Source: an uncultured Phycisphaerales bacterium (GTDB lineage: Bacteria; Planctomycetota; Phycisphaerae; Tepidisphaerales; Tepidisphaeraceae). Taken from it: a DNA stretch of 64,000 bases. Position 1 is the first letter of the stretch; every line of letters begins with the position of its first letter. The notes below the pieces were generated by a model. The model was not told the origin of the DNA. It did no database searches and saw nothing but the letters and a program-made list of their open reading frames with translations. This document shows positions 1 to 64,000 of this stretch, piece after piece. The stretch spans positions 4,736,001-4,800,000 of the forward strand of contig CAVWVQ010000003.1 of the NCBI GenBank assembly GCA_963758525.1. Direction: 5' to 3'. The position numbers were made by a program, and so were the translations under genes.

Positions 1-1
1 G

Positions 2-487
2 AGCGGCCAGCGACATACCATCGGGTCGGAGGATGTGAACGGCTATCTCCACGAGATCGCCGGCGGTGATTTCACCGCGAAGGATTTCCGCACCTGGGCC
101 GGCACGGTTCTGGCGGCGATGGCGCTGCAGGAATTTGAGCGGTTCGATTCAGAAACGCAGGCGAAGAAGAACGTCGTGGCCGCAATCGAGTCGGTCGCGA
201 AGCGGCTTGGGAACACGAAGGCCGTCTGCCGCAAGTGCTACGTTCACCCCACTGTCCTGAATTCCTATCTGGATGGCAGTCTGCTCAGTGCGCTGAAGTG
301 CCGCGTTGAAGGGAAGATCAGGTCATCGCTCCATGCCCTGCGGCCCGAGGAGGCCGCCGTCCTCGCCATGCTGCAGGCGCGCTTGCGCGGGAAGCCAAAT
401 CGTCGCGCAGTGTCAGGCAGCCAGCCGGGACAAAGGCCGCCTGAAACTGCTGGCTGCGCGTCGTCGCCACGTCCGTTTGCGCAATAG
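2..487 (+). CDS. DNA topoisomerase IB (bacterial type), C-terminal part; 5' end outside window
   Basis: Catalytic-domain motifs TAKDFRTWAGT and LGNTKAVCRKCYVHP (active-site Tyr); frame is open from base 2. Confidence 0.9.
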   Translation, partial: SGQRHTIGSEDVNGYLHEIAGGDFTAKDFRTWAGTVLAAMALQEFERFDSETQAKKNVVAAIESVAKRLGNTKAVCRKCYVHPTVLNSYLDGSLLSALKCRVEGKIRSSLHALRPEEAAVLAMLQARLRGKPNRRAVSGSQPGQRPPETAGCASSPRPFAQ

Positions 488-542
488 CCAATGATCTGAT
501 CGTTTTGAAACGGTCCCGCCAATCCGGCATACTCTGGTTTGA

Positions 543-1742
543 TTGCGGCGGAGGAAAAAGAAGCTTCGCTCTGGTTCGGCGCCCCTGGTTGGCGTTCTGG
601 TGGACGGTCTTACCGGGTATGGCCGTGCAATTTTGCGGGGCGTAACGCGATATTCAAATCTTCAACGTCGTTGGTTGCTGCACAAAGACCTCAAGTGGTG
701 GTTTGAGGCGGAGGGGCTGAATTGGCCGGATTTCGATGGGATTATTCTGACCGGTGGATCGCCCTCAGTGCTGAAGCAGGCAGTCGCGGACTGCAGAAAC
801 GTTGTGCTTTGTTCCGGAGATGGCGACCCGCAAATTTGCCCCGTGGTTTCCCTCGATGACCATGCGGCGGGCGTTGCGGCGGCCGAGCACTTGATCACTT
901 GCCGGCTCGAAAAGTTTGCGTTCTACGGACTGCAGGCGCGGCTGGTCAGCCGTCATCGGCACGCGGGCTTTAGTCAGACGCTGGAGGGCCATGGGCTGCA
1001 ATGTCTCGTATGCCCTGTAACACCTTCAGTTCAGGATTGGACGACCCATGTCCACCGGCCCGCGCTGGTTAACTGGCTGCGCGATTTGCCAAAGCCGATC
1101 GGGATCATGGCGATCGATGATTTTTTCGCGCACGATCTTGCCGACGCTTGCGTGGAGGCGAACGTCGCGGTGCCGGAGCACGTCGCGATTATCGGGGTGA
1201 ACAACGACGACTTGCTGTGTGAGGGCGCGTGGCCGACGCTGACAAGCGTAAACGCGGATTACTCGCGCATGGGATACGCCGCCGCCCACCTCCTTGAAAA
1301 GCTCCTGGCTGGAACGAAACTGACGGCCGAGGAGCGGGTGACCCGCCTTCCGCCGCTCGGAATTATCCAGCGGCAAAGCACGAGCTTCTCGTCCGTCAGC
1401 GATCCGACCCTTGCAGAAGCATTGAGTTTTATCCGGCAACATGCCTGCGACCCCTGCTCCGTGGAAGACGTGCTCGATGTTGTGCCGGTCTCGCGCAGAT
1501 GGCTCGAACGTCAGCTCTCTTCGCAGATCGGTCACAGCCCCTATGAGGAGATCATCCGGGTGCGCATCGAAACCGCCCGGCGGCTTCTGACGCAATCGCA
1601 GTTCAAGATCGACGATATCGCCCATCGCTGCGGATTTGGTGACATCAAGAATTTTTACGTCGCATTCAAGAAGCTTGCCGGCATGACACCCGCCGCGTTT
1701 CGCCGGACGGGCTCCGCGGGGACGCCAAAGAGTCAGCGATAA
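543..1742 (+). CDS. XylR-type transcriptional regulator (periplasmic-binding-fold sensor plus C-terminal AraC HTH)
   Basis: YGRAILRGV N-terminus, VPEHVAIIGVNND, C-terminal IAHRCGF...FKKLAGMTPAAFR AraC signature. Confidence 0.9.
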   Translation: MRRRKKKLRSGSAPLVGVLVDGLTGYGRAILRGVTRYSNLQRRWLLHKDLKWWFEAEGLNWPDFDGIILTGGSPSVLKQAVADCRNVVLCSGDGDPQICPVVSLDDHAAGVAAAEHLITCRLEKFAFYGLQARLVSRHRHAGFSQTLEGHGLQCLVCPVTPSVQDWTTHVHRPALVNWLRDLPKPIGIMAIDDFFAHDLADACVEANVAVPEHVAIIGVNNDDLLCEGAWPTLTSVNADYSRMGYAAAHLLEKLLAGTKLTAEERVTRLPPLGIIQRQSTSFSSVSDPTLAEALSFIRQHACDPCSVEDVLDVVPVSRRWLERQLSSQIGHSPYEEIIRVRIETARRLLTQSQFKIDDIAHRCGFGDIKNFYVAFKKLAGMTPAAFRRTGSAGTPKSQR

Positions 1743-1760
1743 GAGCGCGGTTCAGAACCT

Positions 1761-1869
1761 GTTTAGCCGCGACGCGCAGCGGAGCGTGTCCATCGGCGCG
1801 TCAGGCAATCTTGGATAATGTCCGCTGAAAACGCGGCTGGACTCGCTCCGCTTCGCGTCGCGGCTAAAC
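1761..1869. repeat. REP/MITE-like inverted repeat element, copy 1
   Basis: 31-bp arms (1761-1791 and 1839-1869, 2 mismatches) beginning GTTTAGCCGC, 47-nt spacer. Confidence 0.85.
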
Positions 1870-2114
1870 GCGGCAAGTCGGGCTGTAAACCGATCGTCTC
1901 TTCGCATCGCATTGGGTGATCCCGAACTGCACCGCCACTGTCGCAAATCGCCAAGACATTGCCGCTAATCACCCTGGTTGCGTTGTTCGTCATGTGAGAT
2001 ATTTCCCCCCGTGGAGGAGAACCGGCAATCAGCATTGGTCCTGGTTCTTCCTGTCGGCCGGTCAATCGAAAATGTCATGAGGCCGCCGGCAACACGCTGG
2101 CGAAGGAGTCGAAA

Positions 2115-5100
2115 ATGGGTCAATCACGCCGAACAACGTCCGCCGTTTCAAACCAGGGGCGGAGCAAGGCCGCGCGTCGCAGCCGACGCCTGCTGGCGAT
2201 GGGGGCGGCGAGCGCCGTCACGTGCGCCGCGGCGACGCAGGCGGCGCGGGCAGCGACGATTTACTGGGATGGCGCCACGGGAGGCTGGGATTCCGTTGCG
2301 AATTGGTCCACGGCACCGGGCGCGACGACGCCTGATCCCTCCGCGGTTCCAGGCAGCGGTGACGACGCCGTTTTCAATATCACCACCGTAAACAGCGCGG
2401 AGACTGTCAGCTTAAACGCCAACCAATCCGCCAGTTCTCTGACGTTCAACAACACCGGAACAACGCTGCTGCAAGGTGGCGGGACCAACCGCGCGCTGAC
2501 GCTTGGGTTCGGGGGAATCACCGTCAACACCGGCGCGGGAGCGGTCACGGTCGGCTCGACTACGGCCAACCAAAACGCGGCCGTTACGTTAGCCGGGAAC
2601 CAGACATGGACCGCGAATTCCACCAGCGGCATTAGCATTTCGAATGTCGTCACGGGGGCCGCATCAACTGCCATCATTCTCTCGCTCAGCGGCACCAGTA
2701 CGTCCAGCGGCTCTTCTGCCAGCGTTATCAGCAATGGGATCGCAAATGGTGCGACTGGCGGGGTCGTTTCGCTTTTGAAAGTTGGATCAGGCACCTGGTC
2801 ACTTCAGACCGTTGTGAGCAATGGCTTTAGCTACAGTGGGAATACGACCGTCAATGAGGGAACCATTCTCATAGACACGGGGCCCAAAAATGTGGGCACA
2901 AGCTTCAACAACTCTTTGGCTGTGCTCGGCGGCGGCACACTATCGTTTTCAGCGAATCTCAGGACGGCTACGTTCAACGGCCTGCAAATCAACGGTGGCG
3001 CGAGTTCGGTCGTGACCAGTGGTACTAATGCCGGCCTTCTCGATTTCGGAGGAACCGCACACAATCAGGGGATCACCCGAAATGTCGGCGGAACTGTAAA
3101 TTTCTTGCCGTCAAACACGCCCATAGATACGACACAAACCAACGTCAATGGAATTATCGGCGGCTATGCCACGGACGGGTCGAGTTGGGCAGTCAGCGCC
3201 GGTACGGGGACCGCATCCGGCGCTATCACGGCTCTAGCCACGGGCGGTTACACCCCCTCCATCGCCAGCACGACGGCACCGGGGGCTGGAACCAACGTCG
3301 ACTTTCAGGCTTCCAACACCACCGCCTGGACGACGCAGGGCGTTAACAGCCTGCGATTCAATACCGGCGCCGCCAGCAGTCTTAGCGTCGACCCCGCCAG
3401 CACTCTTACGCTCGCCAGTGGTGGAATTCTGGTGACTACAGCCGTCGGCAATAACCTCTCGCTGATCACCGGTGGAACGCTTTTGGGGGCGGCGGGCGCG
3501 GATCTGATCATCATTCAAAACAATACGGCCAACGGCCTGACGATTGCCTCCACGATTGGCGATAACTCGACCTCCGGCTTAACCAAGAGCGGTGGCGGCC
3601 TGCTGACCTTGAACAACGCGGCCAACAGCTACACGGGTAAGACCTATCTCAACGGCGGCATCACGAATGTCGCCGCGGATGCCAGCCTCGGCACTTCCCC
3701 TGTCTCCGCAGTTGCAGATCAACTGACGTTCAATGGCGGCAAGTTGCAGCTGGGCGGCACCTTCAATCTCGCGACGAATCGGGGCATCACGCTTCTGGCC
3801 AACGGGGCGACCATTGACACGCAGGCGTTCAACAGCACCTACGCAGGCATCATCGCGGGCACGGCGACCGGCGGCGCCGGCACCTTCACCAAGGCAGGGA
3901 CGGGAATTTTGACCTTGTCGGGCGCAAATACCTACGTTGGCGCAACAACGATAGCGGCTGGCATACTCTCCTCGGCGCCGGCCCTCACTGGCAACAGTGT
4001 GCTCGGAACTACCAGCGCGATCACTTTCACCGGTGGCACGCTGCAATATGGGAACGCCTTCTCGGTCGCGGCGGGCAACGCGCTGGGCGACTATTCGTTG
4101 AAGATCAAGAACAGCACCGGCGCGATCTCGGTGGACACCAACGGCCAGAACGTCACCTACGGCGGCGCGCTGGACAGCAGCAACACCGGCGGCGTGAGCA
4201 AACTGGGGAGCGGCGTATTGACGCTCTCCGCCGCGAACAGCTATTCCGGTACGACCACAGTCTCAGCAGGCACGCTGGTTCTCTCCGGCAACAACACCTC
4301 GGCCACTGGTCCAACAAACGTCACCGGCACTCTTCAATTAGTTGGTGGCGCAAATAGCGGTGTTACGGCGGATGGCCAGACAAGTAGCGCCATCAGTTCT
4401 TCCTCCGCCTTGACGCTGAACACGAATTCTACGCTCCAACTCCGCAGTGACTTCAACGCCACGTTTACGCCATTGAGCATCACGGATGGCACAACGTTGA
4501 ATTTTGACGTGAATAACAATGCTTCTGCCGTCACCGGCAAAACGCTCACTCTCTCCGGATCGCTGGCCATCAACGCGGCCACGATCAATGTCACGGGTGC
4601 AAATGGCTACACGCTGGCTCTCGGTGCGGTCTCCGGACCCGGCCCCACCTTCAACCCAACGACAGCGAATCTCAGCGTCGCGTCCATTACGCTCAGTGGA
4701 AACACCTCAACATTGAATTTCACGGGACAGGGAAATACGACGGTTGCCGGAAACATCCTCACCGCACCGGGGAAGACGGATCCCGTGACCTTCAACCAGA
4801 CGGGCACGGTTACACTCGACGGTGCGGAAACGGTGAATATGGCGGGAAGTTTTGCCAACAAAGTTAACAGCGGCACCGCGGTGCTTAACAACAAGAGCGC
4901 ATTCCTTGCTGCCGTTGCCTTAGGCAACGCGTCGTCAAGCAGCACGGCAGCGGCAACGCTCTTGCTCGGCGGCACAGACTCAGCGGGTCTCACGGGCGGA
5001 ATCACCCTGAATCAGAACATCACTGCCGAGGATACGACCAGCGGAACACTGACCATTGGCGGGCAGAACACCAGCGGCGCCAATACCGTTTCGGGGACGC

Positions 5101-6149
5101 TCACGCTGGGTGCGACTTCCAACACAGGCAAGAACGTCACGCTTGTGTCTGCCACGGGTGGCGAGGTCGACTTTACCAACACCATCAGCAGAAATGGTAC
5201 TGCGACAACCGGCGGCATCACGGTGGGCGACGCCAGCGGTAACTATAACGGGACAGTCAAACTGATGAAGGCCTCCAATACGTATGTCGGCGGGACAACG
5301 ATCTCATCCGGCACGTTGGCCCTGGCGCCCAGCTCCGGCACGAACAATATTTCCGCGTCCAAGTACATCAATGTGGGCAGCGGCGCCGGCTTGAATGTCA
5401 CTGCCGTCAACGGAACCACCAACAACAGTTTCGCATTGGCTGGCACGGGAACCCAATCCGGCAGCCAGGTCCTTGGCGGCAGCGGCATGGTGACCGGAAC
5501 CGTTACTGTTGCAAGCGGGGCCACGCTTTCGGCAGGCACGACTGCGGGAATTGCCAATGTTCCCGCTACCGGTTCGTCGAACATTATCGGCACCCTCTCG
5601 ACAGCTTCCCTGAACTTTAATTCGGGCGGAAATCTCGCTATCAAGGTCTCGGATGGACAGCCGACGGGAACTGCATTTACCGCCGGAACCGACTTCGACA
5701 CCATCGCGGCGCCAGCGGGCGCGCTCACGGTGACCAGTGGATTCAATGTTGAGCTGTTGGCCGATGGCACCGGCACCGGCTCCAAGTCGGTAAATTTTGA
5801 TCCGACCGCAACCTATACTTTCCAAATCGCATCGTTCGCGTCGTCTAGTGGCATCACGGGTTCGGGATCTGGCGACACCGTCTTCCTCACAAGCGGCACC
5901 GCCCAGGCCGCCAGCCCAGGCGTCTCAGGATTGTTCACACTCGATACCAGCAATTTCGTCGCTGCCAATCCCGGTACTTCCGCAGGCAGCTTCTATCTGG
6001 AAGAAATTGGCGGCGGATCGGGCGGCGGATCGCTCGACGTGGTCTACAACTCCGCCCCCGAGCCGGGCACGGCGATGCTCTTCCTCGGCGGGGCCATGCC
6101 GATGCTGATCGGTCGGCGGCGCTGCAGGAAGGTCGCAAACCCTGAATGA
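2115..6149 (+). CDS. PEP-CTERM surface protein with autotransporter-associated beta-strand repeats
   Basis: Signal-like N-terminus, repeated LTKxGxGxLTLxxANxYxGxT motifs, C-terminal APEPGTAMLFLGGAMPMLIGRRR. Confidence 0.9.
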   Translation: MGQSRRTTSAVSNQGRSKAARRSRRLLAMGAASAVTCAAATQAARAATIYWDGATGGWDSVANWSTAPGATTPDPSAVPGSGDDAVFNITTVNSAETVSLNANQSASSLTFNNTGTTLLQGGGTNRALTLGFGGITVNTGAGAVTVGSTTANQNAAVTLAGNQTWTANSTSGISISNVVTGAASTAIILSLSGTSTSSGSSASVISNGIANGATGGVVSLLKVGSGTWSLQTVVSNGFSYSGNTTVNEGTILIDTGPKNVGTSFNNSLAVLGGGTLSFSANLRTATFNGLQINGGASSVVTSGTNAGLLDFGGTAHNQGITRNVGGTVNFLPSNTPIDTTQTNVNGIIGGYATDGSSWAVSAGTGTASGAITALATGGYTPSIASTTAPGAGTNVDFQASNTTAWTTQGVNSLRFNTGAASSLSVDPASTLTLASGGILVTTAVGNNLSLITGGTLLGAAGADLIIIQNNTANGLTIASTIGDNSTSGLTKSGGGLLTLNNAANSYTGKTYLNGGITNVAADASLGTSPVSAVADQLTFNGGKLQLGGTFNLATNRGITLLANGATIDTQAFNSTYAGIIAGTATGGAGTFTKAGTGILTLSGANTYVGATTIAAGILSSAPALTGNSVLGTTSAITFTGGTLQYGNAFSVAAGNALGDYSLKIKNSTGAISVDTNGQNVTYGGALDSSNTGGVSKLGSGVLTLSAANSYSGTTTVSAGTLVLSGNNTSATGPTNVTGTLQLVGGANSGVTADGQTSSAISSSSALTLNTNSTLQLRSDFNATFTPLSITDGTTLNFDVNNNASAVTGKTLTLSGSLAINAATINVTGANGYTLALGAVSGPGPTFNPTTANLSVASITLSGNTSTLNFTGQGNTTVAGNILTAPGKTDPVTFNQTGTVTLDGAETVNMAGSFANKVNSGTAVLNNKSAFLAAVALGNASSSSTAAATLLLGGTDSAGLTGGITLNQNITAEDTTSGTLTIGGQNTSGANTVSGTLTLGATSNTGKNVTLVSATGGEVDFTNTISRNGTATTGGITVGDASGNYNGTVKLMKASNTYVGGTTISSGTLALAPSSGTNNISASKYINVGSGAGLNVTAVNGTTNNSFALAGTGTQSGSQVLGGSGMVTGTVTVASGATLSAGTTAGIANVPATGSSNIIGTLSTASLNFNSGGNLAIKVSDGQPTGTAFTAGTDFDTIAAPAGALTVTSGFNVELLADGTGTGSKSVNFDPTATYTFQIASFASSSGITGSGSGDTVFLTSGTAQAASPGVSGLFTLDTSNFVAANPGTSAGSFYLEEIGGGSGGGSLDVVYNSAPEPGTAMLFLGGAMPMLIGRRRCRKVANPE

Positions 6150-6158
6150 AGTTGCTTC

Positions 6159-6225
6159 CGTGTAGCCGGCGAGCATGCCCGCCGATTGACCCGCGGGAAC
6201 GGCGAGCATGCTCGCCGGCTACACG
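6159..6225. repeat. GTAG-type REP doublet (REPIN-like)
   Basis: 26-bp inverted arms CGTGTAGCCGGCGAGCATGC(C/T)CGCCG with 1 mismatch; each arm is GTAG followed by a palindrome. Confidence 0.8.
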
Positions 6226-6266
6226 AAACGCGACGTTGATCATGCACTCGCGACAAGGATTTGTTT

Positions 6267-7331
6267 ATGACCCGCCAACGCGGATTATATATTCTCGATC
6301 CGAGCTCCTTCAGGCTGATCTACGGGCCTGAGGAACAACAGGACATCGCTGCCCTGGTGGACATCATTGCTCCGCTCCTCTCGGCCCGCGAGATCCGCGC
6401 GAAGCCGGAACTGCTCACCAACACGGACGTGATCTTTACCGGCTGGGGCGGGCCGCTTTTGAACGAGGCATTCCTCGCATCCGCCCCGCGACTGAAGGCG
6501 GTCTTCTACGGGGCAGGATCTGTCGGGCCGATCCTGACGCCTGCGGTCTGGGAGCGCGGCATTGTTCTGACCAGCGCCCTGGAAGCCAATGCGATTCCGG
6601 TGGCGGAGTACGCGCTGGCCACCATCCTCTTTTCTCTCAAGCACGGCTGGAGACTTGCCCGGCAGACGAAGGAACACCGCCGCCATCCCGATCGCAACCA
6701 CGTTCCCGGCTGCTACGGCAGCACCGTCGGGCTCGTCTCGCTCGGAGCCATCGCCAGGAAACTGGTCGAGCTGTTGCGGCCATTCGATCTGAATGTGCTG
6801 GCGTATGACCCGTTCCTCGCGGAAGAAGATGCCCAAGCACTCGGCGTAGAGCCAGTATCGCTTGCGGAGTTGTTCGAGCGGTCTGACGTGGTCTCGCTGC
6901 ACACGCCGTCTTTTCCCGAAACGCAAGGCATGATCACGGGCGAACAGCTTGCTTCGATGAAGCCGGGGGCGACGTTCATCAACACGGCCCGGGGCCCGCT
7001 GGTGCGCGAGGACGAGATTATTGAGGTGCTCTCCCGCAGGCCGGATCTGCAGGCGGTGCTGGATGTGACAATCGAGGAGCCACCCGAAGCCGGCTCGCCG
7101 CTATACGCTTTGGACAATGTGCTGCTCACGCCGCACATTGCAGGTTCTGCCGGCCCGGAGTGCCGGCGGATGGGTCGGTATATGGTGGAGGAGCTGAAGC
7201 GATATCTTGCCGGTCAACCGCTAAAACACGCATTGAAACAAGAGTCGGTGATGCGGACGTCGCATCGTCCCGTTGGAATCCCTGTCCGGCCGCCGCTTGG
7301 CAGTGCCGAGCATGCGCGCACAGCCGTTTAG
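6267..7331 (+). CDS. D-2-hydroxyacid dehydrogenase family protein (copy A)
   Basis: GLVSLGAI Rossmann motif, INTARG, LDVT..EP, TPHIAG; ATG at 6267 chosen over TTG at 6261. Confidence 0.9.
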   Translation: MTRQRGLYILDPSSFRLIYGPEEQQDIAALVDIIAPLLSAREIRAKPELLTNTDVIFTGWGGPLLNEAFLASAPRLKAVFYGAGSVGPILTPAVWERGIVLTSALEANAIPVAEYALATILFSLKHGWRLARQTKEHRRHPDRNHVPGCYGSTVGLVSLGAIARKLVELLRPFDLNVLAYDPFLAEEDAQALGVEPVSLAELFERSDVVSLHTPSFPETQGMITGEQLASMKPGATFINTARGPLVREDEIIEVLSRRPDLQAVLDVTIEEPPEAGSPLYALDNVLLTPHIAGSAGPECRRMGRYMVEELKRYLAGQPLKHALKQESVMRTSHRPVGIPVRPPLGSAEHARTAV

Positions 7332-7361
7332 TTTTTCCTTCAGCCCCAGGTCGTCGAGGAG

Positions 7362-9806
7362 ATGGGGAACAGGCAGCTCTTTGTCACCCGTACTCATATC
7401 ACGTCCGCGTGGTTTATGACGGAAACGCAGCGGAATCTCCTCCTTGCCGTGTTCCTGGCGCTGGTCGTGCTTAGGTCGGCCGCCGCGCAAGGCGGCGACG
7501 CCAAACTCACGGACTCCGCGGCCCTCGACACCGTCGTCCTCGGAGATGCCAGCTCGGAGCACGAGCACGGTGTGACGTTCGAACAGAGCGACGTGATCCG
7601 CGGGGGGTTGGGTGAGCCGGCGCGGCGGCTGCTGCCGCGCGAGCCCGTCTCGTTCGAGGGTGGCACGGTCTCCTTCACGCTGAAGGTCGACCCGCGGCGG
7701 CAGAATTACGTGACGGTCAAACTCTGGGGCTCGGACAAGGGCGCGGTCCTCGGAAGGCTCGTGCTTTTCGCCGATGGGCTGCAGGTCGGATACCGCCGCG
7801 AGGCCGACTACGACGTGCTGAACCAGGCCGACGACGAGGATGAATGTCCAGGGGGGTTTCTGTATCAGACCGTGCCGCTGCCTGGGGCCTTGACGCATGA
7901 CAAGTCGAGCATCGATCTGAAGATCATCTCGCTGGGCTCGATGTGGTATTACGGGACGACGTTTGCTCAGTACCAGAAGGATTTGAAGGAGCCGACGCGC
8001 GGGATCTACCGCGTTTACACCCACACCGCGACGCGGTTCGTGCCAGACGCATCGGAGCGGCAGGGTGCGTGCGAGCCACGGGGCGTGCGGCCCGGGCCGG
8101 GCGAGGAGGTCATCGCCCAATCGAAGCGGTTGGTGGACGGGCGGTTGGCGAAGTCGCTGGCGGTGCCGCCGGGAGCCCTTTCGAGCGATCCTAACAAAGG
8201 TCGGTTCGCGCGGATGCTGCTGCTGTCCGAAGCATACAACACGCCGTGGACCACGGCATACCACGACGCGCGGGCGATCGCCCAGATCGTCAATGACGGC
8301 GACGCGATCGCGGCCGACGCGGCGCGTGATCCGCACTTCGTCGCCGAGGACTGGTCCGGGGCCGGGCCGATGGGCGAGGCGGTGATGCGGGTCTGGCCGG
8401 CGATCGGAAAGCGAATGGGCGAATCGGTCGAGGGAGACTCCCCGGACAAGGAGGCGCGCGGCCGGGCGTGGGCAAACGCGCCTGCGCGCGAGCGTCGACT
8501 ACTGGCGGACGCATCGCCGCGATTACACGAATCAGTCAATGATCGTCGACCGCAACATCTACACTGCCAACCGCGCGCTGCAACTGATCGACGCGAGCCG
8601 GGCACTTCCCGAGTCGAAGGCGCTGCGGTACGTGGAGGAGGCGGTCGGCATCGAACCGTGGCTGGGCAGCGACCCGCTCGACGGCGGCGCCGTCGGAGGT
8701 TCTGTCGAGGACGCCCCCGGCAAGGGGATGCCCAAGCCATTCGGTACGCACTATTACCTCGTGACGCGCAAGGGCCTGACGCGCGAACTCGGCTGGGTGG
8801 GCACTTACGGCGAGACGATTCTCCACTTCACGCACGACATCGCTATCCTGACCGGCGATGAGCGCATCCGCGAGCAGCTCCGCAAGCTCGAGTTGGCGCG
8901 GATGTATTTCCGCTACCCCGGCGTCGATGCCGACGGCTACCGTTGCATGAAACTCGCCAGCGAGATCGATAACCGCACGGCCCATTACCCGCTGTCCGGC
9001 GCGGCCTACACGGCGCCGGGCATCCGCGAGGAGTGGTGGATGGACGTGCCGGCCCTGCTTGCTGATGACCCGGTCTCGATTGCGCGGCTTTCCAGGCGCT
9101 CGCAGACCACCAGTACTTCGCCTACGTCGAAGGCCGCCTCAGCGATCCCGACATGCTGGGGATGATGCGGAACGTCGATGAGTATGCAAAGGTGAAGACG
9201 CTGCCGCCAAGCGCGTACCGCCTGCCGATGACTGATGGCCAGCCCGACTTTGCCTTCGCCGACGAGGAGGATGCCGTGCTGGCGGTGAAACACGGCGACA
9301 CGCGGCTTTTCGTCAACCTCTACTACCGCGCCGAGCGCGGTGTGAACGGCGTAGCGCGGCTCCTGGAGGTCACGCCGACGATCACCCGCATCGCGACGGT
9401 GCGCACGGACTTCCAAGTCGTCTCCAGCGGCCAGACGTATGCACGGCCGGACTGGATCGACGCGATACGCAATCCCGGTCATCCGCCGCCGGGCGAGGTG
9501 CTGCACCAGGCCTGGGCCGGGGAAAAGCTACCGATCGCGGCCCGCCCTGCCGACGCAATGCTCCCAAAGTACGGCGATTGGGGCCCGTTCGTCGGCAAGG
9601 CATCGTTTTACCGGCTGCGCTACGGCGACTATCTGATCGGGATGAACTGCAGTGAGGAGAACACCTACAAGCTGGACGTTCCCACAGGCCGCGGGAAAGC
9701 GCTGGACCTTGTGTCCGGCAAGGTTCTCGCGCTCGACCGGCCTGTGCGGGTCGGCCCCCTTTCGACACTCGTACTTTATCTGCCGGAACGCACGGGGGGA
9801 CGATGA
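7362..9806 (+). CDS. Large secreted hypothetical protein, probably carbohydrate-active; broken by two frameshifts (~8480, ~9085)
   Basis: Signal peptide; three consecutive overlapping ORFs join into a continuous protein (..WANA/LRASVDYWRTHRRDYTNQSMIVD.. and ..AAFQALADHQYFAYVEGRLSDPDMLGMMR..). Confidence 0.65.
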
Positions 9807-9874
9807 AACCACGAAATTCCTTGTTCGCTGCGGTACGATTTCACGTGTTCTCAATTTAGTATGGGAGCCACACA

Positions 9875-10774
9875 ATGACTTATCGCCGCGACCAATACCA
9901 ATCATGCAGCGAGCACTATTCCGCGCGGTTCAGCCTCCCTGCGTTGAGCAGGCGCAACGGGGGATTTACGCTCGTTGAACCGCTGGGCGTCATCGGGATG
10001 ATCGCACTGCTTGTGGGGATACTTCTGCCGGCCCTGGCCACCGCCAGACAAGATGGCCAGCAGGTTGCCTGCATGAGCAATCTCCGACAGATTGGGCAGG
10101 CGATGACGATGTACGCCGGAGATTTCAAAGGGTCTTTCCCGCCGCTCTGGACCGCGTACGACGGCGGCGTTCATATGGTATACCCCGGCCTCTGGGGGGC
10201 ACTAGAGAATTATGGGATCCCCCACAGCAGCAGCGTGCGCGTCTGTCCGACGGTCGCGGGACTTCTTTCGCCGCCCGATGTCTTCAACGGGGCTGATCCG
10301 ACGGCACTCTATAGCTACCGGTACAACATTATCGTGGGAGGGCAGGCACAATGCGGGAGCTTTCCCGGCCCCACCACATCCGGCATCTACCAAGTCGCAC
10401 GGCCCTTGAAGTTTACGGACATCCAGGGCCGCTTTGGAAATTCGGTCGCGATCGTTGTTGACTTCGCTCAGTTGTATTTCGAGGAAGCGCAGAACCTGAA
10501 CGGGTCTACCGTCGCCAACCAGAAGAACTACTGGTGGCGGCCCCAGACGGCAGGCACCACGCCGGACAAGGTCCTCACTACCGGCGGCGGACATCCGAGC
10601 ATTCACGACAACTCCGTCGTCCATTTCGCCAAGATCAACTCCCTTGGACAGGAATATGGGAAGAACAACGTTCTTTTTGTCGACGGCTCCGTTCAGCCAA
10701 TCGACCTGACCATCACCAGCACTTTTGGGTCGATCTGGACTGGCACCACGCCGACCCCGGAGCAAAGCCCGTAG
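9875..10774 (+). CDS. Prepilin-type N-terminal cleavage/methylation (DUF1559-like) protein, copy A
   Basis: [40 protein letters not shown]-terminal NVLFVDGSV. Confidence 0.85.
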
Positions 10775-11312
10775 CAAACCAAAGTCAGGCACACGACGCC
10801 TGAAGACTGGAGGACCTGCTTTGCGACTCAAACGAGCTCTCAATCGTAATGCGGCAGTGGCAAGCACGATCGCCGGTGCGGTGATTGCGCTGGGCGGTTT
10901 CCTCATCATCCGCCAGGTCGCGAGTGGTGAAAACTCCGGAGCCAAGGCATTCTTCAGCACCGACGACGGGAAGACCTGGTTTACCGACGAAATGACCAAG
11001 CCGTTCCCATTTGATCACCACGGCGCGCCGGCGTATCGCGTCCAAGTTTTCCGATGCGGGAACGGGCCACCCTTTGCAGGCTTCCTTGAGTGCCTGCCGA
11101 GCGAGCTGATTGCCCGAGTGAACTCCGCGGGATCGAGCTGGCAGGCGCACTATGCGGTGCTGCTATCCGTTTCAGACGAGATTCTGGTGAAAAGGCCAGG
11201 CGATTCCGATTGGACAAAGCCAGGACAGAAGAAAGAGTATAAGAGGATCACCAAGCCCGTCTGCCCCGACGGCACCAAGCAGGAAGTGACGCCGGTCAAT
11301 CCAAATCAATAG
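10725..11312 (+). CDS. Small single-TM hypothetical protein ('DDGKTWF' family), copy A; true start probably downstream
   Basis: One hydrophobic helix followed by [27 protein letters not shown]; paralog at 38226. Confidence 0.75.
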
Positions 11313-11326
11313 TATGACTGGCGAAA

Positions 11327-12373
11327 TTACGTCTTCACCACCGGCTCGCGAATATTCACCCAGGTGTGCACGTGGGGGGCGCCGCGGAAGTACCAGATCA
11401 TGGAGGGGCCTTCGACTTGCCAGAGGTCCCACACGCCGTCGTTGCCGATGTCGTCGTTTTTGAAGAAGGAGAGGTGAAGCTGATCGAATCCGCCGTCTTC
11501 GATCAGCTTCATGGCCTTGTCACTGTCGGCCTTGCGGAAGGGGGCCAGCAGATCGGCCATCACCTCGCGCATGAGTCCCTTCTGATCGTGTGCGAGATCT
11601 GCCACGGGCATTCCCCGGATCTCGCTTCCAGAGGCGCTCAAAGCGACGGTTTTCGTCCCCTGTTCGCGGCGCGGGTCGTTGCGAAGGGCAATGGCGCGCT
11701 GCTTGCCATCCAGAGCCTGATAGAGGGCATTGGCGCGAAGTGCCTGATACCAGTAGATATTGCCGGGGTGCTTGGCGGATTCATCGAATCCCTCTGCGGC
11801 GTGACCGTAAAAGATCGGCCCGCCAAACGCCACGCCTTTAACGGAGTTCCCATCGCAACGGCGGGTCACGTGCCGCCCGGTCAGGACAAATTCAAAGTCT
11901 GACTCGCCGGGCTTCCCGAAGACGGCCACGGCACAACCTCCGAACCCGCCGACTTCTTCATTGTCGTGTTCGACCTGTTTCATCACCTGCGGGGCATACT
12001 CCTCGCTGTGCATGTCGAGAAAAATCTGCCGGACCATTGCCTGCTGGTCGGGCGTCAGTAACTTCGCGATGCTTTTCCCAGTGATCATCCAGTTGTTGTT
12101 CACCTTGCTTCGAAGCGGATCGTCAAAGCCGAACGCGATCGATTGCCTCTGATCCCCGGTGAGCGTTTTGTAAAACGTCTGCACCAGCGTCTCGGCCTCC
12201 GATCCCCCGTCCGGGGCGGTCGTGAGAGACTGCGCGGGAATGCCCGCCAGCAATCTCGCCGGGCGGGCCAGGGTTGCCGCTGCTGCCATGCCGATGCCGG
12301 CGCGGATCACCGCGCGGCGCGTCGGGGCGCAGTCGGGACAGGAACGCTCAGATTGGTCTTTGTCTGGTTGCAT
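11327..12373 (-). CDS. Tat-exported DUF3500 family protein
   Basis: TRRAVIRAG twin-arginine signal; GRHVTRRCDGNS, FGGPIFYGH, RGAPHVHTWVNI. Confidence 0.75.
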   Translation of the reverse strand: MQPDKDQSERSCPDCAPTRRAVIRAGIGMAAAATLARPARLLAGIPAQSLTTAPDGGSEAETLVQTFYKTLTGDQRQSIAFGFDDPLRSKVNNNWMITGKSIAKLLTPDQQAMVRQIFLDMHSEEYAPQVMKQVEHDNEEVGGFGGCAVAVFGKPGESDFEFVLTGRHVTRRCDGNSVKGVAFGGPIFYGHAAEGFDESAKHPGNIYWYQALRANALYQALDGKQRAIALRNDPRREQGTKTVALSASGSEIRGMPVADLAHDQKGLMREVMADLLAPFRKADSDKAMKLIEDGGFDQLHLSFFKNDDIGNDGVWDLWQVEGPSMIWYFRGAPHVHTWVNIREPVVKT

Positions 12374-12718
12374 CGAGTCCTCGGTTCGTTTCTGCTTATT
12401 CTAACCATCGGGCGCCCCGTTGCGTTGCCGTCGCTGCGGAAATTTACTGGCGGATATTAGTTGCGGCACCGGAGTCATCGTCGGTCGAAATTCTTCGCCT
12501 TCCTCGTCCTTCCACCCGCACTCACGATAAATGTGGAATCTGCAAGGCGAACATGGATAATTCACATTGACCGAACCATTGCGATATGCGGCGTCGCGCC
12601 TTCATCTGTTCCCCAAGGGCGCTGGAAATCGAGGAGACACTTGGACTGAATTGCTATTTTCGTGTCTTTTGCGTTTTTTTTTGTGGCCACTCCCTTCTGA
12701 ATTTATTTGAGGCTGCCT

Positions 12719-15700
12719 ATGCGGTTCACAGCCTGGTGCGTATCTGCGATCGCGTCGCTGTTGACTTCCTCCGCCTTTGGAGACGGCGCTCCCGCTCGCG
12801 GGTGGGTGGATTTGGGGGGATCGACGTTTGAGAACTGGTCGGGCGTCACGCCTGCACCGGACGGTTCCGCGAGCTTTGCGGTTCCGGGAAGCGCCGCATT
12901 CAGATTTCCCGACGGTCCGCGCGGGTTCTACAACCATGGCTTTCGCATCGAGAACGACGGCACTGTCGATTTCAAGCCGTACTTTGGCGTCCGTTGTGAA
13001 GTGCGGTTGCCAGACGTGCGCCAGGCGGAGTTGACCTTCGGCGTCTTCGAAGCCCGCCCCAAGAAGGCGGACCGTGAACAATCGGCGGTCATGCACGTGA
13101 TCGGCCAAGGGTGGCACACGATCACGCTGCCATGGTCAGCCCTGCAGTTTCCCCAGGCGGGCGAGGGGTTCCTGAAGTATGGCAAAGGGGTCAAGATCGA
13201 AGCGGCATTTTCGGATGGTTCTGGCAACGGGCAAATCGCCATCCGAAATGTTCGGCTGATCAAAGCGCCGACGGTTGCGATCGAGTCGGTGATTCGCGGG
13301 AAGAGCGCGCCGTCGGGGCAGACGGCCGAGTATTCCGTCCAGCTCACCAACTGCACGGATCAGCCGCAATCCGTCGCGCTGTCGATGGTGAAATACGGAT
13401 GGGAGTCGATGACCGCGGCGGTGGAGCCGCAGTCGCTTCAACTGGCTCCGGGTGAAATGCAGACGATCAGGCTACGGGTGACCGTCAGCCCGCGCGTCCC
13501 TCCCGGCGGCCACGAACGCCAGGTGCTTCTGGCGACGGCCAATGGTGATGGAAGCACCTCAAGAGAACTGTCGTTCATCACCACATGCGAGTTGCCGCAT
13601 CCCTACGTCCTGCATACGGCGGCGCGTTGGGGCGAGGTGCGCGCGAAGGTTGCGCGGTTCGCCTGGGCGAAGGATGCGCAGGAGGGTTACCTCGCGGCGG
13701 CGGCAAAGTGGATTGTGCCGGAGGTCGCGAAGCCTCCCAAGAATGACCCCGATGACAATTTCGGCCCATTCCTGTTTGCGACGGGCAATGAGAATGATTT
13801 GCTGGCGTGCGCCTACTCCTACGAGCTGACGGGCAATCAGAAATATGCCGAGAAGGTCGCGACCTTTCTGCGGCGGCTTTCCAATCCCGTCGACGGCTAT
13901 CCGAAAACATTTCGCGCCTGTAATCAGAGCCTTGTGCAGGAGGGGCACTTTTTCCAGCACATCGCGATGTGTTACGACATCATTCTGAGTTCGGGCGCGT
14001 TAAGCGACGCCGATCGCGCCCAGATCGATGCGACACTTCGGCTGCTGATGGAAACGATGGACCGCGAGAACCAAAACGGCGCGATCAGCAATTGGAATCT
14101 CTCGGAAGTCACCGGAGCTTTCTACTGTGCTCTGACATTGCAGGATCTTGCCAGTGCCGAGCGATTCTTCTCCGGTCCCGGCGGGATCGTCGATCAGCTG
14201 GCGAAGGGAACGATGGACGACGGGTGGTGGTATGAATGTTCGATCAGTTACAACCTGTGGTGCGCCAGTGAATTCACTCAGGCCGCGATCGCTTATCAGC
14301 CGTTTGGGGTGAATTTCAAAGACATGTGGGTGCCGGCAAGCTATGCCCCCGCCGCCCTGCTGCGATCGGAGCTCAATGGAGGCAACGCGGTCATCAGCCC
14401 CGATCCCGCGATGAAGGACAAACCGTTTGGCATGGATCCGAGCTTGTACGGGCCGACGCTGCGACCGTATCGGACGATCACCGATCTTTGGAACAGCATG
14501 CTGCCGTTTATCGACTATCGCGGCGTGATGTTTGGCGTGAATGATTCGGCGGAAAACAACGTCACGGGCGGCCGCAAGGAAGTGAGCGGCCAGCCATTCG
14601 AGCTCGCGTACTACGCGTTTCACGACCCGAGATATGCGACGCTGATCAAGCTCGGGGACGGCAAGCGCGATCTTCTCTATGCCGTCCCGGACCTGCCCGA
14701 AAAGACCCCCGAGCAATATCGCGACAATGCGTACGCCGACAACGTCGGGCTGGTGATGCTGCGCTCGCAGACCGAAAGCCGCCCAATCCGCGAGCAGATC
14801 CAGGCGGTGCTTCACTACGGCACGCACGGCTGGGCGCACGGCCACTACGACCGAACCGATCTGCTCTCGCTCATGCGCTATGGCCGAAGCTTTTGGAATC
14901 CCGAATCAGTTTTCTATGTGTATGAACCATTCATGTACAAGTTTTTCACGCAGACATCCGTGAACCACAACATGGTCGTGGTGGATCAAAAGATGCAGGA
15001 AGCCACCCCCGGCCGGCGGCTGTTATTCCACGGCGGCAAACTGATGCAGGCGACCGTCGTGGAGGACGTCGCGCGCTGGTCGAATCCGCCGTACGGCGGG
15101 ATGGTCTATGACTACGTGCCCGTGAAATCGTTCGCGGAGAAAACCTGGCGCGAGGGGCGGTACGTTCCGATTCCCGCAAATCCGCCCGCCTACGGGACGA
15201 TGACCGACTTCACAGAGCCGATTCTCCAGCGCCGGCTGATGATCGTCACCGACGACTACGTCGTGCTTGCCGATTACGTAAAGGGGGACAAGCCGCACAC
15301 CTTTGACGACCTCCTGCAGCTCAAGGGATTCCAAAGTCTCGACGCGACGGGGAAAACATTCCTGCGGCACGATGCGCAGTGGACGACCGATGCGCTCAGC
15401 AGCGGGCAATTCGTGACGGACTGCAACTGGTTTAGTGCGGCTGCCCCGAGCGTTGCCCGATTTGAGGAGCGATGGGGAAAGGGCGCCGACGAGGAAGGAA
15501 GCCGATCGGTTGGCAATGAGCCCGGCGTCCTCAAGCTCGACGTGCATACGCTCTGGCCGCCGGTGCAGCAGATCATGGTGGCGACCGCGCCGGAGCAGCA
15601 CGACGTCGAGAAGCGGCTTTTTTACACGGTGCGCGGCGACGGCAAAACGCTGGCCGAGGGGAAGTTTGGCGCGTGGATTTTGGGCGAGGGCGACGTCGAC

Positions 15701-16300
15701 GTGCCGCTGAAGGGAGTCAAGGAACTGGAGCTGCAAACCAGGACCGAGTTGTCCAGGCGGCCGACTCTCTTCTGGGCCGGCGGCGTCATCACCACCCAGG
15801 ACGGCAAGGAGATTCCTCTCTCGCAATTGCCGTTGAAATATGAAAACGTGACGCCTGCCAAGAGCCCCGGCGCCGACTATCTCGGCGGCCCGGTGAAGAT
15901 CGCGGGCAACGCCTATGCCGACGCGGTTCCCGCCGAGCCGAAGGATGCCACGCTTCCCGGCCGGGTGCTCGTGGATCTGTCGGGAATTTCAGCCGTGCGG
16001 TTCAAGACCGTCGTCGGCAGCGATTATCCGCCGGGCGACGAGTCGCAGCGGCGAAAGACCTATGCCGTTCGCGCCCAGGGAACCAGCGCGCTGTTTGTCA
16101 CGATCATCGAGCCCTACGAGCAGACGCCGGTGATCCGCTCGGCCGTCGCGACGGCGGCCGATCATCTGCGCGTCGAATTGCAGGATGGAAGGGTTCAGGA
16201 GATCGAAATTCAGAACATGGAGGGAGACGGACACGATATCGCCGTCAAGCTGATCGACGCGCGAGGCGGAAATACTCGCAGCGAATTGGCAGCCGAATGA
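12719..16300 (+). CDS. Secreted alginate-lyase/heparinase II/III-like polysaccharide lyase
   Basis: Signal peptide; ISNWN, DDGWWYECSISYN, HGWAHGHYD, HNMVVVD motifs. Confidence 0.75.
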   Translation: MRFTAWCVSAIASLLTSSAFGDGAPARGWVDLGGSTFENWSGVTPAPDGSASFAVPGSAAFRFPDGPRGFYNHGFRIENDGTVDFKPYFGVRCEVRLPDVRQAELTFGVFEARPKKADREQSAVMHVIGQGWHTITLPWSALQFPQAGEGFLKYGKGVKIEAAFSDGSGNGQIAIRNVRLIKAPTVAIESVIRGKSAPSGQTAEYSVQLTNCTDQPQSVALSMVKYGWESMTAAVEPQSLQLAPGEMQTIRLRVTVSPRVPPGGHERQVLLATANGDGSTSRELSFITTCELPHPYVLHTAARWGEVRAKVARFAWAKDAQEGYLAAAAKWIVPEVAKPPKNDPDDNFGPFLFATGNENDLLACAYSYELTGNQKYAEKVATFLRRLSNPVDGYPKTFRACNQSLVQEGHFFQHIAMCYDIILSSGALSDADRAQIDATLRLLMETMDRENQNGAISNWNLSEVTGAFYCALTLQDLASAERFFSGPGGIVDQLAKGTMDDGWWYECSISYNLWCASEFTQAAIAYQPFGVNFKDMWVPASYAPAALLRSELNGGNAVISPDPAMKDKPFGMDPSLYGPTLRPYRTITDLWNSMLPFIDYRGVMFGVNDSAENNVTGGRKEVSGQPFELAYYAFHDPRYATLIKLGDGKRDLLYAVPDLPEKTPEQYRDNAYADNVGLVMLRSQTESRPIREQIQAVLHYGTHGWAHGHYDRTDLLSLMRYGRSFWNPESVFYVYEPFMYKFFTQTSVNHNMVVVDQKMQEATPGRRLLFHGGKLMQATVVEDVARWSNPPYGGMVYDYVPVKSFAEKTWREGRYVPIPANPPAYGTMTDFTEPILQRRLMIVTDDYVVLADYVKGDKPHTFDDLLQLKGFQSLDATGKTFLRHDAQWTTDALSSGQFVTDCNWFSAAAPSVARFEERWGKGADEEGSRSVGNEPGVLKLDVHTLWPPVQQIMVATAPEQHDVEKRLFYTVRGDGKTLAEGKFGAWILGEGDVDVPLKGVKELELQTRTELSRRPTLFWAGGVITTQDGKEIPLSQLPLKYENVTPAKSPGADYLGGPVKIAGNAYADAVPAEPKDATLPGRVLVDLSGISAVRFKTVVGSDYPPGDESQRRKTYAVRAQGTSALFVTIIEPYEQTPVIRSAVATAADHLRVELQDGRVQEIEIQNMEGDGHDIAVKLIDARGGNTRSELAAE

Positions 16301-16600
16301 AAGACGCAGATGCCGCGGCGTCCGCAATTTGACCCTGCCCGGGATTGACTAAATCGGTCACATTTGGAGATAATTGAGCAGGCGTATTGTGATCTGAAAA
16401 CATCGGCTAATTTATCGGTCTTTTGCGGTCGTCAGCAGGCCAGGCATCTTCGGGCTTCATGCCCCTTGTGCTGCGGCTGTGGTTTGGAATGCGACTTTCC
16501 CATCTGTCGATTTAGCTCGTCGGGCAGTACATTGACCAGCCGTGCAGTTTAAGACATATAATGCTCGAAACTCGGGCGACAAAGCTCAACAAAGGGCCAT

Positions 16601-16972
16601 ATGACACGTGATTTCAATCGTGGCGAACCGCTTCCGCGTCGGCATGGACTTCCGCCCACAGGAAATTCCCTGAACCGGCCGCAACGGCCCGGTCGTCCCA
16701 TCCGGCCGCGCCCAAGCGCACCGCCAAAGCGCGCGAAGGGGCCGGCAGTCATCCCCGCGGAGGTGCCGACGAGCAACAAGCAGCGTCGGCGCATGCTGAA
16801 GGCGGCTGCGGGACGGCTGGCGGCGCTGGTACACACCACGCCCGCTTCAATCCTGGCCGCGGATGCCGAGACGCTCAAGGTCATGCTTCACAAGCTGGTC
16901 AGCGGCCCGGTTCGCGACAGCCGGTTTGGCGACGCGCAACGCCTTGCCAAGAAGATCATTCGACTGCGATGA
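16601..16972 (+). CDS. Hypothetical protein
   Basis: ATG-started 123-aa ORF in otherwise empty space; no recognised motif. Confidence 0.4.
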   Translation: MTRDFNRGEPLPRRHGLPPTGNSLNRPQRPGRPIRPRPSAPPKRAKGPAVIPAEVPTSNKQRRRMLKAAAGRLAALVHTTPASILAADAETLKVMLHKLVSGPVRDSRFGDAQRLAKKIIRLR

Positions 16973-17146
16973 ATGCCACAGCGCGGCAGTGCAGCCCGCC
17001 AGCCCGTCCTGTTACAGGCCGCTTAAACGCTTGGCGCGAATCGGTTGCGTGTTGAGGCGCGGTCTGAAGCAGCAGACGTGTTTCTCGCGCCGCATCGAGG
17101 CAGACTTCTGTTCAGAGCCCGTTTCTGAACCCTAAGGCGTTCCGTC

Positions 17147-17263
17147 ACCTGTTTAGCCGTGCCGCGCAGCGAAGCGCGTCCGAGAGCGCGTACTGACAGA
17201 TTGCGTCAAACTGGCGGAAAACGCCGCTGGACGCGCTTCGCTGCGCGGCGCGGCTAAACAGGT
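17147..17263. repeat. REP/MITE-like inverted repeat element, copy 2
   Basis: 35-bp arms (17147-17181 and 17229-17263, 1 mismatch) ACCTGTTTAGCCG.., 47-nt spacer, same family as 1761-1869. Confidence 0.85.
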
Positions 17264-17759
17264 TCTGAAACCGCCTCTCAGCCAGCGGGCGTGGTACACG
17301 CTTGGGCACCAGGATTGCAGAGGTGCCGTGCGGTGTGTGAAGGTCAACCGCTTTACGTGGTGCAAGCCGACTGACAACGCGTACCACATTCCCAGGAGCT
17401 TCGCGGTCGGGAAGCATTTGGGCAGCGCCTGGCGGATGATCCGCAAAAGCACATCGTACGACCTCGCCCTTCGATTCGATCATTCCTTTTCCCTCCGTGA
17501 AATCGTCAAGGCAGATGAACTGTTTGGCAGCCGCAAAGACGGCGTGTTGAACGTTGCGGTGCGCCCTGAATAGGAGATCCACCTACGCAACCCCCGAATT
17601 ATGCCTGCTGGAGAATTGTGAGAGCCCCTGATTCACGGCGTCGTGGGGTTCGACAATGATCGTATTCAGAGGGAGCTGCTAATCAGCAGGCTGTAATGAC
17701 CCCTTCTGCGCTTCCGCATCGGGTCCCTGTGCAAATGGACTCGCGATAGAGAGTATTTT

Positions 17760-19044
17760 ATGAGCATTAACAGAGTGCAGCGGGTTGCGGTCATCGGCGC
17801 CGGGCCCATCGGTCTGGAGGCGGCGCTGGAAGCGCGGCTGGCCGGTCTCGATGTTGTCGTAATGGACACCAAGGCAGTTGGCGCCAATGTTTCGGCGTGG
17901 GGATTCGTCGAAATGTTCACGCCATGGGTGCTCAACACCACTCCGCTCGGCCGAGCTGCGGCAGGCGATTCGCCGATCCTCTCGTCGCCGGACCTCACAC
18001 CCACGGGCAACGAATTTGTCGATCGCTACCTGTGGCCGCTATCACAATGCGATGCTCTGCAGGGGTGCATAGACACTGGCGTGCGCGTTTTCGCCGTGGG
18101 TGCGGACGTCGCGTCGAACGGCGGGGACTCTTCGCCTGAATCTGGCTGCGGGAGCGGGCGCCCGCGGTTCAACTTGCTGGTTTCCGACCGATTCGGTGTC
18201 GATCAAAAGGACCACGCCGATGTCGTGCTGGATTGTTCGGGAACCTATGGCCACTCCCGTTGGACCGGCAGGGGAGGAATTCCCGCCATGGGAGAATTGG
18301 GTGTCAAGGAGAGCATTTGGTACGCCGTTCCCGACGTGCTCGGCAACGATCGTGCCCGCTTTGCCGATCGCCATACGCTGCTGATCGGCACCGGCACTTC
18401 GGCTGCCACGATTCTGATGAATCTGGCACGGTTGGTCGATATCGCGCCGCAGACTCGCGTCACCTGGGTGTTTCATCGTTGGGGGAAGTTGCTTAAGCAA
18501 CTCGATGAGGATCCGCTGCGCCCGCCGCCTGCTTGGAGAGAAGACATTGCGTCTGACGGCCTCGCCGCCGGCATGGCTGACATTGATCGAGGGCGCCGAA
18601 GTGGAAAGAATCTCCGGCGAACGGGGAATGGTCGTGGGGCTTCGGCTGGGAAATCAGCAGCTGCGCTGCCAGGCAGATGAAATCATCGCGGCCGTGGGAT
18701 ACCGGCCCGACGGTGAAATCTTTGCTCCTCTGGGCAGTCATCCCAGCTACGCCAGCGCTGTTGAAACGTACGACTCCGTCGAGACCGAACTGCTCGCGCA
18801 CTCTCCGGCCGTCGGCTCGTCCGGCGAGGGGGAACGTGTCGTTACCGTCGTGCCCGGCTGTTACGTTCTGGCGCAAAGAGCTACGGGAATAACAGCAATT
18901 TCCTGTTGCGCAGGCCATCGGCAGGTGCGAGATGCGTTGCGGGCTATTTTGGGCCAGGGCATCATGCCTCATCGGAGCCCTCCGCTTCATTTTTGCAGGA
19001 GCTTCGTAAATGCCATCAAAGCTGGACCACGTCACAGCCAATGA
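17760..19044 (+). CDS. FAD-dependent oxidoreductase/flavoprotein monooxygenase-like protein, frameshifted near 18520
   Basis: VAVIGAGPIGLEAA FAD motif, DCSGTYG, LIGTGTSA; continues in a second frame (IIAAVGYRPD). Confidence 0.7.
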
Positions 19045-19570
19045 GAAATGGACGACCGGTGCAGGGCGCGCGGTCGTGATTCGCGGCATTCGCGGCGATG
19101 ACGAAGAGGCGTTGCGCGCGTTCCATCGTTCTCTCTCGCCGGAGAGCGTCTACACACGATATTTTAACACTGTGAAATTAAACGCCCGCATCGCTCATGC
19201 CCGGCTGGAGCGAGTTTGTCATCCATCGCCAGAAAGTGAAACAGTGCTCGTCGTCGAAACGAAGGAGGAGGAAAAAAGGGGAAACACGGAGATTATTGCG
19301 GTCGGTCGGCTATCGATCAGCAGCGACTGTCGTATCGGCGAAGTCGCCGTCGTTGTGAGCGATGCTTTCCAGCGGCAGGGTGTCGGCCGTGAGCTGATGC
19401 GCCGGCTGATCGCCGATGCACGCGAACGACGCCTCGACCGGCTGGTTGCATATATTCTTCCCACCAACGTTTCGATGCAGCGTCTTTGCGAAAACGCCGG
19501 AATGCACCTCTGTGGCAGCGGTGTCAACGGTGCAGAACTGACAGCCATTCGGGAGTTAAGCACTCCTTGA
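19010..19570 (+). CDS. Stand-alone GNAT N-acetyltransferase resembling the GNAT domain of Pat/acyl-CoA synthetase fusions
   Basis: LSPESVYTRYF, EVAVVVSDAFQRQGVGRELM (QxxGxG), ILPTNVSM. Confidence 0.85.
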   Translation: MPSKLDHVTANEKWTTGAGRAVVIRGIRGDDEEALRAFHRSLSPESVYTRYFNTVKLNARIAHARLERVCHPSPESETVLVVETKEEEKRGNTEIIAVGRLSISSDCRIGEVAVVVSDAFQRQGVGRELMRRLIADARERRLDRLVAYILPTNVSMQRLCENAGMHLCGSGVNGAELTAIRELSTP

Positions 19571-19597
19571 CAGGTAAATCGTTCCAGGTCGGATCGA

Positions 19598-20119
19598 TCA
19601 CACCTCATCGGCCATCTTGGCTTCTTCCCGCAGGATAGTGGTAACGAACCGGCACTCCAGTTCAGCCGGTTCGATCGATTTGTGCAACTCGCACGCCGCG
19701 GCGGCGACTGCACAGAGCATCGAAAGCATTCCCAACACAAACAGCGGCACCGCAACATACACCGCAGTCGGAAGCAATGTCGCCAGACCGAGCGTCAGGC
19801 AGCAAGCAATCAAAAGGCCGATGGTCAGCAGCAGGAAAAACAGCGTCAGGCGGATCAATTTCGCCCGGCGGGTCACGTGAAGGGTCTGCAGTTCCAGAAA
19901 GTCCAGCAGCTTGCGACGCTGCTGTGACTCGAAGCTCTCATCGTCGGCTTCCTGCAAGAGCCGCCGTTCATGAAGGCGCTCGCGCTGGAACGTCCGCAGC
20001 CGGGAAATAATCGCAGCCATTCTGTTGTAAAACGCCAGACACAGCAGTCCGCACGCGGAGATGATCACAACGGGTACAACAGCCGAGTTGACCACCTTCG
20101 TTAATTCGGACAACAACAT
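19598..20119 (-). CDS. DUF2721-like membrane protein
   Basis: VVPVVIISACGLLCLAFYNR..RLR N-terminus and three hydrophobic helices. Confidence 0.7.
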   Translation of the reverse strand: MLLSELTKVVNSAVVPVVIISACGLLCLAFYNRMAAIISRLRTFQRERLHERRLLQEADDESFESQQRRKLLDFLELQTLHVTRRAKLIRLTLFFLLLTIGLLIACCLTLGLATLLPTAVYVAVPLFVLGMLSMLCAVAAAACELHKSIEPAELECRFVTTILREEAKMADEV

Positions 20120-20499
20120 ACATCACTGCTCCCTGGCAATCCGAGGCGAAAGTTGCGCGGGTACCTCGGCGAAGGACTGACCAGCCCGCATCCTCTACTG
20201 CATCGGCACGCGATCCCATCGGGAATCACCGCCTTTACACCATCAGGCACACGCGCCTGGCGAAACCTTCCACCCTTACTACCGCCATAGAGGATTCTCC
20301 TAGGTCCGCCAGCGGCATCGAACCTACTTTCGAACCGGGGCGATGCCTGATTGTTGCGACAGGTCGCAAGCCCGATATTCCTCTGGAATTCGTGAGCGCA
20401 TCCACGCTTCAACCTGCTCCTGGCGTTCGCGCTCTACGCCGGGAGATTTGGGGAGATGGCCGACCTCTACCGCAACTTTTTCCGATGGATCAGCGCGGG

Positions 20500-20672
20500 G
20501 CTCGGCGTCATCGCTGGCTTACAACTTGGTCGCGGGCGCACTGGCTGCCGCCGGAAAGATGAGCCCTCTCACGGCCGCCGTATTGATGCCGATCAGTTCG
20601 GGAAGCGTGCTGGCCTGGGCGGTATTGTCCATTCGATCCATTGGCTCTTCCAAGCCAGTTAGCCGGGAGTGA
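20500..20672 (+). pseudogene. C-terminal remnant of a heavy-metal P-type ATPase (CcoI/FixI-like); start approximate
   Basis: SLAYNLVAGALAAAGKMSPLTAAVLMPISS matches the P1B-ATPase YN..P.AA..M..SS helices; lies immediately upstream of ccoS; rest of gene absent. Confidence 0.65.
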
Positions 20673-20676
20673 TGGG

Positions 20677-20832
20677 ATGAGCGTGCTATTCATTGTGGTG
20701 CCGCTGGCGATCATCGTTGCCGCGATCTTTCTCACCGCGTTCATTGTGTCGGTTCGTCGCGGACAATACGACGATCTCGACACGCCTCCGGTGCGGATGC
20801 TCTTTGACAACGAGCCGGAGAATCGCCCTTAA
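20677..20832 (+). CDS. ccoS: cbb3-type cytochrome oxidase assembly protein CcoS/FixS
   Basis: MSVLFIVVPLAII..SVRRGQYDDLDTPPVRMLFD signature. Confidence 0.85.
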   Translation: MSVLFIVVPLAIIVAAIFLTAFIVSVRRGQYDDLDTPPVRMLFDNEPENRP

Positions 20833-20878
20833 ACCAGCGGCATTGCCCTATGCGACGTTTGAACAAATAAGCAAATCG

Positions 20879-23281
20879 TTACGTCTTCCATCGCCAATTT
20901 CGGATCTCCGGCATATCCTGCCCCTCGCGGCAGATGTATTGGCCGTGTTCGATCAACTTGTCGCGCATCGCCTGCTTCAAGTAAGCGGCGCTGGCGCCCA
21001 GGCTGGGAACGCGATCGATCACGTCCTGAACCAGGTGAAAGCGGTCCAGATCGTTTAACACCGTCATGTCAAACGGAGTGGTGATGGTGCCTTCCTCCTT
21101 GTAGCCGCGCGTGTGAATGTTGTGATGATTGGTCCGGCGGTAAGTCAGGCGATGAATCAGCCAGGGATAGCCGTGGAAGGCAAATATCACCGGCTTGTTT
21201 GTGGTGAACAGTGAATCGAAGTCGTTGTCACGCAATCCGTGCGGATGCTCGCTGTCCGGTTGCAACTTCATCAAATCGACCACGTTGACCAGCCGAATCT
21301 TCAGTGTGGGAACGGCGCTGCGAAGAATGGAGACCGCCGCCAGCGTCTCGAGTGTGGGAACATCGCCGGCGCAGGCCATCACGACATCCGGCTCACAGTC
21401 GGTGTCATTACTGGCCCATCCCCAGATGCCGATCCCCTTGGTGCAATGCTTGACAGCATCGTCCATCGTCAGCCATTGCGGAGCGGGGTGTTTGCCCGCG
21501 ACGACGACGTTCACATACTGCCGGCTGCGCAGACAATGATCCATGACCGACAGCAGGCAGTTGGCATCGGGAGGCAGATAGACTCGCACAATCTCGGCTT
21601 TCTTGTTGATCACATGATCGATAAATCCCGGATCCTGATGGGTAAACCCGTTGTGGTCCTGCCGCCAGACATGCGATGCCAGAAGATAGTTCAGTGAGGC
21701 AATGTCGCGCCGCCAGGGGAGGTGTGAGGTCACTTTGAGCCATTTGGCGTGCTGATTGAACATCGAATCGATGATGTGAATGAACGCTTCGTAGCAGTTG
21801 AAGAGGCCGTGCCGGCCGGTGAGAAGGTATCCTTCGAGCCACCCTTCGCATTGGTGTTCGCTGAGCACTTCCATGACGCGTCCATCGGATGCGAGGAATT
21901 CATCGGTGGGGAGGGTTTCGGCTTCCCACTGGCGATTCGTTGTTTCAAAGACCGCCAGGAGACGATTGGAGAGTGTTTCGTCGGGGCCGAAGAGCCGGAA
22001 GTTGCGACGGTCCTGATTCAGCTTGATGACATCGCGGATAAAGACCCCCAGCACGCGTGTGTCCTCGGCGGTAACTGACCCGGGCGCAGGGATGCTGACG
22101 GCATATTCGTGGAAGTCCGGCATGCGCAAATCGCGAAGCAGCGCGCCGCCATTGGTGTGCGGATTAGCGCCCATGCGCCGCTCGCCGGTCGGAGCCAGTT
22201 CGGCAATCTCCGGCCTCAACCGGCCAGTCTCGTCGAAGAGCTCTTCGGGACGGTAGCTGCGGAGCCAGCCTTCGAGTTGCTTGAGATGCGCTGGATTGGT
22301 GGCCGGGTCGGCCAGCGGCACCTGGTGCGAGCGGAAGGTTCCTTCGTTCGGCACGCCATCGATTTCTTTCGGGCCGGTCCAACCCTTGGGGCTTCTCAAA
22401 ACAATCATGGGCCAGCGCGGGCGATCCTGCGGACCCGACGCCTTGGCAACTGATTGAATCTGCCGGATTTGCTCGATCACGCGATCGAGCGTCGCCGCCA
22501 TCTGCTGGTGCATCACTTTGGGGTCGTCCCCTTCAACGAAATAGGGGGTGTAGCCATATCCCTCGAAAAGCTTCTGCAACTCATCGTGTGAGATTCTCGC
22601 AAGGATCGTGGGATTGGCGATTTTGTATCCGTTGAGATGGAGAATCGGCAGCACCACGCCGTCCGTTGCGGGGTTGAGGAATTTGTTGGAGTGCCAGGCC
22701 GTCGACAGCGGGCCGGTTTCAGCTTCCCCGTCGCCGACGACACAGGCGACAATCAGTTTCGGATTATCCAGCACAGCACCGAAGGAATGGCTCAGGGAAT
22801 ATCCCAGTTCGCCTCCTTCATGAATCGAGCCGGGACATTCCGGTGACACGTGACTGGGAATTCCGCCGGGAAAAGAAAACTGCTTGAAGAGCTTTCGCAG
22901 CCCGGCCTCATCCTGCGTGATATTGGGATAGATCTCGCTGTAGGTTCCTTCGAGATAGGTACTGCCCACCAGCGCCGGCCCACCGTGTCCAGGGCCGGAC
23001 ACGTAGAACATGTTCAGATCAAACTGTTTGATGATCCGGTTCAGATGCACGTAAATGAAGTTCTGTCCCGGAGTGGTTCCCCAGTGCCCCAGCAGCATTT
23101 TCTTCACATGCTCCAGCTTCAAGGGCGCCTTCAGCAGCGGATTGTCGCACAGATAAATCTGCCCGACGGACACGTAGTTGGCGGCCCGCCAGTATGCGTC
23201 CATCCTCGCCGCCAGCTCCGGGGACAATGGGGAGTTGTGGGTGGGTTGCTTTACATTTGGGGTGTCAAGTGTCTGTGTCAT
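20879..23281 (-). CDS. xfp: Phosphoketolase (XFP family)
   Basis: [42 protein letters not shown]. Confidence 0.97.
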
Positions 23282-23400
23282 CGGATGCTCCTTCGGTATC
23301 AGATCTTCGCAAAGAGGGATTTAGATTGAATGAGGGCTTTTTGTTTCACCTTGATCGAAGCTGATTAGCATGCTTGCCGACAATTATTTTTAAGCAACAA

Positions 23401-23447
23401 AAAAAACCCGCGAGAATCGCGGGCTTGTGATACCCCCAAGGGGAGTC
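23401..23447 (-). repeat. att-like direct repeat, copy 1: tRNA 3'-end fragment plus intrinsic terminator
   Basis: 46/47 identical to 47286-47332; minus strand reads GACTCCCCTTGGGGGTA, then hairpin CCCGCGA-TTC-TCGCGGG and a T tract. Confidence 0.85.
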
Positions 23448-23709
23448 TGCCGATCATGGTTTTGCCGGGAAAAACAACGGTGACCGCCCGAGGCGCGCGC
23501 CGGAGCGCGCGCGGGGGGTTTTGGCCGACAATCGCCTTTTGAGCGTCCACGAAAAGCTTGAGGTTTGGCCGCCATCCGTGCATCGGGCTCTGGATGAGGA
23601 ATCGCCATCAATGACCGAGGAGAAGAGGAACGCCGTCTTTGCCCAGGTGCGGGCAATGCCAAGATCTTGAGTTTACCCGTGGCCTTGCGGCGTGTCACAT
23701 GCTGATGAT

Positions 23710-24260
23710 CTATGGCGGTCGGCGGGAGCGGGAGCGGCGCCATGAGTCCGGTCGGTCGCCGTCTTCGTTTTGCCCGGAGCAACCGAGACAGACCGACATA
23801 CCGCAGCGTTCACAGACTTGCATGCAATCCTCGCAGTAATCCTTCTGGCAGTGATCGCAGAAGCGGAGGCTGTCGCCCGAGGCGGTGACGCCGCAGTCTG
23901 AGCAGGCATGGCCATCCCAGTCTTCCGGGGCCACGTAAGCGGATGAGGCGTTGTAGGTATGCAGCACCCGGTTCATGAGCTGGAAGGCATCCCCAATCCG
24001 TCCCTCGGCGAGGGCGCACGAGATGGGGGCGGTGGCATCGCCGGCCCAGAGACGCTTCTCGCAAACGTGCGGATGCACGCAGGATTTGCCGGCGGCGGGA
24101 TTGGCATTTCGGGCGTGGATCACGAACACAGACGAGTCGACGCGCTGGGAGAGGGCTTCAAAATCAAGCCGGATGACAAAAGTACCGAGCCGGACTCCTC
24201 TCAGCGTGATCTCATCGGTCGTGACAGCGATGCGTTTCTCATCGCACAGAAACCCTCGGA
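23710..24260 (-). pseudogene. 5'-truncated prokaryotic E2-like (HPHV) protein with Cys-rich C-terminus
   Basis: Open frame TTDEITLRGVRLGTFVIRL..NPAA..HPHVCEKRLWAGD..TYN..W.G..CSDCG plus CxxC repeats; no proper start. Confidence 0.5.
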
Positions 24261-24280
24261 GAAGTCGGGGGCCGTGGACC

Positions 24281-27200
24281 TCAGTGGAGCGTCGCTGGAC
24301 AGCAGATCACGCTTTCTGGAATTGGACCCCTTGGCTGACCGGGCCCGCTGAGTTCAAGCGCCGGCGCGGCGCCGTCCCAGACCAAGGGTCTCATCCCTGG
24401 AAGATTGAGCTGCAACAGGTTGTCGCCGCGCATGTCAATGTAGGTGACCGACAAGGCATGCTTTCCCTTTTGCAGGGCGATTGACCACGTCCCAACCGCG
24501 TGCAGGCTTGTAGCGGGGTACCACCGGGCGCCGTCGATGGAGATGCTCAGATCGTAGCCGGCGGTAATGTTTGGCTCATACGATTCCGGGGGCGCAAAAA
24601 GGTATAAACGCCGTCGGCGGGGACGTCGATATACCCGGTGTAACGAAACGCATACGTCGTAACCGAGCCCTTCGCGGAAAGGTCGACGAGGGCTCCTGCA
24701 TGCCCGCTGGAAGCGGGCTTGAGCTCGTCGAGTCTCATCAACAAGTCCTGCCAACGTCCGGCGAAATATTCATAGTGCAGCCCCGCCTCTGTCGGAACCG
24801 CCGCCAGCGAGGGATGCAGTGCTTCGGCTTTGAAGCGGGCCTTGGTCACCGCGGAGACCAGCGTGCCGTTTTGAGTATTCGGCATTGCCGTCACGCCCGG
24901 ACGGACGGCGCGGGCCTTGACCTGCGTATCCACAGTAATCGTGAATGGACCTGTGTAAACGGGCGAGGCCAGCGTGGGATCACTGCCATCACAGGTATAA
25001 CGGATCTGCGCCCCCGGCGTGGCGGAGGCGAGCGTCACGGTTTGCTGGGCGACGAATACATTGCAGTTCAGTGGTGCAATCGTCACAGGCGCAAGTGGCG
25101 TGTAGATGGGCGTAACAGTCAGGCCGTTGGCGGTCAGAGCAAATTCGACATCGGGCGCCGGCAGTGAGACCGTGTGTCCACTCACCGACATGGCCGCCGC
25201 GCCCAATACGATGCCGCGCCGAGTGCCGTCCGCGCCGGTTGTCAGAAGCAACGTCTCGGCAGAGGCGTGCAAGTCGCCTAATCGCAATTCGCCAGGCGCT
25301 TTGATCGCCGCCAGGTATTCCACGCGCAACCCCTCTGGCGTAACCGCTGAGAATCCCACGGCGCCCGAAGCCTTCAGAGGGGTCACGTCGCGCAGGTCTT
25401 CCTCCGTACCATGGCGCGGGCGGATCACGGTGACCACCACGCTCTGATCGCGGGCTTTCCACGCGCCGCTGACACAAAGAAAATCGTGGAGCAGGTAGTG
25501 ATTTGTTTTCGACGCGTGCTCCTCGATCGAGGTGAAACTCAGCGGAGCCGACGGAAAATGAAAGAGCGAGACATTGGCGCTGGGCCGGGAAGTTTTGATG
25601 GTGGCATCAGCCGACTTGACGGTGATCTGCTGCGGGGTGAAATCGGAGGGAACCTTGCTTGGCTGAATCGCAAAGCGCCAATCGAGCGAATAATCATGCT
25701 CGGCCGGACTGCGCAACCGGTCGGTGACGATCCAGAAGCCGGCCGCGCGTACAAACTGCACGAGGCGTTGATGGATTACGTCATTGCAGCCGCCGGCGCG
25801 ACCATATACGCCGGAGTAGACGCCCTCCGCCAGATCGAACGCGGTTGAATTGTGCGAACGCCAAGGTGCCGGCTGGTGCCAGGCAAGCAATGTTCCGCGA
25901 TGACCCCAGGAGGGAACGCCCGCCCAGAAAAATTGTTCCTGACCGTCCACGCGCACGGGAGAATGGGGCTCATCGTATGGGCCGTTGTCACCGGCTCCGA
26001 TCAAGTCCTCCCCGAATGCCGACACGCCCACTGCATTGTTATTGCGTCGGGAAAGGGATCCGACGGCCGGCTTGGGTGAGCAGAACATGTAGAGATACGG
26101 ATCGCCGCTGTTCCAGCCGGCGCGCATGTAATTGTGCCCGCTGTAGGGAAGCGATTCGGAGGTGAACGAGGGAGGCGTCTGCATTTCGCCCACGCCCAGC
26201 GACAGGATGCTTGCAATGTCCGGGTTGGCAAATGCCTCGGGAACGAACCACGAGATTGCGCCGTATGCCTGGGCCGCGCGATCCTCATGAGCATCGCGGG
26301 TGCCCCCGATCGGCCATTCGCGATTGGCTTGAATGTGGCCCGCGAGCATGCGCCCGGCGGAGCATTTCTTCACGGATGCCGCGCTCAAACAGATCGAGGC
26401 GGAAGCCGTCGCGAAGATCACGTTTCTCCCATGCGGGAAGCTGCCAGTCCGCCAATCGCAATGCCCGAAGGTTGAGTGTTTCCAGGATCGGGACGGCCCC
26501 CATCATGTACTGGTAGTGGTAGCCGACGGTTGAATCGATGTCTCCGCCGTCGGGCATGTGACGAAACGGCGCCATCAGCTCTATCTTGCGGAGCGAATCC
26601 CGCACGAGGTCCGGAGCCCATTGATACTCATCAAAGAACAAGGCGAGATCGAGCTGGGATGACGCGCTCAATTCCGTCCAGCCGTTCGCATTGGCGCGGT
26701 GATACATGAGAGTGAGCGGCGGGTAGTCACCAAGAAGCCGGCCCAGCACGCGTGCGAACGTCGGGGGCGGCAGGGCGTCGGCTCCCCCAGGGACGGCAGC
26801 CACCGCGTTCCAGTACTTCAGGACGTTGAGCACCATGTCGTCGGCCCCGGCCCATTGATCTGGAAGCTGGGCGAGAGTCGCGGCGGACACGCCGAACACC
26901 TGATTCATCGCCCAGTCGTCTGCATAGGCTGCCCAGCGGTTCATGTAGGTGCGGTCGCCGGTGAAGATGTAAGCTGCAAGCAGCGGGGAAAAGGCGTCGA
27001 CGTGCCACGGCCAAGCGCCGCCGAAGTTCTGCCGCGCATCCGCGACGGCAGCTTGCCAGTTGATTTGCCCGGGCTCGCCAATCTGCACACGATGGTTGTC
27101 GATGTTGAGAACCCCACCCATGAGATCGCGGGCCTGAGCGAGGATCGCATCACGCTGGCTGGTATCGATCAAGGGATGGATCCACTTCCACATCACCGGG

Positions 27201-27589
27201 CCGCCCGAGTACGCGTCAAATCGAGCGCGACCGAGCCCGTAGTCATCAACATGACGGAGCTTGTTCAGAGTGTATTGTTTGAAAAGGTCGATCGCGCCCG
27301 CGTAGTCCTGGTGGTCCATCAGCCCGCGGATCTTTTGCAGTGCGGCCCATCGATCCGGCCGTCTGAACTCCCGCTGATCCCACGTCGCGAGAAAGGTCAT
27401 ATCCAGCAGTTCATGCGCAGCCTTGTCGACATTCGCAGGCGAGTTCCGCTGGGGGAAGCTTCCCGAACGCTCCTGCAAGTGTTCCGGAGCCGGCAAATTC
27501 GCGGGATCTGGCGCTGCGGCACACAGCGACTCGCGGGCAACGAGGAGCAGAAATAACGCAGCGGAGATTCCGGAAGTCTTGATTTTCAT
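24281..27589 (-). CDS. Secreted heparinase II/III-like protein with chitobiase/Fn3 and PA14 domains (gene B); frameshifts near 26345 and 24600
   Basis: Own signal peptide MKIKTSGISAALF at 27589; MRAGW, IRYTCDGSDPT, GLHYEYFAG; collinear with paralog gene A. Confidence 0.7.
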
Positions 27590-30500
27590 CTGCACAGCCA
27601 TTCCGAGGGGATCGGACGAGTTTCGATTCCGGGCCCATCGACACGGAGGTCCGGGGTGTTGCCGGTCCAGATCCATGGTGCAAAGCCCGGCTTGTTGTTG
27701 CGCCGGCGCGTCGCCCCGGAAGTCGGCGAAGGTGACCTCAAGCCGGTGCTTCCCTTGCTTCAGGGCGATCGACCAGGAGCCCAGTGCATGACGGGTTGCA
27801 GCCGGATACCACTGGATCCCGTCAACGACAATGTTCAGGTCGTAGCCAGAGACAATGTTCATAAGGTACGACTCGGAGGGCGCGTGAAATGTATAGACGC
27901 CGTCCGTCGGCACCGCCAGATATCCCTGATACCGCACGCGATAGATGGTCCCTGGGGCGATGCTCGGTGAAGCGAACAGGCGATCGACTTCCCCTGAAGA
28001 AGAGACAGGGACGATCTGCGGCGAGAGGAAGAGGTCTTGCCACCGGCCGGTCGAAATCTCGTAATGCAATCCGGGAACGGTCGCCGCGTCGACCGCCGGC
28101 CTGGCGATCAGCGCCGTAAAGTCGGCGCGGGCGACCAGCGACGCCAGACGGCAGCTCATCGTGATTGGCATCTCGGTAACACCCTTGCGGAAGGCGCGCG
28201 CCTTAATCGTTGTATCGCGTTGGATGTCGAACGGTCCGGCATAGAGCGATGACAACAACGTCGGAGCGGTGCCGTCCGTGGTAAAGCGAATTTCCGCGTC
28301 GGCGGTGGGGCAGCTCAATGTGATCTGCTGGCTGTCCAGGAAGGCGCAGCGATCAGCCGGTTCGATTCGTACATTGCCAACGGGGGTATGGATGGCGGTC
28401 GAGGTGAACTGCTCGCCGGTGCAAAGAAATTCGGCATCGGCGCCCGCGAGCAATCCTTGGACGCCTTCCCGAAGCCTCAGCGCCCGGTCGCCGAGGACGA
28501 CGCCGGATCGCACGCCTCCCGGCTCGTCAACCACCAGCAACGCCTCTGCCTCCGCGCCCAGGTCGCCGGCCGAGAGCCTGGCGGGCGCCGCATTGGCAGC
28601 GACGAAATGCACCGACCCGCCCGTTGGCAGCGTCGCCTCAAACCCGGTCACTGCCCCGGCAGTCAGACTGCGCACGTCGCTCAGGTCGTTCCCGTTGACG
28701 GGGCGGGGGAGGATCGCGGTTACGATCACGCCTGAGCCGGCCGCAGCGGTCCAGGACTCGCCAATCCGAAGAAAGTCGTGCGTGTGATAGCCGCTCTTCG
28801 GATCGCCGCGCTCCTCGGCATGATCGAAGACGAGATGCTGGGCGGAGAAGTGGCGCAGCGTCACATTTGCATCTTTTTCCCGATGGGTGGTGATCATCTG
28901 GCGATCTTCGTCGGCGAGGATCTGGTCGGGAGTAAAGACGGTGTCCCTGCCGGGCGCGATCGGAAGCCGCCAGTCGAGCGTGTACGTATGCTTCGCATCG
29001 CTGCTCAAGCGGTCGACGATGATCCACATGTTCGCGCATCGCACGAAGAATGCCTGGCGACGGTGGGTAACGCCGGCGATGTGATCCTCGTCGCCGTAGC
29101 CGCCCGAATATTCCCCCTCGGCCAGATCGAATCGGGAGGAATCGTGCCAGCGCCAGGGAGGAGCATCCTCCCAGGCGCGCGGACCGTTCTCGCCGCCGCC
29201 CATCACCCCGCGATGAGCCCAGCGAAGCACGCCGTTGGCAAAGTACGCCTCGCGCCCATCGACGCGCAGGGGCGAATGGGGCGGATCGTAGGGGCCGTTC
29301 TCCCCGGTCTCCAGGAGATCGGCGCCGTAAGCCGCGATGCCGATTGCATTGGGGTTACGGATACCCATTGAGCCGCCGTCGAGATGCGGCGGGCAATGCA
29401 TGTAGAGATACGGGTCGCCGTGCTTCCAGCCGGCCCGCTGGTAGAACACCCCTGAGACGGGGAAACATTCAGACGTGAACGGTGGGGCGAGACCCTTCTC
29501 GGCAAAGCTGACTAGCGCGGCGGTCCCCGGATCACCGAGCATCTCGGGAACCATGGCGATCAGGCCGTAGGTCGGCCCGTTTTCCTTGCGGTGACCGACG
29601 CGCCCGCCGCCGATTGGCGTGTCTCCCTCCGGGGTGGCGTGCGCAAGTCCGTAACGGGTGCGCGCCAGCATATCATCGCGAAGGTTTCCCAGCCAACGCG
29701 CATCGTCGAATGAGGATCGCCACGATTGCTCCCAGGCCGGGAGTTCCCATTGCGGGATCGCCCCGCGGGCGGCGAGGCGATCGATGGTCCCTTGAGCGCC
29801 GAGCAGGAATTGGCGCCAGTAGCCGTAGGTTGTGTCGAAGTCCACGCCATCGGGCATGTGACGGAGGGGAATTAAAAGATCCAGCTCGCGCAGCGAGTCG
29901 CGAAGCAGGATCGGCGCGCACCGATACTCATCAAACAGGAAGGCCAGATCCACCATCTGCGGAATACCGACATCCGTCCAGTTGGTCATGTTGGCGCGCT
30001 GATAGAGCACGGCCAGCGGCAAGTACTCGCGCACGAGCCGCGCAGTCACGCGGGCAAAGGTATCGGCGGGCACGGCCTCGATCCCGCCGGGAATCATGCT
30101 CACGCCGCGGAGGTAACGGAAGATCTCAAACGCCCCCCAGGCGTTTCCCCAGCGATCGTCCATATCGATGCCAATCGCCGGCAGTCCGTCATGCTGATTG
30201 ATCGCCCAGTCGTCGGCGTAGGCCGCCCAGGTATCGAGATAGCGGCGGTCCCCGGTGAGAAGATACGCGCCCAGCAGCGGATTGAATGCTTCGACGCGCC
30301 AGGGCCAGTCCTCATTTCCCTGATGACCGGCCGCGGCGGAGGCGGCGCGCCAGTCAATCGAGCCCGGTTTGCCAATACTGGTCGCATTTGCCCCCCTGAT
30401 GCGACCGTCCACGTTTTGTCCGCCGATGCCCACGCCCTTCAAGAGGTCATCGGCCTTGTGCAGTATCTCGTCTCGCTGTGCGTCCGAGACAGGGGGCTGA

Positions 30501-30901
30501 TGCAGCCATTTCCAACGCGGCTCTCCGATTGACCAGGGGTCCATCCGGGCAACGCTCACTCCGAACCCCCCCTCGCCGTCGCACAGGCGCAGTTTTTCGA
30601 GCGAGTATCGCTTGAAGTCCTCCAGCGCGGTGGTGTAGTCCTTGTTGTCGAGCTCGCCGCGGATTCTGCCGAGCCGCTCCCATCGCCCGGGACGGTTGAA
30701 ATCGCCTGGTCCCCATTGGCCGATCCACGTCAGCGCGAAAAGCTCGCGCACCGCACGCTCGACGGCGACGGGTGAATGGCGATCGGCGAAATGAATTTCG
30801 GATTCAACCGGCGCGGCGGGTGGTGACCCGGCACGCAGCACGCCGCCGGTAGTGACCAGAAGAAAAAGCGTGGGGATGACTGTGGAATTCTTTATCTTCA
30901 T
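27586..30901 (-). CDS. Secreted heparinase II/III-like protein with chitobiase/Fn3 and PA14 domains (gene A); frameshift near 27705
   Basis: Signal peptide; QRAGW, IRFTTDGTAPT; alternate frame gives terminus ..IWTGNTPDLRVDGPGIETRPIPSEWLCR* with ATGA overlap onto gene B. Confidence 0.7.
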
Positions 30902-31989
30902 TTTGACGCTGGTTTGCCGCCGTCCAATGCATCGGCGACAAGTCTTGCCACCTGCGGGCTTGAAAAAAAGGCTGGGAAGTGCGCCTTGCTGGCAATGGGG
31001 TTGTCGCCATCCCCCTCAAAGACGCCGTACGCATGATGCTTCTTGTCCAACCAGGGGTAATACCCGTAATACCCGGGGCTGCTGAGCAGAGTGGCGTTGC
31101 CCTGCTGATCGACTTGCTCGCGCCATTCCCCAAAGCCGTAAATTCCGTTGTGACTGCCGCACAGCTTGAAATAATCGTTTGATCCCCGGTCCGCGCCGCG
31201 GAGTTGATCGGCCTGCATCTCGCGGATGGAGTTCGCGGAAAGAATGCGTTTGCCGCGAAACATCCCGTCGTTGCTGATCATTTCCAGGAAATTGGAATAG
31301 TCATCGAGCGTACTGCTGGCCGACCACCGCGCCCCGCCATGACACCGTACATACCAAAGGTTCATTCCCGTGGTTGTCCAGTGCATCTCGCACGGACCGG
31401 CAATCCTGTCAGCAAAGAGAATCTCCCAAGGCTTCCCGCTGACCACTTCCGCCACCCGGCCCGCCACCGCGATCCCATTGCCGCCATATTGGAAGAGCGT
31501 GCCCGGTTTTTCCTTCAGCGTTCCCGCAGCCAGTTCATCGGCGCGGTCGGCGATGGAGATCGTCTGGGCGTCGGACTCGGGAATCTGGATGCTGTTCAAC
31601 CCGCTGGTATGAGACAGACACTGCCGGACGGTTGCGCGACCCGCATCGCCGGTGAATTGCGGAAGATACTTCGAGAGCGGTGCGTCGAGATCGATCTTGC
31701 CGTCGTCGACAAGAGTCATGACGCACGACGCTTCCAGCCATTTGGTTGACGAGACAAGGCTGACGACGGTGGAGGCGGTATATCCGCCGAAGAACTTCTC
31801 GTAGACGACCTTCCCGTCTTGGACGACGCGAATGGCGGCGCCGGGATAGTAGCCGTGATCAACCCACCCCTGAATCAGATTGGTAACGGCCGAGAAGTCA
31901 TAGCCGCCAGGGGTGTCAGATGCCCGAGCCACGCCAGCCAGGCTGAATGCGGCAACGATCGTCCAGATTACAGGAAAACGTCGACTCAA
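30898..31989 (-). CDS. Secreted serine hydrolase, beta-lactamase class C-like family
   Basis: SxxK (SSTK), LSHTSG, PGTLFQYG; signal peptide. Confidence 0.85.
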   Translation of the reverse strand: MSRRFPVIWTIVAAFSLAGVARASDTPGGYDFSAVTNLIQGWVDHGYYPGAAIRVVQDGKVVYEKFFGGYTASTVVSLVSSTKWLEASCVMTLVDDGKIDLDAPLSKYLPQFTGDAGRATVRQCLSHTSGLNSIQIPESDAQTISIADRADELAAGTLKEKPGTLFQYGGNGIAVAGRVAEVVSGKPWEILFADRIAGPCEMHWTTTGMNLWYVRCHGGARWSASSTLDDYSNFLEMISNDGMFRGKRILSANSIREMQADQLRGADRGSNDYFKLCGSHNGIYGFGEWREQVDQQGNATLLSSPGYYGYYPWLDKKHHAYGVFEGDGDNPIASKAHFPAFFSSPQVARLVADALDGGKPASK

Positions 31990-32115
31990 TTTCGTCCTCG
32001 CTCGTCAGGGGTGGGAGAATCGCCTTAGTGGGCGACGGGAGGGCAATATAGAGAGAAATCCGGCCGTTCGTCAAGAAAAAGTTTTATGAAATTAATAGAG
32101 TATTTCCAACTAAGT

Positions 32116-33186
32116 TCAATTGGTGATCTCTTCTGCGTCCACGATTGAAGGAGCGATCAGCACCTTCTCGTAGGGGTCGGCGGGGTGCTTGATGCGCCAC
32201 AGCAAACGCTCGATAGCGCGTTTGCCGACGTAATCCGCGTGAATATCAACTACGGCTGGTGCCGGATGAAGGCCGGTGAGGTAAGGCCGTTCGTTGTTGC
32301 AGGTGATGATCTGAACATCCTGTCCCGGATGCAGTTTCCTCTCCAGGAGCAGGCGGTAAACGCTGGCGGTAAAGACATCCATGGCCACGAATAACGCGGT
32401 GGGGCGCGGGGTTGCGGCGACGAATTGATCGAGGAGCGTGGCGAGGCGGGATTCGTTGACCTGGTTTTCACTTCCGAGAAGCTTCGCGTCGACCAGCTTC
32501 AACACGCGCCCGCCAGCGTTTTCCATGGTGACTGCGAACCCAAGGCTGCGACGGGCACGCGTCGCTTCGCCGACAACATCGGTGTTGAGCACGTCGGTGA
32601 TCATCGCGCACTCAGTATGGCCGCGTTTCTGCAGGTATTCGGCGGCGATTCTCCCCATCAGCAGGTGATTGGGGAGAATGTGATCGCCGACAAAACGAAC
32701 CGGATTGCCCATGGCCCACACCGCGGGCGTCTTGAGCAACTCTTGGGGGAACTCATCCTCCGGCTCAACGCCGAAAAGCACCAGCCCGTCCCATCGAGAT
32801 TGCTGGAGCATCGCGCGGACGCCGTCGTAGCTGGGCACGTGCCGGACGATGAGGTTCAGGTCGCGGCTTGCCAATGCGGCGCCCACACCGTGGATGACCG
32901 ACGCGTAGACCGGCTGGTGATCGAATATCCACTTCAGATCGCGATGGCCCAGCAGAAGCAGGGCAATGTTTCCTTCTCCTGCCGCGAACCGCATACGGCT
33001 CTTGGGGCCGCGCCGGCGCTCGACGGGCAGCGGCACGTACTGGAGCTGAGCCATCGCCTTGCGGATTGCCTCGACGTTTGAAGCGGCCACTCCCGGAACA
33101 TTATTGATGACGCGTGAGACGGTTCCTTTGCTCACGCCCGCCACACGGGCGACGTCGAGGATTGTGATCGAGGGTGCGGAGGCCAT
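32116..33186 (-). CDS. LacI family transcriptional regulator
   Basis: TILDVARVAGVSKGTVSRVIN HTH plus sugar-binding domain; ATG at 33186. Confidence 0.92.
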   Translation of the reverse strand: MASAPSITILDVARVAGVSKGTVSRVINNVPGVAASNVEAIRKAMAQLQYVPLPVERRRGPKSRMRFAAGEGNIALLLLGHRDLKWIFDHQPVYASVIHGVGAALASRDLNLIVRHVPSYDGVRAMLQQSRWDGLVLFGVEPEDEFPQELLKTPAVWAMGNPVRFVGDHILPNHLLMGRIAAEYLQKRGHTECAMITDVLNTDVVGEATRARRSLGFAVTMENAGGRVLKLVDAKLLGSENQVNESRLATLLDQFVAATPRPTALFVAMDVFTASVYRLLLERKLHPGQDVQIITCNNERPYLTGLHPAPAVVDIHADYVGKRAIERLLWRIKHPADPYEKVLIAPSIVDAEEITN

Positions 33187-33526
33187 TGAAAATACGCTCT
33201 GTCTAGAATTTAATTTCGCGACCCGCAAGAGCGTCCAAGTCTTTCCCGAAACTCACTGCCCCTCACGATAATTGGAATTATAGCAGTAAGTTCATCTAAA
33301 TGCAAACTATCTCTTAACTGCTTAAAATCATTACGCTTATCGACGAGATAAGATCGCTAAACGCGTTGAAATTTTAGATTCACGGGCACACCGCAAGGTC
33401 ATCACTCCGGCTTGCGCCGACAAATTCCAAAAAATTCGGTTTCTTTCGTTGCAATTTAGAATTAATAAGATATTCTTTGGAATTGTTACGTTAAGTCACT
33501 TAGAATAACTACGCGAGAGGAAACCC

Positions 33527-35872
33527 ATGGCACGCGAAGTGATCCACATCCGGGGAACTGCGGAGCAGGCCGAGGTCCGACAAACCAAGAGTGCGCGAAA
33601 GCCTCAAAGTCGGCGTACGAAGCACGCCGCGCTACTGAGGGTCGCGACGGCGGTCGCCCTGCTTGACGGGATTTCCGCGACGATGGCCAGCGCCAGCACG
33701 CTGACATGGGACAGCGACGCGATGCCAGGGAACGGCGTCACCGATGGCAGCGGGACCTGGGACACGAGCACGTTGCAATGGTACAGCGGCAGCAGCGACT
33801 CCGCATGGAACAATAGCAACAATGATACTGCTGTCTTCGGGAACGGCGGCTCCGGCGGCACGAATCCTTATACGGTCACCCTCGGTGCAGCGATTACCGT
33901 TGGCGGGCTCACCTTCAATACCAGCAGCAGCGCAAGCAGTTACACGATCGCCGGCGGCGGCAACACGCTCACGTTCGGCGGCAGCAGCACCAACGACCTT
34001 GTTACTACCAATGCCAATGCCACGATCAGCGCGCTGCTCGCGGCCACGGGCAGCGTGACAACCCTCCAGAAGGCGGGCTCGGGAATTTTGGCACTCAGCG
34101 GTGGCGGCACGTTTTCCAACGCCATCATCAGCGGTCCCAGCACGGGTTCCCTGTTTATTACCGGTGGCACGTTCACTGTTGGTGGCATGAACTTTTATGA
34201 TGCTGGCGGCGACAACAACACCACTGATGGCTTGGTGTTTCAAACAGGAGGCGCGGTCAGTACCTCGAAAGACTGGGATGGAAGGAACAAGACTTCTTCG
34301 TATGACATCACCGGCGGAACGTTGACGGCGACGACCCCCAATCGCATCCGGGATATCGGGACTTTCAACGCCAGCGGCAACGCCACTGTAACCTTTAACA
34401 CTCCTGACGCGCGCATTTCCAGCGACAACTGGAATGGCGCCCTCTCAATCAACGGCAGCGCATCGGTCACGTTTTCGACCAGCGGCTACATTGACTTGAA
34501 CGACAGCGGCGGCACCGGTAACACCGCCTCCGGAACCATCAATCTTAACGGAGGAACGCTGACCACTATCGGCTTTAGCTACGGCGGCGTCTCCACCACC
34601 ACCGGCGTCATCAATTTCAATGGCGGCACCCTCAAGGCATCCAGCAGCCAGGGGACGTCCTTCTTTAGCGCCAACGCCTCTGTTACGGCCAATGTTTACG
34701 GGGGTGGGGCCATCGTGGATACGAATGGCCAAACTAACAACACCATTTCCCAAGCGCTGCTCGGAACCACCGGCAATGGCGTTGATACTGTCACCGTGAA
34801 CGCTGGTGGCAGCTACACCACGGCTCCAACCGTCACCTTCAGCGCGCCGACTTCCGGGACGACCGCCAAAGGTTACGCGTTGATCAATACCGCTGGGGCG
34901 GTCACGAGCATCGTCATCACGAACCCCGGAAGCGGCTATACATCGATGCCGACCGTTACGTTTGGTTCAGGTGCGGCCACCGCAACATCCACCGCCAATC
35001 TCAACAATGCCGGCGGGGGTCTGACGAAGTTAAACGCCGGGACCTTGACGCTCTCGGCCACGTCTAACACGTATACGGGAGCGACGATCATCAGTGGTGG
35101 CACGCTGGCGCTCTCGGCTTCTTCGACGAACAACATCTCCAGTTCCAAGGCTATCACGGTCGGCTCCGGCGCAATCCTCAACGTGTCTAACCTCTCCAGC
35201 GGCACAATCGCTCTCGCCAGCGGGCAGGCGCTCGGCGGCGTGGGCACCGTCACGGGGGCGACCATCGTCAGTTCCGGCAGCACGATTTCCGCGGGCACCA
35301 GCACTACCCTCAGCACCGGCACGGCTAACACCACCGGCAAGCTCACCACCGGCAACGAGAAATTCGCCGCGGGGGGAACCTACGCCGTCAAAATCAATGA
35401 CGTCACGGGCACGTCGGGCAATGCCACGGGATGGGACGACCTTTCGATGGGAACCCTCGACGCCACCGCGTTGGGCTCGAGCACCACCTTCGCCGTCAAG
35501 CTCTCCAGTTCCGGCGCGTCTGCGGCGCACTTTGACAAAACCAGCAATTACACCTGGGTGATCGCCAACATCACCACCGGCTCGCTTCCAATTACCGGTC
35601 CAATGGCTGTCACCAACAGCTTGGGCAACTCCGCTGGAACCACGGCATCGAGCCTCTTTACGCTGGATACGAGTGCCTTTGTTGCTAACAACCCGGTCTT
35701 GGGATCGGGATCGTCGTTCTACCTGGAAGCGCTCGGATCGGTTGGCGGCAGCGAGTCGCTCGAGATCGGCTACAGCGCCACGCCGGAGCCGGGCGCCGCG
35801 ATTCTCGCCTTCACTGGCGTCGTGCCGATGCTGCTGGGCAGGCGGCGACGCGCCAAATCTAGTATTGTCTAA
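33527..35872 (+). CDS. PEP-CTERM surface protein with autotransporter-associated beta-strand repeats (copy B)
   Basis: LTKLNAGTLTLSATSNTYTGAT; C-terminal ATPEPGAAILAFTGVVPMLLGRRRR. Confidence 0.9.
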   Translation: MAREVIHIRGTAEQAEVRQTKSARKPQSRRTKHAALLRVATAVALLDGISATMASASTLTWDSDAMPGNGVTDGSGTWDTSTLQWYSGSSDSAWNNSNNDTAVFGNGGSGGTNPYTVTLGAAITVGGLTFNTSSSASSYTIAGGGNTLTFGGSSTNDLVTTNANATISALLAATGSVTTLQKAGSGILALSGGGTFSNAIISGPSTGSLFITGGTFTVGGMNFYDAGGDNNTTDGLVFQTGGAVSTSKDWDGRNKTSSYDITGGTLTATTPNRIRDIGTFNASGNATVTFNTPDARISSDNWNGALSINGSASVTFSTSGYIDLNDSGGTGNTASGTINLNGGTLTTIGFSYGGVSTTTGVINFNGGTLKASSSQGTSFFSANASVTANVYGGGAIVDTNGQTNNTISQALLGTTGNGVDTVTVNAGGSYTTAPTVTFSAPTSGTTAKGYALINTAGAVTSIVITNPGSGYTSMPTVTFGSGAATATSTANLNNAGGGLTKLNAGTLTLSATSNTYTGATIISGGTLALSASSTNNISSSKAITVGSGAILNVSNLSSGTIALASGQALGGVGTVTGATIVSSGSTISAGTSTTLSTGTANTTGKLTTGNEKFAAGGTYAVKINDVTGTSGNATGWDDLSMGTLDATALGSSTTFAVKLSSSGASAAHFDKTSNYTWVIANITTGSLPITGPMAVTNSLGNSAGTTASSLFTLDTSAFVANNPVLGSGSSFYLEALGSVGGSESLEIGYSATPEPGAAILAFTGVVPMLLGRRRRAKSSIV

Positions 35873-35903
35873 ACGTTGATGTTTCGCCTCATTGGAGATT
35901 GCG

Positions 35904-37007
35904 ATGAAACGCCTCAAGGGCATTTATGTTCTGAGCCCTGACGCCTGGAGCTTGTGCTACGGCCCAGACGAGCAGCGCGACATCGCGCGATGGGCGGACA
36001 TGCCCGGCGGCCCGCGGACGGCCGCGGACGTCGCGAGTCATCCCAAAGTCCTGGCCGACGTGGACGTGCTCTTCTCGGGCTGGGGCGGTCCGCGCATTGA
36101 CGACGCGTTTCTGGAGGCGGCCCCGCGTCTTGGGGCGGTCTTCTATGCCGCCGGTGACATGCGAGACATTCTGACTCCCCATGTCTTCGAGCGTGGAATC
36201 GCCGTCAGCAGCGCTAAGTCCGCCAATTCTCTGCCCGTTGCCGAATACACTCTTTCCTTTATTCTCCTGTCGCTGAAGCATGCGCTTCCGCTGGCGCGCC
36301 AGACGCGAGCGGGACGGCACTTCCCGTCGGCAAACGGCGCGGCCGGTTGTTATGGCAGCACCGTCGGGCTGGTCTCCCTCGGAGCGGCGGGGCTGGCGGT
36401 GCTCGATCAGCTTCAGCGGTTTGACTTGCGCGTCCTGGCGCACGATCCATTGCTCACCCCTCAACGTGCGCGGCAACTGAATGTCGAATCGGTGTCATTG
36501 GAAGAGTTGTTCCGCCGGGCCGATGTGGTGTCGGTTCACACTCCGTGGCTTGCGGAAACGGAGGGTTTGATCAGCGGCGCGCATCTCGCTTCGATGAAGC
36601 CGGGCGCAACCTTCATCAACACCGCGCAAGGCGCGGTGGTGCGCGAGCGGGAAATGCTGGAAGTGCTCGCGGCCCGTCCCGACTTGCAGGCCGTCCTGGA
36701 CGTCACCACGCAGGAGCCGCCCGCGGCTGATTCGGCGCTCTATACGCTGCCGAACGTACTGCTCACCCCGCACATCGCCGGTTCCACCGGCCCTGAGTGC
36801 CGGCGGATGGGGCGGTATATGGCCGAAGAGCTGGCGAGATATGCCGCCGGCGAGCCCTTGCGCTGGCCCGTCAGGCCCGAGCCGTTGCTGCAAGTGACGA
36901 TCGCGCGGTCCGTCAAAGAGCACCCGGGCGCAGCGCGATTGCAGGAACATTTCGAGGGAGGCATTGTGCCACCGGAGCCATCGTCGTCGCGCATGCAATC
37001 GGCATGA
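35904..37007 (+). CDS. D-2-hydroxyacid dehydrogenase family protein (copy B)
   Basis: Close paralog of 6267-7331; GLVSLGAAG, INTAQG, TPHIAG. Confidence 0.9.
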   Translation: MKRLKGIYVLSPDAWSLCYGPDEQRDIARWADMPGGPRTAADVASHPKVLADVDVLFSGWGGPRIDDAFLEAAPRLGAVFYAAGDMRDILTPHVFERGIAVSSAKSANSLPVAEYTLSFILLSLKHALPLARQTRAGRHFPSANGAAGCYGSTVGLVSLGAAGLAVLDQLQRFDLRVLAHDPLLTPQRARQLNVESVSLEELFRRADVVSVHTPWLAETEGLISGAHLASMKPGATFINTAQGAVVREREMLEVLAARPDLQAVLDVTTQEPPAADSALYTLPNVLLTPHIAGSTGPECRRMGRYMAEELARYAAGEPLRWPVRPEPLLQVTIARSVKEHPGAARLQEHFEGGIVPPEPSSSRMQSA

Positions 37008-37073
37008 CATTTGGAATGGGGCGGTTCGATCAGAAGATCCGCACTCGTCCAACACCTTCGCGAGGAGTATCAA

Positions 37074-38204
37074 ATGAAGACCCATCACGTTCTGAATAGA
37101 ATCAAGCGATCCGGTTTCAACATTCTCCGAGAGCATAAATCCTCTCGGCGGCCCCTACATGGTTTTACCTTGGTGGAACTGCTGGTTGTCGTCGGGATTA
37201 TTGCTCTGCTCATCGCCATCCTTCTCCCCGCACTGGCCAGCGCCCGACGGCAGGCCAATCTCGTGGCTTGCTCGTCAAACATGCGCCAGATTGGTCAGGC
37301 CCTGTTCTCGCATGCCACCGACCATCATGGTTTCATGCCGTACGCAGGTCCGCTGATGGACCCCACCTCCGGCAACGTGGACAACCCGACGCCCGCCGCC
37401 TTGCATGACAGCACGATGAGCAGATACGATTATTATTATCATAACGCGAGCACCGTTAACAAGCTCCTGGTGATGCCTCTGGAAGGAGCTTTGGTTTCGT
37501 ATCTAGGGGGGACCATCCGAACAGACACCCTCGCAAACATGTGTAACGACCTGGGCGTCAACAACAGCGGTACCTACCCGCTCGGAACAAGTACTGTAAA
37601 TGCGTGGCCCACCGTCCGCAGAGTGTTCACCTGTCCCACGGATACGAGCTATGAGAACACGGGGGTCCCTCCGTATGGAATCAGCGCGACGAAATACGTG
37701 AATGGGGCTCCGGATGGGGAACAGTACTCCAGCTACGCCTTCAATTACGATGTGTTCGGACTGTCCACCAATACAAACTCCGGTTACGGCAATAATTGGG
37801 CCTACAGCTTTAGCTACGCGCGAGCCGGCGGGGATATCTCGAAAGTTTCTCGTTCGTCCGAAACGGTTCTCTTTACGGAAATGGCTTTCAATCAACCTCT
37901 GGCATCAAGTTCCAATCAGATGCTCTTCTCGGCATCTCCGGGCATGACACTATACGACGCGTTGGTCGGAAATACTTCCGGCCATCCCTGGTCCGGCGCG
38001 GCCGGCGACCCGAACGTCTTTGCGATGCTGAATTATCGACACAGAACGGTAATGAACGTTTTGTTCGCCGACGGGCATGTCGAAGCCCTCGGCATTCCGA
38101 CGATGGTCCTTGATGCGTCTTTCAACATCGTCACAACGGGCATCATGGCTAATGCTCCAAACTCAGGTGACCTGAAGCATGCATATCTGTGGCCTCCGCA
38201 ATGA
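37074..38204 (+). CDS. Prepilin-type N-terminal cleavage / H-X9-DG (DUF1559-like) protein, copy B
   Basis: [58 protein letters not shown] before ATG 37074. Confidence 0.92.
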
Positions 38205-38225
38205 CGGAACGACGGAAGGTTTGCG

Positions 38226-38762
38226 GTGAGGAAGTACATGAACATCCGCGAAAAACTGAACCAGTATAGAGCGCTGTCACTTCCAGTCGTTGGAGTGGTG
38301 ATTGCGATCGCGCTCGCATTGATTTTCCGGCAATTGCGTGAAGCCGCGCCACACAAACCGGGTTTGCCGTCCAAGTCCTTCTACTCCGACGACGACGGAA
38401 AGACCTGGTTCCTTGACGAATATATGAAGATCACGCCGTTCGATCATCACGGTCGGTCCGCGTACAAGGTGGTGGTCTATCGGTGCAATGGCAGCACGCC
38501 GGCTGTCGCATATCTGGAGAAATTCTCGGATTCGCAGCAGGCGGCCTTGCAGGAGATTTCGCCGGCGGATGTCCGTGATTACACGGGCAGGTTCATGTCT
38601 TTTCAGGAAGCCCTGGACGTCAAGAAGCCGGGAAGCAATCGCTGGCTGTCCGTCGAGAGCAGAGGATACATCGATGCGAAGATCGTGACCTGCCCGGACG
38701 GGTCCGTGAAAGGACTGACGTTTGTATCGCCGCTTGATCCGGACACCGGGGCGTCGGGTTGA
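38226..38762 (+). CDS. Small single-TM hypothetical protein ('DDGKTWF' family), copy B
   Basis: [27 protein letters not shown]; paralog of 10725-11312. Confidence 0.8.
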   Translation: MRKYMNIREKLNQYRALSLPVVGVVIAIALALIFRQLREAAPHKPGLPSKSFYSDDDGKTWFLDEYMKITPFDHHGRSAYKVVVYRCNGSTPAVAYLEKFSDSQQAALQEISPADVRDYTGRFMSFQEALDVKKPGSNRWLSVESRGYIDAKIVTCPDGSVKGLTFVSPLDPDTGASG

Positions 38763-38777
38763 GAAGCGGTTTCTCGA

Positions 38778-38930
38778 ACAGGGTTCAGGGTGTCAGGGTT
38801 CAGGAAGAGAGAATGAGTGAAGAGTAAAGGGTGAAGGGTGAAGTTCAGACGGGAGCTTTTCCGGCTTTTCCTTACTTCACTCTTCACCCTTCATCCTTTC
38901 CCTCCTGAACCCTGACACCCTGAACCCTGT
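38778..38930. repeat. Heptamer-built inverted repeat element
   Basis: Perfect 28-bp arms ACAGGGTTCAGGGTGTCAGGGTTCAGGA (38778-38805 and 38903-38930), inner imperfect TGAAGGG/CCCTTCA arms. Confidence 0.85.
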
Positions 38931-38951
38931 CTGCATCCCGCGAAAGACCTT

Positions 38952-40766
38952 ATGCTCGCCACGATCGTACGAAGTCTCTCCGGCTGGGACTACGCGATCA
39001 TCGGCTTCTACTTCACATTCATGATCGGCATCGGACTCGTTTTCCGCCGGTTCAGTCACGACATCAGCGACTATTTTCGCGGCGGCGGGACGATGCTCTG
39101 GTGGATGAGCGGGGCGTCGGCCCTGATGGGGGGGATCAGCGTCTGGAGCTTCACCGGCGCCGCGGCAAAATATTATGAATCGGGACCTTGCCTTTACCTG
39201 GAAACGCTGCCAGGCATCGTCATTGCGGGGACAGTATTGATCTTTTTCGCCTGTTACCGCTTCCGGCAGATGCGCGTGATCACGGGCGTGGACGCGGTCC
39301 GCCGGCGCTTCGGGCGAGTGAACGAGCAATTCTACGTCTGGTGCCAGGTTCCCATCGGCATCTTTTATGCTGGGCTGGGTCTCAATACGCTCGGCGTGTT
39401 CATCTCCAGCGTCTTTCACGCCAGCCTGCCCGGGACGATTGTCGTCATCGGCGTGATCGTGATCTTCGTCGCCTCCAGCGGCGGCGTTTGGGCAGTTGTC
39501 GCCGGCGACTTCGTTCAGATGCTGATCATGCTCCTGGTCGTTGCGATCACCGCGGCGCTCACGCTGGCGCGACCGGACGTGGGAGGGATCAGCGGGCTGA
39601 TTCGCCAGATGCCGGCGCAGCATTTCCATTGGACCATGCTCGCACGGCCGCAGGTCATCCTGTTCTGGATCGGAGCGTTCGCCATCCAGGCGGTCTGTCT
39701 CAACCTCGACCTCTCCGGCGGCGCCGCCCGCTACATGACCGTCAAGGACGGAACGCACGCGCGAAAGGCGGCGACGATGGGCGTCCTGGTTCTGATGCTG
39801 CTGCCTCTGCTCACAATGATTCCCCCGATGGCGGCAATTATTCTCGCCCCCGATCTTCATGCCCAGTTTCCCAGGCTCAAGCAGCCGACGGAGGCCGCCT
39901 ACGTCGCAACCGCCATGAAAGTGCTGCCGCGGGGAATCCTCGGGCTCCTCGTCAGCGGCATGTTCGCAGCCGCGATGGCAAGCATGGATACCGGCCTCAA
40001 TCGCAATTCCGGAATCTTTGTGAAGAACTTTTATTCGCGCGTGATCCGCCCAAATGCGGGAGACCGCGAACTGCTCGTCGCCAGCAAACTCTTCACCGCC
40101 GTCTTTGGAGCGGTGGTCATTGGAATCGGGCTGCTGATCGCGGCATTCAGGGAGATCAACCTGTTCGACTTCGTGGTCATTCTCGGAGCGCTGCTGGGGC
40201 TTCCGCTGATCGTGCCGCTGGTCTGGGGAATTTTGATCCGCCGCACGCCGCCGTGGTCCGCCTGGAGCACTGCGCTCGTCGGTTTCATCGTTGCCGCCAC
40301 GATTCGCTATGCTATCTCGCCGGAATGGTTTCAGCACGTTCTGGGCTGGAGTCAGCCGTTGTCGGAGCGAGAATCCAATGACGTCGTGTTTGCGAGCATG
40401 GCCGTGGCGGTTGTTATCGCAGGGTCGGCCTGGTTCCTCTTTACGATGGCGTTCGCCGGCAATGCGCCGGCTGATTACAAAGCGGAAGTCGAGCGCTTCT
40501 TTCACGACATGCAGACGCCTGTCGACCCGCTGGCCGAGGGCATCCGATACGACGATGCGAGGCAATATCTCGTGATCGGCAGGCTGTGCCTGATTTATGG
40601 CGCCGTCATGTTGCTGGGAATGCTGATCCCCAACGCGCCGTCGGGCCGGCTTTGTTTTGCATTTGTCGGTGGAGTTGTCTTAAGCATCGGCGTGATCTTG
40701 CGCACGCGGGAATCCGCAGGCGGGAAAACACATGCGAACGAGAACAACTCAACGACGTTCGGTTAG
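38952..40766 (+). CDS. Sodium:solute symporter (SSS) family transporter
   Basis: DYAIIGFYF, DYFRGG, multiple TM helices, GLLVSGMFAAAMASMDTGLN. Confidence 0.9.
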   Translation: MLATIVRSLSGWDYAIIGFYFTFMIGIGLVFRRFSHDISDYFRGGGTMLWWMSGASALMGGISVWSFTGAAAKYYESGPCLYLETLPGIVIAGTVLIFFACYRFRQMRVITGVDAVRRRFGRVNEQFYVWCQVPIGIFYAGLGLNTLGVFISSVFHASLPGTIVVIGVIVIFVASSGGVWAVVAGDFVQMLIMLLVVAITAALTLARPDVGGISGLIRQMPAQHFHWTMLARPQVILFWIGAFAIQAVCLNLDLSGGAARYMTVKDGTHARKAATMGVLVLMLLPLLTMIPPMAAIILAPDLHAQFPRLKQPTEAAYVATAMKVLPRGILGLLVSGMFAAAMASMDTGLNRNSGIFVKNFYSRVIRPNAGDRELLVASKLFTAVFGAVVIGIGLLIAAFREINLFDFVVILGALLGLPLIVPLVWGILIRRTPPWSAWSTALVGFIVAATIRYAISPEWFQHVLGWSQPLSERESNDVVFASMAVAVVIAGSAWFLFTMAFAGNAPADYKAEVERFFHDMQTPVDPLAEGIRYDDARQYLVIGRLCLIYGAVMLLGMLIPNAPSGRLCFAFVGGVVLSIGVILRTRESAGGKTHANENNSTTFG

Positions 40767-40796
40767 TCGAGCGGCAAAAGGATTGAGGCCACAAAG

Positions 40797-42269
40797 ATGA
40801 ACAAGCGATCGCGATGTGCCCGGATGTTCGTTGTGGCGAACGTCGCCTTAGTCCTGCACTCCCTGATATGTGGAAGCGCCATCGGAGGCGAGCCATCCGT
40901 TGCGCCGGTGAATCGGGATGATTGGCGATGGGTGAAAGGGGCCGTTTTTGTCCCGACCAACGCCGTCAATGAAGCACAGCAGTGGGACGAATACGATCCG
41001 GCCATCAACGATCGCGAGCTGCACTACGCCTCGGTGTATGGCGTCAATTGCGTGCGCGCGTACCTTCACTACTACGTTTACCTGAAGAAGAAGGACGCTC
41101 TGCTTCACAACATCGAGGACTTCCTCACCCGCGCGAATAAGTACGGCATCAAAGTGGAATTTGTCTTCTTCGACGACTGCTGGAATCAGCCGCCCAGGGA
41201 ACTGCTCAACAGCGATTACAAATATCCCGCGCCGCTTCCCGGCGTGCATAACAGCCAATGGCTCGTCTCGCCCGGCGAGGACGCCCGCAAAAACTACGAC
41301 CAGCACCTCCCGAAGCTCAAGGCCTACGTGCAGGACATCGTCGACGCCCACAAGGACGATCAGCGCGTCGCCTTTTGGGAGACGTATAACGAGCCGAACA
41401 AATCTCCCCAGACCATCCGACTCGAACGGGACGCCCTCAACTGGATCCATGAGACCGGCAGCAAAATTCCCGTCACTGCGACGGGTTCAGGGTTCTCCGG
41501 CGATCCCTTCTCCGACTTCAAATCGTGGCACATGTATGGCGACTACAAGGCCATCGCGAGCCATGACGAGCATGAACTCAATACCGAGTGCATGAATCGC
41601 CGCGGGCAGACGGTGCCCGGCATCGTTGAGCATTTCGCTGGAAAGAGCGGGTTTGAGATTTGGGAATTTGGCATCGGCCGCGACAATTGCCGCTTTTCAT
41701 GGGAGGAGAACCGCAAGACGCCGCGCAAGGACGAGCCCCGGACGCCGTTTCACGGCATGGTCTACGCGGACGGACATCCCTGGTCGGTGGAGGATGTGAA
41801 GGCGTTTTCCGGTCCACAGGCGTTTGCGAAGGCGGCGCTGTTCAACGTCGAGTATTGCAAGGACGAGAATTTTACCGAGTCGGCGAAGAAGTCCGTGACG
41901 CCGATGATCGACTTCGATCTCCCTGACGAGGAAGGGATGGGCTCTCCCGATCCTCAGGCCGGCGTCCCGCGCCAGCACTTCTCGATCAAATGGACCGGCA
42001 CGATTCAGCCGCCTTCGGCTGGCAATCACGTTCTCACCGTCAAAGGCAACGGCGCCGCAAAGGTGTCGATCGATGGCAATCCGCTGGTCGAGGTGAAAAC
42101 AACCGGAAGCGCGGAAGTGACCGGCTCCGCGCCGATACCCGCCGACCATCCGTCACTGATCACGGTCGAATATACCCACGGTGAAGGCCCCGCGCGTCTG
42201 CACCTTTTGTGGGCGGGCCGTGGCAGTGACGATGAGGCGGCGGTGACGCCGATCGCTCCGCCGAAGTAG
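40797..42269 (+). CDS. Secreted clan GH-A (GH5-like) glycoside hydrolase with C-terminal PA14 domain
   Basis: Signal peptide; WETYNEP acid/base, LNTEC nucleophile; FSIKWTGTI PA14 motif. Confidence 0.75.
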   Translation: MNKRSRCARMFVVANVALVLHSLICGSAIGGEPSVAPVNRDDWRWVKGAVFVPTNAVNEAQQWDEYDPAINDRELHYASVYGVNCVRAYLHYYVYLKKKDALLHNIEDFLTRANKYGIKVEFVFFDDCWNQPPRELLNSDYKYPAPLPGVHNSQWLVSPGEDARKNYDQHLPKLKAYVQDIVDAHKDDQRVAFWETYNEPNKSPQTIRLERDALNWIHETGSKIPVTATGSGFSGDPFSDFKSWHMYGDYKAIASHDEHELNTECMNRRGQTVPGIVEHFAGKSGFEIWEFGIGRDNCRFSWEENRKTPRKDEPRTPFHGMVYADGHPWSVEDVKAFSGPQAFAKAALFNVEYCKDENFTESAKKSVTPMIDFDLPDEEGMGSPDPQAGVPRQHFSIKWTGTIQPPSAGNHVLTVKGNGAAKVSIDGNPLVEVKTTGSAEVTGSAPIPADHPSLITVEYTHGEGPARLHLLWAGRGSDDEAAVTPIAPPK

Positions 42270-42371
42270 CGGCCATATGGGCGAGTGTTGTTCGATCCCC
42301 AAACGACCGCGCCCTGATGGTCACGTTTGTGGCGGTGGAGCGATGAGCTTCTCTTCAGAAAGTCTCATTCT

Positions 42372-44942
42372 ATGATTCCGCATGCGATCGATCTCTCAGC
42401 CATGCCGTGGCGCTTTTGCGCCGTTCAACCGACGCAAGGGAACGTGCCGTCCGGCATAGCGCTGGATCAATGGATGCCGGCGAGCGTCCCCGGGACCGTC
42501 CACTACCAACTTCAACAAAACGGGAAAATTCCCGATCCCTGGTTCGGGCGAAACGAGCTGCAACTCCAATGGATCGACCAGCAGGACTGGGAGTGGAGCG
42601 CGACCTTCACGTCGGATGCCGCCAGCTGCCAGTGCGCGCGGCAGGAACTCATCTTTGACGGACTCGATACCGTCGCAACGGTTTTTCTCAACGGACGGCA
42701 AGTGGGCCGCAGCGCCAACATGTTCCGGCAGGTGGTCTGCGATGTGCGAGGCGCTCTGGAGTATGGAACAAATGAGCTGCGGGTGCTTCTGAAGAGCCCA
42801 ACCGCATTCGCCCAACAGGAATTCGAGCGCGGCGGTAGTCGCGTCCCGCTCGGCGATTTCCGCTGGCAAACCGGAGAAGTCCGCTCCACCGGCCGCGCCT
42901 GGATTCGCAAGGTGCAGTGTCACTTCGGATGGGATTGGGGCACCTATCTCGCGACGAGCAGCATCTGGCAGCCGGTCCGACTGGAGTGCGGCAACGGACC
43001 GCGACTGACTTCCGTCCAGATCGAGCAGAAACATGCCGGGCCCATCGGTGCTCCTTCTGAAGTGCGGCTCTTCGTCGTGGTCCGGTTTAATTCTCCCGCT
43101 GCTGCCAGCGGAAGGCTGCGTCTCAAATGTGACGGGCAGACCAGCGAGATTCATACGCACCTCGCTCAGGGGGAAGATTCGCAGAGCGTGTCCTTGTCCT
43201 TAGCGCATCCGCGCCTTTGGTGGCCGAACGGATCGGGTGAGGCGCATTTGTATCCGCTGGAAGTCGAGTGGAAAGATGCGAGTGGCGAGGTGCAGCATGC
43301 CACGCGGCGCATCGGCTTGCGCACCGTGGAACTGGTGCGAACGGCCGACCAGGCCCCCGACGGAGCGAAGGGTGAATCCTTCTTTTTTCAAATTAACGGC
43401 CGTCCGATTTACGCCAAAGGCGCCAATTGGATTCCGGCCGACCAATTCGTCGAGCGATGTACCCCCGACGTCTACCGCCATCTGCTGAGCAGCATGGTGG
43501 AAGCGAACATGAACATTGTTCGCGTCTGGGGCGGCGGATGGTACGAGCTGGACCTCTTCTATGATCTCTGTGACGAGCTCGGTCTGATGGTTTGGCAGGA
43601 CTTCATGATGGCCTGCGCACTCTACCCGGACACCGATTCCTTCCTTGAAGAACTCGCCGCCGAGGCGCGATATCAGGTGCGCCGGCTTCACTCGCATCCC
43701 TCCATCGTGCTTTGGTGCGGAGATAATGAAAACGCCACTGCCGTTTGGGAGTGGTGGCGGAGGACCGGCGAATTCGAGAAGAATGTCGCGATCTACACAA
43801 CGGTTATGTCCGTTCTGCGCAAGACGGTTCTCGCGGAAGAATCGACGCGTCCGTTCTGGCTCTCCAGCCCGTCCAATGACGAATTTGGCGAGAAGCCCGG
43901 CGATCCTGACCGGGGCGACGTGCATTATTGGGACGTGTGGCACAAACATCAGCCCTTCAGCAACTATCTAACGGTGAAGCCTCGCTTCGCCTCGGAGTTT
44001 GGCTTTCAGTCTTTCCCCGAACCGCGCACGATTCGCGCCGTCATTCCGTCGGGAGAACTCAACCCTTCGAGTCGCGTGATGGAGCATCATCAGCGATCTG
44101 CCGACGGCAACATGCTGATCACCAATACGATGGCCCGGGAAATGCGAATTGCAAAGGACTTCGATTCTTTCTGTCGGGTATCGCAAATCAACCAGGCCAT
44201 GGCGATCCGAACTGCCGTGGAGCACTGGCGGCGGCTCCGCCCCTGGTGCATGGGGACGATTTTCTGGCAGCTCAACGATCTTTGGCCTGTCGCCTCCTGG
44301 AGCTCGATCGACTACTACGGCCGCTGGAAGGTGCTGCAGCATTTCGCAGGCCGCTTCTACGCACCGTTGCTGGCGAGCCTGGTCGTGCATGGCGACCGCC
44401 TGGAGATTTGGGGCACGTCCGACCATCGTGAGTCCCTGGAGCTAAAGGGCGAACTGGAACTATTCACATGGGATGGCCGGCGCGTTGCACAGCGCAGTGT
44501 GGGCGGGGGGCTGCAGGCGGGAGAGAGCAGAAGGCTCGCAGAACTGCCACTGACGGAAGTGCTGAATGGACACGCCGAGTCACACGAAGTCTGTGCGTTT
44601 TTGCGCCTCGCGGGTGGCGAATTGACAGCGGAAAATTTTGCGACGCTGGTTCCCTGGAAGTGGGTGACGCTGCCGCGCCCGGCGATCCAAACCTCGCTTC
44701 AACAAAACGGAGATCAGCTGGAGCTGCGCGTGCAAAGTCAGCAGGTGATTCCCTTCTTCCACGCAGAGCTGGAGAACCTGGAAGGGCACTTCCACGGAGA
44801 CTGGCAGGTTCTGCGGCCCGGCTCACAGTACGTCATGCCGTGGGTGCCGCATGTTCATCGCGGGGGTGCGATGCCGACGCTCGAGGACGCCCGGAGCTTA
44901 CTCAGAATGCTCAGCCTATGGGATACATACGAGGACGAATGA
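42372..44942 (+). CDS. GH2 beta-mannosidase
   Basis: FDGLDT, FGWDWG, KGANWIP, RVWGGG, WCGDNE, FASEFGFQS, WQLNDLWP. Confidence 0.92.
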   Translation: MIPHAIDLSAMPWRFCAVQPTQGNVPSGIALDQWMPASVPGTVHYQLQQNGKIPDPWFGRNELQLQWIDQQDWEWSATFTSDAASCQCARQELIFDGLDTVATVFLNGRQVGRSANMFRQVVCDVRGALEYGTNELRVLLKSPTAFAQQEFERGGSRVPLGDFRWQTGEVRSTGRAWIRKVQCHFGWDWGTYLATSSIWQPVRLECGNGPRLTSVQIEQKHAGPIGAPSEVRLFVVVRFNSPAAASGRLRLKCDGQTSEIHTHLAQGEDSQSVSLSLAHPRLWWPNGSGEAHLYPLEVEWKDASGEVQHATRRIGLRTVELVRTADQAPDGAKGESFFFQINGRPIYAKGANWIPADQFVERCTPDVYRHLLSSMVEANMNIVRVWGGGWYELDLFYDLCDELGLMVWQDFMMACALYPDTDSFLEELAAEARYQVRRLHSHPSIVLWCGDNENATAVWEWWRRTGEFEKNVAIYTTVMSVLRKTVLAEESTRPFWLSSPSNDEFGEKPGDPDRGDVHYWDVWHKHQPFSNYLTVKPRFASEFGFQSFPEPRTIRAVIPSGELNPSSRVMEHHQRSADGNMLITNTMAREMRIAKDFDSFCRVSQINQAMAIRTAVEHWRRLRPWCMGTIFWQLNDLWPVASWSSIDYYGRWKVLQHFAGRFYAPLLASLVVHGDRLEIWGTSDHRESLELKGELELFTWDGRRVAQRSVGGGLQAGESRRLAELPLTEVLNGHAESHEVCAFLRLAGGELTAENFATLVPWKWVTLPRPAIQTSLQQNGDQLELRVQSQQVIPFFHAELENLEGHFHGDWQVLRPGSQYVMPWVPHVHRGGAMPTLEDARSLLRMLSLWDTYEDE

Positions 44943-46816
44943 ACTTCTCTCCACGACACGTCACAGCGTATTTGCTGCCTCTGTTTGTTGTAGCGACGGG
45001 TGCGCGGACTTCGCCCGGCGCGACTCCTTCGCCGGCATCGTGGCCGCCGGCCGATGGTGTGCCGCTCACGCAATGGGGAAAGGATGTGTCGCCCGACAAG
45101 CCGGTGATGCCGGAGTACCCGCGGCCGCAACTGGTTCGCGAACAATGGCTCAACCTGAACGGGAAGTGGGATTATGCGATCGGCGCGAAAGAGGCAGGGC
45201 AGCCGGCCGCGTACGACGGCAAAATCCTGGTGCCATTTCCAATCGAGTCGGTTCTCTCGCAAGTCAACAAGAGGATCGATGAAGCGAGCCGTCTGTGGTA
45301 TCGACGCACGTTCCAGATACCGGCCGCATGGGAGGGGCAGCGAATACTCTTGCACTTCGGCGCCGTCGATTGGGAAACCGCTGTCGTGATGAATGGCAAG
45401 AAGGTTGGCACGCACCGCGGCGGCTATGATGGGTTTAGTTTCGACATCACCGACGCGCTGGCAGCCGCGGGTCCCCAGGACTTAGTCGTCTCCGCGTGGA
45501 ATCCGATCGAAGGCGGCCAGCCCGGAGGGAAGCAGGCACGGAAACCCGAAGGAATCTTCTATACGCCTGCAACGGGTATCTGGCAGACGGTCTGGGTGGA
45601 ACCCGTCCCGTCGTCATACATCGAAAAACTCCGGATCGTTCCTGATGTCGACAGAGATCGGCTGATTCTCCAGGCCGATCTCGCTGGTTCCGCGGACGGA
45701 TTGCAAGTCGAAGCCGTTATCATGGCACGCGGCATGGAAATCGCGCACGGTGTCGGCAAACCTGGCGAATCGATCGCGATTCCGATCCCAAATGCGCGAC
45801 TGTGGTGGCCCGATGACCCGTTCCTCTACGACTTGCGGCTGACGCTGACGCGAGCAGGAAAGACCGTCGATTCCGTCGGCAGCTATTTCGGAATGCGCAA
45901 AATTGCGATTGGTCCGGATGACAAGGGCATCACCCGAATTCTTCTCAACAATCGCTTTGTGCTGCAGAACGGCTTGCTCGACCAGGGATTCTGGCCGGAT
46001 GGAATCTACACGGCTCCTTCGGACGATGCATTGCGATATGACATTGAGATCACGCGCAAGTTCGGCTTCAACATGAGCCGCAAGCACGTGAAGGTTGAGC
46101 CCGAACGATGGTACTACTGGGCAGACCGGCTCGGGCTTCTGGTATGGCAGGACATGCCGGGCGCCAGGCAATTGTGGTACGCGAAGGGGCCGGCAGCGAT
46201 TTCTGATCCGCAGACCCAGTTTCAGCAGGAGCTACGCGGGATGGTCGAAGGGCGGTTCAATCATCCCTCGATCGTTACGTGGGTTGTCTTTAACGAGGGG
46301 TGGGGCTTGGAAATGAGCCGGACGGATTCGCAGACCCCGAGCGACACGACTCGCGCATTCATGCAACGCATGATCGCTACGGTCCGCGCTTCAGACGCTA
46401 CCCGGCTCATTGACCCCGAGAGCGGCGCCGGCGGCGGTGCCTGGCAGGGAAAGAATCCGTGGGACGTCGGTTTGGGCGACGTGCTGGATTTTCATTGCTA
46501 CGGGAAGTCCAACGGTCCGATTCCTGAAAAACATCGGGCATCCGTGATCGGCGAATATGGTTGGGGTGTGTCGCCGGTGGCTTCGGTCGGGCGCGAGCTT
46601 CCCGAAGTGATCAATCCCGGCGTCAGCGCGCTGGTGCTTACTCAACTGACCGACGTCGAGAACGAGCGAAACGGAGCGGTCAACTATGATCGCACACCCA
46701 AGCCGAATGTTGCGATAGAGAAGTCAGGCGCGGACATGATCGCGCAGACCAGGCAATGGAGCGGTCCGGGAGCGACAACCCGGCCCGCTGCCGCCGCTCA
46801 GACTGAGCCGCGCTGA
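44939..46816 (+). CDS. Secreted GH2 family glycoside hydrolase (beta-galactosidase-like)
   Basis: EYPRPQL, LHFGAVDW, LDQGFWPDG, RKHVKVEP, WVVFNEGWG; ATGA overlap with upstream gene. Confidence 0.88.
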   Translation: MNFSPRHVTAYLLPLFVVATGARTSPGATPSPASWPPADGVPLTQWGKDVSPDKPVMPEYPRPQLVREQWLNLNGKWDYAIGAKEAGQPAAYDGKILVPFPIESVLSQVNKRIDEASRLWYRRTFQIPAAWEGQRILLHFGAVDWETAVVMNGKKVGTHRGGYDGFSFDITDALAAAGPQDLVVSAWNPIEGGQPGGKQARKPEGIFYTPATGIWQTVWVEPVPSSYIEKLRIVPDVDRDRLILQADLAGSADGLQVEAVIMARGMEIAHGVGKPGESIAIPIPNARLWWPDDPFLYDLRLTLTRAGKTVDSVGSYFGMRKIAIGPDDKGITRILLNNRFVLQNGLLDQGFWPDGIYTAPSDDALRYDIEITRKFGFNMSRKHVKVEPERWYYWADRLGLLVWQDMPGARQLWYAKGPAAISDPQTQFQQELRGMVEGRFNHPSIVTWVVFNEGWGLEMSRTDSQTPSDTTRAFMQRMIATVRASDATRLIDPESGAGGGAWQGKNPWDVGLGDVLDFHCYGKSNGPIPEKHRASVIGEYGWGVSPVASVGRELPEVINPGVSALVLTQLTDVENERNGAVNYDRTPKPNVAIEKSGADMIAQTRQWSGPGATTRPAAAAQTEPR

Positions 46817-46840
46817 CGCTGCCGCAGCGGATACCCGAGC

Positions 46841-47209
46841 ATGCAATCCACAAACCCCCACGCTGAGCTTCGCAACCGCCGCGTTCTGATACTCGGCGAC
46901 AGCATCACGCAAGAAGGCACGTACGTGACGTTCGTCGAGTACTATCTTGCGAGCCTCTTCCAGTTTGACCGCTTTGACATCGTCAGCATCGGGCTGTCGG
47001 GCGAAACCGTCTCCGGCCTGCCCGAGCGTCAACACGAGTTTCCCCGCCCGTGTGTGCACGATCGGCTGCAGCGGGCGCTCGAAAGGGTAAGGCCGCGGGT
47101 GGTGATGGCGTGCGATGGCATGAACGATGGGATCTATCACCCGCAGAGCCCGCAACGCATGAGGGCGCTTGAAGCCGGGATCCCCGCAGGCAGGGCCGCG
47201 GGGGTGTAA
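46841..47209 (+). pseudogene. 3'-truncated SGNH/GDSL hydrolase
   Basis: LILGDSIT block I, GLSGET block II, GMND block III; lacks the C-terminal DxxH; ends next to the att repeat. Confidence 0.7.
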
Positions 47210-47285
47210 GGCCACACTCCTATTCAAAGCCAGCAAGTATTCTGGCTTGCGCCAACAATTGCGCCAACAATTATTTCAGACCATC

Positions 47286-47335
47286 AAAAAACCCGCGAGA
47301 ATCGCGGGTTTGTGATACCCCCAAGGGGAGTCGAA
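47286..47335 (-). repeat. att-like direct repeat, copy 2: tRNA 3' end (tRNA-Glu-like) plus terminator
   Basis: Minus strand TTCGACTCCCCTTGGGGGTA (T-loop, T-stem 3' side, acceptor 3' side), then hairpin and T6; no 5' half of a tRNA adjacent. Confidence 0.85.
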
Positions 47336-47360
47336 GAAATCATCGCTTTCTGCTGAAAAA

Positions 47361-47633
47361 GTGCAAGTTTCTGAGGAGCGCGGCACAGAATCCGGCACAG
47401 TCGCAGAGACCCGCTCCACTTCGTCCGGCACAAGCCCGCCACGGAGCGATTCAGATCTGCAAGCTTTAGTCGACGCCTGGCCGACCCTTCTGCCTGGTGT
47501 TCGCGCTGGCATCGTGGCATTAGTAAAGGCAACTACTCCACCAATTCAGATCCAAGAGTCGGCGCAAGCAGGGGATCGGCAGCTCGATCCAGCGACATTG
47601 GAAGCCACTCTTACTAACGAGGTGCGATCATGA
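47361..47633 (+). CDS. Small hypothetical protein at island end
   Basis: DSDLQALVDAWPTLLPGVRAGIVALVKA; recalled as a motif common next to planctomycete att sites (unverified). Confidence 0.5.
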   Translation: MQVSEERGTESGTVAETRSTSSGTSPPRSDSDLQALVDAWPTLLPGVRAGIVALVKATTPPIQIQESAQAGDRQLDPATLEATLTNEVRS

Positions 47634-47998
47634 ACGAGCAACCCAAGCTCAAATATCATGGCAGCGTTCCTGCATGCTCGGCGGGAGCGAGCGCGTCACG
47701 TCCACGCGAGGTCTATCGCGCGATGATCGCGCACACCTGCCGCGAGAGCTCGTCGCGCGCCCGGAGCGACAGCGCGTCGCGCGGGCTCAGCGATCACACG
47801 CCGCAGGTGATCGAAGTGGACTTGGATCAGACCGGAGCACCGGTCTCGATGTGGGAAATCTCGCCGATCAGAGGTTCGCTTGCGCCTTGTCATGTCGAAG
47901 GTATCGCGAGATTCGCCCGGGACACCGACTCACAGCCACTCCATCTACTCACAGAGCCGGGCCCGGCAACCAAGAATCACAGAACAGGAGGGTGCGCC

Positions 47999-48502
47999 AT
48001 GATCCTCCAATTCGGCAAACATCGCGGCAAATCGGTCGAACGGGTTGTACTGTACGAGCCCGATTATGCCCTTTGGGCGTTGGGCCAGGAAGCTACGTCC
48101 GTTGGCTTCGACGAGCTACAGGATGAGATTCGCAGGCTGATCCGTGACTTTGACAACAAGCCCTTTACCCAAGTATGTATGGGCGATGATTGCGAGAACA
48201 CAGCGACGCGCGGCACGACCTACGACGGCAGCAACAGCCTGTTCTGGTGGTGCGACGAGTGCAGCCCAACACAACTAGGTGCCAGTCCGGACAAACTTCG
48301 TGTCGTTCGGACATACTTCGATGTAGCGACGTATCGCAGTTCGCGCCGCAACACGATACCGGCTTACTGGAGCCGGAGAGTACTGGCAATGGCGCGGGCC
48401 AAGGGCTTGCCCGAGGGGCCTTCTTCACCGTTTGAACGGACTCGATCGCGTCCGGATGGTAAGCCGCTTCCGAACTTCCGTTTGAACGTAACCGCCGAGT
48501 GA
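47999..48502 (+). CDS. Hypothetical protein with FGKHRG motif and Cys pairs (ORF open from 47630)
   Basis: MILQFGKHRGKSVERVVLYEPDYALWAL preceded by an AGGAGG RBS; CMGDDC..CDEC. Confidence 0.5.
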   Translation: MILQFGKHRGKSVERVVLYEPDYALWALGQEATSVGFDELQDEIRRLIRDFDNKPFTQVCMGDDCENTATRGTTYDGSNSLFWWCDECSPTQLGASPDKLRVVRTYFDVATYRSSRRNTIPAYWSRRVLAMARAKGLPEGPSSPFERTRSRPDGKPLPNFRLNVTAE

Positions 48503-48660
48503 AACTTCACTTAAATAGGAATTGTCCGGAATTTCCGTTTGGTTCCGTTTGTTCCGAGCGGGCCGTGAAACGGAAGAAACGGAAGTAAACGGAGATCGTG
48601 GCGATTTCCGTTTTATATGCTGTATTTCCAATTACTTACGATTAAACGGAAGAACGGAAG
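48475..48660. repeat. Cluster of TTCCGTTT/AAACGGAA short repeats with an AT-rich segment
   Basis: About nine exact or near copies in both orientations within ~190 bp. Confidence 0.7.
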
Positions 48661-49148
48661 TGGCTTGCCAGCAGACAGGGGCGGCAGATGTGTTCAAAAG
48701 CGCGGGTACGCCGATCGTGCCGTATCTGATCAGCGAAGCGTTTGGCGCGGTAACGAGCTGCGCACCGGATTAGGCTGTGGAGGTCATACTACCCCGGGCC
48801 GGCAATTCCTTTCTCAATTGACTAGACGGGCTTTTTCGCCAGTGCAATGCTGGGATTCGACCAGCGAATCGCCGAACTCCGCGCAGTGATTGTTCCTCCG
48901 TCGCCGCTCACTTCGTCGCACAGCCCAAGCTCGCCAAATAGCACACATGGCAAAACAGATCACCGTCCCACTGCTCACCCTTCAGTACACTCTCCACCAC
49001 CCTGAGATGTCAGGCGCGAGAATGTTCGCGAGAAGCGTTTTCTGATTCGCGTCCAACCAAGTGACCGCCGCTCTGTTTGCGCCGGACGGTTTCTTACGGT
49101 ACTATCGGGGTCAGATAGCATGGTGCGGAACAAGTGCTGGGAGACCAA

Positions 49149-50243
49149 ATGGCTACAGAAGATATTGAAGAGCGTCTGTTCGATGTTCTTGAAGGGATTG
49201 ATGACTCCGCAGAGGCAGAAGATCAGGAGGCACCATCTCACGTCCGCTACTCCATCAAGAGCTACGGCGCGGATTATCCTGTTGACGCACTAGTGAAAAG
49301 ACTTACCGCTGACAGCATTGTAATTCCACAGTTTCAGCGTGGATACGTATGGACATTGCCGCAGGCTTCGCGTTTTGTTGAATCTCTGCTTCTTGGGCTT
49401 CCCGTCCCTGCTATCTTTTTGTCTCGCGATCCGATCACGCAAAAGTTGCTGGTGATCGACGGCCAACAGCGTCTCCAGTCCCTCAGGTACTTCTATGAGG
49501 GACTATTTCGCGGGCGGGAGTTCGGCCTTAAGGGCGTGCAAGTGGAATTTGAGGGATTGACGTACAAGTCATTATCGCCGGAGGATAAGCGACGTCTCGA
49601 TGACGGAATACTGCATGCGATTGTCGTCAACCAAGAGGATCCGCAAAATGACCAGAGCGGACTGTATAACCTGTTTGAACGGATCAATACCGGCGGCACC
49701 CCATTGCATCCACAAGAAATCAGAACTTGCATTTACCCTGGGCCGCTGATCGAACTCCTGAAGGATCTTGCGGGCGATTCGAGCTGGCGCGAATTGTATG
49801 GTGCGGCAAGTTCCCGCGGAAAGGATCAGGAGCTTATCCTTCGCTTTTTCGCGCTGTACTTTGACTTGCAGAGCTACGAACGACCTCTCAAGCAATTCTT
49901 GAATAATTTTCTTAGTAAAAACAGGTCCTACAAGTTCCTTCCCGAAGCCAAAATGCGCACCGCGTTTAAGCATTCCGTGTCGTTTGCAACAAGCAATCTG
50001 GGGCCAAAGGCGTTTCGACCCGTCCGCAATCTGAACTCAGCGCTGATGGAGGCCCTGTTGATCGGAACAGGAAAGAGGTTGGAGAACGGCCCCATTCAAA
50101 ACGTTGACTCATATAGAAAGGCATATGAGAAACTCATGGCGGATCAGAAATTCATCGATTCGTTCAACGGAGCAACTACGGACGTCGAAAGATTGAAGTT
50201 CAGAATCGGTTCTGCGACCCAAGCATTCTCCCAGGTACCTTGA
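49149..50243 (+). CDS. DUF262 (GmrSD N-terminal/ParB-like) domain protein
   Basis: PQFQRGYVW, ESLLLGLPVPAI, VIDGQQRL, FERINTGG. Confidence 0.92.
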   Translation: MATEDIEERLFDVLEGIDDSAEAEDQEAPSHVRYSIKSYGADYPVDALVKRLTADSIVIPQFQRGYVWTLPQASRFVESLLLGLPVPAIFLSRDPITQKLLVIDGQQRLQSLRYFYEGLFRGREFGLKGVQVEFEGLTYKSLSPEDKRRLDDGILHAIVVNQEDPQNDQSGLYNLFERINTGGTPLHPQEIRTCIYPGPLIELLKDLAGDSSWRELYGAASSRGKDQELILRFFALYFDLQSYERPLKQFLNNFLSKNRSYKFLPEAKMRTAFKHSVSFATSNLGPKAFRPVRNLNSALMEALLIGTGKRLENGPIQNVDSYRKAYEKLMADQKFIDSFNGATTDVERLKFRIGSATQAFSQVP

Positions 50244-50244
50244 G

Positions 50245-50700
50245 ATGGCCGACAAGACGAGGCACCTGAAGGCGCGAATCGACCGGCTCTTCGTATTGGC
50301 AGATAAGTGCGAAAGCTACGAAGTCAAAGCTGAGTTGGCATGCTTTGCTGCCGTCCTATGCTCGGGGTTGATTGAGTCGAGTTGCCGCCAACTACTGCTT
50401 TCTTATACACATAAAAGAGCAGCGAGGCAGGTACTAGCATATGTGGAGAGCAACCTTCATTTCTTCCAAAATCCTAAATACTCAAAGATTGAGGAGTTGC
50501 TGCGGACGTTCGATCCAAAGATTGCAGAGGCATTTGTGAGTGAGACAACGGAGGCTGAAGTTGCCGCAATCGATAGTGTGGTGAATAACAAGAACAATCT
50601 GGCTCATGGTGAGAATCCAGGGCTTGGGCTGGAGGTGATGAAGGACTATTATCGCCTTGTGGTCTCGTCGCTGGAAAAGCTTGCAAAAGCTTCGAATTGA
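50245..50700 (+). CDS. HEPN-domain protein (RiboL-PSP/MAE_28990-like)
   Basis: SGLIE..; FQNPKYSKIEELL; NKNNLAHG near the C-terminus; starts 1 nt after DUF262 gene. Confidence 0.75.
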   Translation: MADKTRHLKARIDRLFVLADKCESYEVKAELACFAAVLCSGLIESSCRQLLLSYTHKRAARQVLAYVESNLHFFQNPKYSKIEELLRTFDPKIAEAFVSETTEAEVAAIDSVVNNKNNLAHGENPGLGLEVMKDYYRLVVSSLEKLAKASN

Positions 50701-50798
50701 TCGACAATTTGTATCGGGCAATTCTGCTTGGGCACGCTCCCACTCTTGGTATTCTCCGTGTGGAGCCGCTCCCCGAAACAGCTCAGGTCGACACCATA

Positions 50799-52895
50799 CT
50801 ATTGCGATGCCGAAAAGCTAAGTGACTCTTCCAAGACACGTCGTAGAACACTCACCACACTTAGTCGAGCCCGGAGCATTCCCATCGCCAGCACCGGTGG
50901 AAGGCAGTCGCTGAACTTCAGATTGTCCAGGGCCTTGGTTCCAAGGGATGCAGGCCATAGCTTGGGGGCCGATTCCCACACCTGATCCATCAGCGTGGTT
51001 TGTAACTTGTTCATTTCGGTGTTCACCTTGATTGAAAAGTTGTCCGCTGTGGTTTTGATTCCGATCGCAGTGAATGCCTCCGCGAACGTGGCATTGGCCC
51101 GTAGCCCTGCGAATGTCCACCACTCACAGGCACCTGGACCGGAAGGAATGATCGCTGTGCTATCGACGTGACACCAAGGCATGTCGAGCCGCACTTCGTC
51201 GATGGCTTCACAGGCGCGGCGTGACCATTGTGGCTGGTGGCTGTCCATCGACATGACTTGCCGAATCGCCTGGCACAACTCAAACGACAGTGCTGGGCTT
51301 GCCCCTAACCACTGGGATCGTCCCTTCAGCTCCGTCGGCACGACGTAGGCGACCCGGGCGTCCCAATCCAGGTGCGAGACCTGCCAGCCGCGTCCCGCCA
51401 GAAGGATCACAGGTTTTTCATTGTTACGAAGAACGAACGAGATCTGGTCGATCAGTCCAATCTCTCGCTGGCCATGCAGCACCCGAAAGAGAGGTGGTGA
51501 TGTGAAGCAGGACAGCAATGCCATGAAATTCTTACGGCCGTAACTATCTTCCCCCTCTCCGCCGATCGAGAGCAGGCCGTTGTCACTGACCAGCAGCGTC
51601 GCGGCGACCATGTGGTCAATCACGGCGTCTAGCGTGGCTGCGGGTACGGTTGCAAAACCGGGCATGGCTCCGATCCATTCCTGCCAGCGATCGCGAGCTA
51701 AGCCAGCTTCCTGCAACGCCAATGCCATGATCTGCTGAGCGAAGATATGCAGCGGCATCGACGGTGGATTCACCGGCTCGACGTATCCACTGGCCCATAG
51801 CTGAATGAGTCCTGCGGCCTGGATGAGCGCGCCACGGTCTGTTGCCAGGAACAGGCAGTTTCGCTGCGTGCCCGGGCGCCGGCCGGTTCTGCCAATGCGT
51901 TGCAGGAATGACGCGACGGTTGATGGGGCGTCGATCTGAATGACGCGGTCCAGATCACCGACGTCGATCCCTAACTCCAGTGTGCTCGTTGCAACGATGA
52001 CGCAGTTGCTCCGGCCCGCGAACGCCGCTTCGGCCTGGCGGCGCTCATCGGCGCTAAGCGAACTGTGGGAGACGAATGTCTCGATACCCTTGTCGCGGAG
52101 CATACGGCCAAGCTGTTCCACCCGGGCACGGCTGTCGCAGAATACGAGCCGCTTCTCGCCTGCATGCAGCATGGAGACCACCGTGGCGGCGTTCTCCAGC
52201 GAGCCAACGTAATCCAACTGCACTTCGGCCTGGGCTCCGCCCGTGGTCGCTGCATCAACCACCTCACCGATAGTCGATTGTCCCGCCAGCCAAACCAGTA
52301 ATTCTGTCGCATTGCCGACCGTCGCCGAGAGGCCGGCTCGTTGAAGGGGCCGTCCGGCGATGTGTTGAATACGCTCCAGCACCGAAAGCAGGTGCCAGCC
52401 GCGGTCGTCGCCGGCAAAGGCGTGCATCTCATCAACGACCACCGCGCGGACGTTCGAGAGAAGCTGCGGATGTTTACGGTGGCGCATGACCAGCAATACT
52501 TCCAGGGATTCCGGGGTCGTCAGCAGGATGTCCGGTGGCTCGGAGATGATCGACCGCCGTTCACTATCTGATGTATCACCGTGCCAGAGCTGGCACTGGC
52601 GTCCCACCAGCGTGCAGTAATGTTCGAGCCGCGGCAGAAGGTTGTTGAGCAACGCCTTGATCGGGCAGACATAGAGGATGCTCAGGCCGGTCCAGCCCTC
52701 GGCCAGCGCCCTTGAGAGCAGCGGAAAGATCGCCGCTTCAGTCTTGCCGCCAGCGGTGGGAGCGAGCACCAGAACGCTTTTCCCATCGAGGATCGGCGCG
52801 ATACATCGCTCCTGTACTGGCCGGAGATTCTTCCATCCCAGTGAGTTGACCACATGGTGCTGAATGGAGGGATGAAGTCTGTCGAAGTCACTCAC
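50799..52895 (-). CDS. brxHI: BREX type 2 Lhr-like helicase BrxHI
   Basis: APTAGGKTEAA, DEMH, TLELGIDVGDL, QRIGRTGRR; follows brxD. Confidence 0.88.
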   Translation of the reverse strand: MSDFDRLHPSIQHHVVNSLGWKNLRPVQERCIAPILDGKSVLVLAPTAGGKTEAAIFPLLSRALAEGWTGLSILYVCPIKALLNNLLPRLEHYCTLVGRQCQLWHGDTSDSERRSIISEPPDILLTTPESLEVLLVMRHRKHPQLLSNVRAVVVDEMHAFAGDDRGWHLLSVLERIQHIAGRPLQRAGLSATVGNATELLVWLAGQSTIGEVVDAATTGGAQAEVQLDYVGSLENAATVVSMLHAGEKRLVFCDSRARVEQLGRMLRDKGIETFVSHSSLSADERRQAEAAFAGRSNCVIVATSTLELGIDVGDLDRVIQIDAPSTVASFLQRIGRTGRRPGTQRNCLFLATDRGALIQAAGLIQLWASGYVEPVNPPSMPLHIFAQQIMALALQEAGLARDRWQEWIGAMPGFATVPAATLDAVIDHMVAATLLVSDNGLLSIGGEGEDSYGRKNFMALLSCFTSPPLFRVLHGQREIGLIDQISFVLRNNEKPVILLAGRGWQVSHLDWDARVAYVVPTELKGRSQWLGASPALSFELCQAIRQVMSMDSHQPQWSRRACEAIDEVRLDMPWCHVDSTAIIPSGPGACEWWTFAGLRANATFAEAFTAIGIKTTADNFSIKVNTEMNKLQTTLMDQVWESAPKLWPASLGTKALDNLKFSDCLPPVLAMGMLRARLSVVSVLRRVLEESLSFSASQ

Positions 52896-52932
52896 GAAAA
52901 TTGCGCCTGGAAGAATAGGATAGCAGAAGAAC

Positions 52933-54246
52933 TCAAACCTGCAGGTCGATGTCGTCCACGCCCTTGGCCGCGTTTCGCTCGGCCGTCCTCATCTCGTGGT
53001 CGTCGACAGTGAGCTGATAGTGCATCTTGGGATCGAAGTCGGCGTGTAGATCGATACGGTCCAAAACATCTGCGACCAGCTTCTTGAGGAAGAGACGGGG
53101 TGCAATCCCCACTTTGCCGCCGAGTGAGCCCGTGACGGCTCGTGCCAGCCGATCAAGGTATTCGTCGTCGGCCAGCGCAAGGATGCGCTGCCCGTTCGCG
53201 CAATGGGAGGCGTAAATGTCACGAACACGACGGCCGACATCGGCCAGCGATTGGAGTGAAAATCCGGGGAGTCGGATCTGCACTGCCCGTGGACTGTCGA
53301 ACCGAGCGTCCGTCTTAGTGTCCAGGTACAACCGCTGCGCGAGCGGCTCCAATCGCCGTACGCCTTGTGGCCCTTCATAGAACGCGGGCGTGCCGGTGAT
53401 AAGCAAGTACAGCCCTGGGAAGCGGCCGGCATCGACCTCGTCGAGTAACTGCCGAAGTGCGTTGAGCCCCTTATCTCTGATGTCACCGCGTACCCGTTGG
53501 ATTGTCTCCACTTCATCCAGGACGAGTACGAGCCCGGGATGGCCCGAATCGCGCAGTACCACGAGCAAGCCCTGTAGAAAGCTGAGCGCACCGTAGTGGT
53601 CGATGTCACCCTTCACGCCGGCTGCCTTCTTCGACGCCTGAGCGACATTCGGCTGGCCAGCGACCCAGGCGAGGATGCCATCGGCGACTGCCGTATCACC
53701 CGCGCCGACGGCGCCGCGGTACCCGCGCAGCGCGGCGGCAAACATCGGGGCCGTTCGCGTCACCGATGCAAGACGCTTCTCCATCAGGTCGTTGGTCGAA
53801 TCCAGTAGTGCCTTGCTATCCGACGCGTTGACCTGGCCAGATGCCAGAACATCTTCCTCCAGGGCATAGAACCATGCGTCGACGATTTCCCGCAATGCCC
53901 CTTGAGGCGTGCTGGCGGTGGACAATCGTTCCATGAGCCGACGGTAGACGGTTTCGAGTTGGTGCAGCGGCGTCTCCGTCTCCGACACCTGCACCTCGGC
54001 TGCGGCAAAGCCTTGCTGACGGGCGTGCTCCTGGAGCCAACGGGCGAAGAATGTCTTGCCCGATCCGTACTCACCCCGCACGGCCTTAAAGATGCTGCCG
54101 CCACCTTTGATCCGGCCCAACTCCTCGTCAATTGCTCCCTGAAAATGTTCCAGACCAACAGCAAACGCATCGAGGCTCCGCTGGGGCACGGTGCCACGAC
54201 GAAGGGCGTCGAGAATCTCCTGCCGGCGTTGAGGGCTGATGTTCAT
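52933..54246 (-). CDS. brxD: BREX ATP-binding protein BrxD (DUF2791)
   Basis: ALRRGTVP, GEYGSGKT Walker A, LVLDEVE Walker B. Confidence 0.9.
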   Translation of the reverse strand: MNISPQRRQEILDALRRGTVPQRSLDAFAVGLEHFQGAIDEELGRIKGGGSIFKAVRGEYGSGKTFFARWLQEHARQQGFAAAEVQVSETETPLHQLETVYRRLMERLSTASTPQGALREIVDAWFYALEEDVLASGQVNASDSKALLDSTNDLMEKRLASVTRTAPMFAAALRGYRGAVGAGDTAVADGILAWVAGQPNVAQASKKAAGVKGDIDHYGALSFLQGLLVVLRDSGHPGLVLVLDEVETIQRVRGDIRDKGLNALRQLLDEVDAGRFPGLYLLITGTPAFYEGPQGVRRLEPLAQRLYLDTKTDARFDSPRAVQIRLPGFSLQSLADVGRRVRDIYASHCANGQRILALADDEYLDRLARAVTGSLGGKVGIAPRLFLKKLVADVLDRIDLHADFDPKMHYQLTVDDHEMRTAERNAAKGVDDIDLQV

Positions 54247-54256
54247 GAGCGTTCAT

Positions 54257-56980
54257 TCACTGGACATCGAACTGCACCTTGAGCCGCTCGACGTCCAGTA
54301 CAACGGAATCGGAGGCTTCGTCGATGGAAAGTACATCCACGCCGTCGAAGTTTAGCAGACGTCGCATCGCGGCGATGATCCCGGGCAGGCGAAGGGGAGG
54401 CAAATTGAGGTACCGCGCCAGCCCGGGCCGAAGGATCTTGCCGCCCCGACTCGTGATGACGAGTAGGAAGTTGCGGACAACTTCGTCGGAAATCGGCGTG
54501 CGTCCGGCGGACTTCCGCTGGTTCCCAAACACCGGACTGGTCAACAGTGGCTCCAGCCAGTTTGGTGCCGCCATCGGGACGATGACCGTTGCCGCAACCA
54601 CTGGTGTCGGTGCTGGAGTCTTTGGCAGATCGAATAGTGACTCGGGCTCCTTCAGGGAGATTGCTACCGTGGACGGCACTGCCTCGGCAATGCCTCCCGG
54701 TGCAGCCGTGCTCTCAGGCGGCTGGTTATCCCACCACGCCGGCTGATACAAGGCGACTTCCGACCAGCCATCGGGACGCTTTCCGGTGGACGGAATCAAG
54801 ACTGCAAGCGGCGCGAGCATTTCCTGCGGGGCGAGCCCGCCATGGTACCCGTTCTTCTTCAGCCCGAAGTGGATTCGTTCGGACCAGAGTGCGATCAACT
54901 CGCCGCCGTCAGCAACGACGCGCTGTCCCTTCACTTGGAGTTCGCCATCTCGTAGCGTTCCGGTCGCCGAACGCCATCGTTCGCCGCGATCGGACTCCCG
55001 GTATGTAGTCTGGCGGTCGATCACATGCCCGTGATCGCTGGCAAGGATCAGCGTCCTCCCCGCCATCGCTGCTTCGTGCAGCAGCGATTGAAGTACGCGA
55101 ATGTAACCGACCGTCCACCGCGGTTGCACCTGATCGCCCTTGAGCAGATGGTCATCCACTGCGTTGATCACCACAGCGATCACCCGGCGGTTGGAGGCGA
55201 TGGTCCTTCGCAGATCCGCCGCCAGGTCGTTCCCTGCTCCCTCGGAAAGCTCTGCCTTGTGGAACAACACGGGATGTCCCGCATTACGACTGGCTTTGAC
55301 CAGCCCGGCATGCGTCGTAAAGCCAGCATTGGCTTCGGATTGCCCGCCCTGTGTCAGCCGACCACACAGCAGGGTTGTGCGCGAGAACTGCGTGACTGAG
55401 GGGATGGTCGCCACCACCGGCCGGCCGCCCGGGAACGCGGGTTGTTCAAGCTGAACCCATCCATGACGGTTGATCAAATCGTCGAGCAGCTCCCGGAAGA
55501 CGGCAAAGCTCGTGCCGTCGATCACCAACAGCAGGACCGGCGTCTGATCCGCCAGCGGGGCCACAACTTCATCAAGCACGGACTCGATCGCCAGTACCGT
55601 TTGGGGCTTCGATGCAGCCGTTGTCCACTCGACCAGCGACCGCGCGAACTGCTCGTTCTGGGCTTCCCGCCAGGCGGTGACAGCGCCGGCAAGCTTGGTG
55701 AAAGCATCGGCGAGTTCTGCGCGCCCTTCGCCGGCAACCACGCTCCGACCCCAATCCACGAAGCCGCCATCTTTCGCGTAGGCCGCTGCAAGCTGCTCAA
55801 ACGGTGCCGCATGGGTGGGCTCGGGCATCGGAGCCTGCGCGAGAAACTGCGCCAGTCGTAGTGACATGTCGATGCGACGTACGCGATCGGCCTGCAGTTT
55901 GGCTTGGTCGTGGGCCGTGACAGACGCCGCGGCTTCCACGAGCGACTTCAGGGGCGTTGCTGAGCGGGTTTCAAGCCATCCAGTCAGAGCGGAAGCGTAA
56001 CTCACCAACCGGCGCTCAAATCCTTCGGGCAGAACATCGCTTAGATGGGCGACTTCCACAGCCTTCAATTCAGAGACGAGTTGATCGGCTCGTGCGAGAA
56101 CCGAACGGGCGGCGTTCACGCCCTCGGTCGACTGGATGCCACGCACCACGGCTTCAGACGCCGCGGCCCATTGTCGCCCGGCGTGGGGGCTCAGCGGGTG
56201 ATCCAGTATGTATTTCTCCAGCCGCACAGCACCGGCGGGGAACGAAGCGTCTTTGCCGGTTGACGGATGAAACAGAATCCCGCAGATCAAACCGAGCGGC
56301 ACGGCATCCGCGCCGTGACCGCCGTCGATGCAATTCAGGACCGCCTCGGCCGCTAGCCCGCACGCACCAATCAGATGTTCCCTCAGCCCGGCCCGGAATC
56401 CGTCATCGAGTTCCGCGTATCGGCGCAAGGCGTCTTTGTCGCGGGTCCAGGCAGCTAGAGCTTCCAAGTCAACGGGGCTGCGTTCAATGCCGAGCTTCCG
56501 CGTCAGGAGCACCTTCCAGACCGTCGCGGCATCGAGCACACCGGCCGGCACCGGCTCGAACCCGCCGTCTGGCAACAACGACAGCAATGCCTCGGCGATC
56601 CAAGCGTGCGTCGCCACCTGCGGATCGAGTTGCCGGGCCTGGAATTGTTCCAGCAGCATATCCCAGGCCCGAACGGTTTCCAGCCGGCTCCGCATGAGCC
56701 GGGCCAGCACATCAGCGCCGAGTTGATGCTCGTCGAGTGGCGTAACCAGAACCAAACCGCGGGGACCGACGTCGTACTCCGTCAGGCGGCTGCGGGCTTC
56801 CAGCGGACCGGCGCACCAGACGATGTCGTACGGACGGCCATCCACAGCGAATGCATCTCCGCCCGACCACTTTGCCGGCGAACGGATTCCCACCGCCAGG
56901 TTTGGATTGACCTTGGCGTGCTTGCGAAGCCGCTGAACATGGGCTCGGATCTGCGTCAGACTGGGTGCGACCGGGACCAT
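54257..56980 (-). CDS. pglZ: BREX-2 PglZ alkaline-phosphatase-fold protein
   Basis: LLLVIDGTS, PSVTQFSR, SDHGH, GYHGG; ATG at 56980 just after the corrected pglY end. Confidence 0.9.
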   Translation of the reverse strand: MVPVAPSLTQIRAHVQRLRKHAKVNPNLAVGIRSPAKWSGGDAFAVDGRPYDIVWCAGPLEARSRLTEYDVGPRGLVLVTPLDEHQLGADVLARLMRSRLETVRAWDMLLEQFQARQLDPQVATHAWIAEALLSLLPDGGFEPVPAGVLDAATVWKVLLTRKLGIERSPVDLEALAAWTRDKDALRRYAELDDGFRAGLREHLIGACGLAAEAVLNCIDGGHGADAVPLGLICGILFHPSTGKDASFPAGAVRLEKYILDHPLSPHAGRQWAAASEAVVRGIQSTEGVNAARSVLARADQLVSELKAVEVAHLSDVLPEGFERRLVSYASALTGWLETRSATPLKSLVEAAASVTAHDQAKLQADRVRRIDMSLRLAQFLAQAPMPEPTHAAPFEQLAAAYAKDGGFVDWGRSVVAGEGRAELADAFTKLAGAVTAWREAQNEQFARSLVEWTTAASKPQTVLAIESVLDEVVAPLADQTPVLLLVIDGTSFAVFRELLDDLINRHGWVQLEQPAFPGGRPVVATIPSVTQFSRTTLLCGRLTQGGQSEANAGFTTHAGLVKASRNAGHPVLFHKAELSEGAGNDLAADLRRTIASNRRVIAVVINAVDDHLLKGDQVQPRWTVGYIRVLQSLLHEAAMAGRTLILASDHGHVIDRQTTYRESDRGERWRSATGTLRDGELQVKGQRVVADGGELIALWSERIHFGLKKNGYHGGLAPQEMLAPLAVLIPSTGKRPDGWSEVALYQPAWWDNQPPESTAAPGGIAEAVPSTVAISLKEPESLFDLPKTPAPTPVVAATVIVPMAAPNWLEPLLTSPVFGNQRKSAGRTPISDEVVRNFLLVITSRGGKILRPGLARYLNLPPLRLPGIIAAMRRLLNFDGVDVLSIDEASDSVVLDVERLKVQFDVQ

Positions 56981-56985
56981 CGTGA

Positions 56986-59900
56986 TTACTTCTCCCGACG
57001 ATGCGATTCCCAGCGAATCGTCAGGCGGGTGGCGCCGTCCAGTTTTTGCCGCAGCTTTTTCATCAGCTCGTCGAACGCAACGGCATCGACAAGCTCGCCA
57101 TCGCCCCCATCGGCCTTGACCCATCCCGGCGAGGGTGGCGGGATCGGCGGTCCGACGACAGTTGGCTTAACTGCCGGCGGCACGATCAGCAACTTCACAG
57201 CGCGTTCATGCAGCGATGACAATGCCGGTGCGAGCGCGACGGCATGTTCGTCAGCGCTCGAGCGCCTCCCGCAGCTCTGTCAAAATGGCTTGCGCCGTCG
57301 GCTGCTTCTCCGTGCCCAGCCCGGCCAATCCTTCGATCACGTTCCAGATCGGCGCATCCAACGCACCTACCACGACTCCGGCTTTCTTCAGGCTCGTGCC
57401 CATTGCGGCCTCAGTCGTTGGCACCGTGGCCTTCATCAGGGTGTTGACTGTGTCCTCCCGGCCGGTTTGCACTGCCTCAAGCAGTTTCATCGTGGCCATG
57501 GCGGTGCGGAACCTCGGGCTCTTGTCCTTCTCGATATCGAACTGCGGCAGGATCTGGCTCAGTCGCGCCGCGAGTTTCGCCACTGGCTCCTGATGTTGCG
57601 CCGCCACTGTTCGCACGTCCTCGCAGAATTTCGCCAGGTTGATCGCGTTGAGCAGCGGCGAGGTGGTGACACCGAAGATTGTTGCACCGCGTTTGCTGGC
57701 CGCGTCCCAATCCGCCTTAGGCGGCAGGTGGATGGATCGCAACTCTAAGTTTGTCGGCACGTCATCTAGCGCTGGCTGGTACGGTCCGCCGTGCTGGAAG
57801 AACGAATGATTGATCTGCTCGGCAAACGTCAGAATCACCAGATTCCGCACCTCGCGCGTGAGCCCCATCGGTGTCGGCTCGTCGATCCATTTGATGAGCT
57901 TCTCCGTCGTCAGCAGCCCGCCAGCGGCGGCTTGCTTCCGCTCGAAATGGTTCTTCCACCAGGTGCCGAGAACCAGATGCGTTTCAGCCATCTCACCGAT
58001 CCGCAGGGGATTCACTACGAGCTTCAGCACCGTCCGATTTGGCTGATCGACCAATACGCGTCCATCCGGCGATTGCAGCGCCCGCTGTACCTCGGGGTAC
58101 ACCTTGTTCTTCAACATCGACGGCCGAATCTCCGCCTCGAACAGCGGGTGGCCGGGATACTGGTGATCCAGCGCCTGACCGACCAGGTGCTCCAGTTGCT
58201 GCCGAAGGTTCGCGCCAACGGGTGATTGAGGCTTGAAGCTGTCGTCGAGCGAGAAGACATGCGTGGCCAAATCGTGCGTCGTATCCAGTGCGCCGGGCGG
58301 CGGCGTGTCGGTGCCGTAGGCGGCCTCCAGGCATTTCACCATTTTCTGGCGGAGTTGGCTTCGCTGATTCTCCATCAACGACTTGGCCGACACCCGGTCC
58401 ATCGGCGACAGATGCGCCGCCAGCGCGTTGAACCGTTCCTCCTTCAGGCAGTGGTCGAGCAACACCAGCTTGCCCAACTCACGCTGCAGCTCCATGCTGA
58501 GAAACGACGGCAGCCACGCAATCGTCAGATGCCGTCCGCCGACCTGCGATGCGAACATGTCGAGCCGGGCGCGGTCGTCGGCCGGGCCGTGTCCATCAAC
58601 GTCCAGCGGGAAATCGACGATCACCTTCCAGGTCGGCCCCTCATTTTGCAGCGACACATCCGGCAGGTCTCGTACATTCGTAAACAACACATCAAATGAA
58701 CGCTTCGTGCCGCGCCAGATCGTTTCGTGCGTGAGCTGAAGCTCATCGGTGTTCTCGATGGCGAACTGCTCGCAGAGAATTTCCCAGATCTTCCGTCGTC
58801 GATTGCCATGGTTGTCTTCGCTCTTGGCCTTCTCCAGGATGCTCTCGATATCCACGCCGGTGAGCATGATCGAGATCGTCGGGTTGGCCGTGTCATCGCT
58901 GAATCGGATCTGGCCAACGCGGGCGACCCAGTTGCGGCACTTGCCAAGTACCATCTGTCCCTCGCGGCCAGGAATGGGCGAGCGGATTGTTCCGTGATTC
59001 AGAGCCGCCAGCTTCGCGCCGGTCATGCCGCGGAAGGATTCGACCTGCGGCACCAGTGCTGCCAGCAGAAGCGTTTTGATCAGCCGTTCGTCGTTGCGGA
59101 ACTTGGCTGCGACCGCATCATCCCACGGGCGCTTCAGCACGTCTTCGCGACGCAATCCATGCTCCTGCTCCAGCATGGGCAGCAGCTGCTCGTGGTACAG
59201 CCTTCGTGCCGAATCAAAGGACCGGCGCATTTCGTCGATGAACGCCTCGTCGCCGTGAGCGACGTAATCCCACAGGTCACCGGCCGGCACGATGTCGCCC
59301 AGCTTCAGCGTTTCCCGCTGATCAACCAGCAATTCCAGCATCACCTTCAGCGCCGTGCGTTCCCGCTGGAGCATCGACGACACGGCTACAAGCGTGTCCA
59401 TCAGCGCAGGGCTGAAGGGGTAGACCTTGCGGAACATCTCCCGGCTTCCCTGGCTGGTAAGCAGCGTGTCGGTCACTTCCTGGCGAAACCGCTCCGTCTC
59501 CTTGAACGCCGTGTCGATCTGCTGCCGTGCCCCCTCGCTCTTGGGCTTCAGCACGCGCTCCGCCGCGATGGCGGGAAGATTGCGGTCCTCCAGCTTGATG
59601 GTGGCGAAGCGCCCTTCCCAATGCTTCAGCGCATCGGAGAATCGAAGCTGCTCGACGCCGGTGATGTTTTCCCCGACCAGTTCCCGCAGATCCCTCTGCC
59701 GGGCGACGAAGCTGACGATCGGCACAGGGCGGTCAGCCCGCTGGGCTTCCACGAGTTTGGCCAGCTTCTGCCCCTCACGATGAACGAAGTCCACATCCGC
59801 CGCCCGGCTGGCGAGCCAGAGCACCAATTCATCTAGGAACAGCACTACGGCGTCGTATCCCAGATCCGCAGCATGGCGGCTGATGACCGACAGCCCATTG

Positions 59901-60625
59901 TCCAGATCGATAAACGCCGTGGCGTCGTTTGCCGCCGCGGCGGAGTACATCGGAAGCAGGTGCTTCACCAGATCGCCCACGAGCCGGCCGCGCTCTTCGG
60001 AGTTCGGCGGGCTCGTTGCCGCCTTCTCAAAGGACGCCGCATCCCACGCGCCTTCCAGATCACCCCACTCGCCGGATTTCTCTCCGCTGTTGAGCGCGGC
60101 CAGGAATGAATCGTCACCCATCCGGCTCCGCAGCACGCGGGCGTTTTGCAAGAGCAGTTCCGACTTATACACCGCCGGCACCGGCGCCTTTGGATGCAGC
60201 CGCTGGACATGCTCGGCATACCCGCCCAGGATCGCCGACTCCATATTGGCCGCGCCGATCATGTGGTACGGGATGAGCAAGAACTTACGGTTCTCCGTCC
60301 AGGCGTTGTGCCTAGCCACGACGGGCGCGAGCTTGGCGATCGACCGGGCATGAACATCCCGATTGAGCAGCAGGTGCAGGATCGCCATGAAATGGCTCTT
60401 GCCGCTGCCGAAGCTGCCATGGAGGTAGCAGGCCCGCGAGTTGCGCGCGTCGATCGCCCCCTTCACAAACGTCAGCGCATCGTCAAAGCAGGTCACGAGC
60501 TGGTCGGTGACGACGTAGGTGTCCACCGTCTTCTGCGAGTCTTGCACACCGGCAGACAAATTCAGGACGAAGTCGCCGCGGAAGACCTTGTCGGGCAGCG
60601 AGATCAATTCCTGGATAAGTGTCAT
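56986..60625 (-). CDS. pglY: BREX-2 ATPase PglY; +1 frameshift near 57256
   Basis: YLHGSFGSGKSHFMA, LFLDELVLWL, YPFSPAL; after LREALE the alternate frame continues ADEHAVALAPALSSLHE.. to 56986. Confidence 0.88.
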
Positions 60626-60950
60626 TTTTCCACGCCCATTCGGTTCGCCTGCCTCTCCCCCGAACGTGGATTGGCCAAGCGGCGGTGATTGTAGTGCAAC
60701 GGTCACTAGGATCGAAGCGCGTGCAGAGCGGCGGAAATCCGATAGTGGTTGGGGTTGACGAGCCGAGCTTCAAAACGTCCGAGGCTGGTGTCCAAGTTCG
60801 AGCGACAACGGTAATCGCGTCGCAAACCGGATATTCGGTATACTCGCGCGGACTGAGATGCCACTCTGCGCACACCCTCGAATCTGTCCTAAGTTGAGCG
60901 CGATCGACAATTGACCGAACCGACCGTTTCGGCGACAAAACATAAAGAAC

Positions 60951-61730
60951 ATGGGTGAATCGAACGCGCAAGCTGCCCGGAAGAAGTACCTGAACCCTCC
61001 GGTCGTTGAGATTGCGGCGGACTTCCAAATGCCACGCGGTAGTGGCCAGGACTGGGATTGGAACCAGGCCGCTTTATTCCTTGAGAACGTAATCGAGTCT
61101 GGCGAACCCCTCGAAAGCCTTCAAGAAATGAAAATTCTTCGGCAGCGCGGGAGAGCGTCGAAGCATTCCGGAAGCAATAATCCCGAAATTCAGCTGACTG
61201 AGAACACACTGCGGCAGCGGCGTTACATAGTGGGCCGCTCGCATTGCATTCAGATTGCTCCCGAACGTCTGATCGTTAACTGCGTCAAGAATGAGCACCA
61301 GACGCCCACTTACCGCGTCTTGGAGCCACTTGTCTTGAAGTATCTGGCTGCTTATCGGGAGTTTTTCGGCCCCGATGGGATAAAAAGCCTATCGTTGAGT
61401 TACGTAGATGATGTTACGCTGCCGGTTAGTCCGGCCGTGGATTTGTCCGAGTATTTCAATATTCGCGTTGATTTTCCCGAGGTGTTTGGCAGTACCCAGA
61501 GCTTCAATGTACGGGCGGAGTGGGCTTCCGGTCCTCTCGCGGTACGATTGGAGCTGAAAGACGTGAAACCGTTCACGTTTCGCCTCGACTGGCAGGCAAC
61601 CAAATCGCTCCCCCATGCATCGCCAATTAGTGATGCGATGGTTTCACTGGGTGAGTGCAGGACAGTATTGAGTGAGCGTTTCGAGGCGTCGCTGACTGAC
61701 CGGTCGCGACAGCTTTTCAACCCGGAGTAA
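60951..61730 (+). CDS. TIGR04255-like protein
   Basis: YLNPPVVEIAADF N-terminus, IQIAPERLIVN, LSLSYVDDV, FEASLTD C-terminus. Confidence 0.65.
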   Translation: MGESNAQAARKKYLNPPVVEIAADFQMPRGSGQDWDWNQAALFLENVIESGEPLESLQEMKILRQRGRASKHSGSNNPEIQLTENTLRQRRYIVGRSHCIQIAPERLIVNCVKNEHQTPTYRVLEPLVLKYLAAYREFFGPDGIKSLSLSYVDDVTLPVSPAVDLSEYFNIRVDFPEVFGSTQSFNVRAEWASGPLAVRLELKDVKPFTFRLDWQATKSLPHASPISDAMVSLGECRTVLSERFEASLTDRSRQLFNPE

Positions 61731-61734
61731 AGAA

Positions 61735-62427
61735 GTGTTTTCTTACGCACCTCCTCCCAGCGAGTACGTGAATCTCGCCCCTCTGCACGAGGGGGCGTCA
61801 ATTCAGGAAGAGCAGTCATGGCTGGCTCGAAGCATTGAACAGATCACGATGAGCGGCGTGCCGCGTGACTCGGTTCGTGTCGGCCGTACCGTCTACCCGT
61901 TTCGGCGGCAGTTGGTGGAGCGAATCGGACCCGCATTCTACTCACTCGATGGATTCTTCCCGCACATCGTTGGCGAGGGAAAGAATTCGGAAGCTGCCAG
62001 AAGGGATTTTGAAGAGAAACTCCATGTCGCGTTCCAAGATACTGCCCGAACGGCTGACTTTGATCGGACTATCGTCCAGCAGCGTCTCTGGTTGCTCTGT
62101 TCGAGCTTGATAGACATCGCAGCGTATGACCAGCTGCGCACAGTGACCGTCACCCGGATTGGGAAGGTGATCGGCAGTCCCCGCGCAGGCCTGATCAAGA
62201 TTCGATGGGCATCGGGCGTGGCTCAGAGAATTGACGCCAGAAAAGCAGTGCCGGAGTTTGCTGCCCTTCAAATTGGCCAGTGGTTTGAGGCCGTAATTCG
62301 TACAAACTACCTGAGCGCCAAGCTATTGTCCGTCGAACACGTCGCACGGATCCGAACCCCCGTTTTTACCGCCACCGCCCGCAGTGAGTTCTGGAACTCA
62401 GTCCTTCCACCCGCGAAGCAGGCCTGA
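61735..62427 (+). CDS. Hypothetical protein with a possible HicB-like segment
   Basis: FPHIVGEGKNSEAARRDFEEKLH resembles the HicB N-terminal strand-helix; tightly spaced between neighbours. Confidence 0.6.
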   Translation: MFSYAPPPSEYVNLAPLHEGASIQEEQSWLARSIEQITMSGVPRDSVRVGRTVYPFRRQLVERIGPAFYSLDGFFPHIVGEGKNSEAARRDFEEKLHVAFQDTARTADFDRTIVQQRLWLLCSSLIDIAAYDQLRTVTVTRIGKVIGSPRAGLIKIRWASGVAQRIDARKAVPEFAALQIGQWFEAVIRTNYLSAKLLSVEHVARIRTPVFTATARSEFWNSVLPPAKQA

Positions 62428-62444
62428 GCGACTCGCCAATCCAG

Positions 62445-63461
62445 ATGACTCACGGTCGCTGCTATTTTCTCGATGTTGGGCAGGGGACCGCCAACGTCAT
62501 TCTTCTCAAGGGGCGGCGAGCGATCGTGCTTGACGCCGGTCCCGCCAAGCACGTGGGTGTGGTGCATCGGCTCCTGAAGGATTTCGCTGGCACGATCGAG
62601 TGTGTGCTGCTCTCGCACCACGATGCCGATCATGTCGCCGGATGGGAGGAGATCGCCGCTGATTTTCAGGGAAACATCGGGACTGTCTGGTGCATCCCTG
62701 ATGCGCATCCCTCGAAAGGGCAGCGCATTGATATCACCATGCACTTGGCGAAGCAGGGAAAAATACCGCTTCCAAGTCCAGCCTTGGTCGACTCGCTGAA
62801 GGCTCCCAAAATAATCTGGCAAGATGACCAAAGCCCAATGCGTCTCGAAATCCTCTATCCGGATCTTTTAGGTCAGTACTCAGCGATCAAAGGGAAAGAC
62901 CACAATCGGGCCAGCGTCGTGGCCGTTCTACGGTGCAATAAGGAATCCATCCTTTTCCCAGGCGATTGTGATATCGAAGCATGGAGACGGTTACGCGATG
63001 TTTCGCCTCACTTGCCGCTGAAAGTCGATCTGTTAGCGGTACCGCACCACGGCGGGCTACCAAGCCAGTCTGCGGCCGACTTGCAGTGGCTCTACAGGGA
63101 TGCCGTGAAGCCCGGCACTGCCATCTTTAGCGTCGGCACATCCAACGACGAGGGACACCCACGCGCAGAAGTGGTTCGGGCGTTACGAGATCAGAGCGTC
63201 CGTGTCATGTGTACCCAGATCACTCCGCAATGCCATACCAGCCTTGAGCCATTGCGGCCTGGAGTGATCCGCCCACTGGCGAAATACTCGACATCAACTG
63301 CTGATCCAAGCTTCACCAGCTCAAAGAAGCTGAGCCGTCATGTTGGTTGTGCGGGGACGGTATATGCCGAAGTGACGGACGACCGAATCATCGTTCAACG
63401 AGTGACTGAACACCGCGATGCTGTGGACAATCGAGTGAAGCATCCGCTGTGTCGCCCATAG
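62445..63461 (+). CDS. Stand-alone ComEC/Rec2-type MBL-fold metallo-hydrolase (putative nuclease)
   Basis: FLDVGQG, LDAG, SHHDADH, FPGD, VPHHG, GHP; no TM competence domain. Confidence 0.88.
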   Translation: MTHGRCYFLDVGQGTANVILLKGRRAIVLDAGPAKHVGVVHRLLKDFAGTIECVLLSHHDADHVAGWEEIAADFQGNIGTVWCIPDAHPSKGQRIDITMHLAKQGKIPLPSPALVDSLKAPKIIWQDDQSPMRLEILYPDLLGQYSAIKGKDHNRASVVAVLRCNKESILFPGDCDIEAWRRLRDVSPHLPLKVDLLAVPHHGGLPSQSAADLQWLYRDAVKPGTAIFSVGTSNDEGHPRAEVVRALRDQSVRVMCTQITPQCHTSLEPLRPGVIRPLAKYSTSTADPSFTSSKKLSRHVGCAGTVYAEVTDDRIIVQRVTEHRDAVDNRVKHPLCRP

Positions 63462-63463
63462 GC

Positions 63464-64000
63464 TTATTCCGCGCCCTTTCTTCCGCGGCTCGCGCCTTTT
63501 GCCGGCGGCGCCCACGCCCTCACCTCATCCACCGTCTTCCCCATCTCCTTCGCCTCGTCGTTGATGAAGTCGCGGTAGTAGTCGCCCAGGCCGACGCCGA
63601 AGTCGGGGTGGATGGCGTTGTGCCACTGTAACACCCAGGGGAGCAGTTCCAGCATCGCGGCCAGCAATGGCACGCGGCGCTCCGGGGGCCAGCCCTCGCG
63701 CTCTTTCATCGCCATGTAATAGGCGGCCACCGCTTGCAGTTGCTGGAGATGGTCGAACCCGGCCCAGGTGATGACCAGCGTCGGGTCGGCATCGCGCTGG
63801 CAGTGGGGGAAGCTGACAAATCGCTCCTTGGGAACGTCCAGTTTGCCGCGGAGGCGCCAGATCGGGCCGGGGAGCATGTCGGCGGATTTGTATTTCGGCG
63901 GCACGGGGATGTCGCCGACCTTCGCCTTCTTCTCGGCCTTGGCCTGCTGCTCGGTCAGGTATTGCGGGTTGGCCTGCCCTGAGCTGTTCGAAGGGTCGAG
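63464..64000 (-). CDS. pglX: BREX-2 adenine methyltransferase PglX, C-terminal part
   Basis: VPPKY..WRLRGKLDVPKERFVSFP..LLELLPWV.QWH-type C-terminus; upstream of pglY on the same strand. Confidence 0.85.
   Translation of the reverse strand, partial: LDPSNSSGQANPQYLTEQQAKAEKKAKVGDIPVPPKYKSADMLPGPIWRLRGKLDVPKERFVSFPHCQRDADPTLVITWAGFDHLQQLQAVAAYYMAMKEREGWPPERRVPLLAAMLELLPWVLQWHNAIHPDFGVGLGDYYRDFINDEAKEMGKTVDEVRAWAPPAKGASRGRKGAE

Follow-up and report, generated by a model that had tools for sequence, protein, structure and literature searches.

A gene unit consisting of a PEP-CTERM protein, a DUF1559-type prepilin, and a protein of an unnamed family (here called DDG) recurs throughout the genome of an uncultured Phycisphaerales bacterium, likely a member of the Tepidisphaeraceae, and two of its copies, locus A (543–11312) and locus B (32116–38762), lie in the 64,000-nucleotide stretch of DNA analyzed here (the window). 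The genes keep a recognizable arrangement, the pilins carry a prepilin signal, the genes for pilin processing and assembly are located elsewhere in the genome, and SusC/SusD are lacking at the loci. Gene context, together with a weak match to the pilin fold, makes a capture function likely; the full reading, in which A and B belong to a set of about 18 loci that use modular pilins for surface capture in response to glycans, is put forward tentatively, as possible but somewhat short of probable.

These loci bear on how planctomycetes take up polysaccharides and on the role of the huge DUF1559 family. CAZyme clusters of the phylum are described, in passages of one report, as lacking functional characterization (PMC11131199). 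The loci supply candidate genes, namely a variable-head pilin, an unnamed partner family, a surface protein, and regulators that hint at the inducing sugar, as well as candidate new carbohydrate enzymes, in the form of an uncharacterized dehydrogenase subfamily and an unannotated secreted family of ~780 aa. No described precedent for this gene arrangement was found in the searched literature, which comprised main texts, largely outside subscription journals.

The repeated unit and its composition

A census of the genome identified 28 DDG genes in 19 clusters, of which 18 contained a DUF1559-type prepilin, 15 a PATR/PEP-CTERM gene, 14 their own regulator, and just 7 a dehydrogenase. The prepilin was located directly ahead of the DDG gene, on the same strand, in 23 of 28 cases, while stretches lying 5 kb or less from a prepilin ORF make up 7.9% of the genome. 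The earlier note had described one five-gene order (regulator, PEP-CTERM protein, dehydrogenase, prepilin, and DDG) as occurring twice; all the named genes were present where it placed them, but the count of two gave way to the 19 clusters, and the five-gene order was rejected as the conserved unit because of the few clusters with a dehydrogenase and because DDG was found near the dehydrogenase at only 4 of 36 loci in relatives (within 5 kb, in varying order). The core of the unit is the PEP-CTERM protein, the pilin, and DDG, and the dehydrogenase is optional. Across the whole genome, only 22 of 64 pilin-like ORFs are followed by a DDG gene, and six relatives had 52–111 pilin matches versus 0–14 DDG matches, with no DDG match in one 98%-complete genome carrying 52 pilins. 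DDG as an obligate partner of every DUF1559 protein was therefore ruled out, most pilins lacking it both here and in relatives.

Table 1. Genes of loci A and B and of their surroundings in the window
Feature	Position	Strand	Basis
XylR-type regulator, LacI-like sugar-binding domain and AraC HTH (locus A)	543..1742	+	PF13377 (Peripla_BP_3), PF12833
PATR-repeat PEP-CTERM-like protein A, 1344 aa	2115..6149	+	PF12951, TIGR02601; sequence
D-2-hydroxyacid dehydrogenase A, uncharacterized subfamily	6261..7331	+	PF02826/PF00389; Arg, Glu, His motifs intact
Inserted secreted gene A, ~780–860 aa, three frames	7362..9806	+	tblastn with intact paralogue
DUF1559 prepilin-type protein A	9875..10774	+	PF07596, 29.6 bits (cut-off 23.3)
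DDG protein A, single TM, Asp-box motif, two conserved Cys	10821..11312	+	sequence
Secreted protein near locus A, 1197 aa, family unassigned	12707..16300	+	FixG_C Ig-like match only
Tandem, frameshifted heparinase II/III-like genes with Fn3/PA14-like tails (upstream of locus B)	24547..30901	-	PF07940, PF16889 weak; self-match
LacI-family regulator (locus B)	32116..33228	-	PF00356, PF13377
PATR/PEP-CTERM-like protein B, 781 aa	33527..35872	+	PF12951; sequence
D-2-hydroxyacid dehydrogenase B	35892..37007	+	catalytic Arg position = Gln
DUF1559/H-X9-DG prepilin B, likely start 37074	37011..38204	+	PF07963, TIGR02532
DDG protein B, likely start 38238	38226..38762	+	sequence
Sodium:solute symporter (SSS)	38952..40766	+	PF00474
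GH5-like + PA14 protein, GH2 beta-mannosidase-like protein, second GH2	40797..46816	+	profile matches

Genes of loci A and B

For the genes shared by the two loci, which the earlier note described as paralogous with differing central regions, amino acid identity between A and B was 58% for the dehydrogenase, 34% for DDG, about 30% for the PEP protein, and 47% for the pilin, the last over the first ~100 aa only. The regulators were confirmed by their Pfam matches to belong to different classes, XylR-type in A and LacI in B, the former co-directional with its locus and the latter divergent; no clear operator sequence was detected in the two intergenic regions. The SSS symporter described at locus B was also recovered. 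A recent duplication of A and B was ruled out, since the dehydrogenases nearest to that of A are other paralogues (75–77% identity versus 58% for B). The two DDG copies were widely separated in a quick tree, and judged by the divergence of their sequences, A and B are old paralogues.

PEP protein A resembles the PATR-repeat surface proteins of PEP-CTERM/exosortase systems in having a signal peptide, PATR repeats, and a C-terminal PEP motif followed by a hydrophobic stretch and a basic tail, and exosortases are encoded in the genome (two PF09721 matches). Unlike in those systems, the standard models do not score, with no match of the A or B protein to a PEP-CTERM model at E ≤0.01 in the Pfam and NCBIfam scans, and the genes are tied to pilin genes. 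The initial description as PEP-CTERM beta-helix proteins thus holds for the PEP-CTERM features of the sequence but without a model match, and we infer the beta-helix from the PATR repeats. PEP protein B had no PDB sequence match. Dehydrogenase A contains a nucleotide-binding fold and the Arg-Glu-His triad, given as catalytic for D-2-hydroxyacid dehydrogenases in passages of PMC6303947. In dehydrogenase B and the C1 paralogue, Gln replaces the catalytic Arg, which is present in the metagenome orthologue of B (locus L106); the Gln codon in B may be an assembly error. In relatives, the dehydrogenase often adjoins XylR-type regulators.

The single secreted gene that had been noted ahead of the DUF1559 gene in locus A is there, but is broken by two frameshifts in the assembly, as found by tblastn with an intact paralogue as the query. 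It belongs to a large, unannotated family (949 homologues) that is possibly lyase-like, the intact paralogue having matched, by Atlas features, a cluster that bears the automatic name heparinase II/III family. That match is the point in favor of the lyases reported around locus A, for which the evidence is weak: neither the inserted gene nor the 1197-aa secreted protein had a Pfam CAZyme match, the latter also had no PDB sequence match, and the inserted-gene family matched neither PDB sequences (single sequence and profile) nor, as a profile, the two lyase-like neighbors. The heparinase-like gene upstream of locus B had no PDB sequence match either.

DUF1559 pilins and the DDG family

Both pilins carry a class III signal (G/A↓F-x-x-x-E plus ~21 hydrophobic residues), with the leader G↓FTLVE and an atypical Pro at +6 in prepilin A. 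Prepilin B exceeded the cut-off of TIGR02532 (21.9 bits, cut-off 16.3) and fell just below those of the family models (PF07596, 22.0, <23.3; TIGR04294, 18.6, <19), and its close homologues bear PF07596 and H-X9-DG names. The pilins resemble the DUF1559/H-X9-DG family (PF07596, TIGR04294, and TIGR02532) in their class III signal peptide, conserved N-terminal helix, H-X9-DG end, and number (about 60 paralogues per genome), but differ in that a third of them here have a DDG gene behind them. The literature passages on DUF1559 that were retrieved contain no link to CAZyme loci or to a partner gene. In the model of prepilin B, a 50-residue alpha1 helix (33–83) is followed by a pilin-like core with a large insert, and in the fold search 21 chains reached Z ≥2, of which 19 were type IV pilins or pseudopilins, although the best match was weak (Z 4.7, rmsd 3.6, 120 aligned; best Foldseek E 0.6). 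No carbohydrate-binding module or domain was detected in the pilins or PEP proteins by profile and fold/structure searches. The genome encodes two prepilin peptidases (PF01478) and 11 T2SSE ATPases (PF00437), none of them inside the DDG clusters.

Judged from their sequences, the DDG proteins form an unnamed family with a single TM and an Asp-box motif, found only within the class Phycisphaerae; it comprises about 2000 clusters at 50% identity and has no Pfam or NCBIfam match. DDG A starts at a TTG codon preceded by a GGAGG site. Matches to PDB sequences fell mostly on the short Asp-box stretch of sialidases, a Foldseek search of the PDB with the DDG model returned nothing at E ≤0.001, and the results of a wider structure search were filled by the TM helix. 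A lipoprotein was ruled out by the absence of an N-terminal lipobox Cys. Across 19 pairs, the similarity of pilin heads correlated with that of DDG (rho 0.33, p 0.0004). A predicted complex of pilin B and DDG B scored 0.10 (mark 0.32) and was counted neither for nor against pairing. Among known systems, the modular type IV minor pilins of S. sanguinis, the lectin pilin PilC and the stabilizing PilA, similarly combine a pilin core bearing a large added module with a small adjacent partner gene. However, the ~230 extra residues here sit within the modeled pilin core and match no solved lectin, and DDG has no prepilin signal.

Recurrence in relatives and metagenomes

The exact order of PEP, dehydrogenase, pilin, and DDG genes was found at metagenome locus L106, and the PEP-pilin-DDG order at 8 more metagenome loci as well as at L085, L176, and L190 from two further genera, so that the order is not confined to the source genome, as the earlier note had allowed it might be. 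Among metagenome DDG genes that could be evaluated, 27 of 36 had a pilin directly upstream, as did 15 of 25 in four multi-copy genomes of the same family, where genes adjoining DDG included GH10, GH2+GH53, GH16, SSF, esterase, and sulfatase genes. Because the pilin-then-DDG order extends to other genera and metagenomes, it is not a private duplication. Meanwhile, in a sample consisting mostly of the best match per genome, DDG followed a pilin directly in only 3 of 21 cases, and lone copies were located beside hldE at 6 of 20 loci. Many relatives have a single lone DDG beside housekeeping genes, such as ribAB in another family. No sugar genes adjoined the pilin-DDG pair at loci L004, L017, and L197.

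Association with carbohydrate genes and comparison with SusC/SusD loci

The proposed enrichment beside CAZymes holds per ORF, GH/PL ORFs being about 3.5-fold denser near modules than in random regions (20/133 versus 9/208, Fisher p 0.001), but is not significant per region (8–9/19 versus 5/18, p 0.3–0.5). Five of the seven LacI/XylR-type regulators above the cut-off in the genome are located at pilin/PEP clusters. As had been noted, no TonB/SusC receptor occurs at the loci: the genome has seven TonB receptors (PF00593), none in the window and none closer than 29 kb to DDG, the nearest being about 30 kb away. These seven receptors could import oligosaccharides in trans, which counts against a capture function. 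SusD (PF07980) had no match in the 90.9%-complete genome, the control being positive in B. thetaiotaomicron.

The loci resemble the polysaccharide utilization loci of Bacteroidota: in both, a regulator (ECF sigma/FecR-like anti-sigma or LacI-type) clusters with surface proteins, GH/PL genes, and an inner-membrane symporter, and the set is repeated many times per genome with varying cargo. In contrast to those loci, they have no SusC-like receptor, SusD was not found in the genome, and the repeated core is the PEP-CTERM protein, prepilin, and DDG. The original reading, in which variable surface and pilin-like proteins of a reusable, SusC/SusD-free module would capture a specific glycan, was refuted by neither of the two checks that the earlier note had set (confinement to this genome and no enrichment beside CAZymes); it keeps its recurrence and its lack of SusC/SusD, but not its five-gene order.

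Possible function and alternative explanations

If the loci capture glycans, a dedicated regulator would switch on the PEP-CTERM surface protein, the variable-head DUF1559 pilin, and its DDG partner. PilD would cleave the pilin, which would become a minor or tip component of type IV filaments; an exosortase would anchor the PEP protein; and DDG, with a putative disulfide-bonded periplasmic domain, may stabilize or deliver its own pilin. The PEP protein, pilin, and membrane-anchored DDG are predicted to bind one polymer jointly at the cell surface and to offer it to neighboring glycosidases and lyases. Released sugars would enter via SSS/MFS carriers, and the substrate of the dehydrogenase may be a keto or hydroxy sugar acid with a link to the XylR-type regulator. 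In favor of this reading we count the census of the clusters, the pilin-then-DDG order here and in other genomes, the GH/PL excess per ORF, the correlation of pilin heads with DDG, the pilin-type fold matches, the processing, assembly, and exosortase genes, and the gathering at these loci of PATR/PEP ORFs, sugar-type regulators, PF05426 lyase-like genes, and all 11 ECF sigma/FecR-like pairs. Against it we count, besides the TonB receptors, the absence of detected carbohydrate-binding modules, the CAZyme result per region, the many pilins without DDG, the lone DDG copies, the pairs without adjoining sugar genes, the weakness of the fold match, the Gln in dehydrogenase B, and the lack of FecR matches near DDG in relatives.

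The main rival explanation, which we consider rather unlikely, casts the DUF1559 protein as a minor pseudopilin that selects substrates for a type II secretion system and DDG as a chaperone bound to the membrane, the two serving the export or display of the giant PEP-CTERM protein and secreted enzymes. Such a role is consistent with the location of 20 of 25 PATR/PEP ORFs within 5 kb of a pilin, with the pseudopilins EpsG and PulG among the fold matches of the pilin model, with the several T2SSE ATPases, and with the topology of DDG; membrane-associated chaperones of type II secretion reportedly exist in Acinetobacter, which we also count in its favor. However, pilin-DDG tandem arrays occur without a PEP gene (L007 and L197), the order and divergence of DDG track the pilin, and DDG had no sequence or fold likeness to a solved chaperone in the searches of the PDB.

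A bolder form of the capture proposal, which we regard as unlikely, is that Phycisphaerae have replaced SusC/SusD with an exchangeable pilus tip, each locus supplying a lectin-headed DUF1559 pilin, a DDG membrane chaperone, and a PEP-CTERM surface protein, while shared retractile type IV filaments would pull the polymer into the periplasm. If true, these would be the genes for the long-proposed planctomycete "fishing rod"; the idea that pili act as such rods is restated as a hypothesis in passages of a published report (PMC12078418).

It is also possible, though distinctly improbable in our view, that the PEP-CTERM, DUF1559, and DDG paralogue families merely gather with CAZymes in variable islands, where co-duplication and shared regulation would concern surface variation or adhesion rather than glycan handling. 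Lineage-specific expansions, the lone DDG genes that many genomes carry beside hldE or ribAB, the non-significant CAZyme excess per region, and decayed copies among the clusters (an 83-aa PEP stub and a truncated DDG) all fit such a scenario, and linked genes can co-diverge without binding. Against it, at least two families and many genera share the pilin-then-DDG order, the 30–58% identity between A and B marks them as old paralogues, and sugar-type regulators and all four PF05426 lyase-like genes of the genome concentrate at the pilin/PEP clusters.

Finally, it is very improbable that the pilin head detects a polymer and DDG relays the signal to a FecR-like anti-sigma protein, in place of the TonB-dependent transducer of Bacteroides and E. 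coli: although all 11 FecR-like genes, each preceded by an ECF sigma gene, are found no more than 9 kb from DDG (6.3% of the genome lies within 10 kb), with no TonB receptor closer than 29 kb to a DDG gene, and such a gene also occurs at four metagenome DDG loci, both loci in the window use XylR or LacI instead, none of 18 FecR matches in 10 relative genomes had a DDG match 10 kb or less away, and three of the anti-sigma proteins bear a lectin-like domain of their own (LamG in two and NPCBM in one).

Two paralogous loci in the window

ORF and domain scans showed loci A and B as the earlier note had described them (see the table). The single secreted gene that it placed in locus A is indeed one gene, but it is read in three frames. 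The core genes are paralogues, as also claimed, and old ones: the D-2-hydroxyacid dehydrogenases (DH) of the two loci share 58% identity, the small single-TM "DDGKTWF" proteins (DDG) 34%, and the PATR-repeat proteins with a PEP-CTERM-like end (PATR/PEP, or PEP) about 30%, and the DUF1559-type prepilins are alike in the first ~100 aa only. Named homologues were from Tepidisphaeraceae or Planctomycetota, which makes Tepidisphaeraceae the likely family of this genome. Because the GidA and LepA genes of control regions are also split, such gene breaks may be assembly errors; indel errors are likely in this assembly, and the window's frameshifts could be artefacts.

The inserted gene belongs to a secreted ~780-aa family without annotation (949 homologues, about 60% identical, among 7995 candidates scored) that spans Planctomycetota, Verrucomicrobia, Armatimonadota, and Sumerlaeota. 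Among its neighbours in the Atlas are clusters from Bacteroidota and one automatically named heparinase II/III, and we regard it as a candidate new lyase family. A ~110-nt REP/MITE-like element of locus A recurs in related form at many dozens of sites, spread over five contigs, and the defence island in the window presumably resembles a BREX system.

Positions and contents of the loci and of further features
Feature	Position	Content
Locus A	window 543-11312	XylR-type regulator, PATR/PEP-CTERM-like protein (1344 aa), DH, inserted secreted gene, DUF1559 prepilin, DDG
Locus B	window 32116-38762; SSS, GH5-like, and GH2 genes 38952-46816	LacI (divergent), PATR/PEP protein (781 aa), DH, prepilin, DDG, SSS symporter, GH5-like, two GH2
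~780-aa secreted family	window 7362-9806; L002:17045-19627	two members
Inverted-arm element	window 1761-1869; copy about 17147-17264	38-nt inverted arms; first copy between XylR and PEP genes
Genes between the loci	window 11327-23281	unrelated DUF3500, FAD oxidoreductase, GNAT, DUF2721, phosphoketolase
Defence island	window 49134-64000	GmrSD-like and HEPN genes, then DEAD/Lhr helicase, BrxD, PglZ, DUF6079, metallo-beta-lactamase-fold, DUF7008
PEP-CTERM remnant (L016)	G000:C3:4333368-4333616	last 83 codons, before a DH-pilin-DDG-DDG unit
Tandem array, own genome	L007:8736-14331	three pilin-DDG pairs, extra DDG in front
Tandem array, genome of another family	L197:4891-9566	three pilin-DDG pairs
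GidA, control region	L166:11193-13247	two ORFs
LepA, control region	L168:17676-19521	two ORFs

Recurrence of the unit within the genome

The assembly (6.47 Mb, 90.9% complete) contains 28 DDG genes and 64 prepilin-like ORFs, the latter including some fragments or ordinary pilins. A same-strand prepilin precedes 23 of the 28 DDG genes under each of two distance rules, and DDG lies behind 22 of the 64 prepilin ORFs. Grouped with a maximum gap of 7 kb, the DDG genes form 19 clusters, with a pilin in 18, a PEP gene in 15, a regulator in 14, and DH in 7; 20 of the 25 PATR/PEP ORFs have a pilin no more than 5 kb away. The order PEP-DH-pilin-DDG occurs five times (once with only a PEP stub and once with the inserted secreted gene), and a sixth copy is interrupted by a contig end. 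These cluster counts and occurrences indicate that the core unit is PEP, pilin, and DDG, and that DH is optional. The two tandem arrays of pilin-DDG pairs are separate.

Distribution in other genomes

DDG was found in 17/18 genomes of the family, in 78/250 genomes of the class, mainly in two families (31/35 in each), and in 4/200 genomes phylum-wide, all four of the same class (14-17 candidates scored per genome). A search of 1.84 billion representatives with its profile gave 1987 clusters at E≤1e-10, and a quick tree of 92 rows showed separate expansions in several lineages.

The earlier note had proposed a reusable module, and the order is not confined to this genome: PEP-pilin-DDG occurs in 9 of 48 metagenome loci, with DH as well in one (L106). 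These loci, some of which look like the same organism, hold 56 DDG genes; a pilin precedes 27 of the 36 evaluable ones, under a rule that favours positives and with 20 dropped for short upstream sequence. Among genomes picked partly for copy number, DDG follows a pilin in 15/25 genes of four multi-copy family genomes (L188 hand-counted) and in 8/19 genes of other families. By contrast, across 20 loci that are mostly the best match per genome, a pilin stands directly before DDG in only 3/21 genes, and a lone DDG lies beside hldE in six. Many relatives carry a lone DDG, next to hldE in the own family and next to ribAB in another (L022, L023, L027, L029, L031, L036, L181; L040, L202-L206), which may be a general-purpose copy; no DDG was found beside hldE in the own genome. 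Six relatives have 52-111 pilin matches vs 0-14 for DDG. One DUF1559 subfamily similar to the prepilin of locus B (pilin B) has a full-length match in 6/6 relatives searched, including a DDG-less one, and may be a conserved core pilin. We conclude that the locus type is real, recurs, and is conserved, and that it includes an unnamed partner family; its arrangement is PUL-like, but with no SusCD at the loci it is not a SusCD PUL.

Features of the encoded proteins

The DDG model (mean pLDDT 90.8) starts with a short amphipathic helix and continues through a single TM helix (11-35) into a compact alpha/beta domain, to which family-model scans and fold searches assigned no family or fold. Conservation of two Cys residues, in 39 and 38 of 46 rows, suggests a periplasmic disulfide. 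The DDGKTWF stretch matches segments that are repeated in sialidases and in a BNR protein, and we take it to be an Asp-box. For the model of pilin B (class III signal, helix 33-83, pLDDT 80.7), type IV pilins or pseudopilins make up 19 of the 21 chains that reach Z≥2, in alignments that start at the N-terminal helix and extend to the strands at the C-terminus; this is consistent with an insertion of about 230 residues in a pilin core, but the scores are weak (best Z 4.7).

DH is far from solved enzymes, its best matches being phosphoglycerate dehydrogenases (E 1e-35). Copy B has Gln in place of the catalytic Arg; the catalytic triad of D-2-hydroxyacid dehydrogenases is defined in PMC6303947, and DH had no placement among the subfamilies in the accessible text of that paper. 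The DH subfamily was found in 20/140 family genomes and had no match at E≤1e-90 in either same-genus genome. In 36 of 37 DH loci of relatives (L046, L066, L071-L105; one without a DH ORF call dropped), a pilin lies within 3 kb in 18, a PEP/PATR gene in 9, and DDG within 5 kb in 4; 14 of 35 loci scored have a XylR-type gene within 1.5 kb of DH.

Carbohydrate-related neighbours

The module set drew on 19 regions (L001-L019; DDG is missing from L006 and truncated in L018) and comprised 133 ORFs with a minimum length of 230 aa, leaving out core genes detected by profiles, region L020, the window, and 17 extra proteins; the 208 control ORFs came from 18 regions chosen at random, all separated from module genes by 10 kb or more. 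GH and PL families were counted by hand at E≤1e-9 in both sets, with split genes counted once. The expected enrichment was found per ORF (20/133 vs 9/208, p 0.001) but was not significant per region (8-9/19 vs 5/18, p 0.3-0.5), and because ORFs of one cluster are not independent, we grade it as moderate. All four PF05426 lyase-like matches were at modules, three of them near DH-containing ones. Neighbours in relatives (102/105 scanned) included GH10, GH2+GH53, GH16, GH18, SSF, aldolase, esterase, sulfatase, and LacI genes. LacI/XylR-type matches over the cut-off lay at pilin/PEP clusters in 5/7 cases. As the earlier note had stated, the loci have no TonB/SusC receptor: no DDG gene lies closer than 30 kb to any of the seven TonB-receptor matches in the genome, and no SusD was found in this 90.9% complete genome.

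Proposed function

Judged from gene context only, we tentatively favour a role in glycan capture. A sugar signal would induce the locus; the pilin would be processed and then enter filaments, with DDG as its membrane-bound partner; the PEP protein would be anchored at the surface, where the glycan would be bound; and SSS/MFS carriers would import the sugars. In the accessible parts of the cited papers, dextran binds pili-like fibres (PMC5394234), the planctomycete fishing rod is a hypothesis (PMC12078418), a lectin-pilin precedent is described (PMC9934059), Tepidisphaerales are among the richest in GHs, with clusters uncharacterised (PMC11131199), and DUF1559 is a large family of unknown function (PMC2754498, PMC10632474, PMC4807772, PMC5352709). 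The terms pilin, DUF1559, and PEP-CTERM are absent from the available main text of PMC11685898.

The machinery lies in trans, with two exosortase genes and matches to prepilin peptidase (two) and T2SSE ATPase (11) elsewhere in the genome. That the loci serve cargo-specific secretion or display is unlikely but deserves some weight. Over 19 cognate pairs, pilin-head similarity correlated with DDG similarity (rho 0.33, p 0.0004), and nearest neighbours agreed in 11/19; linked duplication alone could give the same, and we consider it rather improbable that the genes have no coupled function. A signal relay, which we think quite improbable, would concern the FecR-like genes, members of anti-sigma groups that are tied mostly to TonB receptors in the accessible text of PMC7826278. 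Each of the 11 has an ECF sigma gene in front of it and a DDG gene no more than 9 kb away (stretches within 10 kb of a DDG gene make up 6.3% of the genome), and extra domains are LamG in two and NPCBM in one. Of the 18 FecR matches seen in 10 relatives, not one was near DDG, although four metagenome DDG loci have a FecR-like gene.
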